Shown one piece after another: positions 1 to 64,000 of a stretch of 64,000 nt of DNA. The DNA lies in contig NC_092371.1 in assembly GCF_030028105.1 (NCBI RefSeq), positions 190,152,031 to 190,216,030 on the forward strand, read 5' to 3'. Every line of letters starts with the position of its first letter. Position 1 is the first letter of the stretch. The notes under the pieces were generated by a model, which saw nothing but the letters and a program-made list of their open reading frames with translations, had not been told where the DNA came from and did not search any database. The DNA is from Mobula birostris (lineage: Eukaryota). The translations under genes and the position numbers were made by a program.

Positions 1-204
1 CACAGCATCCCACACACAGGGGGTTTAGAGTGGGCTCGTGCCATAATCTCCCATGTTTGGCGGGGCCAGAGATTGTCTTCCCTAGACTTACGCAGCCAAG
101 GAAACCAGAGTGTTTCACATAATTGTTGTATAAATCTCAGTAAATTCACAATTTATGATGCTTCCACTGAAACCTAGTTGGCAACACTTTTACTGTGGAA
201 TACA

Positions 205-335
205 ATAAGATGCACTGATACACTAGTGCAGAACTGCATTACCAGAGGTGCTGTCTTTCAGACGGATGTTAAACTTAACCCTCATCTGCTCATTCAGCTG
301 ATTATGAAGGATCAATGGAGTTACTTGGTGCCCAT
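205..335 (+). mobile_element. Degenerate Deu-domain SINE fragment (SacSINE1/AmnSINE1-like)
   Basis: gaggtgctgtctttcagacggatgttaaac...catctgctcattcagctg...aaggatcaatgg resembles the Deu core as recalled (ggaggtgccgtctttcggatgagacgttaaacc...aaagatcccatgg). Confidence 0.55.
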
Positions 336-682
336 GTGTATTTAAGGGAATAGGAAAATAATTTTCTGCCCATGAGCATCAGTGACTCTGAAATCTGGGG
401 AAAAGACAGCATAGTAATATGTCATCTGTTTGAATGCCTACATGTGCCCGAAGCTCTTACTGTACATCACTGATACATCTCTTCTTTTGTCCTAAAGCCT
501 CTAGATTGTTGATCATTCATCATTAATGTTATTCTCACGTGATATTGTCAATCTCTTTTTAGGAGGCTGTATTTATTAGATATATGGTTCAATTACCAGA
601 ATTACTTGGCACCAACATTTCCAGGTTTGTAATTGCCAACAGACAGTGTTCATTAGTTTCTTATAGTGCTAACATCACAAGG

Positions 683-1060
683 TCCAAAGTTCAAATTTCA
701 AAGTAAAATTTATTATCAGAGTACATGCATGTCACTACATACAACCCTGAGGTTCCTTTTCCTGTGGGCCTACTTGGGAAATCTATAGAACAGTAACTGT
801 AAATGGGATCAATGAACAACAAACTGTACAAATGGAAATATAAATAAATAGCAATAAATAATGAGAGCATGAAATAACAAGATAAAGAGTCTTAAATTGG
901 GACCGCTGGTTGTGGAAACACCAGAAGTAGAATGAATGTAGTTATCCTCTTTTGTTCAAGAGCCTGATGGTTGTGGGGTAGTAACTATTTTTGAACCCAG
1001 CAGTATAAGTCCTGAAGCACTTGTACTTTCTGCCTCATGGCAGCAGAGAGAAAAGAGCAC
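683..1060 (-). mobile_element. Rex1/Babar-like LINE 3' end fragment
   Basis: ttcaaagt-type tail, aataaa on the minus strand and agcctgatggttgtggggtagtaactatttttgaacc; same 3' end type as the + strand copy at 2511-3372. Confidence 0.6.
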
Positions 1061-1267
1061 ATACCAAGGCATGCCCAAGAACTTACTGCTGGAGATTGTT
1101 AAAGTGATACACAGAAATGTGTGTTTATAGCATGATTATTGGGAGCAAACAAAGTTTGCCTTCCTACTTGCCCTTATCTCCTCATGCATTGCCTTGGGCA
1201 TGCAAAGATGCCTTACTGGGCACCGTTTCATGCTTTACCACTGGATGATCTAACACACCCTACCTGT

Positions 1268-1369
1268 GGACTTTTGGTTTCCTTTCCCTGAAGTCTAGAA
1301 TCAGATCCAATGTCTTGCTGACATTGAGTAAGAAGTTGTTGTTTAAAGTAGATCAGGCCTCCGATTTCC
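1268..1369 (-). repeat. 102-bp inverted copy of 2511-2612
   Basis: Reverse complement matches 2511-2612 with about 6 mismatches. Confidence 0.9.
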
Positions 1370-2510
1370 AGGGACATCTCCATACTTGACCTTTCCTCTG
1401 ATTCTCTCAATCCCATAAACAAGTGGGCAATTCAGCTAAATTTTTATCAAAATACATCTGCTTTGTCAAAGGTCTATGTTGTTTGTCTGGCTTACCCTCA
1501 TCAGTGGGGTCCACATGTGGCCTTGTGAATTGCTGTGTAGCTCTACTGAATACCAAAAGCAGGAGTTCTTGCTGCTGGTTTCAGCCCATAAGTTTATTTG
1601 CCTTTCAATGGATAAATAGAGATTCCTATAAATGTGGTAAATCTCATGCTTCCAGAGATCAAAATATTTTTATAGCATTTGTGGAGAAACACTTTCAAAT
1701 TTCGAAGTCTGTACCTTGCATTCCAGTGTGCAATATTTTTAACGTATTATTTTTTCATACTTCCCTTGATTCCATTTTCAATGAAGTTCTGCTTTGTAGA
1801 AATGGTCACATGAAGGATTTGATATGCCCAGAGTGAACAGGAAAGTCACATAAACAGGTACATAATATCCTTTTTCAGATTCAGACCTTTCTGCTTACTC
1901 AATGGAAACTTCTGGGTAATTTTATTTTAATTCATCTTCAGAGTTATTAAGGACGTTATTAAAATATTGAATTGGATAAAAGGAAACTGCTAAGAGCTCC
2001 ATAATAAAAACAGAACGTGTTAGAAATATTCAGCAGGTCAGGAAGCATCTGTGAGAGAGATCAGTTAACATTTCAAATTATGGTCTTAAATTAATAATGT
2101 TTCTCTTCAAGTGAATGTTCTGCCTGAGACAATCTGGCAGTTTATTTTAAAGAATAACAAAGCAGATGAGTTTCTAATGGATTTCTCCCATTCACCCAGA
2201 TATAAATCAACAGAAATACCAGAATGTATCATTTGGTTAATATCTTGTGACCAAAGTTCCCTCTCAGCTATGCGGGTGTGTACCCTCACACACCTTTTGC
2301 TGCTAGTTTCTGATGTAAATGGTGTTGATAATGTGGAATTTGCAATGACTTGTCAGCAGGTTTTAGAACTGGCTCATTTACGCTGTTTTTGTTGAAGAAA
2401 TTATTCAGTGCTCATGTGTTGTTGCACAGCACAAGATTTTTGCACACACTGGTCATTACAAATTAGAGGGAACATTTCTTGTGATCACACAAATTCTTCT
2501 ATGATCTTCA

Positions 2511-3372
2511 GGAAATCAGAGGCCTGATCTACCGTAAACAACAACCTCTTACTCAATGTCAGCAAGACATTGGAACTGATTCTAGACTTCAGGGAAAGGA
2601 AACCAAAGGTCCTTGAGCCAATCCTCATCGGAGGGTCAGAGGTGGAGAGGGTTAGCAACTTCAAATCCCTAAGTGTTATTATTTCTGAAAACCTGTCCTG
2701 GCCCAACACATAAGTGCAATTGCAAAAAGATCACTAACACCTTTACTTCTTAGGGAGTTGGCAGAGATTTGGCATGACATCTCAAACTTTGATAAGCTTC
2801 TACAGCTCTGTGACTGGCTGCGTCATAGCCTGATATGGAAACACAAATGCCCTTGAATGAAGAACCCGACAAAAAGTAATAGATATTGCCCACTCCATCA
2901 TGAAAAGCCTTCCCACCCATTGATCACATCTACATGAACGCTGTCGCAGGAAAGCAGCATCCATCATCAGGGATCCCACCACTCTCTTTTCGCTAATGCC
3001 ATTAGGAAGAAGATACAAGAGTCTCAAGACTCTCACCACCAGGTTCAGGAACAGTTGCTACCCTTCAACCGTCAGGTTCCTGAACCAACAGGGATAACTT
3101 CACTCAACTTTAGTTACCCCACTCTTCATCTCATGTTCTCAATATTTATTGCTTATTTATGTTTTATTGTTAATTCTTCTTTTGCATTTGCACAGTTTGC
3201 TGTCTTCTGCACTCTGGTTGAATGCCTTAGTTTGGGGAGTCTTTCATTGATTTTGTAATGGTTATTTTTCTATAGATTTATTAAGTATGCCCACAAGAAA
3301 AACAAATCTCACAGTTGTATATGGTGATATATCTGTACTTCGATAATAAAAATTAGTTTGAACTTTGAACTT
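2511..3372 (+). mobile_element. Rex1/Babar-like LINE, 5'-truncated (RT C-terminus + 3'UTR)
   Basis: NNLLLNVSKTLELILDFR...VERVSNFK motif, frameshifted; ends with aataaa and a (tttgaac)n tail. Confidence 0.8.
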
Positions 3373-3619
3373 TGTTCTCTTGCAAAGGAAATAACCTTTC
3401 CACCAGGTTGTCAAAGGCCAGAGGTGGTGGCAGTACAGGTTTCCTTTGTCAGAAACTCTGTGGAAGCCAGACCTTGGCTTCAGTAGGCCACTGAAGAACA
3501 TATCTGTGCAGAAGTTCAGATTATATCGAAGAGATATTCCAGTTCTATCTTGACAAAGGCCACAAATTGCTCATTGAATCTTTTAAAGTAATACAATATT
3601 ACAATCACATTTGCAAAAA

Positions 3620-4015
3620 CAAAGGTTCAAAGTTTCATTCATTACCAAAGCATGTATCCATATCTGAAATCCACCTCTACTCCAGCTAGCCATGAAACTA
3701 AGAGAAAACATGAAAGTCATTCAGAGAGAAGCATCAAACCATGTCACCCCCCCCCCCACCCCACTGCCTAAAGAATGGCATCCCAATCATCAACCCCCAA
3801 AACCCCCTCTCCCCACACAAAACAGAACAGGAACATCGATGCCCAAATTAACAATACCACCCCCACACTAAAAAAAAAACTAATGGAACACAGCAGAACA
3901 ACCCTCCCCTCACAGAACAAGAAGAAGAAGAAGAAGGAGAAGGAACAGGCAATAAAAAACACAGAATATAAAAACTGCAGGTCTGAAAAAGTCCACAGTC
4001 CATAAATGCAAACTG
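3620..4015 (-). mobile_element. Probable Rex1-like LINE 3'UTR fragment with (GAA)n run
   Basis: Starts aaggttcaaagtttcattcatt like other Rex-type tails in the window; GAA repeat at ~3920-3945. Confidence 0.4.
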
Positions 4016-4679
4016 TGCCTAGTTGGATAATGATTCAGAACAAGAGGTAAATTGTTCCATTGCGTGTCTGCTCTTTGTTCTCCAGGCATCCTCAGGCTAT
4101 TTTCCAACTAGAAACCTCTGGAGGAAGGAAACATGGTTGTACTTGAAAAAGTTATAACATTATTAATTATTTTGTGGATTCCTTCTGAAAGATGTAGTTG
4201 AGCAAGAAAAAGACGACTATATTAGAAGACAAATATTACAGTATATACTCACACAGATCCATTGAAAGCCCAAACTCTCACTCATTTCTATCCGTAATTG
4301 ACTTGCCAGAGCAAAAGCCAATTATGGTCTTTATCATCCCTTAATGTGGCATCACATACTTGGCATTGATATGTGCCCCTCCTATAACCTGCTATTTCCT
4401 GGCACTGAGTGATTTTGTCTATTGCTGAAAGATAGCTTCGTGCTAATTAGCTGCTGCAGTCTCCACATCCTGTAGGCAAAGACAACCTCAGGATTCCAGG
4501 AATGAAAGGCAGTAAATAAAAAGGATTATATACATAAAGAAAGCAGGACAGTACAGTACTCCACCTTTATTATATGTAGATTACGATGGCTGAGAGAGAT
4601 TTGTGTTTGCATGTATTACATATGGAAAATGAAATACTCAATAAAGGCGCTGCAGGAATGAACCTGGTCTTCCAATTGT

Positions 4680-4990
4680 CTTTCACTTTAATTATCTGTC
4701 CCACTCCAACTCTTTCCTGTCTATCTGTAGTCTCCTACATTGTTCTGAAAATACTCACTGTGCTTGAGAAGCAGAACTTCATTCTCTGACAGGTCAGGTC
4801 ACAAACCTTGGGACTTAATGATATCGAGTAACTCCACTTTTAATTTGTTATGCCACAAACTGTTTCTCTATCATTTTGTTCCAACTATTCTTTAGAAGGT
4901 AATAAATAACAGTTCTTTCCATTCCCCCTCTCTGTGCAAGTTAAAATATCCTTATATTTTAATTAATCATAAAAGGTCTTTAAAGCATTG
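4680..4990 (+). mobile_element. Old Penelope-like element GIY-YIG/3'UTR remnant
   Basis: Degenerate match to the LEEQHLIF..G.LQP.G.N end of the PLE ORF at 22940-23030. Confidence 0.4.
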
Positions 4991-5089
4991 ACTTGTTTAA
5001 AAGGGAACAACTAAATGTTTTGTAATAAAAACAGAAGGAGACATGGTAGCAAATAGAACTTAGCCAAATTATTGAGATGTAATTTTCTG

Positions 5090-5762
5090 CACACTAACAC
5101 AATGTCCATATCCTTCCATTTCTTGCACACCCATGTGCTTATCTAAGAGTCTGGAATGCCTTTAGAGTATTTGCCTCCAGCACCACCAGATTCATTCCAG
5201 GTTCCCACCACTTTGTGTATAAAACTTGCCCGGCACATCTCCTTTGAATTTACTCACTCTCAACTTAAATCCACTTTTGACATTTCAAGCCTGGGAGAAA
5301 GATATGACTGTTTACTCTCTGCATGCCTCCCAATCTTATAAGCATCTATCAGATCTCCCCTCAGCCCTCATTGCTCCAGAGAAAGCAACACAAGTTTGTT
5401 CAACCTCTCTTGACAGCAGATGCCCTCTAATCCACGCAGCATCCTGGTAAACCACTTCAGCACACTCTCCAAGCACTCCATTTCCCTCCCATAATGGGGC
5501 AACCAGAATTAATGCATTACTCCAGATATCAACGAACTAGAGTTTTATAAAGTTGCAACATAATTTACCAACTCTTGAACTCAATTCCTTTACTAATAAA
5601 GATAAGCATACCTTATGCCTTTTTATCATCTTATCAACCTGTGTAAGAACTTCCAGAGAGCTATGAACTTGAACTAGTTCACCCTGCACATCAAAACAGC
5701 TCAGAGTCTTGCTGTTAACATCGTACTGTCTTTTTACTTTTGATCTCCTAAAGTTCAACCCT
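5090..5762 (-). mobile_element. CR1 LINE 3' fragment
   Basis: Reverse complement of the CR1 RT C-terminus (LYKTLV..LE...QFWLPHY) and 3'UTR. Confidence 0.75.
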
Positions 5763-5769
5763 ACACTTC

Positions 5770-6548
5770 AGTTGGAATTCTTTGAGAAAATAACACAGAT
5801 AGATAAAGGAGAGACAGTGAATGTTGATTACTTGGATTTTCAAAAGGTTTTTGACATGACAGCACACGTGAGGCTACTAAACAAGATAAGTGCCCATGGT
5901 GTTACAGGAAAGACACCAGCATGGATAGAAGATTAGCTGACTGCCAAGAGGCACAGACTGAGAATAAAGGGGGCCTTTTCTTGCTGGCTGCCAGTGACTA
6001 CTGGTGTTTGGAGGGGAAGGTGTAAGGACCACTTCTTTTCATGTTATAGGTTAATGATCTGGATGTTGGAATTGATGTCTTTGTAACCAATCTGTGGATG
6101 ATTCAAAGATAGGTGGAGGAACAGGTAGTGTTGAGGAAGCAGGGATTTTGTAAAAGGACCTTGTCAGACAAGGAGAATGGGTAAAGAAGTGACAGATAGA
6201 ATACAGTGTAGGCGGTTATGCACTTTGGTAGCATAAATAAAGGCATTGACTATTTTCTAAGTGGGGAGCAAATTCAGAAATTAGAGGCGCAAAGCGACTT
6301 GGGAATGTTCATGCAGAATTCCCTAAAGGTTCACTTGCAGGTTGACTCAGTGGTAAGGAAGGCAAATGCAATATTAGCATTCATTTTAAGAGGACCAGAA
6401 TATGAAAACAAGGATGTAATGCTAAGGGTTTATAAGGCTTTGGTCAAACCACACTTGTAAGTACTGTAAGCCCCTTATTCAAGAAACGTTATGTTGGACT
6501 TTTAGAGGGTTCAGAAGGGATTCAAGAGAATGATTCTGAAAATGAAAG
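5770..6548 (+). mobile_element. CR1 LINE RT fragment (outer element of nest, 5' part)
   Basis: LEFFE..T..IDKGE...YLDFQKVFD; HFG; continues at 12488. Confidence 0.85.
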
Positions 6549-6760
6549 CGTACTCCTGCTCACCTTTCTTCCATGGTCTTCTGCCTTCTCCTGTCAGTTT
6601 CTCCCTTCTTCAGTCCTTTATCTCTTTTGCCAATCATCTTCCTCGTTCTTTACTTCACCCTTCCTCCCTCCCAGTTTCACCTATCATCTACCACCTTGTA
6701 CTTCCTCCCTTCCCCCCCCCATCCTTTTTACAGTCCTGATGAACAGTCTCAGTGTGAAAC
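6549..6760 (+). mobile_element. Penelope-like 3'UTR fragment, split in its hammerhead by a CR1 insertion
   Basis: Pyrimidine-rich UTR ending cagtc-CTGATGA-acagtctcagtgt-GAAAC; continues at 12413. Confidence 0.75.
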
Positions 6761-9150
6761 CTCAGCTCTTAGAAGCTTCCGCTTCTGTCAGAGAAAGCAA
6801 AAGAAAAGCTCTAGTTTAAGTTTTTTTTCTCCTTCCTTTCTTTATATCTGCTCAGCTAGGACAGTAGAGATGCCAAGCAGGACGGCTGAATGCTCCTCAT
6901 GCAGGATGTGGGAAGACAGGGAGACCTCCAGTGTCCCTGATGACTACAACTGCCAGAATTGCTTCTAACAATCCACAATAAGGTGTTGGAGCTGGAACTG
7001 GATGAACTCAGAATCATTCCGGAGGCTAAGGGGGTGATAGATAGGACACAGGGAGGTAGTTACACCCAAGGTGCAGCACACAGGAAACTGGGTGATAGGA
7101 AGGGCAGAAGGATTAAGGAGCCAGTGCAGAGTACCCCTTTGACCATCCCCCTCAACAACAGATATATTAATATGGATACTGTCAGGAAACAGTGGAAAGT
7201 CACAGAGGTCAGATCTCTGGCACTGACTCAGAAGGGAAAGGTGAAGAGGCACGCTGTAGTGAAAGGGGATTCATTAGTGAGGGGAATGGACAGGAGGTTC
7301 TGAGGGCAAGAGTGAGTTTCCCAGATGGTATGTTGCCTCCCAGGTGTCAGGGTCTGGGATATTTCCGATCAAGTCCTCAGTATTCTTAAGTGGGAGGGTG
7401 AACAGCCAGAGGTCATGGTCCACGTAGGTACCATTGACAAAGGCAGGATGAGTGAAGAGGTTCTGCATAGGGAGTTAGGTGCTAGGTTAAAGGAGAGGAC
7501 CTACAGGATTGTGACCTCAGGATTGCTACCTGTGCCACAAGCTAGTGGGGCCAGAACTAGGAAGATTATACAGTTTAATATATGACTAAGAAGTTGGTGT
7601 AGGAGGGAGGACATAAGACTTTGGGATCATTGGGCTCTCTTCCAGGGAAGGTGGAACCTGTACAGAAGGGATGGTTTGCACCTGAACTCGAGGGGCACTA
7701 ATATATCTAGTGGGAAAGTTTGTTAATGCTGCACGGTGGGGTTTAAACTAGAGTTGCAGGGGGATGGAAACCAGAGTGCCAGAAAGGTTAGTGGAGAGGT
7801 TGTGGGAGCAGATGTGGCTAAAACCTAGTGTGTGTGATTAGCATCCTGAGCTGCATATATTTCAATGCAAATGGTATCGTAGGAAAGGCAGATGATAGTG
7901 CTGAAGATGAAGTAGCTGATTTACAAACAGAGGCCATGTGTAGTGAGGAGAGGCTGTTGATCAGGCAAAATTGCAGTCAACAGGATGAGTTGCAACGTAA
8001 AAGGCGGACAAAATTGAAAAGAGTGAATACAAGGCTAAAGGTGTTGTATTTGAATGCCTGCAGTCCACGGAATAAGGTAGATAAACTTGCAGCACAGTTG
8101 CAGATTGGCAGCTATGATGTTGTAGTTACTGAATCATGGATAAAAGAAGATTATAGCTGAGAGCTGAATGTCCATGGATACACATTGTATTGAAAGGACA
8201 GGCAAGAAGGCAGAGGGGGAGACGTTGCTCTATTGGTAAAAAAGGGAAATCAAATCATTAGAAAGAGGTGACATAGGGTTGGAAGGTGTTGAATCATTGT
8301 GGATAGAGCTAAGGAACTGCAAGGGTAAAAAGACCCTGATGAGAGATGTATACAGACCCCCACACAGTAGTAAGGATGTGGTCTGCAAATTACAACAGGA
8401 GATAGAAAATGCATGTCAAAAAGGCAATGTTACAATAGTTGTGGGGGATTTTAATATACAGATAGATTGGGAAAATTATGTTGCTGAATTACAGGAGGGG
8501 GAATTTCTAGAGTGCCTATGAGATAGCTTTGTAGAGCAGCTTGTGGTTGAGCACACTAGGGGATCAGCTATTCTGAATTGGGTGTTGTGCGATGAGCCAC
8601 AACCATGGCTAACAAGAGACATCAAAGCCAAAGAGAGGGCATATAATAAAGCAGAAATTAGTGGAAACTTAGAGGATTGGGAAGTACTTAAAATCCAAAA
8701 GGCAACCAAGAAAAAAAATAGTCAAGGTGGTAAAGATGGAATACAAAAGTAAGCTAACCAATAATATGTCACAATGGGGTGCTGGGAACAGACCCAAATG
8801 CGAGACACAGACACTGAAATACAAGGAACAGGACTTGACTGGAGCAGGGACGTGACAGGATTCAGACTAAGAGCAGGGACAAGAATGCAGACTTGGGCTA
8901 GGGAAAGCGGGACCAGGACTAGAAGACAAGGCTTTGATTCCGAGCCTAAGACTGGACAAGGACCCAGAACCTGGGTCTTGCCTTGGGCTCGGACCCCAGA
9001 ACCAGGCAAGGACATGACATGGCTTCAGGACAGGATGTGGCTGGGGTCTAGAGACCTGAGTTTGGAGATATGCTGGGGTCTTTGCTCTCAAGGCTAGAGG
9101 CTGGGGTCTTGGTTCTTGAGCTTGGCTGCAGGCTAAGGCCTTCAGGCTTG

Positions 9151-9236
9151 GGTTCTTGGAGCCCGGCTGCAGGATCCACGAGGCATGGGTTCTTGGAGCC
9201 CGGCTGCAGGATCCACGAGGCATGGGTTCTTGGAGC
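9151..9236. repeat. 37-bp perfect tandem repeat, 2.3 copies
   Basis: Unit ggttcttggagcccggctgcaggatccacgaggcatg. Confidence 0.9.
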
Positions 9237-9419
9237 TCAGAGACAGACTGGGAACCGAACATCAACATAGAGCCGGGACTTATCCTTTAACAAGCCAGGA
9301 CTCATCTTTAACACAACACTAACATGAGACAGGACAGTACATAGACATAGAGCTGGGACTTAAACTTAGACAATCCAGGATTCAACCTCTCCACACCAAG
9401 GTGGGACAGGCCCACCTGT

Positions 9420-9680
9420 TGGGTAACAGCAGAACAGCCAGACTTACCCAACAGAGGCAAAGACAAGACATGTGTCCCCCACAGGGCAACAGCAAAACAG
9501 CCTGACTTACCCCACAGAGGCAAGGACAAGACAAGACAGATTCCCCCACAGATCAACAGCAAAATGGCCTGAATTACTCTACAGAGGTGAGGACAAGACA
9601 AGACAAGACAGGACCCCCTACAGGGCAACAGCCAAACAACCTGACATACCCCACAGAGGCAAGGATAAGAAGAGACAAAC
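9420..9680. repeat. ~60-70-bp degenerate minisatellite, about 4 copies
   Basis: Repeated caacagc..aac..cc.gacttacccc.acagaggcaaggacaagac. Confidence 0.8.
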
Positions 9681-10126
9681 ACCAAAGAACAACAGACAGT
9701 TCCATCTCTGCTCCAGGGTAGCTCTAAGTCTCAGTTCAGCCAGCAACCTCAGCTGGCTATGGAAACAGCCAGATCCCTACCTAGCTCAGAGTGGCTGGCA
9801 GCCACTCAGCTGGCCCAGGAAACAACCAAATCCATTCCACAAGAACAGCTCTGACTACTGACAGTAAGGCTCCAGGAAACAATGGTTCTCCAATACAGCC
9901 TAAAGATGACCAGTGGCCACTCTAGCCTTCCACCAGCAGATTGCTTCTAGGGGGACTAATAAGACAAACCAGCTACTCACACTCAACCCCAAGGCTACTT
10001 ATATTCCAAGCCCCAAGATGGGAATCAGGTGCCTATGATTAACTCAAACAAGGGACAGCTGGAAGACTCGGAGTCCTGAGTCCACGGACCAGACTGTGAA
10101 CTGGAATGCCGACTTCATGGACCAAA

Positions 10127-10600
10127 CCATAAGACCATAAGACCATAAGACAAAGGAGCAGAAGTCAGCCATTCGGCCCATCTAGTCTGCTCCGCCATTT
10201 TATCTTGAGCTGATCCATTCTCCCATTTAGTTCCACTCCCCCGCCTTCTCACCATAACCTTTGATGCCCTGGCTACTCAGGTGCCTATCAATCTCTGCCT
10301 TAAATACACCCAATGACTTGGCCTCCACTGCTGTCTGTGGCAACAAATTCCACAGATTCACCACCCTCTGACTAAAAAAATTTCTTCGCATTTCTTTTCT
10401 GAATGGGCGCCCTTCAATCCTTAAGTCATGCCCTCTCGTACTAGACTCCCCCATCATGGGAAACAACTTTGCCACATCCACTCTGTCCATGCCTTTCAGC
10501 ATTCAAAATGTTTCTATGAGGTCTCCCCTCATTCTTCTAAACTCCAAGGAATACAGTCCAAGAGTGGACAAACGTTCCTCATATGTTAACCCTCTCATTC
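10127..10600 (-). mobile_element. CR1 3' end inserted 8 bp from the end of the LTR-like element
   Basis: (CCATAAGA)3 tail; ORF MLKGMDRVDV..RRNFFSQRVVNLWN; CCAT present on both sides. Confidence 0.9.
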
Positions 10601-12412
10601 CCATGACATAATATTAAAGAGGATACCAAAAGTTTCTTCAAATACATAAAGTTTAAAAAAGAGATGAGAATGGATATCAGACCACTGACAAAACTAGAGA
10701 GCTAGTAATGGGGACAACAAAATGGCGGATGAATGAACTGAATGAGTATTCTGCATCAGTCTTCACTGTGGAAGACACTGGCAAAATAGTGGAAGATGCA
10801 GGTGTCGGGGCATGAAGTGTGTGAAGTTACTATTACTAGAGAGAAGGTTCTTGAGAAAATGAAAGTTCTGAAAGCAGGTAAGTCACCTGGACCAGATGGT
10901 GTACACTCCAGGGTTCTGATCGAGGTGGCCGAAGAAATCATGGAGGCATTAGTAATGATCTTTAAAGAATCACTAGATTCTGGAATGGTTCCAGAAGACT
11001 GGAAAATTGTAAATATCACTCCACTTCAAGAAGGGAAAGACAGAAGGAAGGAAACTAAGGTCAGTTAGTCTGACCTCAGTTGTTGGGCAGATGATTAAGG
11101 ATGAGTTCTTAGGGTACTTGGAGGCATATGATAAAATAGTACGTAGGCAGCATGATTTCCTCAAGGGAAAATCATGCCTAACAGATCTGTTGGAGTCTTT
11201 GAAGAAACAACAAGCAGGATAAACAAAGGAGAATTTGTTTATGTTGTGCACTTGGATTTTCAGAAGGCCTTTGTCAAGGTGCCACACATGATGGTGCTTA
11301 ACAAGCTATGAGCCCATGGAATTATAGGAAAGATTCTAGCATGGATAGAGCAGTGACTGATTGGCAGGAGACAAAGAGTGGGAATAAAGGGAGCCTTTTC
11401 TGATTGGCTGCCAGTGACTAGTGGTGTTCCACAGGGGTCTGTGTTGGGAGGGATTCTTGTTACATTATATGTCAATGATTTGGATGATGGAATTGATGAC
11501 TTTGTTGCAAAGTTTACAGGCGATATGAAGAGGCAGGTAATTTTTGAATAAGTAGCAAGGCTACAGAATTCGACAGATTAGGAGAATGGGCAAAGGAATG
11601 GCAGATGGGAATACAGTGTTGGGAAGTGTATGATTATACACTTTGGAAGAAGAAATAAGAGGATTGACAATTTTCTAAATGGAGAGAAAATACAAAAGAC
11701 GAAGGCACAAAGGAACTTGGAAGTCTTTGTGCAGGATTCCCTAAAAGTTAATTTGCAGGTTGATTCTGTGGTGAGGAAGGCAAATGTGATGTTAGCATTC
11801 ATTTCAAGAGGACTAGAATATAAATGCAAGGATGTAATGTTGAGGATTTATAAAGCACATGAGGCCTCACTTGGAGTATTGTGAGCAGTTTTGGGCCCTT
11901 ATCTTAGAAAGGATGTGCTGAAACTGGAGAGGCTTCAAAGGAGGCTCAGGAAAATAATTCCAGGATTGAATGGCTATCATATGAAGAGCTTTTGATAGTT
12001 TTGGGACTGTATTCGCAGGAATTCAGAAGAAAGAGAGGTGAACTTATTGAAACTTATCGCATAGTGATAAGCCTTGATAGAGTGGATGTGGAGAGAATGT
12101 TTCCTATGGTGGGAGAGTCTAAGACCAGAGGATATAGCCTCAGAATAGAAAGATGCCCTTTTAGAATGGAGTTGAGGAGGAACTTTAGCAAGAGAATGGT
12201 GAATCTGTGGAATTCTTTCCCACAAATTGCTGTTGAGGCCATCTTTATGTATATTTAAGGCAGAAGGTGAGTTTCTTGATTGATCAGGGCATGAATACGG
12301 GGAGAAGGCAGGGAATTGGGGCCGAGACAAACTGGATTAGCCAGGATGAAATGGCGGAGCAACTCGATGGGCTAAAAAGCCTAATTCTGTTCCTATATCT
12401 TCTGGTGTTATG

Positions 12413-12487
12413 GAAATGCTGACTGTTTACTTTTTTCTATAGATGCTGCCTGGCTTTCTGAGTTCCTCCAGTATCTTGTATGTGTTG
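12413..12487 (+). mobile_element. Penelope-like 3' terminus (continuation of 6549-6760)
   Basis: gaaatgctgactgttt...atagatgctgcctgg...tgtgttg. Confidence 0.75.
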
Positions 12488-12912
12488 TGAGTAGAAGGTG
12501 TGTTTGATGGCTCTGGCTAGTACCCACTAGAGTTTAGAAAATGAGGGAGGATCTCTTTGAAATCTATTGAATATTGAAAGGCATAGGTAGAGTGGACATA
12601 AAGAGGATGTTTCCTATAGTGGCTGAGTCTAGGACCAAAGGGCACAGTTTCAGAATACAAGGGCATCCCTTTAGAACAGAGATCAGGAGGAATTTCTTTA
12701 GCCAGAGGGCGCTGAATCTGTGAAATTCATTGCTACAGATGGTTGTGGAGGCCAAGTCATTACGTACATCCAAAACAGGGTTTAATAGGTTCTTGATTAG
12801 TAAGGGCATCAAAGATTATGGGAAGAAGGCAGGAGAATGAGGTTGAGAGGGATAATATATCAGCCATGATGGAACGGTGGAACAGACTCATTGGGCCGAA
12901 TACCTTAAATCT
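12488..12912 (+). mobile_element. CR1 3' end (outer element of nest, 3' part)
   Basis: Resumes the RT C-terminus (L.ALG.Y.LEFR.MR.DL) where 6548 stopped. Confidence 0.8.
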
Positions 12913-12924
12913 GAATATTTGGCA

Positions 12925-13725
12925 GAGTTAAACTCCTCCTGCCATTTCTCTGCCCATATCTGCAAATGATTTCTATCCCGTTGTATCCTTTGCCAGTCTT
13001 CTGTACTACCTAAAACACCACTAATCTTCATATCATCTGCATACCTACTAACCTACCTATCTATATGTTCATCCAGTTCATATATTTATATCACAAACAA
13101 CAGAGGTCCCAGTATGGATCCCTGTGGAACATAACTACTCACAGATTAAGCAGCATCAACTACTATACTCTGTTTCCCATGGGCAAGCCAATTCTGAAGC
13201 CAAAAAGACAATTCACCATGGATCCCATGCATCTTAATCTTCTAGGAGAATTTCCCATGACAGACCTTGTCAAACAAACATCCTTATTTAAAGTCATGTA
13301 GACAACAGCCAGAGCTCCACTTTGATCAAGCACCTTCATCGCCTTCTCGAAAAACTCTGTTAAGTCATAAGACACAACTTGCCCCACACAATGTTATGCT
13401 GACTATCCCTATTTAGGCTATGGTTTTCCAATTGCTCATAAATTCTACCCCTAGTAAACTTCTCCAGTAACTTTCCTACACTGACATGAGAGTCACCAGT
13501 TTATAGTTTCCAGGATTATCCCTGCTTGAATAATGGAACAATATCAGCTACTCGCCAGTCATCCAGGGTCACAGTTGTGGCTACGGCATACCCGAAGATA
13601 TCTGAGCAATTTTATCTCTTGCCTTTCTTGATAACCTGGAGAATATCCCATCAAGCCTTCAGATCCACCTACCATAATGTTCTTTAAGAGACCCGACATT
13701 TCTTCCTTCCTGATCTCTGAATGGC
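12925..13725 (-). mobile_element. Old CR1 RT fragment
   Basis: Minus strand LTEFFE...VVYM, VPQGSILGPLLF and YADD remnants. Confidence 0.75.
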
Positions 13726-14029
13726 CATATTTATGGGTTTGAATCCTTGTCATTTGGTATATTAATGGTAATAAGGAGATCCTATCAGTCTGTATATGAA
13801 TAACAGTAAGAACTGATTACCTTCTTCGCTTTCTCCCCCTTTCACTTGTATATATCTTCATATGAAATGTTTCCAGCCCTCTTAGGGGAGAATTGGCATG
13901 ATAATATGAGCATGGACCAGATCCATGTTTGTAACCTCATTACGACAAACAATATTGCTCTCTGTCAGCTTCCATGCTTCATTTGGAAATAAAGATGTTG
14001 AGAATAAAATTGTAATGTTCAACAAGGGT

Positions 14030-14235
14030 CTTGAGAATGTGGAACAAGTGGTGCATGAGAGCTCAATTTCAGCATGTAAGTGAAGTTTGGATAAGTACAA
14101 ATATGTTAGGAGTATGGAGGGCTATGGTCCTGATGCAGGTCAATGGGAATAGGCATTTCAAATGGTTTTGGCATGGAGTAGATGGGCCAAAGGGCCTGTT
14201 TCTGTGCTGTACTTTTCCATGTCTCTATGGCTCTA
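14030..14235 (+). mobile_element. CR1 3' end fragment
   Basis: gatgggccaaagggcctgtttctgtgctgtac plus ctctatg tail. Confidence 0.7.
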
Positions 14236-14730
14236 AGCATGCTAAATTACAGCTATTGCATCAATTCCAATTTTCCAGGGAGGAGTCAATTGCTCATGAA
14301 AGGCCATCAGTGTATAATGTTAACTGGGTTTCTTTCTGCAGAGGTGCTACCTCATCTACTAAGTAGTTCCAGCATGTTTTTGTTTTCACTTTCAAATTTT
14401 CAGTATTTCAGTTTGAGATTAGTTTATTGTCATATACACTAAGTGCAATGCTCACGTGAAACCTTCAGACCAAACAGGAAACATGGCAATAATAAGTACA
14501 ATAAATACACAGACGAGTGCAAAACAAGGGAATGGTGCTAAGTATAATAGTGCAAACTGAGGTCGTGCAAAACAAAATGCTAAAGTAACAGTAACGGAAG
14601 AGGTAGAATTAAAGGTTTGAGGACATTGCAGCACCATTGGGAAGAGGATGCAAGAGAGATGATTGATTACAGAAGTCCGATAGCAGTGGGGAAAAAGCTG
14701 CCCTTGAGCTTGGCTATCCAGGTTTTCAAG

Positions 14731-15169
14731 CAACACACACAAAATGCTGCTGAACGCAGCAGGAGAAATTCAAGCAACACACATAAAAAGTGCTGGTGAA
14801 CGAAACCCTCTCTCACTGCTCCCTATCTATAATTTCTTTGGCCTTCAACGTTTTGACCACATTTTGACTCAGACTCGCTACTACAGCCATATATCCTTCC
14901 CTGGAACGTGTCTCCCTTTTGTCAATCAACTTTCCAGCTCTCAGTTCCATCCCTCCCCCTCCGGTCTTCTCCTATCATTTTGGATCTCCCCCTCCCCCTC
15001 CCACTTTCAAATCTCTTGCTATCTCTTCTTTCAGTTAGTCCTGACGAAGGGTCTCAGCCCGAAATGTCGGCTGTACCTCTTCCTATAGATGCTGCCCGGC
15101 CTGCTGCGTTCACCAGCATTTTTTATGTGTGTTGCTTGAATTTCCAGCATCTGCAGATTTCCTCATGTT
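14731..15169. mobile_element. Short composite inverted Penelope-like insertion (#1)
   Basis: 12-bp TSD CAGGTTTTCAAG (14719-14730 and 15170-15181); two short minus-strand terminus copies, a putative ORF N-terminal piece, then a + strand 3'UTR with hammerhead. Confidence 0.85.
15037..15072 (+). ncRNA. Minimal type I hammerhead ribozyme motif
   Basis: agtc-CTGACGA-a-gggt-ctca-gccc-GAAA-t-GTC-ggct. Confidence 0.7.
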
Positions 15170-16097
15170 CAGGTTTTCAAGTTCCTGTATCCTCTCCAAA
15201 TGAGTGGAAATGGAATGGCTTGGGTAGCAGGCATCCTTGACAATACAGTTAGACTTCCTGGAACTAAACTGAAAAATTAGTTTTGTACTTCTTGCATAAA
15301 GGAATCAGTCAAAAACAATTATTCTTAAAATAAATCTGTCATTCTAAGTTTATCAGCATGAAAACATTCAGCCTATCGTGATCTCCAAGCATCATGCATC
15401 ATCACATGGCCAAAAAGGAAATAAATATGCTGTTCTTGGCTGTCTTTGAGTGGCCAATAGTTTGCCTTCTGATTTTCTCCCATCCTATGTAGGGAATAGC
15501 CTTCACTCTTCTCAGTGCCTCAAGTAATAACACAATTGTGATTGGTATCACACAGCGTGTAGTGTTTGTGGTTCTGCAGAAATCAAGATTTTTTTCTTGG
15601 CATGATCCATTGAAAAGGCCATAACTGACACAAAGCTCTTATCTTGAAAACTGAGTTACATACTTGAGCAAGTTCAGTATTTTAAAAGCACATATCGATT
15701 GTTTGAATTCAGAAAGAGTTACCATGAGTATTCTTTAACTGATTATGCACAGTCCTATAATTCTCCACAATGGGAGAGCTTTTCTTGGGCTTGGGTTGTG
15801 ATCATGGGAATGCACATTGTTCTAATTTAAGATTAGGATGCCAAACTAATTAGGAAGTATATGATTAGTAAATTGACTTGTTTGAAGATTCTTTTAAATT
15901 TGACCTTCAGTCTGTTGAAAATACAAAATCTACTGGAATATGCAACAGATATCAATGAGTAATAGGTTAATGGTAAATAAACATCTGATTTTAACTTTGG
16001 TTCTATTTTAAAATAAGTAGGCAATACATTTTAAAAAATCAGTATCAACAGATCTAATACAGCTTAACAAAGGTCTCAATGCAATATCATTTTAAAG

Positions 16098-16101
16098 AAG
16101 C

Positions 16102-16139
<38 letters not shown>

Positions 16140-16206
16140 GCTGGAGGAACTCAGCAGCTATAGAAGTGAATAAACAATCAACATTGTCAGCCGAGACCCT
16201 TCTTCA
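16098..16206 (-). mobile_element. Penelope-like terminal fragment with expanded (AC)n
   Basis: aagcaa(ca)n atgctggaggaactcagcag...gccgagacccttcttca. Confidence 0.7.
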
Positions 16207-17034
16207 TTAGAAAAATATTGTTAATGTACAAACCTCATCAGTGTATAACTATGTTTTATACATATCTTTGGGCAGAACAGTGTAGCCATATAAACATTTG
16301 AAACTAATGCAATTTATCACATTGTATGTAGTTGGTGCTATCGAAACTCAATAATTTAGCTTGATGGGGTCAAACAAAACAAGATTGGAATTAGTTGATT
16401 AATGTAAATCTCTATGTGGCCACTGAAATTAATCGAGAAGTCAGTCCCCACCATCAGAGGAGTTGCCACCCTCTGGGAATACAGGTCATTTGCTTGCCAC
16501 ATGACTGTTTCAAGACAAGTCACCTTGAAACAAAAATAATTTGGTCTCTGGAGCTTTACATAATCATCACAGAATGTTTGTTCAGTAAGTGTTGATTTTT
16601 AAAAAAAATTAAACACCTTCCTGATTTCTAATATGTGCGTTAGTTACCTTTTGCCAATTAAGCAAGGAATAGACAGAAATCTATGAAATGTTCTTGAAGT
16701 GAATAAAGGAAGCACAATGCAAAGCAAAGGCAGAATCACAAAAATACTGTCTAAATACGAAAGGGTCTGACAGCATTTGACAAGTGGTGCAGTAACTTCA
16801 GGCTAGGGACAGATGCATGATTAAGCTCAGATACCCAGGACCACTCTCTGTGGTGTCAATAGACTTAATTGCATTGGAGTTCACCAAGACAAGTTTCAAG
16901 GGTAGAGGAAACCTATAGAGCCTCCCAAACTGAAGGTCATCAAAGCTCTATTAACAGCAGTGGCTGGTACAACAATATATTCAAAGTTATACTCTCTGAT
17001 ACATGCAGTTCTCAAAGGTGCACTCACAGTCATA

Positions 17035-17910
17035 TATTCTAAGATGGTGCCAAGCTCTGACCTCCACTTAGGTTGTGGCACAGTTTTAGTCATTTGTTTA
17101 GTGTTCTTTTCTGTCTCGTAGGGATGGGTTTGGGGACAGATAAGGGAATTAGGGGTCAGGTTAATGTTTAGGGACAGGGATGTGGGGGAATTAGAGGACA
17201 GGCTAGAGTCTAAGTCTCCACACTGCATTTGAAGGCCAGCAACATGGATGTGGAATGTCCACAGGTTAGACCTTGATGTCAGGCTGGATATCAGGCCAGC
17301 AGACCAGCATGGACAAGAGCTGGTGCCCCCCACCCCACCCCCAGGTCAGAAAGTCGTCAGAGGGTTCAGGAGTCTGTGTTCTGTGTGGGTAGGAGGAACG
17401 AGATCTGATGCTCACCCGGATTTGCAAATTGGTGAGACTGGTGTTCAAGGCCTCATGTTCGGGGTCCCATCGTTGATGAGTCTAGAATTCGAGTCCTAGT
17501 GTTTGGTGCTGGGGTTAATGCCAAGGATAGAGACCTGAGGGTCAAATAATTGGAGATCCAGAAGTCAAGGCCCTTTGTCCGGCGAATCTCTGCGTGGTTG
17601 AAGGAACAATATCTGTGAGTCTGAGTCTAATTCCAAGTCTGCTGGAGGGTGGAGGCCATTGAAGGTGGCCTGTCCTGGGGTTAGAGGGCTGTTTATGTGC
17701 ATGGGTGCAAGGGAGGAACGGGACTGTTTTCTGTGGTTTCTTTGTTGTGCTCTCTTTTGTGTGTTTTGTTTTGTTCCGCCGAGCATTGTTGAGATGTTAT
17801 GTTGGCGCCAGGATGTGTGGCAACATGTTTGGGCTGCCCCATCATACCCTCAACTGTACTGGTTGTTAACACAACTGACACATTTCACAGTATGTTTTGA
17901 TGTACTTGAA
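17035..17910 (+). mobile_element. Unclassified interspersed repeat with a Rex1-like 3' end
   Basis: GC-richer block starting aagatggtgcc and ending catttcacagtatgttttgatgtac. Confidence 0.35.
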
Positions 17911-19489
17911 CCTAGAATATAAATGACAAACCCATATGGACCATCAGCAATCTACATATGTTTAAATAAATAACTACATGTAAACAGTCATCTGATGTTA
18001 TAGTTAGAGATACATAGTGTATTGTAGAGTTGGTAATTTTTAAAAAATTTATTCATTTACGGGACGTGGGCATCACCAGCTAAGCCAGCATTTATTACAC
18101 ATTCCTAGTTGCCCTTGAATTTAACAGAACGTAGATTTTAATAAGATCACCACTCAAGACATTGATCAAGACTTACATGTTATTATGGGGAACTGACTGT
18201 GGATATGAAGAAACTGGATTGAAGGACTGGAGAAACTGCTCTACATTTCAGAGCTGAAGCTAAGAAACATGCAAGCAGTGGCAAAATGGAAAATTCCTCT
18301 GTCAGATAATTACATAGATGTATTAATCTTAAATCAAAGACTGACAGAGTTTTCATATTAAAAGTAAGGAATAGAAATTGAATTTGGGTGTTAACCATAA
18401 TAGCAGGAAAGATTCAAGGAGAAAATAAAAAACACTATCCATTTTTTTAAGGTATCAACAAAATTAGGACGATCCTACAACCCTGATTTCTGGGCACCAT
18501 CGTTGGATGAGGTGGCATACCCAGGTTAAAGAATGAATCTAATTACCCCAACAAGGCAGTCATTGCAGGCCATGCCATGATAGATATCTCCCCTTGAATT
18601 GAGATATGGGAGTGAAGGTGAGGGGGAAGGAATGCTAGAAGGGGAGGTGAAAGAGTGTAATAGAGTGAGGGAAGGGGGTGAGAAGGAGGAAAGCACAGGC
18701 AAGAAAGGAGAAATAAAGTCAGAGGTATCTGTACTCCATTATTACGAAGCAATACAAGCAAAACTGTCATTGATTCATAACCATTTTATATAATATCACA
18801 TAATTAATTGTAAGCAATTTACCTAACTAATCAACAGCCCAAATTATAATGTCATGTTCATTAGAGAAATACAGCCAATGATCAAATCTCCTTCATTGTT
18901 ATCAGCACCTGAAATTCTGCTGATAAATGAAAGTTTTTCTTGTGTCCCCTGTTCAATGGACTTCACAATCTGGACCATAATAACAGCTGTGATTTACTAA
19001 ATGAAATTTATCACATCGATGACTATAGAAGTTACTGGCAGTCTGAGAACCACATGAGTAGCAGTCACCTGAGAGATTGCATTTCACTGATGGTTAAATG
19101 TGACTCCAGTTGTCTGTATCCTTGCTTTCCCTTGGCATCCTGCTATTGGCTTTCAACGCATGTTGCTTGGTATTCATTTGACATCCTAGTACTTGGGTCA
19201 GGCCCCAAGGAATATTGTTTTTTCATTTGTCTGGCATCATACTGGGTTTACAGTTGGTACTGCTTACTTGGCCTGGTCCACTGGTTTTATACTCATTTGA
19301 CAAGAAGCCAGGTATTCATCCAGTTGTTCCTAATACTCCGTTCACCTGGAGTACTATCTGTTGCCCAACACCCAGACCAGAAAGTTCTTTTTTCTGCAGG
19401 AGATCCTCATTTATTTTATCGGATTTGTTTTGTTGAACTATTTTTTATTGCTAAACATAAAACAAGATTATGTCAGCCCATTCAGGTTA

Positions 19490-19657
19490 NNNNNNNNNNN
19501 NNNNNNNNNNNNNNNNNNNNNNNNNNNNNNNNNNNNNNNNNNNNNNNNNNNNNNNNNNNNNNNNNNNNNNNNNNNNNNNNNNNNNNNNNNNNNNNNNNNN
19601 NNNNNNNNNNNNNNNNNNNNNNNNNNNNNNNNNNNNNNNNNNNNNNNNNNNNNNNNN
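19490..19657. other. Assembly gap
   Basis: Run of 168 N. Confidence 1.
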
Positions 19658-19846
19658 GTGTTTGCAATCTTGTAAAACTCAGAAGTACAGCAGCACAGCT
19701 CCAGGTAAAAAAGGATAAACAGCTTTAAAAGTATTTGTCATATTACCTTAACAACAGGAATTCTGCAGATGCTGGAAATTCAAGCAACACACATAAAAGT
19801 TGCTGCTGAACGCAGCAGGCCAGGCAGCATCTCTAGGAAGAGGTGC

Positions 19847-19882
19847 AGTCGACGTTTCAGACCGAGACCCTTCGTCAGGACT
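19847..19882 (-). ncRNA. Minimal type I hammerhead ribozyme motif
   Basis: Reverse complement agtc-CTGACGA-a-gggt-ctcg-gtct-GAAA-c-GTC-gact; stem II weakened. Confidence 0.7.
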
Positions 19883-20175
19883 AACTGAAGGAAGAGTGAG
19901 TGAGGGATTTGAAAGTTGGAGGGGGAGGGGGAGATCCAAAATGATAGGAGAAGACAGGAGGGGGAGGGATGGAGCCAAGAGCTGGACAGGTGATAGGCAA
20001 AAGGGATACGAGAGGATCATGGGACAGGAGGTCTGGGAAGAAAGTCAAGAGGGGGGACTACCCAGAGGATGGGCAAGGGGTATATTCAGAACTACAGAGG
20101 GAGAAAAAGGAGAGTGAGAGAAAGAATATGTGTATAAAAATAAGTAACAGATGGGGTACGAGGGGGAGGTGGGGC

Positions 20176-21493
20176 ATTAGCGGAAGTTAGAGAAGTCGAT
20201 GTTCATGCCATCAGGTTGGAGGCTACCCAGACGGAATATAAGGTGTTGTTCCTCCAACCTGAGTGTGGCTTCATCTTTACAGTAGAGGAGGCCGTGGATA
20301 GACATGTCAGAATGGGAATGGGATGTGGAATTAAAATGTGTGGCCACTGGGAGATCCTGCTTTCTCTGGCAGACAGAGCGTAGGTGTTCAGCAAAGCGGT
20401 CTCCCAGTCTGCGTTGGGTCTCGCCAATATATAGAAGGCCACATCAGGAGCACCGGACGCAGTATATCTTCCCAGCTGACTCACAGGTGAAGTGTTGCCT
20501 CACCTGGAAGGACTGTTTGGGGCCCTGAATGGTGGTAAGGGAGGAAGTGTAAGGGCATGTGTAGCACTTGTTCCGCTTACACGGATAAGTGCCAGGAGGG
20601 AGATCAGTGGGGAGGGATGGGGGGGACGAATGGACAAAGGAGTTGTGTAGGGAGCGATCCCTGCGGAATGCAGAGGGGGGGGGAGGGAAATATGTGCTTA
20701 GTGTTGGGATCCCGTTGGAGGTGGCGGAAGTTACGGAGAATAATATGTTGGACCCGGAGGCTGGTGGGGTGGTAGGTGAGGACCAGGGGAACCCTATTCC
20801 TAGTGGGGTGGCGGGAGGATGGAGTGAGAGCAGATGTATGTGAAATGGGGGAGATGCGTTTAAGAGCAGAGTTGATAGTGGAGGAAGGGAAGCCCCTTTC
20901 TTTAAAAAAGGAAGACATCTCCCTCGTCCTAGAATGAAAAGCCTCATCCTGAGAGCGGATGCGGCGGAGACGGAGGAATTGTGAAAAGGGGATGGCGTTT
21001 TTGCAAGAGACAGGGTGAGAAGAGGAATAGTCCAGATAGCTGTGAGAGTCAGTAGGCTTATAGTAGACATCAGTGGATAAGCTGTCTCCAGAGACAGAGA
21101 CAGAAAGATCTAGAAAGGGGAGGGAGGTGTCAGAAATGGACCAGGTAAACTTGAGGGCAGGGTGAAAGTTGGAGGCAAAGTTAATGAAGTCAGCGAGCTC
21201 AGCATGCGTGCAGGAAGCAGCGCCAATGTAGTCGTCGATGTAGCGAAGGAAAAGTAGAGGACAGATACCAGAATAGGCACGGAACATAGATTGTTCCACA
21301 AAGCCAACAAAAAGGCAGGCATAGCTAGGACCCATACGGGTGCCCATAGCTACACCTTTAGTTTGGAGGAAGTGGGAGGAGCCAAAGGAGAAATTATTAA
21401 GAGTAAGGACTAATTCCGCTAGACGGAGCAGAGTGGTGGTAGAGGGGAACTGATTAGGTCTGGAATCCAAAAAGAAGCGTAGAGCTTTGAGAC
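20176..21493 (-). pseudogene. 5'-truncated PLE RT + GIY-YIG endonuclease (frameshifted)
   Basis: QTKGVAMGTRMGPSYA, FLRYIDD, LPFLD, YYKPTD; CKRNKCYTC..FTCES linker; IYCVRC; frameshift in a poly-G run near 20680. Confidence 0.9.
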
Positions 21494-23031
21494 AAACCTG
21501 CCTGTCCTGGCCGACCTATTGTCTCAGCTTGCTCCTGCCCCACCGAACTCGTTTCTGCATACCTCGACACGGTTTTATCCCCCCTTGTTCAATCCCTTCC
21601 TACCTATGTTCGTGACACTTCTCACGCTCTTAAACTTTTCGATGATTTTAAGTTCCTTGGCCCCCACCGCTTTATCTTCACCATGGATGTCCAGTCCCTA
21701 TATACTTCCATCCCCCATCAGGAAGGTCTCAAAGCTCTACACTTCTTTTTGGATTCCAGACCTAATCAGTTCCCCTCTACCACCACTCTGCTCCGTCTAG
21801 CGGAATTAGTCCTTACTCTTAATAATTTCTTCTTTGGCTCCTCCTACTTCCTCCAAACTAAAGGTGTAGCTATGGGCACCCGTATGGGTCCTAGCTATGC
21901 CTGCCTTTTTGTTGGCTTTGTGGAACAATCTATGTTCCGTGCCTATTCTGGTATCTGTCCCCCACTTTTCCTTCGCTACATCGACGACTGCATTGGCACT
22001 GCTTCCTGCACGCATGCAGAGCTTGTTGACTTTATTAACTTTGCCTCCAACTTTCACTCTGCCCTCAAGTTTACCTGGTCCATTTCCGACACCTCCCTCC
22101 CCTTTCTAGATCTTTCTGTCTCTGTCTCTGGAGACACTGATGTCTACTATAAGCCTACTGACTCTCACAACTGTCTGGACTATTCCTCTTCTCACCCTGT
22201 CTCTTGCAAAAACACCATCCCCTTTTCGCAATTCCTCCGTCTCCACCGCATCTGCTCTCAGGATGAGGCTTTTCATTCTAGGACGAGGGAGATGTCTTCC
22301 TTTTTTAAAGAAAGGGGTTTCCCTTCCTCCACTATCAACTCTGCTCTTAAACGCATCTCCCCCATTTCACGTACATCTGCTCTCACTCCATCCTCCCGCC
22401 ACCCCACTAGGAATAGGGTTCCCCTGGTCCTCACCTACTACCCCACCAGCCTCCGGGTCCAACATATTATTCTTCGTAACTTCCGCCACCTCCAACAGGA
22501 TCCCACCACTAAGCACCTTTCCCTCCCCCCCCCCCCGCATTCCGCAGGGATCGCTCCCTACGCGACTCCCTTGTCCATTCGTCCCCCCCATCCCTCCCCA
22601 CTGATCTCCCTCCTGGCACGTATCCGTGTAAGCGGAACAAGTGCTACACATGCCCTTACACTTCTTCCCTTACCACCATTCAGGGCCCCAAACAGTCCTT
22701 CCAGGCGAGGCAACACTTCACCTGTGAGTCGGCTGGGAAGATATACTGCGTCCGGTGCTCCCGGTGTGGCCTTTTATATATTGGCGAGACCCGACGCAGA
22801 CTGGGAGACCACTTTGCTGAACACCTACGCTCTGTCTGCCAGAGAAAGCAGGATCTCCCAGTGGCCACACATTTTAATTCCACATCCCATTCCCATTCTG
22901 ACATGTCTATCCACGGCCTCCTCTACTGTAAAGATGAAGCCATACTCAGGTTGGAGGAACAACACCTTATATTCCGTCCAGGTAGCTTCCAACCTGATGG
23001 CATGAACATTGACTTCTCTAACTTCCGCTAA
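21494..23031 (+). pseudogene. 5'-truncated PLE RT + GIY-YIG endonuclease (frameshifted)
   Basis: Frame open from KPACPGRPIVS through MDVQSLYTSIPH, GVAMGTRMGPSYA and FLRYIDDC; frameshift in poly-C near 22530; then 4-Cys linker and IYCVRCSRCGLLYIGET (Neptune-like). Confidence 0.92.
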
Positions 23032-23325
23032 TGCCCCACCTCCCCCTCGTACCCCATCTGTTACTTATTTTTATACACATATTCTTTCTCTCACTCTCCT
23101 TTTTCTCCTTCTGTAGTTCTGAATATACCCCTTGCCCATCCTCTGGGTCATCCCCTCCCTTGACTTTCTTCCCGGACCTCCTGTCCCATGATCCTCTCAT
23201 ATCCCTTTTGCCAATCACCTGTCCAGCTCTTGGCTCCATCCCTCCCCCTCCTGTCTTCTCCTATCATTTTGGATCTCCCCCTCCCCCTCCAACTTTCAAA
23301 TCCCTCACTCACTCTTCCTTCAGTT

Positions 23326-23361
23326 AGTCCTGACGAAGGGTCTCGGCCTGAAATGTCGACT
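23326..23361 (+). ncRNA. Minimal type I hammerhead ribozyme motif
   Basis: agtc-CTGACGA-a-gggt-ctcg-gcct-GAAA-t-GTC-gact. Confidence 0.72.
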
Positions 23362-24859
23362 GCACCTCTTCCTAGAGATGCTGCCTGGCCTGCTGCCTTC
23401 ACCAGCAACTTTTATGTGTGTTGCTTGTCATATTACCTTCTTGGATACTGTTCACCCAGCTGTCACTCTTCAAACATCTAGAATCGACTGAAATTCTCGC
23501 TGTAGCTGCTTTCCAGTGTGTCAGGAACGGGCACTTCAGACTCAATCATTTTCCTTGAGGTTCTATCCCACAACACAAAGCCACGTCAGTTTCTGTGATA
23601 GGAAAAGAAGACAAGTCCTTAAACCTTTCCTTGGCATGTAGGCATTTCTAAGGAATACTGTCTCCCTTTTCACTTCTTCCATTTCTAACCACAATTGATC
23701 TAATCAGAATTCACTCTATTTGGGATGCAGCGTGAAGAAGTCTCCAAGACATGCTGGAGCTTCAGTAGCTCAAGGCTAGTTCAACATTAGTTATTTGCAA
23801 AAATGGCATCACCATTTGAGCTGAAAATTGAAGGTCTGTTTCATTCAGAAAATTCCCAGGAACTGCCATCCATTGGTGGAACGCTATGGCGTCATGCAGG
23901 TAGTCTTATCGTTATTTTTGGGATAACATCACTGAAATACCCTGACTGGATGGCATTGGCCTCAAGAGAGTAATTTGATTTGGTTCCTAAGCCTTTCTAT
24001 TTGTGTGGACTTGGGAGTTCTCTCCTCCACCAACAGTTTGATCATTGAAAATCATCAAATTTCAAAGTACCTATATTATCAAAGTATGTATGCTTTAAAC
24101 AACCTTGGAATTTGTATCCTTACAGTCAGCTATGAAACAAAGAACCCCGGTAGAACTCATTAAAAACAAGAGACCATCCAGACACTCAGTGTGCAAAGAG
24201 AGATTAAAAAACAAATCATAACAAACAAACAATAAGAGCAAACAAGTTTGCCAAAAAAATGTGAATAACAAAGCATTTAGCTGCTTTCTTTGTTTCATTG
24301 ACAACCAACAGGTTATTACTTAAGTAGTGCCATTTTAAACCCTTCATTTAGTTTTAAGCAATTAAGTCAGTGCAAGACAGTCCTCTTAAGAGAAAAAGAG
24401 AGTAATTTGATCTCGAGCTCAATAATGAGAAATGTATGCATGCATAAAATACTGAGAGTAAATCACCGCACTCATCTCCCCAAACTTTCTGAATGTCAGC
24501 TCTTTCTGTTAAATGAAGACCATAAAATAGTGTGAATAAAATCTTTAAGTGAATGCTAAGCAATTAATATCTGGGACTAAAAGTATCAGTCCTACGATTT
24601 AAAGCAAATCATCCTAAATTCAAGCTGTGGGTTCATGCCAAACTACTTTTCTGTGCTTGCTTCATGTATATATGTTTTTTAAACAGAAGAATTTTCTTAA
24701 ATAACCTTTAAATAGTTCAGCATGCTTTATTTTTATTCACCTATTTTAGGTATTTTATTGTATGCAGACTATCTAATAATACTTAAATGAAATTTTAAAA
24801 CAGGCAAAGTAACTGAATGCAGTCTAACCAGTTCACATAATGGATTCAGTTTTTGTGTT

Positions 24860-25409
24860 GTCTCCTGTTGTGACTTGCTTTTCTTAGTAAAAATATTTAC
24901 ATCTTGCTGGTGATTTGGGATTTCAGGGATTTCAGAGATTTCAGAGATCTGCAGCAAGTGTGCTCTCTTTAAGCCCAGCAAAAGTGGCTGAGGACTGAAC
25001 AAATCAGTTATTTTCACACATTGAGCACTTTTGGTCTCCCTTGTCTTTTGTTCTCTGACTTTCTCAGCTCCTCCCGGATGAATTATTGTCAATTTCTGTG
25101 ACAATGTGTTCAGAGTTTGTCGGTTCAGGTTTATCCAGTTTTCTGACACACCAGACAATTAATTAGACCATTCCGCAAAATCACAGATAAGGACTCATTG
25201 AAATTGAGGGTTCACATGTTAAGCAACAATGATGCAATAACTAACACACACAAACAGAGCAAATCTTTTTAAGAAGTGTATTTGTTATTTTGGCATTGAT
25301 TATATTTTGTGTGTCATTTAATTCTTTCATGAAGACCAGCCCATCAGCTCATGAGTACACCAGCTCCTCCGATATTTGCCGATACTGCCAATTGGCCAGT
25401 CCAGGCCTG
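24860..25409 (-). mobile_element. hAT-like DNA transposon 5' remnant
   Basis: Minus strand begins CAGGCCTGGACTGGCCAATTGGCA (hAT-like terminus), followed by HPGGAEKVRE..K..ITDLF resembling a hAT transposase N-terminus. Confidence 0.5.
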
Positions 25410-27869
25410 ATGGCGAAGTCTATATTTATTCATCTAAGTTATGCAATGTTGCATGAAGCCTAAATTGTTAGATTCATTGCTTCACAAATCAATGCATTCA
25501 ATCTGCAATGCACAATACACAGAAGAAATCGCGGAAGAAATCTATGCAGCCTCCAAGAGCTCGCAGTCTGCGTTGGCAAGGGGGTACACAGTGAAGAAGG
25601 TTATTAGGGCCGATGGAAATTATTGAGAGAGGAAAGGGTGTATGGAAAGAAAGTTTTCTCATCCCAACAACATAATATGGCCAATACTTTAACAGCATAA
25701 AGCAAAATGGCACAGAGTTTTAGAGGTTTGAAAATGAACAACAAAATTTAGAAATGTGATGTGAAGCACAGTGGACCCCAAAGTGTTGGCCTTCGAAGTG
25801 AGCAGAAAATCTGCCAGTTCATAGCATTCCTCTCGGCTGATCAAAGCCACAATGAGGTGAAAGCCGTAGAGTGCAGGAATTCTCCTCTTCAGAATCCATG
25901 GAGCTGTAAGATGTCTGAGCTGGAGGAGGGCTGAGGCTTGAGTCAGAGATCAGCACCCTGACTCCATTCGATGACCAACCAGTCCCTCGCCGTCCATGGC
26001 TCTTTCACCATGCTGACCCATTACTCTTACTCCAGCTTGTCCGTCACTTTCCAAAAGCAAACATTTCTCACTCAACACATTTCAGAAGCCTGTTAGACTA
26101 CCACCCTGTCCACTCTCAGGAGGAACTGTTCCTCGAGTTTATAAGCGTGCGCCCTCCTCTAAAAAGAGTAAACTCTGGGAAGAGCCCTTGGCTGTGATGG
26201 TAATTAAAAGAATCGTACACCTCACTGTGCTGTGACACCACAGTGTTAAACAATGACAAATCTTTACCTAGTCGTGCTGCTCTAACATCTCTGCCACAAG
26301 GTCACACTCAGAAGATGTAAACAGCTGCCTTTATTTTTAAAATATCTTAATTTTTACATGTTCTTTTCTGAAAGGGTTGGACAAAATAAAACATGTTTAT
26401 CATAGATGACTCTCAGAAGTGATTTGAGTTGTAAATGTATCTCTTCCCTGCAATGTGAATTAAACTCTGGCTACAAATATTTCTGAGAAGTGTAAAAGGT
26501 GTTGAACAACCTGTATACCTCATTTGGTCCTCTTCCTTCTTCACCTGTAAAACACTGCCTTTATTTTCCTGTGAATGTTGTCAAAAGAGAATCTTGGAAA
26601 AATATTATGAAAAAAATATGCCATCTGAAATTCATAATTTTAATCCCTTTTTAAAAGAAGATAGGATGTAAACTGCTCACAGTGCTATAGTCACCTGGCC
26701 TGGAAATGACTTGCCCCTGATTCCAGATTTCTAGGAACATCTCCCCTGCTTCTCAATTTAGCATCCCCCACTGGAAGGCTCTGACCAATTAATGCAGATA
26801 AACATGGACACTTTTGCACCAAAGGTTTGCATGCCAACTTTGAGCCACGCAGGCATCTGAACTAGTTTTCCGCTAACATAGGTTGGATTGTTCTTTCTCC
26901 AAGAGATTGACATTAGGATTAGATGAAACCAAGTCCATTCTAATTTTGTGAAACTAACTGGTCTAATAAAAACAATTACTGCCTGCCAAAACCTAATTAA
27001 GTTGACCTTTTAAAGTCATGAAATGCATAATACCCCCTACCTACAGTAGATGGTTATGAATAATACATAAATCCATAACCATGATGAGTAATGTATCAGA
27101 ATATGAATAATTCACTAAATAATTAAACCAATTTTTTAATAAAAGTACAATGAGAGAGAAGTGCACTACAATCACAGCCTTTCGCTCACTGCTAAAATCC
27201 CAGCAACCCCTGCATGTATGTCCTTGGCTTAAAACAACACAGTAAGAACAATAGGCTTCTAGTATCTGGGTGCATTGTCCACCCTAGAACACAGTAAAAT
27301 ATTTTCCTATTGGAAACATTCTGTAGGAATTATCTAAATTGCTGGAGCTCAAAAATCCTTGATATTTTCCAGATTTGGAAAATGTTATGGAATTTCATAG
27401 AAGTGCAAGATAAATAATGGAAGATAACCCCATCAAGCTTGTCTTCCTTATTCTAAATGGGAGTATTTTAGTTTTGAATGTGATTCCTCTGACTGGCAAT
27501 TGTACCAGCTAAGCATTTCTGCAGCATTCGTGCTTTCCATCTTAAAACCCTACTGTGTTCAGGTCTAGTATCCTGGATATGGTTCATCATAGACAATAGC
27601 TCGTAGTGTTTTGATATTAATGATAATACTAGAACCTACCTGATTTTGACTTTCCTCTGACAATGCCAGTGTTACTATATCTAATCCTGTGATAGTCACA
27701 CCCTGAGGTTCACTGCCAATAAACAGGCATGTGTATACAATTAGACTGCAGAATTTTCAGTTGTAAAAACATAAACAGTAGAAACAGTCCCTTCAGCCTT
27801 CGCCTGAATTTTCAGATGATCCTGTCCACTTTCTGGACTGAACCCATTTCCCCAGGTTTTAATGTTGGA

Positions 27870-29150
27870 ATGCCAATGAATATACACAATGATTTGGCAT
27901 CTAAAGACCTCTGATATAGGTAATTTCAAACATTTACAACCTTCTATGTGAAGAATTTTCTCCTTGCCCCAGTCCTAAATGATGACTTATCCTAAAATAG
28001 ATCCTCTAATTCCAGATTATCCAGCCTGAGAAAACTTGGTATCCAAGATTCACTGAGATCACCTCTCATTCTTGTAAATTAAATTAAGTATAGGTCAACC
28101 TTATGCAGTCTCTTCTTATAGGTCAACACCCCTGATTTCAAGAACCACTGTAGTTGATCCATACCACACCCATTTTCAGGTGTGGAATCCAAAATTCCAC
28201 ATAGTACTCCAAATAAGGTCTCACTATAACCCCCTACATTTTCAGAAAAATGTTCTTACTTCTGTTCTTCAAATTCCATGAATAAAGGGCAGTATGTAAC
28301 TTGCTTTCCTGATGCTTCATCTGCATGTTTACTTATTGCATCTCCTGAGCCAGTAAACCAGGACCCCTTTGTACACCAGTATTTGCTAGTTTCTCACCAT
28401 TGTTCCTCAAACCAAAGTAATCAACCTCACGTGTTCCTATTTTATACTCATTTGCTGTCTCTAACTTAACATATATCTTTGAAGAATTTTTTTGTATCAT
28501 CTTCACAGTACCCTTTCTCATTGAGATGTCATTGTATACACACTTCCTTTTTATCTGCCATTGCTACAAATTTTGAATTACTGAAGGTTTACTTCTGATT
28601 TGCAGGACATCCTAACAGCCTTCCAATTTGAAAATGACCAAATTATTCTAACTCTCTATTTTTGAAATCTTTACCAAAGCTTTATCCATATTGATACATT
28701 ACTAACCCCACATCCCCCCACCACTCCCCAAGATGTGGGTTTTCTTTAGATCCTCCAGTTTCCTCCAACATTGCAAACACGTACTAGGTCACCTTTATCC
28801 CTCCCCGTTGGTATATTATCAAAGAGTTCTGTTAGCACTGTCAAACAGATTTAGAATTAATTTGACTGAAAATAAATATCAGATATCATGCCAATGGCTT
28901 GTGACTTCCTATTTATGTTTCTTTCTTAAATACCAGTGTTGTACTTTCTGCCTTCCAATTTGCTATTGTTATTTTGAAATCCAAGAGGTTTTGGAAGATC
29001 ACTTATGCATCTCTTGGCAGTCACTTCTTTTAAATCTTGCCCGTAAGAGCCAGGGGATTTATCTGGGCTCCGTCTCCTTAATTTTTCCAATACTTTCTCT
29101 TTAGTGACATTGAATCTTTTAAGTTCCTCATTGCCCTGAGGTCATTAGTT
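27870..29150 (-). mobile_element. Highly decayed CR1 fragment, with a SINE piece near 28730-28790
   Basis: gatcacctctcattctt, aaaattccacatagtactccaaataaggtct: antisense CR1 RT C-terminus. Confidence 0.55.
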
Positions 29151-30159
29151 TCCTTCCATATATAGTGGCTCAGGAGCAGGCAATTCTGACAAGGAAATCC
29201 CCTTGTCACATGCGCAATACTGTAATCATATGTACTGGCTATTTTAATCTACTCATATGTGACCTAGTTAAAATGGCTGAGTGAAAATCACAAAGCTAAT
29301 GAATATTACCATTGTTAAGTGAGTGAAAGAAATGACAGTTGCACTAAATCTCAAAAGACTTCAAATACTTTAATACTCCTCACAACAAGAAAAGTGGGTG
29401 AATCAATATGCCAAATATTGTTCACTCACTCAATAGTTGATACAGTGATAAAGGACCGACATGTAATGATGTATGTGATGTGTAATGGTGATGACAGCAT
29501 TACTTTGCAAATTCTTGAATGTGCTTGTAGCATCTGCTGTGTAAAGATTTGTATTTAGCAATAATCTTCAAATTCTTTTCAGGATATCAAGAGCATTTTT
29601 TAAGGCAAACCAGTATTTTTGCTGTGCTGTTATATAGGAAAAGAAGCAGCCATTCTTTACACAATAACTTAAAAAACAATGAGATCATGACCAGGTGACC
29701 TGTCTTGTGAAGTTCTTGCCACAATATGATAAGTCCACTACTTATTTTCAAAGTAATGCAAGAACTGTCTCCTTTCGTAGCAATACACAAGACACTAGAG
29801 GAACTCAGTGGCATCTGTGAAGGGAAATGGTCAGTCAATGCATCTGCAGTTGCTTGTATCTCCATTTTCCTTTGTCCTCGGCCTTCCTCCAGACAAAAGA
29901 ACATTTCCTGGTGTAAGCAGGTCCTGTGGTCTTAACCATTTGTCTCCCGCAATTGTTTGAATGAAAACTAAATTAGACCAAATATCCTCCAGCCTTTTGT
30001 GGTAAGCAGACCTTGGCCCAGCTCTCAATGTCCAGGGTTGAATTACTGTCCTCGCCAATTGCTTTTTGCTGCTACCCACACTTTGGAGAGAAGTCACTAG
30101 AATGCATCTCCAGCTGACTACAGATGAACAGGAACATTCTGACAGTGGCCCCAATTTTA

Positions 30160-30282
30160 GACATAACATATAGGAGCAGAAGTAGACCATTTTGCCCATC
30201 GAGTCTGCTCCGCCGTTCAGTCATGGGCTGATCCAATTCTTCCAGTCATCCCCACTCCCCTGCCTTCTTCCCATACCCTTCT
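30160..30282 (-). mobile_element. CR1 3' end
   Basis: acataacatataggagcagaagtagaccatt..gcccatcgagtctgctccgcc. Confidence 0.8.
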
Positions 30283-30449
30283 CCAAGAAAAAGATAGACT
30301 GCCACTAACAATTAAGGAATGCAATTTGGCCATTCCATTAACACCCAAGGAAGGTGGGTTATGAATAATGCTGAGCCCATACAAGAAGGAAATTCAAATC
30401 ATAATATCATTGTACATTCATAACAAGATACTACTACTTTCTGGGAAAA

Positions 30450-30880
30450 GCAGTTTCTCCTCATCTCCATTCCAAATCTATCCCCCCAAAATCTTGAGGT
30501 TAAGTCCCCTAGTTCTAGTCTCACTCACCTGCTATCTTATGTATTCTTGTCATAATTTTATATGCTCCTATAAGATTCGATCTCATTCTTCTGAATTCCA
30601 GTGTGTATAGTCCCAGCCTACTCAATCTCTCTCCATAGGCTTCAGAATCAAACTCATAAACCTCCCCTGCTAATGTCTCCAAAGCCAGAATATCTTTGCT
30701 CAAGTAAGGAAATCAGAAATGTATATGGTACTCCAGGTGCAGCCCCTCCAGTACTCTGTACATTTGCAGCATAACTTCCTGCTTTTAAATTCAATCCCTC
30801 TAGCAAAGAAGGCCAAACTTCCATTTGCCTTCTTGATAACCCATTTCACCTGCAAAACAAACTTTTGTTTAATATTCATG
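30450..30880 (-). mobile_element. CR1 RT C-terminal fragment
   Basis: RLSRLGLYTLEFRRMR; KKANGSLAFFARGIEFKS. Confidence 0.8.
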
Positions 30881-31324
30881 CTTATTAATAAAGCGCAGGC
30901 AGGGAATAAAGGCAGATGGATATCTGAAAGCAGAGACAGAGGCATTATATGGAATTTAAATATGTAGACTCACTGTCACTTACACCTTTTGTTTGAAATG
31001 GTGTGAATAAATTGAACAATGTATGACATGGAACAGCTGATCATGAAAAACACCTGCTGTCCTCAAATCTGAAACTGCTATTCCTGACCTACATATACAG
31101 ATATAGAAGTTCATCTGTGTACCTGCTTTATGACAGGATTTTGTCAATGATAAAATACATTCATATGGCACATTCTGCCATAAGTCCTATTCCCTGTTCT
31201 CATTTCTCCCTATGATCGGACCAGTCTGATCCCTGCATGGACAAAAAGAGAAAGAGGATCATTTAATCTCCAGATATTATAATGTTGTGAAGCCATTACA
31301 TTTCTTTTATTTCTCATATTTATG

Positions 31325-31632
31325 TAGGAGACCATTCCATCCATCACATCTACGCTAGCTGTCAGACAAATCCTTTTGTCCACTTATTTCTCTGTAACCA
31401 ATTCTCTGTCACGTTTCTACTAACACCCACTGATTCTTCTACTGCCCAACCACATTCAGGGAATTTTACAGTAACTAATCAGCAAGTCTTCAGGATATAG
31501 GAGGAAATCAAGTACTGGGGCAAAATCCATACTGTCAGGCAAAGTCCACTGAGCCAGCACCAGAGGTCAGGATCAAACCCAGGTCATAGGAGCATTGAAA
31601 CAGCTGCAGTACTTACAACGTCTCTGTGCTGA
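31325..31632 (-). mobile_element. tRNA-derived SINE (HE1-like), degenerate
   Basis: Minus strand acctgggtttgatcctgacc (B-box-like), central core and CR1-like tail. Confidence 0.55.
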
Positions 31633-34600
31633 AAATAGAGGGAAGTGCCAATGCGTGGCTGTCACTGTACAGATCTCTGGAGAAGGTGGTGAAAAACCTG
31701 AATTTCTCTAAACTTTCTAGAGATAGTAGTTGGAACATCCATTTGAGGAGTGGATGGAGCCCACTATCTCATTTGGTTCCAGGTGAACCCCAAAAGCTCT
31801 AAGTAAGCCCTTTGCTTTTAATTGAGCAAACTGATCTGAGCAAGCTGAGCAGCTGATGTCCATAATGCAGTTGGTGCAGGCTGTGCCTGTCACTATTTTA
31901 ATGGATGTATATGTTTTCTATCAATGCTTTCACTGCAGCAATGGAAAGTTAGAATGACAAAATGCCGTAAACTATAGATTTTTCTGCAGAGCTTTGAATT
32001 TATTGAAGCAATGGCACAGAGCCATGAACAAATGCTCAGATGCACCATGCTTCCGTACCGTGTCAGCCAGATTTACTGTAGAACTTGCCAGTTGCTACTC
32101 AGGACAGTAATAACTCTGTGCAAACCCATAACATAGCAATAACAGTCTTTGATCTTTTGGATGTAGGTAACAGCATCAGAAATCTCCTACAATCGACACT
32201 AATGTACATCCTTATGCCAGGACTTGGATCCTCTTCTGCTTCCTTCTACTTACAGAATCCCTTTGGTCCCAAGAACACTCCAGTTTACCATTTGCATTGA
32301 CTCACAAAAGTCTGGCATTGTGTGCATACAGTGAAATTATCTTGCTCATGATCTTGGTAACATCTATTTTCATTACAGATAAATGGATGCCTGATCATGC
32401 AACATACATCTGCACATTTACAAACCTGCTGACACACACAGAATTGATCATTACAAATCATTGTTGGCCATTATCAATTAAAACTGCCCATACTTGGACA
32501 TGAAAGAACAATAAGGAAAGCAAGGAAGTTAGAGCATTGAAAATATTTCCCACTGAATATTGAAGAAAAGAATTCTGGTAATAGTGCCAGACAGTTACTT
32601 CACGAAAAGTGAAATGAGCAGAATATGATAATCATTTTATGGTCTTACTACTGGTAGATGACTTACCTCATGAGATTAGAAGAGGTGACTGCGTAGAAGT
32701 CAGAGATTGATGCCAAGAATCTTAGGCAATTGAACTTTGGCAAGCCAGGGCACAAAACAAACCACTGAAAATCTCCTAAGAAGCTCTACAAAGTAACCAG
32801 GAGGCTACTAGAACAGGGAGTGGTTATGACTATATATATATAGTGAGTTTTGCTTTTTAGAGGTGCTGGCTAGAAATTCAGTCTCGTGGCACGTGCTTCG
32901 ATGCACTGTGTCTTTGATCACACATGATAAATTGATAGTGAGCACAGAAATCCACATTTCTGAGGACACCAATGCATTGACAGCACATCAGATTATGCGC
33001 ATATAACTGGGCATCAGAGTAATTCTGACCAGGAAGTTAACCCTTCATGGAAGGAAAATCTGCTCAAATCCAACCTAAAGCGATTGTCTTTGCCTAGGCA
33101 TTATTGGGAATTTGTAAAGGTAGGCAAAGCTGGATTCTTCTCCAATGGACCAAGGAAACTGAGATGTAATACCAACTGTTCTAATTCTGCCCCATGTATC
33201 CATCCCTATTGCACAAAACCCAGTCAAACATTTAAGAAGCCGAATGTCTTCTTCTTTGTCTGCACAAAGGTTCCTGACAGATCCTGAAAGCTTTCAGATA
33301 GATCCACACCACGAGAAGCAACAGTTGTTCATGTTATAAACTGTTACTTTGTGAGATCTTGCCATGACAGAAAACAGTTTTTGCTCCTCACACAAACTCT
33401 GAAATCTGAAATTGTATTTGTTTTTTGTTCTTACTTATGCAAAAAAATGGGGGAAGACAATTCATTTACACAGTCAACATCCTACCAAATGTAAGAGTAA
33501 AAAACTCCTGGAGGAAACTGGAAGAGTCTACTGCACAGCACCAATAGATGCATACATCTGTACAATATACAGCATTACTTTTAGTATTAATGGTAATCAA
33601 TTGTACTCTTTGAACAGTAGAGGCATCTTCAATACTAAAGTTTATGTTTTGGTTGATGTTGTCCAGAAATCAACCTAGTCCATTGGTCAAAAGAAAGTAG
33701 TTTTCTTGCTGGAGGGGACATGACAACCTCCACCCATCACTTTGATTATCCCAAGATTCTCCAATCCATATTTCATCCACCCAGTGGGTGGAAGTCTTGC
33801 GCATGGATTGGAGGGATATGGGAATCTTGGAGATTCTGAATACTGGGGAAGAAAGAGGTTTGTTTGGGGACTGGAGGGCACTCATGCTCCACTTGACGAA
33901 GCACAATGTTAGAAAAGGACTTGCACCTTCCTTGCAGGACTCCTTTTAGTTGTCAGGTTTGTTAAGCCATCTTGGGAGAGATAAACCTAAAAAAAATAAG
34001 TTATTACGGGCACAGCCTCATTAAATTACCCAAATGAGCACCTGATACTCACTAGATTTTCCTTTGTTAAAACCAAAGGTGGGCAGAATTGAATCGAAGA
34101 TTTAGAAAATATTTTTAAAGTGAATTGTGCCCCCTAAATTTTATTTGTTAAAATTCCAGTCATTGTTTCTACAGACTTAACAGTTTTCTCAACCACCCCA
34201 ACCCCCAGACTATCTCTTATGCTTCTGGCATTCTAGACAAGCTACTTTATCTATTTTCCAGAATCTCTTAAACAGCTTTCATATCATCACCTCGTTTCCA
34301 GTGAAAGATGCTCAGTTTACCTAATCGCTTCTCACAATCATTTTGTTTGCACCATTTAGTATCTTTTCAATGATTATAATGTACTTTACATGCTCAACCA
34401 TGACCAGAACTGTTTACAGCTTTCTAACTGCAGTTGTACAAATAAATTATAAAGTGGCAGGGTTATCTCAATATTTCAGTTCACTATTGACATTTTAATG
34501 CATCTCAACATTCAATTTATTCTACTTACTGATAACAAGCATTGTTGTGAATGTTTGAATTTATCATTAGTCAAGCTTTCTAGATCCCCTTCGTTTTCTA

Positions 34601-35608
34601 CACGCATCGGGCAAGGCTAATACAGATCTTGGTTGTGATGGAACACATAAAGTTATAGCATACTTCATTAACCAGCCTCCTACACACAGAATGACCACTT
34701 GAGTGAGGTTTCAGAAGGTTATCAGCACTGGTACTGAGTCGCTATGTGAGTCATTGTTTACAGGAGTGGGGAAAAATATTTAAATAGATATTGTACTTGT
34801 CTGTGTGGACTGTGTATTCAGGATCTCATTTTACTTACTTATGATTATTAAGCTTTATTATCAGAGTAGATGGAGAGAGCAGGATAAGAATGCATGTCTT
34901 TTGAATGCATTGTTTTGAATATAATGTGCGTACAAAATGAAAGAGCAAGGGAGCCTGGATGACAATAATTTAAAATATGTAATAGTGCTCATTATCTGGT
35001 AAAGTCATTCTTGTATTCCATGGAATTGACAGATTATCTTGTCCCCACAGAGGGAAGTTCTGTTGCAACAAAAGGGGAAATCAGCAGCCTTTGATTGACT
35101 TGTGGCTCTCCATATCCAGCCCTGGTCCCCTGATGGCTCTAACATCGAGAATCAGAAGGATATTCAATGTTTATTGAGAGGGCAATTCTTCCCTGCACAG
35201 GTATAACGGATACCTGAAAGAGCCAGACATTTAGCTAATGTGAAGAAAATTAATTGAATTGGCTTCCCTAATAAGTTGGCAACTTTGCCCAGCAAATCAT
35301 GGAAGCAGGCAATCCAAAGAGTTTTCAGGGATGCACAATGAATTAGCTGATCTCAGCTAGCATTGTGTTAAAGGCTCTATTTTCATCTCATACTCGGAGG
35401 GAGAAAATGCTTATTACTATCCACCGATCACTCCGAAGCTTGTGTGCATGCATGGACATGGCCCCAATGATCAAGTAACTTGCTCACACTCACCTTTGGT
35501 AAAGTACTTATGGAAGCAAAGTTTATCAATGATTGTGTACCTTCAGTACAGTCCAGAGGAGGTTATCAAAAGGTAAAACTCAACTTAGGTACCACATTCC
35601 TCTATGTT

Positions 35609-36434
35609 CATAGTCATAGTCTTAGTCATACTCATACTTTATTGATCCCGGGGGAAATTGGTTTTCGTTACAGTTGCACCATAAATAATAAATAGTAATA
35701 GAACCATAAATAGTTAAATAGTAGTGTGTAAGTTATGCCAGTAAATTATGAAATAAGTCCAGGACCAGCCTATTGGCTCAGGGTATCTGACCCTCCAAGG
35801 GATGAGTTGTAAAGTTTGATGGCCACAGGCAGGAATGACTTCCAATGACGCTCTGTGCTGCATTTCGGTGGAATGAGTCTCTGGCTGAATGTACTCCTGT
35901 GCCCACCCAGTACATTATGTAGTGGATGGGAGACATTGACCAAGATGGCATGCAACTTAGACAGCATCCTCTTTTCAGACACCACCATGAGAGAGTCCAG
36001 TTCCATCCCACAACATCACTGGCCTTACAAATAAGTTTGTTGATTCTGTTGGTGTCTGCTACCCTCAGGCTGCTGCCTCAGCACACAACAGCAAACATGA
36101 TAGCACTGGCCACCACAGACTCGTAGAACATCCTCAGCATTGTCCAGCAGATGTTAAAGGACCTCAGTCTCCTCAGGAAATAGAGACGGTTCTGATCCTT
36201 CTTGTAGACAGCCTCAGTGTTCTTTGACCAGTCCAGTTTATTGTCAATTCGTATCCCCAGGTATTTGTAATCCTCCACCATGTCCACACTGACCCCCTGG
36301 ATGGAAACAGGGGTCACCTGGTACCTTAGCTCTCCTCAGGTCTACCAACAGCTTCTTAATCTTTTTCACATTAAGCTGCAGATAATTCTGCTCACACCAT
36401 GTGACATTGTTTCCTACTGTAGCCCTGTACTCTG
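35609..36434 (-). mobile_element. Rex1/Babar LINE, 5'-truncated
   Basis: VEDYKYLGIRIDNKLDWSKNT...RLYFLRRLRSF; SHPLH; SFLPVAIKLYN; (CATAGT)n tail. Confidence 0.9.
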
Positions 36435-37389
36435 TTCAATAATCTTTTCTATATTTACACCTGTCTAGAAGAAAAATTGCATATAGCAATCAATGTTCTT
36501 TACCTTCTATAGTCCTTGCACCTATTTACATATCAGCTCTATGATGGTGAGTGGGCAAAAAAAAACGTGCAATGTGGGATCCCCTTAAGTTAACTTAGCA
36601 AAGATAATATGGTGAACATTTCAACTGGATATTTTCTTTGCCAGAAAATTTAGCACATAGCATAGGAGTCCGAGCTAACTAATCAGTAACGTTGCCCATA
36701 ATTACCCATCAAATCATACTATTATACAACCCAGTGAAGACCACGGAGCCAGTGTGTTGTGACAGTTCTTGAAAGGAGATATCCCATCTGGCTCTTGCCC
36801 TACTATTTCACTACAGCCCATTATTTTTATCTTTTTAATTTATACTGTACACCATTCCTTTTTAATGTGATATTGTTGAATCTGCTTCCACTAACCTGTC
36901 ATGCATAGAATTTCAAGTTATAACATGTCTTCTCTCTTTAATTTATTGTGCCATTCACCATAAATCTGTGTCTAATCTTTATCGATTTGCTCTATCTACT
37001 TCATTAAAACCCTTCATAATTTTAAATCCTTTTCCTAGATTCTTGCTAAAATTTAACACAGCCCACACTTCAAGGTTGCACATATTAAAAAATTATTTTT
37101 TCAATCATTTGTTTTTCTATGCCTTGTGAATTTGGATCTTATAAAATACGAATAAGAATTCTATGCTATATATACTTTGGCCAAAGACTGGTGGATTTTG
37201 TTTCGATTAATCTTATTCATGTGTTAAGGAAAATTTATAATAATAACATGCTTCCATGTATATTTATACAAAAGTAAACCCATTATGAAAATATGAAATG
37301 GGAGTGACATTGATGGGGAGTTCATATCAAAAGAATTGGATATTTGAGGAAAAACAATGGACTTTATTTATCAACTGGTTTCAAGTTTA

Positions 37390-37770
37390 CTGCAAGTGGC
37401 ATCACAGGTAAACAGTGAAGAAGGAATTTTGCATGTTAGCCTTCATCTGTCAGGGGATTGGTATAAAAGTTGGGACATTACGCTACAGCTGTGTTCGAGG
37501 CATTGAGTATTAGAGTTGGGACATTATGATGAGACCACGTCTGGATATTGATTGTCCTGATATAGGAAGGACAATATTAAACTGGAAGAGTAGTGAGAAG
37601 ACTTAAGAGGATGCTGCCAGGACTCGAGGGCCTGAGTAAATACTGGGAGAGGGTGAGCAGCCTAGGACTTTATTCATTGGAGTATGGGCGATTGAGGGGT
37701 GACCTTACAGATGTTTATAAAATCATGAGGAGCGTAGATTAGCTGAATGTACAAAGCCCCTTTCCCAGGG
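37390..37770 (+). mobile_element. CR1 RT C-terminal fragment
   Basis: gaggatgctgccaggactcgagggcctgag...gattgaggggtgaccttacaga. Confidence 0.7.
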
Positions 37771-37784
37771 AAGCGGAAATAAGA

Positions 37785-38110
37785 AGAAACTAGATTGGGA
37801 CCTGTTTTGTCGAGCATCTCAGCTCTGTCTGTAAAAAGAGGAATTTCCCAATGGCCAACCATTTCAATTTCTATCCCCACTCCAGTTTGGACATGTCAGT
37901 CCACGGCCTCCTCTTCTGCCACGATGAGGACACCCTCAGGTTGGAGGAGCAACACATTAGATTCCAAGAGGGGGAGTTTCTAGGATATTCTGTCCAGGTG
38001 GCCTACAGACTGATGATACAAACATTGATTTCCCCAAACTATTCCCTCCTTCCCTTTTCCTCTTCTTCATTTCCCCATGTTGGCCTCTTACCTCTTCTCC
38101 TCTCCTGCCA
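37785..38110 (+). mobile_element. Penelope-like GIY-YIG C-terminal fragment
   Basis: MANHFNFYPHSSLDMSVHGLLFCHDEDTLRLEEQH matches the PLE endonuclease end at 22860-22970. Confidence 0.8.
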
Positions 38111-39759
38111 GTCTCCCGGAAAACCGCATCTGCACCAGGCGCATTGATCTGCAGCTCCCAAGAGAACGAAATAAAGAACTGGATCTGCAGCTCGATGATC
38201 TTCGGCTCATAGGGGAGAATGTGGCGATTGACAAGAGCTGCAGGGAGGTAGTCACCCCTAGGTTGCGGGAGAAAGGTAACCGGGTGACTGTCAGGAGAAG
38301 GAAGAGAATACACAACCAGTGCAGAGTGCCCTTGTGGCCATTCTCCTCAATAATAAGTATACCACTTTAGATACATTGAGGGGGATGACCTACCATTGGG
38401 GAGCCACAGTGACTGGGTCTCTAGCACTGAGTCCGGCACTGTGGCTCAGAAGAGCAGAGAGGTGAAGAGGACTGCAGTGTTGGTAGGAGATTCCCTAGTC
38501 AGAGGGGCAGAGACGAGGTTCTGTAGGTGTGATAGAGGCACCCGGATGGTATGTTGTTTCCCTGGTGTCAGAATCAGGTATGTCTTGGATTGGGTCTATG
38601 CCTTTCTCAAGGGCAAGAGTGAATAGCTTGGTACATGTTGGCACGAATGACATAGGTAGACAAGGCGAGGAGGTGCTGAAGAGAGACTTTAGGGTGCTAG
38701 ATAGAATGCTGAGAAACAGGACCTCCAGTGTAGTAATCTCCAGATTGCTCTCTGTGCCATGCGCCAGTGAGGGTAGGGATAGTTTGCTTTGGCAGGTGAA
38801 TGCATGGCTGAGGAACTGATGCAGGGGGCAGTGGTTCAGATCTATGGATCATTGAGCTCTCTTCTAGGAAAAGTATGACCTGTCCAAAAGGGAAAGGTTA
38901 CGCTTGAACCCAAGTGGATCCAGTATCCTTGCGACCAGATTGGCAAGAGTTGCTCTGGAAGATTTAGACTAATTTGGCAGGGGGGTGGGAACCAGAGTGA
39001 CAATGCTGAAGATGAGGTTGTTAGGTTACAACAGAGGCAATGTGTAGTAAGGCTGTTGACAGGGCAATATTGCAGTCAACAGGATGAGTTGCCATGTAAA
39101 AGGCAGACAAGATCCAAAAGGATGAATACAGGACTGAAGGTGTTGTAATTGAATGTGTGCTAGTATACGGAATAAAGTAAATGAACATGTAGCACAGTTA
39201 TTGGTTGGTATGTATGATGTTGTAGGCATCACTGAATCATGGCTGAAAAAGATTATAGCTGAGAGTTTAATGTCCAAGTATACACATTGTATCAAAAGGT
39301 CAGGCAGGTGGGTAGAGTGGATGGTGTTGCTCTATTGGTAAAAAAAGAAATCAAATCGTTGGAAAGAAATGACATAGGTCTGAAGATAGATGTCATTTAG
39401 ACCAGATAGTGTACACGCCATGGTTCTGAAAGAGGCAGCTGGAGAGATTATGGAAGCATTGGTAATGATCTTCCAAGAATCACTAGATTCTGGAATGGTT
39501 CCGGAAGACTAGAAAATTGCAAATGTCACTCCACTCTTCATGAAGGGAGAGTAGCAGAAGAAAGGAAACGATAAGCCAGTTAGCCTGACATCAGTGGCTG
39601 GGAAGATGTTGAAGTTGATTGTTAAGGATGTGGTTTCCGGGTTCTTGGAGACACATGATAAAAAAGGCCATAGTCAGTATGGTTTCCTCAAGGGAAAATC
39701 TTGCCTGACAAATCTGTTGGAATTCTTTGAAGAAATAACAAGCAGGATAGACAAAGGAG
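38110..39759 (+). mobile_element. CR1 ORF1 (SGNH esterase) plus internally deleted ORF2 (outer element of second nest, 5' part)
   Basis: LVGDSLVRG, VHVGTND, VVGITESW, GFLKGKSCLTNLLEFFEEITSRIDKG; resumes at ~50441. Confidence 0.85.
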
Positions 39760-41750
39760 CTGACTTTCTCAAACTTTTTGCCCTGGAAGAACCCTTGAAA
39801 TTATTTTCAGGTTTCAGGGAACCGCTGCATGAAAATTATTATATCTGCAGCTCATGACCAGTATAATAATCCAAAAGTAATTTTCAATGCTCTTTTGAGT
39901 AGAGAATGAATTTTTAGTTTACCTTTCTTGAAATTAATCTCTTTCTTTCCCTTTCATAAATTTTAAAAACTCATAAGGCAAACATAATAAATTTCTCAAT
40001 TCTGGGTCAAACCTGAGATAAGCACTCATTAATTTCATGTTCAACTGAAATCAGACGATCTCTTTCCTTGCACTTGATGCTTGTTAAACAAGAAAAAGCT
40101 TGCTCACACATGTAAGAAGTTGAAAACCACTTCAAAATGTTTATTGCTTTCCTATGAATGGCAGGATACTCTTCTTTCACAGAAATCCAGAACTTGCCCA
40201 GGGACAGGTTAGTAAATTTTGAGTGCATGATCAGAGTGCAACTCACAAAGTTCTTCCTCTTCTCTCAAAGTTGATTTCTCAGAGGGAGCAGAAGGTTCAG
40301 AGAAAGATTCCTTCACCCAGTCATATACTTGTTCTGAAAGGGAGGAAAATACTGTTCAATTTTGTTCTGTAGTTCTTCCAGGTGGTTTTCAATAAAACTC
40401 GAGACTTTCTGATATCCTTCCTCACTCTCAAGCCCAAGCAGCAGTGGAAACATTTTTTAAGATTTCCTATTGCAACATGATTTTTCCAAAGGTTCAACTT
40501 CCTTTTAAATTCAAGAACCCTGCCACTTGAAGTCAGAACATTTTCTCCAGGGCCTTACAGAGACTTGTTCAACTGGTTCATATGATGAAAAATGTCTGTT
40601 AATAGGCTAGTTTCTGCAGCCATACTTCAATTTCAAGGCACTCAACAAAACCTGGCCATTTTCTTGAAGGTACTCCTATAATTCACCTTTCAGCTCTATC
40701 ACCCTATTGAGAACTTCTCCTTTGCTGAGCCACCAGACTTTTGTATGTAGCAGCAGATTGGTGTGCTCTTTGTCCAGGTTTTCACACAGTTCTTTAAACA
40801 TTCTCTTGTGAACTAGTCTTAAAGCAACAAAATAACTTGCTTCCTGATCCTTTTAAAATAAATAGGACTTTATGAGTCATATGTAGCTGTGCCTTTTCAA
40901 TTTTGCTTGAGCCATTGCTACATTTGTTGTTTGCCTCTGCTAGACACATGGAATATGACATCTTGGATCACAAATCCATGTAAAATCCATTGATAAGTAG
41001 CTTTCATTGTAAAGATAGACTTTTTTCGTGTCTGTTGTTACACTAGTGCAGTGAAATGACTCAGATGATTGTAATTCATCATTAACATCAGATTTGTCCG
41101 TAGGCCTAGGCCTCTTCCATCTCTCATCTCCTCCTCAAAAATCGCCACACTGGACTGTCTTTAGAATGAAAAAATCCCTCCAATTTTCTACCACACCATA
41201 GAGGTTGTACGCTCCCATAAGTCAGGCAGCAGCGCATAAGGGGAAATTGCGGGAGGTAGTTCGAGAGGGAGAGGCTGACGTCACAGTCCAAGTTGGGCGA
41301 GTTTGTTCAATGCTCAGAAAATGCACTTCATGCTCCTCATCAGCCTACCGTCCTCCACTCTGTATAGAACAGCGTTCATCAATTATCAGCCCACCGTCCT
41401 CCCCTCTGTGCAATACAACACTCATCAATTATCAGCCCACCGTCCTCCCCTCTGTGCAATACAACACTCATCAATTATCAGCCCACCGTCCTCCCCTCTG
41501 TGCAATACAACACTCATCAATTATCAGCCCACCGTCCTCCCCTTTGTGCAATACAACACTCATCAATTATCAGCCCACCGTCCTCCCCTCTGTGCAATAC
41601 AACACTCACCAATTATCAGCCTACTGTCCTCCCCTCAGTGCAATACAGCACTCACCAGTTATCAGCCTACTGTCCTCCGCTCTGTGCAAATATCACTGGC
41701 CTACCGTAACTTGCGACGAAAACTAAGAATAGACTCAATCAAATAAAAAC
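39760..41750 (-). mobile_element. hAT Buster/Charlie-type DNA transposon remnant
   Basis: Terminus c.gactttctcaaactttt; FWISVKEEYP..AINIL..FSTSYMCEQAFS.L..IK...R.RL (hAT dimerisation domain); YNESYL near the N-terminus. Confidence 0.8.
41338..41706. repeat. 46-bp minisatellite, about 8 copies
   Basis: Unit caattatcagcccaccgtcctcccctctgtgcaatacaacactcat at 41380, 41426, 41472, 41518, 41564, 41610, 41656. Confidence 0.95.
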
Positions 41751-41911
41751 GTCCTATGGTTCTTGTGATGGGTGAATTTAACCTTCCAAATACTGACTGG
41801 CATTTCCTTAGAGAAAGGGGTTTAGGTGAGGTGGAGGTTATCAGGTGTGTTCAGGAAGGTTTCTTGAAGCGACATGTAGATAAGCCAACAAGAGGAAATG
41901 CTGTACTTCAT

Positions 41912-42307
41912 TGGTGTTGGTGTCTGAAAAGAGGATGCTGTCCAAGTTGCATGCCATCATGGACAATGTCTCCCATCCACTACATAATGGACTGGTTGGG
42001 CACAGGAGTACATTCAGCCAGAGACTCATTCCACCAAGTTGCAACACTGAGTGTCATAGGAAGTCATTTCTGCCTGTGGCTATCAAACTTTACAACTCCT
42101 CCCTTGGAGGGTCAGACACTCTGAGCCAATAGGCTGGTCCTGGACTTATTTCCATCTGGCATGATTTACTTATTATTAATTAAATAATTTATGGTTTTAT
42201 ATTACTATATTTATACTCTATTCTTGGTTGGTGCATCTGTAACAAAACCCAATTTCCCTCGGGATCAATAAAGTATGTCTATCTACCTATCTATCTATCT
42301 ATCTATC
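41912..42307 (+). mobile_element. Rex1/Babar 3' end inserted in CR1
   Basis: SHPLH..SFLPVAIKLYN, aataaa and (ATCT)n tail; same family as 35609-36434. Confidence 0.9.
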
Positions 42308-44273
42308 TGGTATTGGGAAATGAACTTGGTCAGGTGTCAGATCTCTCAGTGGAAGAGCATTTTGGAGGTAGTGATCACAACTCTATCTCCTTTACTATAG
42401 CGCTAGAGAGGGTTTGGAACAGAAAATTTGGGAAAACATTTAATTGGGGTAGGGGGAAATATGATGTTATTAGACAGGAACTTGGGAACATAAATTGGAA
42501 GCAGGTGTTCTTGAGGAAATGCATGACAGAAATGTGGCAAATGTTCAGGGAACATTTGCATGACATTCTGCATAGGTAGGTTCCATTCAGACAAGGAAGG
42601 GATGATAGGGTAAAAGAACCATGGTGTACAAACTATGTAGAAAATCTAGTTGAGAAGAAAAGAAAAGCTTATAAAAAGGTTCAAGAAACTAGGTACTGTT
42701 AGAGCTCTAGAAAATTGCAAGGGTGTCAGGAAGGAGCTCAAGAATGAAATTCGGAGAGTTAGAAGGGGCTATGAAAAAAGCTTGGCGAGCAGGATTAAGG
42801 AAAACCCCTTGGCATTCTACAAGTATGTGAAGAGCAAGAGGATGAGCCGTGTGATAATAGGACCAATCAGGATTGAGAGTATAAACATGTGCGTGAAGCT
42901 GGAGGAGGTAGTGGAGGTACTAAATGAATACTTTGCTTCATTATTCACCAGTGAAAAGGACCCTGGCAATTGTGGGGATGACTTACAGTGGACTGAAACA
43001 TTTGAGTGTAAAGACATTAAGAAAGAGGATGTGCTGGAGTTTTTGAAAGGTATTAAGTTAGATAAGTCACATGGACCGGATGAGATATACCCCAGGCTAC
43101 TGTGGGAAGTGAGGGAGGAGATTGCTGAGCCTCTGGTGATGATCTTTGCATCATCAATAGGGATGGGAGAAGTACAAGAGGATTGGAAGGTTGCAAACGT
43201 TGTTCCCTTGTTCAAGAAAGGGAGTAGAGATAACCAGGAAATTATAGACCAGTGAGTCTTACTTCAGCGGTGGGCAAATTGTTGGAGAAGATCCTGAAAG
43301 GCAGGGTTTATGAGCATTTGGAGAGACAGAATCTGATTAGGCATAGTCAGCATGGCTTTGTCAAGGGCAGGTCGTGCCTTGGAACCTGATTGAATTATTT
43401 GAGGAAGTAACAAAGCACATTGATGAAGGTAGAGCAGTGGATGTAGTGTATATAGATTTCAGTAAGGAATTTGATAAGGTTCCCCATGTGGGGCTCATTC
43501 AGAAAGTAATGAGGCATGGGATCCAAGGAGACCTTGCTTTATGGATCTGGAATTGGCTTGCCCATAGAAGGCAGAGGGTAGATGGTTCGTATTCTGCATG
43601 GAGGACGGTGACCAGTGGTGTGCCTCAGGGATCTGTGCTGGGGCCCCCTCCTCTTTGTGATTTTTATAAATGACTTGGATGAGGAAGTAGAAGGTTGGGT
43701 TAGTAAGTTTGCTGATGATACAAAAGTTGGGGGTGTCATGGGTACTCTAGATGGGTGTGAGAGGTTACAGCAGGACATCGATAGGATGCAGAACTGGGCT
43801 GAGAGGTGGCAGATGGAGTTCAACCCACGTAAGTGTGAAGTGGTTCATTTCAGTAGGCCAAATTTGAAGACAGAATATAAAATAAATGATAAGTCTCTTG
43901 GCAGTGTGGAGGTTCAGTGAGATCTTGGGGTCTGTGTCCATAGGACACTCAAAGCTGTTGCACAGGTTGACAGTGTTGTTAAGAAGGCGTTTGGTGTGTT
44001 GGCCTTCATCAACCGTGGGACTGATTTCAAGAGCCATGAGGTAATGTTACAGCTATATAAGATGTTAGTTAGACTCCACTTGGAGTACTGTGTTCAGTTC
44101 TGGTCACCTCACTACAGGAAGGATGCAAATGCTATAGAGAGAGTGCAGAGGAGATTTACAAGGATATTTAAATGCAAACAACAGGAATTCTGCAGATGCT
44201 GGAAATTCAAGCAACACACATCAAAGTTGCTGGTGAACGCAGCAGGCCAAGCAGCATCTGTAGGAAGAGGTGC

Positions 44274-44309
44274 AGTCGGCGTTTCAGGCCGAGACCCTTC
44301 GTCAGGACT
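44274..44309 (-). ncRNA. Hammerhead motif with mutated cleavage triplet (GCC)
   Basis: Reverse complement agtc-CTGACGA-a-gggt-ctcg-gcct-GAAA-c-GCC-gact. Confidence 0.6.
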
Positions 44310-44603
44310 AACTGAAGGAAGAGTGAGTAAGGGATTTGAAAGTTGGAGAGGGAGGGGGAGATCCAAAATGATAGGAGAAGACAGGAGGGGGAGGGATAGA
44401 GCCAAGAGCTGGACAAGTGATAGGCAAAAGGGGATACGAGAGGATCATGGGACAGGAGGTCCGGGAAGAAAGACAAGGGGGGGGGGACCCAGAGGATGGG
44501 CAAGAGGTATATTCAGAGGGACAGAGGGAGAAAAAGGAGAGTGAGAGAAAGAATGTGTGCATAAAAATGAGTAACATATGGGGTACGAGGGGGAGGTGGA
44601 GTC

Positions 44604-45919
44604 TTAGCGGAAGTTAGAGAAGTCGATGTTCATGCCATCAGGTTGGAGGCTACCCAGACGGAATATAAGGTGTTGTTCCTCCAACCTGAGTGTGGCTTCA
44701 TCTTTACAGTAGAGGAGGCCGTGGATAAACATGTCAGAATGGGAATGGGATGTGGAATTAAAATATGTGGCCACTGGGAGATCCTGCTTTCTCTGGCGGA
44801 CAGAGCGTAGATGTTCAGCAAAGCGGTCTCCCAGTCTGCGTCGGGTCTCGCCAATATATAAAAGGCCACATCGGGAGCACCGGACGCAGTATATCACCCC
44901 AGTCGACTCACAGGTGAAGTGTTGCCTCACCTGGAAGGGCTGTTTGGGGCCCTGAATGGTGGTAAGGGAGGAAGTGTAAGGGCATATGTAGCACTTGTTC
45001 CGCTTACACGGATAAGTGCCAGGAGGGAGATCAGTGGGGAGGGATGGGGGGGACGAATGGACAAGGGAATTGTGTAGGGAGCGATCCCTGCGGAATGCAG
45101 AGAGATGGGGGGAGGGAAAGACGTGCTTAGTGGTGGGATCCCATTGGAGGTGGCGGAAGTTACAGAGAATAATATGTTGGACCCGGAGGCTGGTGGGGTG
45201 GTAGGTGAGGACCAGGGGAACCCTATTCCTAGTGGGGTGCGGGAGGATGGAGTGAGAGCAGATGTACGTGAAATGGGGGAGATGCGTTTAAGGGCAGAGT
45301 TGATAGTGGAGGAAGGGAAGCCCCTTTCTTTAAAAAAGGAAGACATCTCCCTCATCCTAGAATGAAAAGCCTCATCCTGAGAGCAGATGCGGTGGAGACG
45401 GAGGAATTGCGAGAAGGGGATGGCGTTTTTGCAAGAGACAAGGTGAGAAGAGGAATAGTCCAGATAGTTGTGAGAGTCAGTAGGCTTATAGTAGACATCA
45501 GTGGATAAGCTGTCTCCAGAGACAGAGACAGAAAGATCTAGAAAGGGGAGGGAGGTGTCGGAAATGGACCAGGTAAACTTGAGGGCAGGGTGAAAGTTGG
45601 AGGCAAAGTTAATAAAGTCAACGAGTTCTGCATGCGTGCAGGAAGCAGCGCCAATGCAGTCATCGATGTAGCGAAGGAAAAGTAGGGGACAGATACCAGA
45701 ATAGGCACGGAACATAGATTGTTCCACAAACCCAACAAAAAGGCAGGCATAGCTAGGACCCATACAGGTGCCCATAGCTACACCTTTAGTTTGGAGGAAG
45801 TGGGAGGAGCCAAAGGAGAAATTATTAAGAGTAAGGACTAATTCCGCTAGACGGAGTAGAGTGGTAGTAGAGGGGAACTGATTAGGTCTGGAATCCAAAA
45901 AGAAGCGTAGAGCTTTGAG
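44604..45919 (-). pseudogene. 5'-truncated PLE RT + GIY-YIG (frameshifted)
   Basis: GVAMGTCMGPSYA, FLRYIDDC; GVIYCVRCSRCGLLYIGETRRRLGDRFAEH...DGMNIDFSNFR*. Confidence 0.9.
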
Positions 45920-46182
45920 CCAGTCCTTATATACTTCCATCCCCCATCAGGAAAGTCCAGTCCTTATATACTTCCATCCCCCATCAGGAAGGTCTCAAAG
46001 CTCTACGCTCCACCCTTGTCTTTCTTCCCGGACCTCCTGTCCCATGATCCTCTCGTATCCCCTTTTGCCTATCACCTGTCCAGCTCTTGGCTCCATCCCT
46101 CCCCCTCCTGTCTTCTCCTATCATTTTGGATCTCCCCCTCCCCCTCCAACTTTCAAATCCCTTACTCACTCTTCCTTCAGTT

Positions 46183-46218
46183 AGTCCTGATGAAGGGTCT
46201 CGGCCTGAAACGTCGACT
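46183..46218 (+). ncRNA. Minimal type I hammerhead ribozyme motif (best-preserved core)
   Basis: agtc-CTGATGA-a-gggt-ctcg-gcct-GAAA-c-GTC-gact; predicted cleavage 3' of C46214. Confidence 0.78.
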
Positions 46219-46929
46219 GCACCTCTTCCTACAGATGCTGCTTGGCCTGCTGTGTTCACCAGCAACTTTGATGTGTGTTGTTTACAAGGATATTGCCTGG
46301 ATGGAGAGCATGCCTTATGAGAACAGGTTGAGTGAACATGGCCTTTTCTCCTTGGAACAATGGAGGATGAGAGGTGACCTGATGGAGGTGTACAAGATGA
46401 TAAGTGGCATTGATCATGTGGATAGCCAGAAGCTTTTCCCCAGGGCTGGAGTGGCTAACACGAGGGAGAATAGTTTTAAGTTGCTTGGAAGTAGGTACAG
46501 AGGGGATGTCAAAGATAAGACTTTCACACAGAAAGTGGTGGGTGTGTGGAATGCACTGCCAGGGACAGTGGTGGAGGCAGATACAATAGGGCCTTTTAAG
46601 AGCCTTTCAGGTAGGTACATGGAGCTTAGAAATATAGTGGGCTATGCGGAAGGGAAATTCTAGGCAGCTTCTAAATTAGATTACATGGTTGGCACAACAT
46701 TGTGGGCTGAATGGCCTGTAATGTGCTGCAGATTTCCTACGTTCCATATTCTTTGTACTGCACTCTGCCATACTGGGCTGAGATTGCTAATGGGGCTACT
46801 TGGTCAGAGCCCACCACTGCAAGCGTGAGCATCGCACGTTGCGCAAAGTTCAAAAAACTATATATTTTTTATCACAATCTCTCGCAGAACCCCGGTAGAC
46901 AAAGCCTGCAAATCCTGTGTTCTTAGATT

Positions 46930-49900
46930 TTCAGTAATGATAGGGAACTCTATAGTTAGGGGGTCAGATATGCGATTCTGTGGACACAGGAAAGAAATTC
47001 GAATGGTAGTTTGCCTCCCATGTACCAGAGTCCGGGATGTTTCTGATCACATCCACGATATCCTGCAGTGGGAGGGAGAACAGCCAAAGGTTGTAGTACA
47101 TATTGGTACCAATGACACAGGTAGGAAAAGGGAAGAGGTCCTGAAAAAAGACTACAGGGAGTTAGGAAGGAAGTTAAGAAACAGGACCGCAAAGGTAGTA
47201 ATCTCGGGATTACTGCCTGTGCCACGCGACAGTGAGAATAGGAATAGAATGAGGTGAAGGATAAATGTGTGGCTGAGGGATTGGAGCAGGGGGCAGGAAT
47301 TCAGATTTCTGGATCATTGGGATCTCTTTTGGGGCAGGTGTGACCTGTACAAAAAGGACGGGTTGCACTTGAATCCCAGGGGGACCAATATCCTGGCGGG
47401 GAGGTTTGTTGAGGCTACTGGGGAGAGTTTAAACTAGAATTGTTTTGGGGGTGGGAACCGATCTGAAGAGACTGGGGAAGAGGAGGTAGTCTCACAAATA
47501 GAGAAAGCTTGTGGACAGTGCGAGAGGGAGGATAGGCAGGTGATAGAGAAGGGATGCGCTCAGACCGAAGGTTTGAGATGTGTCTATTTTAACCCAAGGA
47601 GTGTTGTGAACAAAGTGGATGAGCTAAGAGCGTGAATCAGTACTTGGAGCTATGATGTGGTGGCCATTACAGAGACTTGGATGGCTCAGGGACAGGAATG
47701 GTTACTTCAAGTGCCGGGTTTTAGATGTTTCAGAAAGGTCAGGGAGGGAGGCAAAAGAGGTGGGGCCTGGCACTGTAGATCAGAGATAGTGTCACGGTTG
47801 CAGAAAAGGTGGACGTCATGGAGAGAGTGTCTACGGAGTCACTGTGGGTGGAGGTTAGGAACAGGAAGGGGTCAATAACTTTAATGGGTGTTTTTTATAA
47901 GCTGCCCAATAGTAACAGGGATATCGAGGAGCAGATACGGAAACAGATCCTGAAAAGGTGTAATAATAACCGAGTTGTCATGATGGGAGATTTTAATTTC
48001 CCAAATATCAATTGGCATCTCCCTAGAGCAAGGGGTTTAGATGGGGTGGAGTTTGTTTGGTGTGTTCAGGAAGGTTTCCTGACACAATATGTAGATTGGC
48101 CTACAAGAGGAGAGACTGTACTTGATTTGATATTGGGAAATGAACCTGGTCAGGTGTCAGATCTCTCAGTGGGAGAGCATTTTGGAGACAGTGATCATAA
48201 TTCTATCTCCTTTACAATAGCATTGGAGAGAGATAGGAACAGACAAGTTAGAAAAGCATTTAATTGGAGTAAGGGGAATTATGAGGCTATCAGGCAGGGA
48301 CTTGGAAGCTTAAATTGGGAACAGATGTTCTCAGGGAAAGGTATGGAAGAAATGTGGCAAATGTTCAAGGGATATTTGTGTGGAGTTCTGCATAGATACG
48401 TTCCAATGAGACAGGGAAGTTATGGTAGGGTACAGGAAATGTCGTGTACAAAGGCTGTAGTAAATCTAGTCAAGAAGAAAAGAAAAGCTTATGAAAGGTT
48501 CAGAGAGCTAGGTAATGTTAGAGATCTAGAAGATTATAAGGCCATCAGGAAGGAGCTTAAGAAGGAAATTAGGAAAGCCAGAAGGGGCCATGAGAAGACC
48601 TTGGCAGGCAGGATTAAGGAAAACCCCAAGACATTCTACAAGTATGTGAGAAGCAAGAGGATAAGATGTGAAAGAATAGGACCTCTCAAGTGTGACAGTG
48701 GGAAAGTGTGTATGGAACCGGAGGAGATAGCAGAGGTACTTAATGAATACTTTACTTCAGTACTCACTATGGAAAAGAATCTTGGTGACTGTAGTGATGA
48801 GTTGCAGCGGACTGGAAAGCTTGAGCATGTAGATATTAAGAAAGAGGATGTGCTGGAGCTTTTGAAAAGCATCAAGTTGGATAAGTCGCTGGGACCAGAT
48901 GAGATGTATCCCAGGCTACCGCGGGAGGCGAGGGAGGTGATTGCTGATCTGGCAATGATCTTTGCATCATCAATGGGGACAGGAGAGGTTCCGGAGGATC
49001 GGAGGGCTGTGGATGTTGTTCCATTATTCAAGAAAGGGAGTAGAGATGGCCAAGGAAATTATAGACCAGTGAGTCTTACTTCAGTGGTAGGTAAGTTGAT
49101 GAAGAAGATTCTGAGAGGCAGGATTATGAACATTTGGAGAGGTATAATATGATTAGGAATAGTCAGCATGGCTTTGTCAAGGGCAGGTCGTGCCTTACGA
49201 GCCTGATTGAATTTTTTGAGGACGTGACTACACACATTGATGAAGGAAGAGTAGTAGATGTAGTGTATATGGATTTCAGCAAGGCATTTGATAAGGTACC
49301 CCATGCAAAGCTTATTGAGAAAGTAAGGAGGCATGGGATCCAAGAGGACATTGCTTTGTGGATCCAGAACTGGCTTACCCACAGAAGGCAAAGAGTGGTT
49401 GTAGAGGGGTCATATTCTGCATGGAGATCAGAAACCAGTGGTGTGCTTCAGGGATCTGTTCTGGGACCCCTGCTCTTTGTGATTTTTTATAAATGACCTG
49501 GATGAGGAAGTGGAGGGATGAGTTAGTAAGTTTGTTAATGAGACAAAGGTTGGGGTTGTTGTGGATAGCGTAGAGGGCTGTCAGAGGTTGCAGCGGGACA
49601 TTGATAGGATGCAAAACTGGGCTGAGAAGTTGCAGATGGAGTTCAACCCAGATAAGTGTGAAGTGGTTCATTTTGGTAGGTCAAATATGATGGCAGTATA
49701 TAGTATTAATGGTAAGACTCTTGGCAGTGTGGAGTATCAGAGGCATCTTGGGGTCTGAGTCCATAGGACGCTCAAAGCAGCTGCACAGGTTGACTGTGAG
49801 GTTAAGAAGGCATACGGTGTATTGGCCTTCATCAATCATGGAATTGAATTTAGGAGCCGAGGGGTAATGTTGCAGCTATATAGGACGCTGGTCACACCCC

Positions 49901-50440
49901 ACTTGGAGTACTGTGCTCAGTTCTGGTCACCTCACTACAGGAAGGATGTGTAAACCATAGAAAGGATGTAGAGGAGATTTACAAGGATGTTGCCTGGATT
50001 GGGGAGCATGCCTTATGAAGACAGGCTGAGTGAAGTCGGCCTTTTTAGCTTGGAGCGAAGGAGGATGAGAGGTGACCTGATAGAGGTGTATAAGATGATG
50101 AAAGGCATTGATCATGTGGATGGTCAGAGGCTTTTTCTCAGGGCTGAAATGGCTGCCACAAGAGGACACAGGTTTAAGGTTCTTGGGAGTAGGTACAGAG
50201 GAGATGTCAGGGGTAAGTTTTTTACTCATGTGGTGAGTGCGTGAAATGGGCTGCCGGCAGCGGTGGTGGAGGCGGATACGATAGGGTCTTTTAAGAGACT
50301 TTTGGATAGGTATATGGAGCTTAGAAAAATAGAGGCCTGTGGGTAACCCTAGTAATTTCTAAGGTAGGAACATGTTCGGCACAACTTTGTGGGCTGAAGG
50401 GCCTGTATTGTGCTGTGGGTTTTCTATTCTATGTTTCTAT
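46930..50440 (+). mobile_element. Relatively young CR1 LINE (ORF1 SGNH C-terminus, near-complete disrupted ORF2, 3' tail)
   Basis: IGNSIVRG, VHIGTND, DGLHL; 447-aa EN/linker ORF at 47809-49152; YMDFSKAFDKVPH; tail ttctattctatgtttctat. Confidence 0.93.
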
Positions 50441-51958
50441 TTTCAGAAGACCTTTGACAAGGTGCCACGCATGGCATTCAAAAAGTTATGAGCCCATGGT
50501 ATTACAGGAAAGGTTCTAGCATGGATAAAGTAGTGACTGTTTGGCGGGAGGAAAAGAGTCAGAATAAAGGAAGCCTTTTCTGGTTGACTGCCAGTGACTA
50601 AAGGCTGATTTATACTTGTGTGTACTAGCTTGCGCCGTAGCCTGCGCAAGTGGGCTACACCGTTGTGAGCATTCATACTTGAGCATTGGTGTATCTGCGT
50701 CGCTCTGCAATTCGGGCACGTACATGCATGTGCACGTCATGTATTCGCATGTCACGCATGCGCACACACCTGACTGTGCAAGGCTTCATGATCACGGTAG
50801 TCTTTCTCGGGGTAAACAAATTTAAAGCAAGCGTCTTTTTTTGAAAAAGCAAATGTGTCCTGCATAATTTTGGAGGTCTATAAAGCTTTATGGAAAGCAT
50901 TGCAGCCAGAGTTCCTTCCTTGCCCTTCAGTCCCCCAATGGGAAGTTATTGCAGCGTAGGAAGAAATGCGATGCTACCAAGCAGACCAATCACAGTTGTT
51001 GCGGTCTGCGTTGCCGCGACGCGTAGTTACGTTTTGGGAGAAGTGTGCATCAGACTATGGCATAGGGATCCACGTAGGCACTGTGTAGGGTTTGTGGCTA
51101 CGCCATACCTACGGTGTCGATTTGATGTGCAAGTATAAATCCTCCTTTATGGTGCTCCAAAGGGTGTATGTTGGGACCAATTCTTTTTACGTTATATGTC
51201 AATGATGGAATTGATGGCTTTGTTGCAAAGTTTGCACACTATATGAAGACAGATGGAGGGGCAGGTAGTTTTGAAGAAGTAGAGAGGCTACAGAGTGACT
51301 TAGACAGATTAGGAGAATGGGCAAAGAAGTGACACATAGAATACTGTGTCGGGAAGTGTATGGTCATGCATTGTGGTAGAAGAAATAAAAGAATTGACCA
51401 TTATTAAATGGAGAGAAAATTCAAAAATTGGAGGTGCAAATGAACTTGGGATTCCTTGTACAAGATTACCTAAAGATTAATTTGTAGGTTGAGTCTGTAG
51501 TGAGGAAGGCAAATGTGATGTTAGCAGGTTCATGAAAAGGATTCTGGGATTGAACAGCTTGTCATTTGAAGAACATTTTTGGGCCTGTACTCACTGGAAT
51601 TCAGAAACATGAGGGGTGACCTCAATGAAACCTATCGAACATTGATAGAGTGGATGTGGAGAGGATGTTTCCAATGGGGGGGGGAGTCTAAGACCCAGAA
51701 TAGAGGGAACATCCTTTTAGAATGGAGATGAAGAGATATTTCTTTAGTCAGAGAGTGGTGAATCTGTGGAATTCGTTGCCACAGGCGGCTGTGAAGGCCA
51801 AGTCATTGGGTATATTTAAGGCAGAGATTGATAGGTTATTGATTAGCCGGGGATAAAGGAATACAGACGGAGGATAGGAGAGTGGGGCTGAGAGGAAAAT
51901 GGTGAAATGGCAGAGCAGACCCAAATGACCTCATTCTGCTCCTATATCTTATGGTCTA
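50441..51958 (+). mobile_element. CR1 RT to 3' end (outer element of second nest, 3' part)
   Basis: FQKTFDKVP continues from IDKG at 39759; ends cctatatcttatggtct. Confidence 0.8.
50601..51147. mobile_element. MITE, possibly PIF/Harbinger-like
   Basis: TIRs aaggctgatttatacttg / caagtataaatcctcctt (16/18 match), flanked by TA on both sides; splits CR1 gtgacta|tggtg. Confidence 0.8.
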
Positions 51959-51959
51959 T

Positions 51960-52253
51960 CACCTTCCCGGTGCCTCTCCACCTCCCATTTCTCCCTTGAT
52001 CCACTCTCCTCTCCGATCAGATTCCTGCTTCTCTTGCCGTTAACTTTTTCCATTGATCACCTCCCAGCTTCTTAATCGCCCACCTGGCTTCACCTATCAC
52101 ATTCCAGTTTGTCCTCATTCCCCACTCCCCCCGCCCCCCCCAACCACCTTCTTCTGATATCTTCCCCCCCCCCACTTCCTTTCCAGTCTTGATGAAGGGT
52201 CTCGGCCCAAAACATCAACTGTTTATTCATTTCCATACATAGATGCTGCCTGG
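51960..52253 (+). mobile_element. Penelope-like 3'UTR with degenerate hammerhead, truncated by the gap
   Basis: cagtc-TTGATGA-agggtctcggccc-AAAAC-atcaactg...agatgctgcctgg. Confidence 0.75.
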
Positions 52254-52418
52254 NNNNNNNNNNNNNNNNNNNNNNNNNNNNNNNNNNNNNNNNNNNNNNN
52301 NNNNNNNNNNNNNNNNNNNNNNNNNNNNNNNNNNNNNNNNNNNNNNNNNNNNNNNNNNNNNNNNNNNNNNNNNNNNNNNNNNNNNNNNNNNNNNNNNNNN
52401 NNNNNNNNNNNNNNNNNT
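52254..52418. other. Assembly gap
   Basis: Run of 165 N. Confidence 1.
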
Positions 52419-52702
52419 CTACAGTTGTTGCGCGAAACTTCGCCGTAATTTAGGCATTCAACAGAGAAAAATAATCGCAATAACATTTGATTTCTTCTCG
52501 CAGAAGTTAAGACTTAATAACAACATATTCCAAACAGTATATCACATAATAAATAACAAAAGGCATGTTCTCCACCAACTGCATTTTAATCATTTACAAT
52601 CCAATCAACTTCACCAAAAATAAGCTCGGTGGGGGCGGGTAATACCGCTATGCGTTCAGGATCTTCCGGCAAGAATAAACAAGGAAGTTTATGTTTTTTT
52701 AA

Positions 52703-52726
52703 TATGTGTGTGTGTATGTATATATG

Positions 52727-52764
<38 letters not shown>
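52703..52764. repeat. (TG)n/(TA)n microsatellite
   Basis: Direct observation. Confidence 0.95.
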
Positions 52765-52768
<4 letters not shown>

Positions 52769-53169
52769 GTGAACTGAATCTTGAAACTAGACGTTCGCCC
52801 TGGTTAAATGGATTATCTAATTTTTTTTAAAAAGACACTAAATCCGCAGTATTACATGACCCTGCCACCACCCACACTCCATATACTCTGAGCCCGAGTC
52901 GGGCCTCGCGTCCCACTTCCTGCCTCGAGAATCAGAGTGTGGCCGGGCTGTGCTAAGTGGAAATGGGTGAGACCTACTGATATTCTTTTATAGAAGATGT
53001 TGAAATGTGAGAACACATAATTCAACGTCTCGCGTTCTCCTTTGCAAGTTTCAATTCAAAGAATGACGGAAGGTGTTGTTATGTGTAGAGGGGAGGTTGT
53101 CAATGTCACTATGAGTGGAGGGCTCTTCCCCCACCCTTCCTATTTGCGCCGTGGGCTGGACCTTGAGAA

Positions 53170-53494
53170 GGTTACATGGTAGCGCGCGGCGACGGCGCCT
53201 CTTCATCTCGTCCCGGCCTGAAATGGAAAGAGGTGCTGCAGGGGAGTTCTCTGCCTGCACTCAGCTCTACCGTATTCATGTCTGCACGCACTGCCTATGC
53301 TCACTGCTGCCCGATCACTTTGTACTAAATTAGTACAAAAATTATTCTAATCTTTTATTTCGTTTAAAGTTTCTTATTGCTATTCAGCTACTTTTCTTAA
53401 ATAAGATTTTGAAAACATAGACTGAACGCCGGAGTTAGAAAGTCAAAGTGAAGGAGGAAGGTCTGCTCAGAAGAATTCCCCCCTGAGGTAAACG
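53170..53494 (+). other. Probable non-coding first exon of an unidentified host gene (start approximate)
   Basis: Strong donor ACG|GTGAGT at 53494/53495 inside the CpG-rich region; alternative GAG|GTAAAC 7 nt upstream. Confidence 0.5.
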
Positions 53495-56400
53495 GTGAGT
53501 ACGTGTTGCTGGATTACAGAGCGAGAAACTGTGCAACTATCCGGGCTGTGTGTGCGAGTGTGAAGGGGGTCCGAGGAAAAAGTATGGAAAGGCCGGACTC
53601 TTTGCCATCACCCCCACCACCACCCCACGTCCGCCTTCATCTCTTTTCCACTCAATAGTTTCTCAACAAGTATTCACGCCCCCTTTTCTTCCCGAGGCCG
53701 CATTCTGACATTTTAGACTGCACAATAACCGCGACATATTGAGAATATCGTATCGACTAGATTCAGCTTTTGTTTTGGAAACTTATTTTTTCTCTCTCTC
53801 TGGAGATCACAACGTTGAAAAGTAAATTAACAATTCGGGTTCCAAAATGTTTTTTTTGGTGTGTGTATCTGTGGTGTTGAATGTTGTTACTCGAAAGCCT
53901 AGCTAGTGGCGGCGTGTAACTGTCTTCGAGATATCAAAATTCTTGTTGCTGTGAAAATCTCTTGCTCATTGACCGTTACAGTATCCGGCTAGAGTGAATG
54001 GTGACTCGTTTATTTGCACTCTTCTCATTACTGCCCACCGGCCTCAAACATTTAACTCTTTCCCGTTTTGCTAGATACAGCAGCAACATACTGCTGTGTA
54101 CAGTAAACTAAGGGTCCCGTGACGTTTGGAGAGAAACCCTTGATCGAATAAGGTCGAGGCAGGGTGAGTTATGCAAAACCGCGAACTTAGTTGTTGTCAA
54201 ATGGGGGTAAAGCTCTCAATCCTAAAAGTTAATATTCTGGTAGGACTAGAAAGTTGCCAGACTCTAAAATTGTACTTTAAACATTTTGACGGTATTTTAT
54301 AACTGGTTTCTAAGACGACGTACAGCAATCTCTGGACAGAGAGAGTCATACATACACAGCTTTTCGGTGTAGGACTTACGGCTGATAGGAGTATGAAGTT
54401 CTGAATCCAGACCTCTGATCGTTTACTTCCACTCTCATAGGGAGTTGAAAGCAGGCAACAGATCTTTCTGGTGAGAATGTGGAAACTTGGCAAGTATTAG
54501 TCCTTGGCTGGATTAATGGTAAGCAAAGGCCAACAATTTGTGACACAGACCTTTTTGTCCACACAATGTTTCGGGGGATCTTCTCGCACTGTTGTTTACC
54601 AGTCTGCAGTGTGCAAGTGGGAATACTTATAAAGCTCAAAACAGTGTGTGTCTTTGTTATTTTTAAGTACCCAAAATCTGATTGTGTGAAGGACGTTCTT
54701 CTCACTGGTGACCAATATCTCCTTGCTCATTTCCTTTGCAATTCTAACTTGAGGAAGAAAAACACTAGTTTGAATCTGACGCAACTATACATCTGTCGGG
54801 TCAGTCAACGATTTCTGAGTGGTCTGACAGAAATTTGTAAACCGCACTCAATTGAAAGGGTTTTTGCATCTTCGTTCACACTTCGTTGAATAGTTAATAT
54901 TGAAAGGAAACGTGCGCTGTTTAATAGTCATGTCTGGCTGTATAATTATGAGCATTTCCTCAATGGCCCTTTTCAAGCTCGAAAGGACAATTAGTCGGTA
55001 GTAGTGGCTGAGTTATCGGAATCGAATAATTTGTATGATGAAGGGTCCAACCTTTCCCAGATGTGTCTCATTGGAATAAGTTATTTAATTTTGTTTAGAT
55101 TGTACAATAATATAATAACTCTTTGGTAATGCTCAATAAGATGTGTTTTGTAACCAGTTTCAATAATGCAGCTTCCGGGAAATTAATTTTCAACATTTAA
55201 TACCTGCTATAATAGTGTTAATAAGAGGGGAAGTGCAGTATTTGATATTCAGAGCTTTTAATCAAACCTTCCAAGGTCATTTACAATTGCAAGCCAAATT
55301 AAAACTTCCTTAGTTGTGCCAATTAGTGTACTCAAACAGCACATCTTTTATTAGACTAGTGGGAGTTTCTTTTTCCTACACCTGTCTTTTAAAATGTTTG
55401 ACCTATATCTATTAATGTTGGCAGGAGTTATTAGTTGCTTTGTGGAGTTAAAATTCTTTTTGTAATGTCAACCAAGTCTTTAAAATATGCTCCAAGAATT
55501 GAAGGAAATTATATTTTATTTACTGTACAAGTTGATTTGCTTCCCTTATCGTATATCAGATAGGTGCAGTATATTCTTTCTTGTGTGAGGAGAATGGAAT
55601 GCCACTGGTACACGAAGCAAGATGGGAGGACTTTCCATGCCATTTAAGAAGTAGATACAAATGATCCAAACTCCTTGCCTAAATCAATGTTATATGCCTG
55701 AGATGGAGGCAAACAGACAGAAAAGAAATAATTTAAGATTGATTTCAAATAGCTCTTCAAATTGTACAGCAAGCAAACCTAAGAAATTCCAGTGATTTTG
55801 AAGTTCATTAGATTGCCACTGTAAGATGTCATATTAAACCCGACTTTATTTTGCAGTTTTCTGCTAAACTCACTTAGAGATATGTTGCAAAGTTATATCA
55901 TTCAATTTATTTTTTGGGCTTTAAGCTGTGTTCTTGAGTATAGCACAATTAAGAAAACTAAATATTACTTTATCTGAGTTGAGAGATGCCTTGGATGCTG
56001 AGATTTCTTCAAAATACTTTCCATTGTACAATCTCATAATACCTTATCTATGTATTTAATTTGCATGGTTATAAATATAGTGCGACTAATCAAGAAAAAT
56101 AAGCATTTACTTTGTTAACCAGTGTTAAGGTATAATTGGGATTCACTTCCTGCAATGGTAGGTTTCATTAACATTTTATATACTTCCACATGGGCTGTGC
56201 TTTATAGGAACTTGTGTATATGTCCATCTCCATTATTGTGGCAAGACATTTGCTTGCCTGACTTTTGAAATGAATTCATCCTTTTTAAATCTGTATACAT
56301 TTGCATTTTAATCAATACTTGTATGTTTCATTGGTAATGGGAATTTTTTTTATAGATGCAAAAGCCTACTACAGGATTACTTTGGTTTCTATTATTTAAA

Positions 56401-57384
56401 ATAATGCAGTAAATGTGGTCTTGTGTAGCAGCATTGGAATGATACTCAGCTGCATTTGAAATATTCATGGTTTTAAAATGCAAGTAGCTTCTTTTTCTGT
56501 AGTGGTTAACCTGGAAAATTAGATTTGAGTTATATAATGGATCGCCAAAACGTAATAGGATTTGCTATCCTTGTGGACTGTTGCTCTGCCAGCCTAATCA
56601 TATAATGCTGTAAGCATTATAGCGTTAAGAGCTTGTACAAGGTGCTATTTTAAAATGCTTTACTTTCTAAATTGCTAGAGTAAATATGCTACTTTAAAAA
56701 AAAATTTATTTCTCATATTCTTCAGGTAATGGCTTAAATTATCCAAATCAGTTGTTAACACTTTGCTTGAATGAAAATTGAATGTTTGAAAACTCTATTT
56801 AAACCAGTTTCAGAGAATAAGAAGATTGCCTAAAAATAAATACAGATTTTAGAAATTGCTTGAGCATTATATTTTGGGGCAATTTGTCTTGTAACCAGAG
56901 TATATTTTTTTCTTTGAAGAGATTAAAAATTGTAACAACCCAGTGAGATCACCACTTATTAGCTCAATTCTTTTTTTGTGTATTAAAAAAACTCTCAAAT
57001 GGAAAAGAAAAGTTCAGAAACTTGTTGTTTTCTAGATTGTTTCCTTTCAACTTACAAAGATTTGATGAAAAAAAAATTATTTTTACTCAAATGTCATGAA
57101 ACATTTCATCTACAAGTGATTTGTGAGCTACTAATTAATACTGCAGTGAGGCAGTCTAGTGTCCTGATAATGACTTTTCTCCATTTCCCATGTGAGCAGA
57201 TGCATGACAGTAGCTTATCAACCCTGAAGCTGGTGATCTAAAGCTTCTATGTCAGAGATTATAGACAGGGATCCACATCTGGTATCACTCTAAAACTATT
57301 CTGCTCAACACAATTTATCTTTAAAGCATAGATACCAAGGTGAAAAAACAAATCTTTTTCTCCTTTAAAACTGAGTGATGTTGC

Positions 57385-57497
57385 TTGTCTTGATCAAGGG
57401 TCTTTGATTTTCTTTCTTTCCAGAGATGCAGCATAACCAGTTGAGCGTTTCCAACATCTCTGCTTGTATTTCACTCTTGTAGCATCTGCAGTTTTAA
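57385..57497 (+). mobile_element. Old Penelope-like terminal fragment
   Basis: tgatcaagggtct...cagagatgcagc...tagcatctgcagtttt. Confidence 0.55.
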
Positions 57498-59059
57498 ATA
57501 TTCATTCCCCAGTCTTTTTGGAGGTGATTCCTCTTTTGACACGATAATTTATTGTAGTTTTACTTCTGTATTTTGCCTCACTGTCACAATAAGTCACAAA
57601 ACCTAATGATTTAAAAATAATTGGCTTGCTGTGGGAATGGCATTTAAAATATCTTGTCATTATCTGGAATTATGGTGGCCTAATAGGCTGAGCTTTGAAA
57701 CAAATTTTTATTTCAGATTTGGGAGGCACACAAAATAATGCATGTTACTCATGTGACCACGTGTAACTCTTTCTATATGCAAGTGAAATAACAAGAGGCA
57801 GCTGCACTATCTAGAAATGCAGAATAATTGATTAGCTAGAAACTTGCAACAATCAGTACTTTGTTAAAAGCCAATTAAAATGTATAGCAGCTTCAATTTT
57901 AAAATTTGTACTTGTATTCAGCTTGCTTTCATGGCATAATGTTAGTAACCGTATTGTAATAGAAACTACCAAATTCTAACAAATATAAAGATAACTGCGT
58001 AACAGGTTTACAACCTTGCTAGCTGGTGTTACTCTATGTGGACTTGGGAAATTCAGACATTGCTAATATATCCTAACAGTGTTGAAGTTATAATTTTAAA
58101 AAAATTGGAGATGAACAGCTTATAATCTGAGGTGGTGTTGCATCAGTAGTTTTGGTATGACTTGGAGTAGCTAAGTGGTGTGTAACAGAAATGTAGAAGT
58201 GCCCCAAAGATGGCATATACTTAGATCTCTGATCTTCAACCCTCATTGGCTGAGATTGGTCTGTCACTCAAGCAACAACAGCAGGACCAGTTACTAGTTG
58301 CTATTTGGAGAAGTTTTCAAATCTGGTGATAGAGATGCTTAAAAATACACAGCCACATACTTTGCCTTTGAGGGTTTTATTTGTGACATTATTGTGCTGG
58401 AGGGAAAGAATGATTAGTCATTTATGTTTGGTCACTGGGCATTGGGATGCAAATTTTGCAATTTAATTTTAATACTTGAGTCAGTATTTTGCTCAATATT
58501 TTTGGTTTCTGGTTATCTTGTACCCAGTTAGTGTCAGACACATTTTAATTCTCTTGAAGCATCAAAATAGCTGTAAAATATTTAATTATGTGACTAGATG
58601 TTCGTCTATTCTTGTGACAAATATGTCAGCAACTGTAACTAGAAACATTTGGAACATTCCAAGTGGAGATTTTTTCAAAATATTAAGTAACAATACTTGT
58701 TTTCACAAAATGTCTATTTAATATTTCCAGTTAGTTGGTGTGATTTATTTTTGTTTTAGGTTGATGGACTGTCTGTGCCATCTCATTTCAATCCATAGTG
58801 ATGTTCTCTAATATTTGCGTTGCTACTATATCCACAAGCCTGTATCTATATGGAGGATATTGTCTTTTGCTTGGGTTGTATTTTTAGTTGGATTACATGT
58901 TTGCACAGGTTTCCCTTGAGTGAAGTGAATTCTCCACAGGCTGGCTCGTCAGTACTTTATCTGTTGTTCTGCTCCACTTGGTGCTACGTATAACATTTAA
59001 ATGGAAGCTTTCAATCTCATCTATTATCTAGGTCCCTTTCCCTGCTTGGGTGCTGGTAG

Positions 59060-59392
59060 TGTGAGGGTGTGGGCTGAAGCTACCATGCATCCAAATTACC
59101 TGGATTGCAATGCCAGGGTCTCCTGGGTTCAATTCCAATTTGCAGTTTGTAAGTTCTTTCCATAGCCAAGCAATTTCTAGCTCCTAGTTTTCTTCCTCAT
59201 TCCATTGATGAGGTAGGTTAATTGGCTAATGTAAGTTATCCCTTAATGTAGGTAACTGCAAAAGAATCAAAGGGGAAGGGCATGTATGAGAGAAAAAAGG
59301 AACAAGGCAAAAGGGAAATAAGATGAAATGGCATTGATGCTGAGAGCTGGCACACACCTGATGGGCTGAATATCCTCCTGCGTCATAGAAAA
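59060..59392 (+). mobile_element. tRNA-derived SINE (HE1-like) with CR1-type tail
   Basis: cctgggttcaattcc B-box; gtaggttaattggctaatgtaagtt core; gatgggctgaatatcctcct tail. Confidence 0.65.
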
Positions 59393-59519
59393 TGCAAGTA
59401 AAATCCATGGCAGCTGTTGAATTTAAAATTAGATTGCTATCTAGGGTTTGGATAGGCTTGGTAGGGATGACTTGAGACTGTTGTTTTGTTGTTAGAAGCC
59501 CAATTGTTCCTATTGCTCT

Positions 59520-61435
59520 TTAGGAGAAAGAAACTACCTGCTGTGTCTCATCAATGCCTTCTGACTTAACCAAAAATCAGACCTATACTCAAAACAACAA
59601 AAGTATGACTGGATAGATGTGGCATAAACCTAGGCACCAAAATGGTACGTTGCAAAATCATGCTCATCCTGGTTCCTTACAACTGCCCCCCCCTTACAAA
59701 CACCCAGGGAGTGGCCTCCAAATGGGATAGTTGTCTTCACACTGATGATATTCTCCATTTTTTGTGGCACTCCTACCTGAAATAGTCCTAAAACTGAGCA
59801 CCCACAATGTTCTATGGGTTATTATTAGCAGCAACATTGTAGAATTTTCACAATCACAATCTGCTTGCTCTCAAGTATGCTGAACAAGTAAAACAGCATG
59901 TTAGAAATTATCAAGTGAGCCACCAGCCAACAGAATAAGATCAAGCTGTACAGTACTGCCACATTACATCGTGAATGGATGTGGTTAATTAAACAGTAGA
60001 CAGGAAGAAGAGATTCTAAAAATGTCCCCATGCACTTTCTTGTGCGGCTACTCAGCTTAAGTTCCAGTTTGAGTGTCAAAACTGAGACTGAAGTACTTGT
60101 AAGCATGTTCAACCAAAAGTTATGGATGATTCACGTGGATTTCCTCTTGAGGTTCCCACATTTCAGAAGCCAGTCCAGTCATTTCAGTTCATTCCATGTG
60201 ATCAGAAAGCTGCTGAGTAGATTGAACATTACAAATTCAATAATTACTGAAGGTTAGATTTTTCCCCTCAATGATTTTGCAAAATGATGGAAAGTGTCAT
60301 TAGAGTTTTGAACAGGATTCAATTGCAAATAATCTGCTTGTGATATTCAATCTAGGTTTGCCAGCGCCATTCTGCCTCAACCACAGGCCAATGTGGACTA
60401 AGTAACTCAATTCAGAGGTGAAATAAGAATGATTGTCCTTGATGTCAAGGCAACTTTTAATGGAGTGTGGGATCAATAAGCCCTGATAAAACAGAGGTTA
60501 ATAGGCATCAAGGAGAAGACATTCCAATATCTGGAGTTGTACTTTCCACAAAGAAATGCAGTTGAGGTTAATGGAGGCCAATTGTCCCAACCCCGAGCAT
60601 TATAGTAGTAATCTATGGGACAATGTCCTGGGCTTGAACATCAGCTGCTTTATCGATGCCCTTTCTTTCATCATAAGATCAGATATGTGATTTGCAATCT
60701 TGCAAAATCGTCACTTCTGTTTGCAACCAAAAAAGAATGAAGCAAAGTCTAGATATAATTTGCAAAGCGGTGAGTAGCATTCATGCCATAAAAGCATTAG
60801 ACAGTAACTGTCTCCAGCAACAGAGGATTTAACAGGTTGTTCTTGATGTTCAATGGTATTACCAGTGCTCATCCCACCATCAGCTTACTGAGGATCAGAA
60901 AAACCTAACTGGATTGTTCACGTAAGGCAAGTAAAGCAGGCCAGAGGCTGGATATCCTATGACAAATGACTCTCTTCCATGATTAACAGGCACAAGTCAG
61001 GAAGGTGATGGAATATTCTCCATTTACCTGGATGAGCACAGTTTCAACAACCCTCACGAAGATCAACAGCACCCAAGGTGACAAAGCAACTGAGTTAACT
61101 GACCAGCCAGCACTTGTTCCTTCAGCAGCATGCACCATGATTGTAGTGCAAGTTTGCTCCTCACAAACTTGTGTTCACTACCAGTAGGATGGACAAGGAA
61201 TCATGAAAGCTCCACCACCTGCGGATTGCCCTTTAGTTTCTGCAGCACTCTGACTTGAAATTGTATCCCAATGCCTTGGTGTGTTTAAATCCTAGAATTG
61301 ACTCCACAACACCATGGTGCAACTGCCTTTGGAAGACCTACTACAGTTCAAGTAATGACTTAAAGTTTCTCAAAGGCAATCAGAGATGGGCAATTGATAG
61401 TTAACTAGCCAGCTATGCTTGTTGCCTGAAAAAAA
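59520..61435 (+). mobile_element. Ancient CR1-clade LINE remnant
   Basis: VLDVKATFNGVWDQ (LDxxxAFDxVWH-like) near 60435; degenerate throughout. Confidence 0.55.
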
Positions 61436-61928
61436 TAACTAAAAATGTAGAGGGGGATTCCCTTTGACTATGAGGTAATTTTAAATATGAGTACACGATG
61501 AACAGTAAAAGGTGGGAATGTCAAGATGTTTGTTGAAAAAGAACAAGATTATTTGTGCAGTGCACAGTGACAAGGTGAATAGTTTCAAGGGCAGAAACTT
61601 TAACACTTTTTAATTGGGGAATTTTGGGAGCAGGGATGAAGCTGGAATTAGCATAGACAGTTTAGCTAGAATTGGGATAGTTACATCAGTAGTAAATGTC
61701 AATATACCTTTGGACATGATACCAGCTCTTTAATAGTCAGAGTTCTTATGGCCCGTTGGGTTTGTGCCAGCTGTTTGTGGAGCAGTTCCGCAGGTCCATT
61801 TTCTTTGCTTTGCTTTGCTTCCCTGTGTACCTGCAAAATTTGCTACTGCCTGTCCAATTCACTTTTTAAAGCTCTGTTTGTTTCCAGCATTGAATTCAAA
61901 GTTCCAGATGAGAGCTGTTCTATGCTTT

Positions 61929-62145
61929 GCAACACACACAAAATGCTGGAAGCATTCAGCAGGTCAGGCAGCATCTGTGGAAAGGAGAAAGCAGTCAACG
62001 TTTCAGGCTGAGACCCTTCTTCAGTCCTAAATAAGGGTCTTGTTTACTCTTGTTCCATAGATGCTGCCTGACCTGCTGAGTTCTTCCAGCATTTTGTGTG
62101 TGTTGCTTTGGATTTCCAGCATCTGCAGATTTTCTTGTGTTCGTA
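61929..62145. mobile_element. Miniature inverted Penelope-like insertion (#4)
   Basis: Two inverted terminal pieces; 11-bp TSD TTCTATGCTTT (61918-61928 and 62146-62156). Confidence 0.85.
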
Positions 62146-62314
62146 TTCTATGCTTTTCTTTAATACACAACCTTCCCTCGCACCCATTTATCTATTTGGC
62201 AAGTCCTGTGGACTTCAGATCAACTACTAATAGAAGCAGCTTTTCACCATCTTTCATATTAAAATAGTTACTGTATATCTGTCAATCTTATTTGCAATGA
62301 GGAGAACAACCTCT

Positions 62315-63115
62315 TAAGACTATAAGACATGGGAGCAGAATTAGGCCATTCAGCCCATCGAGTCTGTTGCGACATTCCATGGCTGATCCCAGATCTCACT
62401 CAACCCTATACACCTGCCTTCTTGCCATATCCTTTAATGTCCTGACCTATCAGGAAACGATCAACTTCCAATTTAAATATACCCACAGACCTGGCCTCTG
62501 CTGCAGTCAGTGGCAGAGCATTCGACAGATACACTACTCTGTAGTTTTTTTTTAAAAAAAGTCCACCTTACCCCTGTTCTAAAAGATCACCCCTCAGTTT
62601 TGAGGCTGTGTCCTCTAGTTCTGGATACCCCCACCAGAGGAAACATCCTCTCCACGACCACCTTATCTAGTCCTTTCAACATTCGATAGGTTTCAATGAG
62701 TTCCCCCTGCATTCTTCTAAATTCCAGTGAGTACAGGCCCAAAGCTGCCAAATGCTCCTCATCTTCATTGCTGAAATCATCCTCGTGAACCTCCTCTGGA
62801 CTCTCTCCAATGACAACACATCCTTTCTGAGATCTGGGCTCCTAATCTGTTGACAATACTCCATGTGCAGCCTCGCCAGTGTCTTACAAAGGCTCAGCAT
62901 TATCTCCTTGCTTTTATATTCTATTCCCCTTGAAATAGATGCCAACATTGCATTTGCTGCCTTTACCACAGACTCAACCTGTAAATTAACCTTCTGGGAG
63001 TCTTGCACGAGGAATCCTAAGTCCCTCTGCACTTCTGATGTTTGAATTTTCTCCCTATTTAGCTAATGGTTTGCATTAATTATTCCTTTTACCAAAATGC
63101 AGTATCATACATTTC
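62315..63115 (-). mobile_element. CR1 3' fragment
   Basis: taagactataagacatgggagcag tail; QRDLG..V..S.KVNLQV...LERVQRRFTRMI. Confidence 0.85.
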
Positions 63116-63584
63116 CTTTTGGTCTAATTCTGTAACTGAAATTCCTCATCTTTAGGGCATTCTGGTTTTATATTTGCATTTATAAAATGTGCTAAATTAC
63201 TAAAATTTAACTATGTAGCCTTGAAACCTGGCCTTTACAAATATTTTACATGATGCAGTAAAACTCTGAAATGACAAAATATTTGAAATTTCTGAATCCT
63301 CAGATATAGCACTTATTTGTTATAATGGTGTATTTTATGTGTCTGTATCGTTACTGAAATGATGAGCTTGGAATTGACCATTTGTGTCTCTACAACAATA
63401 TTTGAAGCTTGGACAAAGCAATATGTCCATAACCTTGTGAAAACTTACTGAACTATTAAACCAAGGGTTACTAGTTCTAAACCAGGGGTTAGAACAAAGG
63501 ACACAATGGAAAATCCTGGCAACTCTAGACAATGTTTCTCACCTGCTGCATGCCACCTTGGCTGAACATAGGAGCATTTTTAGT

Positions 63585-63802
63585 AATAGACTGCTCCGAA
63601 GAGCCAGTATGTGAAATGACTCTTACCCTTGGCCATTAGGCTGTGTAATGAGTCAACCTGTAGCTGGGGAAGTGATGACCCCCTTCTATTAAACTGTTGT
63701 AACTTATTCTTTATTCTTTCTATGTCTCTTCTAATATTTGTGTATCTTTGCTCTTGTGACCCTGTAATTTCCTTTGCGATCAATAAAGTGTCTGTCTGTC
63801 TT
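63585..63802 (+). mobile_element. Rex1/Babar 3' end
   Basis: LPLAIRLCN; taatttcctttgcgatcaataaag plus (tgtc)n tail. Confidence 0.7.
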
Positions 63803-64000
63803 TCTACTAAGAGAAATCACTGGGCATGCAGTTACTCATGACCTTACACTACACCCTCCTTTCTGGCAAATTTGTATTTTTTTATATTTTTCATTTTCTA
63901 ATTTAGGGTCTTTGCTGCAAAATTGCACTTGCACTTGTTAACCAAATGTTTTAGGATTGTAAAATGGATACCCATTTTCTTTTGACCTGAGTTAAATAGT

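What the first reader, a model, noticed from the sequence alone, without database searches (positions are those of the whole stretch)
14719..62156. Four Penelope-like insertions share one architecture: head-to-head arms, a single TSD, and one long plus one short terminus
Seen: insertions at 14731-15169, 19750-23424, 44169-46280 and 61929-62145 have TSDs of 12, 15, 14 and 11 bp, and the element's 3' end points outward at both edges. In all four, one edge stops at ...TGTGTGTTG(C) and the other runs ~35-50 nt further through ...TTTCCAGCATCTGCAGA.TT.... The long end is right in #1 and #4 and left in #2 and #3. At the short end the TSD overlaps element sequence by 6 nt (#1, TTCAAG) and 3 nt (#2, TTG); #3 and #4 show little or none. 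Established: inverted termini are known for Drosophila virilis Penelope, and L1 twin priming gives 5' inversions with only one 3' end. Inference: both nicked target strands prime reverse transcription at two distinct preferred sites ~40 nt apart downstream of the hammerhead, and the two cDNAs join internally. This would be a rule-like double-TPRT pathway. I do not know it as described for chondrichthyan Neptune elements.
Basis: partly seen in the sequence, partly recalled or inferred. Interest (0 to 1): 0.82.

Follow-up and report, generated by a model that had tools for sequence, protein, structure and literature searches.

The report
Known Penelope-like insertion pattern, rediscovered
Four jumping-gene insertions in this ray-like genome really do have two outward-pointing tails of unequal length and one target duplication, but this is the standard, already published signature of Penelope-like retroelements.

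Summary
All four insertions sit at the stated coordinates. Each has two 5'-truncated arms head to head, with the 3' ends pointing outward. The flanking duplications are exact: 12, 15, 14 and 11 bp. Only 1 of 1174 random position pairs reaches 10 bp or more.

One end of each insertion stops 0-1 nt after GTGTTG. The other runs 35, 35, 43 or 40 nt further. No insertion contains N.

The TSD of #3 is single-copy in a paralogous copy of its host repeat inside the window. It is also single-copy in contigs of three organisms.

The ORFs carry GIY-YIG and the Neptune/Nematis CX4CxxC linker.

The architecture is already in print:
- Arkhipova 2013 and Craig 2021 describe an inverted 5'-truncated copy with a 30-40 bp tail, often at only one end of the insertion.
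- Frangieh 2024 showed in vitro, for Poseidon, that both target strands are nicked and extended from two internal RT start sites that bound the tail.

First readers noted the same pattern in at least eight other pieces of this genome; those notes are unchecked.

One thing stays unexplained: the tail-bearing arms of #2 and #3 break within 2 nt of each other.

The parts
14719..14730 (.). #1 left TSD copy (12 bp). Its last 6 nt, TTCAAG, also match the element sequence just past the short end.
14731..14763 (-). #1 outer inverted piece, 33 nt, ending at the short site (GTGTTG).
   Evidence: 31 of 35 columns identical to the right arm
14764..14802 (-). #1 inner inverted piece, 39 nt. Its 3' end lies 11 nt past the short site, an intermediate end.
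   Evidence: 37 of 38 identical to the right arm
14803..15169 (+). #1 right arm. Homology to #2 runs from 14910. 14803-14909 has no match elsewhere in the window. The tail is 15135-15169 (35 nt).
15170..15181 (.). #1 right TSD copy
19735..19749 (.). #2 left TSD copy (15 bp)
19750..21493 (-). #2 left arm, 1744 nt, 5'-truncated within the RT. It carries the tail (19750-19784, 35 nt), the hammerhead-like core (19855-19878) and the CX4CxxC linker (20555-20581).
21494..23424 (+). #2 right arm, 1931 nt, ending at the short site. 21494-21725 is found only in this arm. The arms are 1642 of 1710 columns identical.
23425..23439 (.). #2 right TSD copy. Its first 3 nt, TTG, match the element continuation.
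44155..44168 (.). #3 left TSD copy (14 bp)
44169..45919 (-). #3 left arm, 1751 nt, with the tail (44169-44211, 43 nt). GIY-YIG ORF at 44604-44930, RT ORF at 44927-45940. The inner end lies 2 nt from that of #2's tail-bearing arm.
45920..46009 (+). #3 junction pieces: 45920-45956 (37 nt) and 45957-46009 (53 nt). Both are sense-strand copies of the region just 5' of where the left arm begins.
46010..46280 (+). #3 right arm, the last 271 nt of the element, ending at the short site. It is 264 of 271 identical to the left arm.
46281..46294 (.). #3 right TSD copy
49978..49991 (.). Paralogous empty site for #3. In another copy of the host repeat (49845-50128) the 14-nt target occurs once, with 1 mismatch.
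   Evidence: also joints 44165->46302
61918..61928 (.). #4 left TSD copy (11 bp)
61929..62030 (-). #4 left arm, about 102 nt, ending at the short site. Hammerhead-like core at 62001-62024.
62031..62145 (+). #4 right arm, about 115 nt, with the tail (62106-62145, 40 nt). The arms are 59 of 66 columns identical.
62146..62156 (.). #4 right TSD copy

Best explanation
These are four independent insertions of 5'-truncated Penelope-like retroelements of the Neptune type. They belong to at least two subfamilies and show the canonical PLE insertion architecture.

Shown here:
- Each insertion is one event: a single exact TSD of 11-15 bp flanks the pair of arms.
- The two arms lie head to head with their 3' ends outward.
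- One outer end stops at a fixed proximal position, ...GTGTTG(C). The other stops 35-43 nt further on, which is the PLE 'tail'.
- The inner junctions are irregular.

Inferred:
- The element's GIY-YIG nuclease nicks both target strands 11-15 bp apart.
- Each free 3'-OH primes reverse transcription inside the 3' region of the element RNA rather than at its end. One starts at the proximal site and one at the distal site.
- The two antisense cDNAs grow towards each other, stop or switch template, and are joined and filled in.
- At the proximal site the target end can pair with the RNA just downstream (6 and 3 nt in two of four cases), but this pairing is not required.
For: - Structure, TSDs and end positions.
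- #3 TSD is a true duplication of a single-copy target: in-window paralog. Contigs of three organisms cross the site uninterrupted: 22, 24 and 11 contigs for joint 44165->46302.
- Enzymes: GIY-YIG PF01541 scores 24.3 bits against a cut-off of 22.6. The RT ORFs carry YIDD, and their homologues carry PF00078, PF26215 and PF01541. The CX4CxxC linker is present in 3 of 3 long arms.
- In #2 the 232-nt unique centre belongs to the tail-less arm. The tailed arm therefore cannot be a fold-back copy of the other.
- #1 and #3 have multi-piece junctions, as expected from repeated template switching.
- Literature: the same genomic signature is described for PLEs. Both-strand nicking and extension, and two internal RT start sites bounding the tail, were shown in vitro for Poseidon.
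Against: - No direct evidence in the window for priming on both strands. That step rests on analogy with a different PLE clade, Poseidon.
- Frangieh et al. report no difference in start-site use between strands. This does not by itself predict one long and one short end in every insertion.
- Craig 2021 attributes the tail to endonuclease-mediated resolution of the intermediate, not to start sites.
- Rfam calls no hammerhead here.
- Direct pLTRs, typical of full PLE units, are absent from all four.
- The RVT_1 match is below Pfam's cut-off: 19.2 bits against 29.6.
- Older fragments at 12413-12487 and 16127-16207 show a short end with no visible partner arm.
Confidence: 0.72

Rival explanations
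1. Fold-back route. A single cDNA is primed on one strand, its 3' end snaps back and copies itself to make the second arm. The nuclease then trims the tail from one side when the intermediate is resolved.
For: - Arkhipova 2013 infers self-priming from palindromes at inverted junctions.
- Craig 2021 suggests the tail comes from EN-mediated resolution.
- #4 is nearly symmetric, with an 8-bp inverted repeat (AGACCCTT/AAGGGTCT) around a 14-nt centre.
- The arms of #2 and #3 are 96-97% identical.
- This route would make one long and one short end obligatory.
Against: - In #2 the arm that contains the unique 232-nt centre, which would be the first-made arm, is the one without the tail. The tailed arm would then have to copy a tail its template lacks, unless trimming came later.
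- #1 and #3 have two- and three-piece junctions rather than a simple loop.
- No palindromic microhomology is visible at the #2 or #3 junctions.
- The short end falls within 1 nt in 4 of 4 insertions and shows target microhomology in 2 of 4. That looks like priming, not trimming.
Confidence: 0.15
2. The palindromes are non-autonomous units, pseudo-MITEs or foldback elements, that are copied whole with the inverted structure inherited. Each insertion would not rebuild the structure.
For: - The tail-bearing arms of #2 and #3 end within 2 nt of each other at the inner side.
- First-reader notes elsewhere in this genome mention families of 138-220 bp palindromes (unchecked).
Against: - The partner side of the inner junction differs between #2 and #3: 232 nt against 37 nt further 5'.
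- Total sizes are 439, 3675, 2112 and 217 nt.
- TSD length varies from 11 to 15 bp and the ends are asymmetric, unlike transposase-mobilised TIR elements.
- A three-way comparison of 2L, 2R and 3L is star-like: 22, 33 and 44 private differences in 1695 ungapped columns.
Confidence: 0.06
3. Artefact or coincidence. Either two separate insertions landed side by side, or the assembly folded a repeat into a palindrome next to a gap.
For: - #2 lies 77 nt from an assembly gap.
- Arkhipova 2013 and Craig 2021 note that PLE tandem/inverted structures are hard to assemble.
- In one search no listed contig spans the whole of #3.
Against: - One exact TSD flanks each pair and no internal TSD is present.
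- The arms are 89-97% identical, not 100% as a fold-back artefact would give.
- Four of four insertions share one geometry.
- The #3 target is single-copy in paralogues.
Confidence: 0.04

Closest known systems
Canonical EN+ PLE insertion unit (e.g. Pen2a_Av of Adineta vaga, Arkhipova 2013; Fig. 2 scheme of Craig 2021)
   Same: - An inverted 5'-truncated copy lies at the upstream side.
- One short TSD flanks the whole unit.
- A 30-40 bp tail is present at the 3' end of only one of the inverted repeats.
- A hammerhead-like motif sits in the terminal repeat.
- Heavy 5' truncation (passages seen).
   Different: - No direct pLTR or partial tandem in any of the four here; they are bare head-to-head dimers of truncated copies.
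- TSDs are 11-15 bp, against 8-10 bp reported for A. vaga.
- The host is a cartilaginous fish. My searches found no description of PLE insertion architecture in that group.
Poseidon PAc of Anolis carolinensis, in vitro TPRT (Frangieh et al. 2024)
   Same: - Two internal RT start sites, with the tail being the sequence between them.
- Both target strands are nicked and extended.
- The start site need not be homologous to the target.
- The ribozyme lies upstream of the start sites.
   Different: - Different clade. Poseidon lacks the extra CX2-5CxxC linker.
- In PAc the start sites lie 111-118 nt into the ORF of the next tandem unit. Here the termini are non-coding as far as the window shows.
- In vitro no strand bias of start sites was seen, whereas here 4 of 4 insertions are heterotypic.
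- 2 of 4 short ends here use 3-6 nt of microhomology.
L1 twin priming (Ostertag and Kazazian 2001; recalled, paper not seen)
   Same: The second target strand primes on element RNA and produces an inverted segment within a single TSD. In #3 a 37-nt sense piece ends exactly one base before the coordinate where the inverted arm begins, a twin-priming-like contiguity.
   Different: In L1 the second primer anneals at a random internal site, so there is only one 3' end and the two segments do not overlap. Here both arms start in the 3' terminal region and overlap over up to 1.7 kb.
Drosophila virilis Penelope
   Same: Terminal repeats may be direct or inverted. The tail is reported to be required for EN recognition, as summarised by Frangieh 2024. 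Rearranged copies with long inverted repeats are reported.
   Different: Penelope/Poseidon clade, with an atypical hammerhead. I could not read the primary paper, Pyatkov 2004 (not held).

Membership tests
Penelope-like elements, EN+ | GIY-YIG endonuclease domain C-terminal to the RT | tested here: met
   ORF 44604-44930(-) matches PF01541 at 24.3 bits, above the 22.6 cut-off. It lies directly downstream of RT ORF 44927-45940(-).
Penelope-like elements, EN+ | PLE/TERT-like reverse transcriptase | tested here: inconclusive
   RVT_1 scores only 19.2 bits (E=0.0011), below the 29.6 cut-off, and 13.2 bits. A YIDD motif is present. The search returned 893 homologues at E<=0.001, and of the 120 listed many carry PF00078, PF26215 and PF01541. 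No tree against reference PLE/TERT RTs was made.
Penelope-like elements, EN+ | Hammerhead ribozyme motif in the terminal repeat | tested here: inconclusive
   The core CTGAnGA-N13-GAAA is present in 6 arms of the four insertions and in one other copy. It resembles the min-HHR described by Cervera and de la Pena 2014. Rfam gives 0 hits at gathering threshold and no hammerhead family at E<=10 on 46100-46300. Cleavage was not tested.
Penelope-like elements, EN+ | Pseudo-LTRs from partial tandem (direct) arrangement | tested here: not met
   No direct repeat of the terminal region in #2, #3 or #4. #1 has only two short tandem inverted pieces. Craig 2021 states that pLTRs may be direct or inverted, so the inverted form is met.
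Penelope-like elements, EN+ | 30-40 bp tail extension present at only one end of the insertion | tested here: met
   Long ends are 35, 35, 43 and 40 nt past GTGTTG. Short ends are 0, 1, 0 and 1. Each of the 4 insertions has one of each.
Penelope-like elements, EN+ | Short TSD flanking the whole tandem/inverted unit | tested here: met
   Exact TSDs of 12, 15, 14 and 11 bp. A single-copy target at a paralogous site is shown for #3 only.
Neptune clade | [quoted passage not shown] | tested here: met
   CKRNKCY(T/I)C lies 27-30 aa upstream of the (V/K)IY start of GIY-YIG in arms 2L, 2R and 3L.
Neptune clade | RT groups with reference Neptune RTs in a phylogeny | not tested
   No named Neptune reference sequences were obtainable with these tools. 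Craig 2021 reports Neptune as paraphyletic.
L1-type twin priming product | Only one element 3' end; the inverted and direct segments are contiguous and do not overlap | tested here: not met
   Each of the four insertions has two 3' ends, and the arms overlap by 33 to 1710 nt.
TIR DNA transposon / MITE | Fixed TSD length and symmetric terminal inverted repeats | tested here: not met
   TSDs are 11, 12, 14 and 15 bp. The outer ends differ by 34-43 nt.

The most novel reading that the evidence does not exclude
The two priming events of one integration may be coupled. One target strand would always use the distal start site and the other the proximal one. This could happen because both cDNAs are made within one asymmetric two-protomer RNP, or on one RNA whose tail is already occupied. 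The first cDNA would then tend to stop or switch at a preferred point about 1.75 kb from the 3' end.

This would be an obligate-heterotypic rule. It is not reported in the in vitro work, which saw no strand difference. It would explain why the tail is 'often at only one end'.
Probability: 0.3. Interest if true: 0.55.

Novelty: new member of a known kind. Interest (0 to 1): 0.27.

Why it matters
PLE integration is among the least understood retrotransposition pathways. The family is enormously abundant in this genome and its relatives: 340,055, 381,051 and 19,742 contigs of three organisms laid on one 2.4-kb copy. That abundance would make the genome a very large natural sample of integration products.

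A census of paired ends could decide between two possibilities. Either the two start sites found in vitro in Poseidon are used independently, or they are used in a coupled way. The in vitro study did not address this.

The four insertions themselves add no new kind of biology. They re-derive a published architecture and a published mechanism.

Tried and rejected
- **Genome-wide end histogram from public runs.** The single read-laying run laid several hundred thousand contigs. Its loose-end table shows only the best-supported rows; 6322 rows were not shown. The shown rows are dominated by the borders of the conserved hammerhead-like core (46183, 46219). The element ends at 44169, 44212 and 46280 were not listed, so I got no histogram of ends. 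The raw-read run X21 (organism E) laid only 4 reads of 10,085,944 records.
- **Metagenome scans** with two terminal motifs returned 0 stretches each.
- **Viral-contig scan** gave one hit, L001. Reading it shows a chance match in unrelated coding-like sequence, so I discarded it.
- **Rfam.** No hammerhead called.
- **RNA structure of the terminus.** RNAalifold pairs AGATGCTG with the tail's CAGCATCT in 6 sequences. The pairs are almost invariant (covariation term +0.14), and the single-sequence fold has a z-score of only -1.16. I treat this as a lead only.
- **Three-way comparison of arms 2L, 2R and 3L** is star-like. It cannot tell whether the arms of one insertion share a template.
- **Evidence for two different templates within one insertion.** #1 outer piece is 31/35 identical to the right arm against 37/38 for the inner piece; #4 arms are 59/66 identical. 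The numbers are too small.
- **A fifth head-to-head candidate at 1960-2215** is too decayed to place its ends.
- **Older single fragments** at 12413-12487, 14294-14382, 16127-16207 and 57386-57494 showed no convincing partner arm. Partners as short as the 33 nt seen in #1 would be lost to decay, so I did not count these for or against the rule.
- **Nick-site motif.** I saw no shared motif in the 8 nick sites by eye. In particular there is no consistent ATT, the motif reported for PAc.
- **Literature limits.** Pyatkov 2004 was not held.

Full report
**Observation.** I read the four insertions and their flanks directly.
- A script searching within ±8 nt of the stated edges found exact direct repeats of 12, 15, 14 and 11 nt at 14719-14730/15170-15181, 19735-19749/23425-23439, 44155-44168/46281-46294 and 61918-61928/62146-62156.
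- The same test on 1174 random position pairs at the same spacings gave 10 nt or more once.
- Written in the element's sense, each insertion has one outer end that stops 0-1 nt after GTGTTG. The other runs 35, 35, 43 or 40 nt further, through TTCCAGCATCTGCAGA.
- That 16-mer occurs exactly four times in the window, once per insertion.
- The long end is on the right in #1 and #4 and on the left in #2 and #3.
- At the short end the target shares 6 nt (#1), 3 nt (#2), 0 (#3) and 0 (#4) with the element sequence that would have followed.

**Assembly gaps.** None of the four insertions, TSDs included, contains N. Gap 19490-19657 ends 77 nt left of #2's left TSD. Gap 52254-52417 cuts a fifth, unrelated PLE arm at 52185-52253, whose end cannot be scored. 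I could not test continuity across the gaps and did not try to fill them.

**Anatomy.**
- #2 is a near-palindrome. Its left arm (19750-21493, minus strand) has the tail. Its right arm (21494-23424, plus strand) has none. The arms are 1642 of 1710 columns identical. The 232 nt at 21494-21725 are unique to the tail-less arm.
- #3 has a 1751-nt tailed left arm. Two short sense pieces follow (45920-45956 and 45957-46009), then the last 271 nt of the element.
- #1 has a roughly 367-nt tailed right arm preceded by two tandem inverted pieces of 33 and 39 nt. The inner piece ends 11 nt beyond the short site.
- #4 is a 217-nt mini-palindrome of a more divergent subfamily. It is 77-84% identical to #2 and its arms are 59 of 66 columns identical.

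**What the element is.**
- The arms encode an RT fragment with YIDD. RVT_1 scores only 19.2 bits, below the cut-off.
- They also encode a GIY-YIG domain: PF01541, 24.3 bits against a cut-off of 22.6.
- A CX4CxxC motif lies 27-30 aa upstream of GIY-YIG in all three long arms. This is the linker that Craig 2021 gives as the mark of Neptune and Nematis.
- A core CTGAnGA-N13-GAAA lies about 80 nt inside each terminus. It resembles the minimal hammerheads of metazoan PLEs, but Rfam calls nothing.
- The closest named proteins are uncharacterised or chimeric models from Mobula hypostoma (88-94% identity over 48-69% of the query) and Hypanus sabinus (76% over 99%).

**Is each insertion one event?** For #3 the answer is direct.
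- Its flanks belong to another repeat. A second copy of that repeat in the window (49845-50128) carries the 14-nt target once.
- Contigs of three organisms cross the site uninterrupted: joint 44165->46302 in 22, 24 and 11 contigs of X1, X2 and X11. An X11 loose-end consensus reads straight through the single target.
- For #1, #2 and #4 the flanks are unique in the window, so only the exact TSD speaks.

**How representative are the four?** A profile of the termini found 19 hits in the window.
- Nine are in the four insertions.
- Three are noise (E>4).
- Seven are older fragments: 2017-2075, 6731-6767, 12413-12487, 14294-14382, 16127-16207, 52185-52253 and 57386-57494.
- Two of the seven end at the short site with no visible partner (12413-12487, 16127-16207). 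Two have tail-like ends (14294-14382, 57386-57494). One runs into a gap. One candidate fifth dimer (1960-2215) is too decayed.

So 'one long plus one short' holds for 4 of 4 scorable insertions. That has probability 0.0625 under independent 50:50 choice, which is suggestive but not a rule. First-reader notes from at least eight other pieces of this genome report the same asymmetric head-to-head insertions. They are unchecked and I could not read that DNA.

**What is already known.**
- Arkhipova 2013 (passages) describes a typical Penelope insert. [quoted passage not shown]
- Craig 2021 (passages) generalises this to canonical EN+ PLEs including Neptune. [quoted passage not shown]
- Frangieh 2024 (main text) purified Poseidon protein from Anolis. 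It cleaves and extends both target strands. Reverse transcription starts at two adjacent internal sites not homologous to the target. The genomic tail is the sequence between those sites. They saw no difference in start sites between strands.

My searches found no paper describing this architecture in cartilaginous fishes. None of the 12 listed PLE papers uses the term 'twin priming'.

**Mechanism and rivals.**
- I favour priming on both strands with internal joining (confidence about 0.7). In #2 the first-made arm of a fold-back model would be the one lacking the tail. The junctions of #1 and #3 are multi-piece. The short end is fixed to within 1 nt and uses target microhomology in 2 of 4 cases.
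- A fold-back-plus-trimming route (0.15) would make heterotypic ends obligatory, and earlier authors hinted at it.
- Copying of whole palindromic units (0.06) is disfavoured by differing inner junctions, sizes and TSD lengths.
- Artefact or double insertion (0.04) is disfavoured by single exact TSDs and by arms that are 89-97% rather than 100% identical.

**Unexplained.** The tail-bearing arms of #2 and #3 begin 2 nt apart in element coordinates (GTCTCAAAG... against CTCAAAG...). In #3, three more breakpoints lie within 55 nt of that point. One of them is a 37-nt sense piece ending exactly one base before the arm's first base. This points to a preferred stop or switch site, or to a template RNA end there. 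The window holds no other long copy to test it.

**Verdict.** The insertions are new members of a known kind. Residual interest lies in whether the two start sites are used in a coupled way, which a whole-genome census in this very PLE-rich genome could settle.

Noticed in passing
window 21493 and 45919 (inner ends of the tail-bearing arms of #2 and #3); 45920-46009: The two tailed arms are 5'-truncated 2 nt apart in element coordinates. In #3, three further breakpoints lie within 55 nt of that point. One is a 37-nt sense piece that ends one base before the arm's first base. This could be a hot spot for RT stops or template switching, or the 5' end of a template RNA.
   Followed up: partly
window 14731-14802: #1 has two tandem inverted terminal pieces. 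The outer one ends at the short site. The inner one ends 11 nt past it, a third end position between 'short' and 'long'. The outer piece is less like the right arm (31/35) than the inner piece is (37/38).
   Followed up: partly
window 19750-19879(-) and the equivalent termini of #1, #3, #4, 57386-57500 and 14294-14412: The tail's CAGCATCT is complementary to AGATGCTG about 60 nt upstream, and the short site lies in the enclosed loop. RNAalifold predicts this 9-pair stem in 6 sequences, but there is almost no covariation and the single-sequence fold is not unusual (z = -1.16). A CCAGCA motif precedes both the short and the long end by about 15-20 nt.
   Followed up: partly
window 16096-16207: A solo minus-strand PLE 3' fragment whose short end (GTGTGT...GTTGC) has grown into a (CA)n run of about 20 units. 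The PLE terminus seeds a microsatellite. No inverted partner is visible.
   Followed up: no
window 52185-52253, next to gap 52254-52417: A plus-strand PLE 3' arm, with a C-rich UTR from about 51960 and a hammerhead-like core, runs straight into the assembly gap. PLE termini may be what broke the assembly here.
   Followed up: no
window 46183-46219 (loose ends): Far more contigs match only the 37-nt hammerhead-like core than its surroundings. Loose ends at 46183 (before) and 46219 (behind) appear in 702 to 1334 contigs of X1 and X2, with a consensus like the #4 subfamily. The core is therefore shared by many diverged families.
   Followed up: no
window 46235 -> 44174 (table 5c, X1, depth 445): Some contigs join the inside of a plus-strand terminal region directly to an outward tail end. 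This looks like PLE copies inserted into the terminal region of other PLE copies (self-targeting).
   Followed up: no
window 43996-44168, 46281-46663 and 49845-50128; also 12100-12400: The host of #3 is a LINE-like repeat with a long ORF, present in several copies in the window. The small PLE fragments at 12413-12487 and 14294-14382 each lie just downstream of a 3' end of that kind of repeat.
   Followed up: no
run X21 (organism E): Raw reads of organism E laid only 4 reads of about 10.1 million records at 85% likeness or more. Organisms A, B and C laid tens to hundreds of thousands of contigs. The family is lineage-restricted among the species sampled.
   Followed up: no
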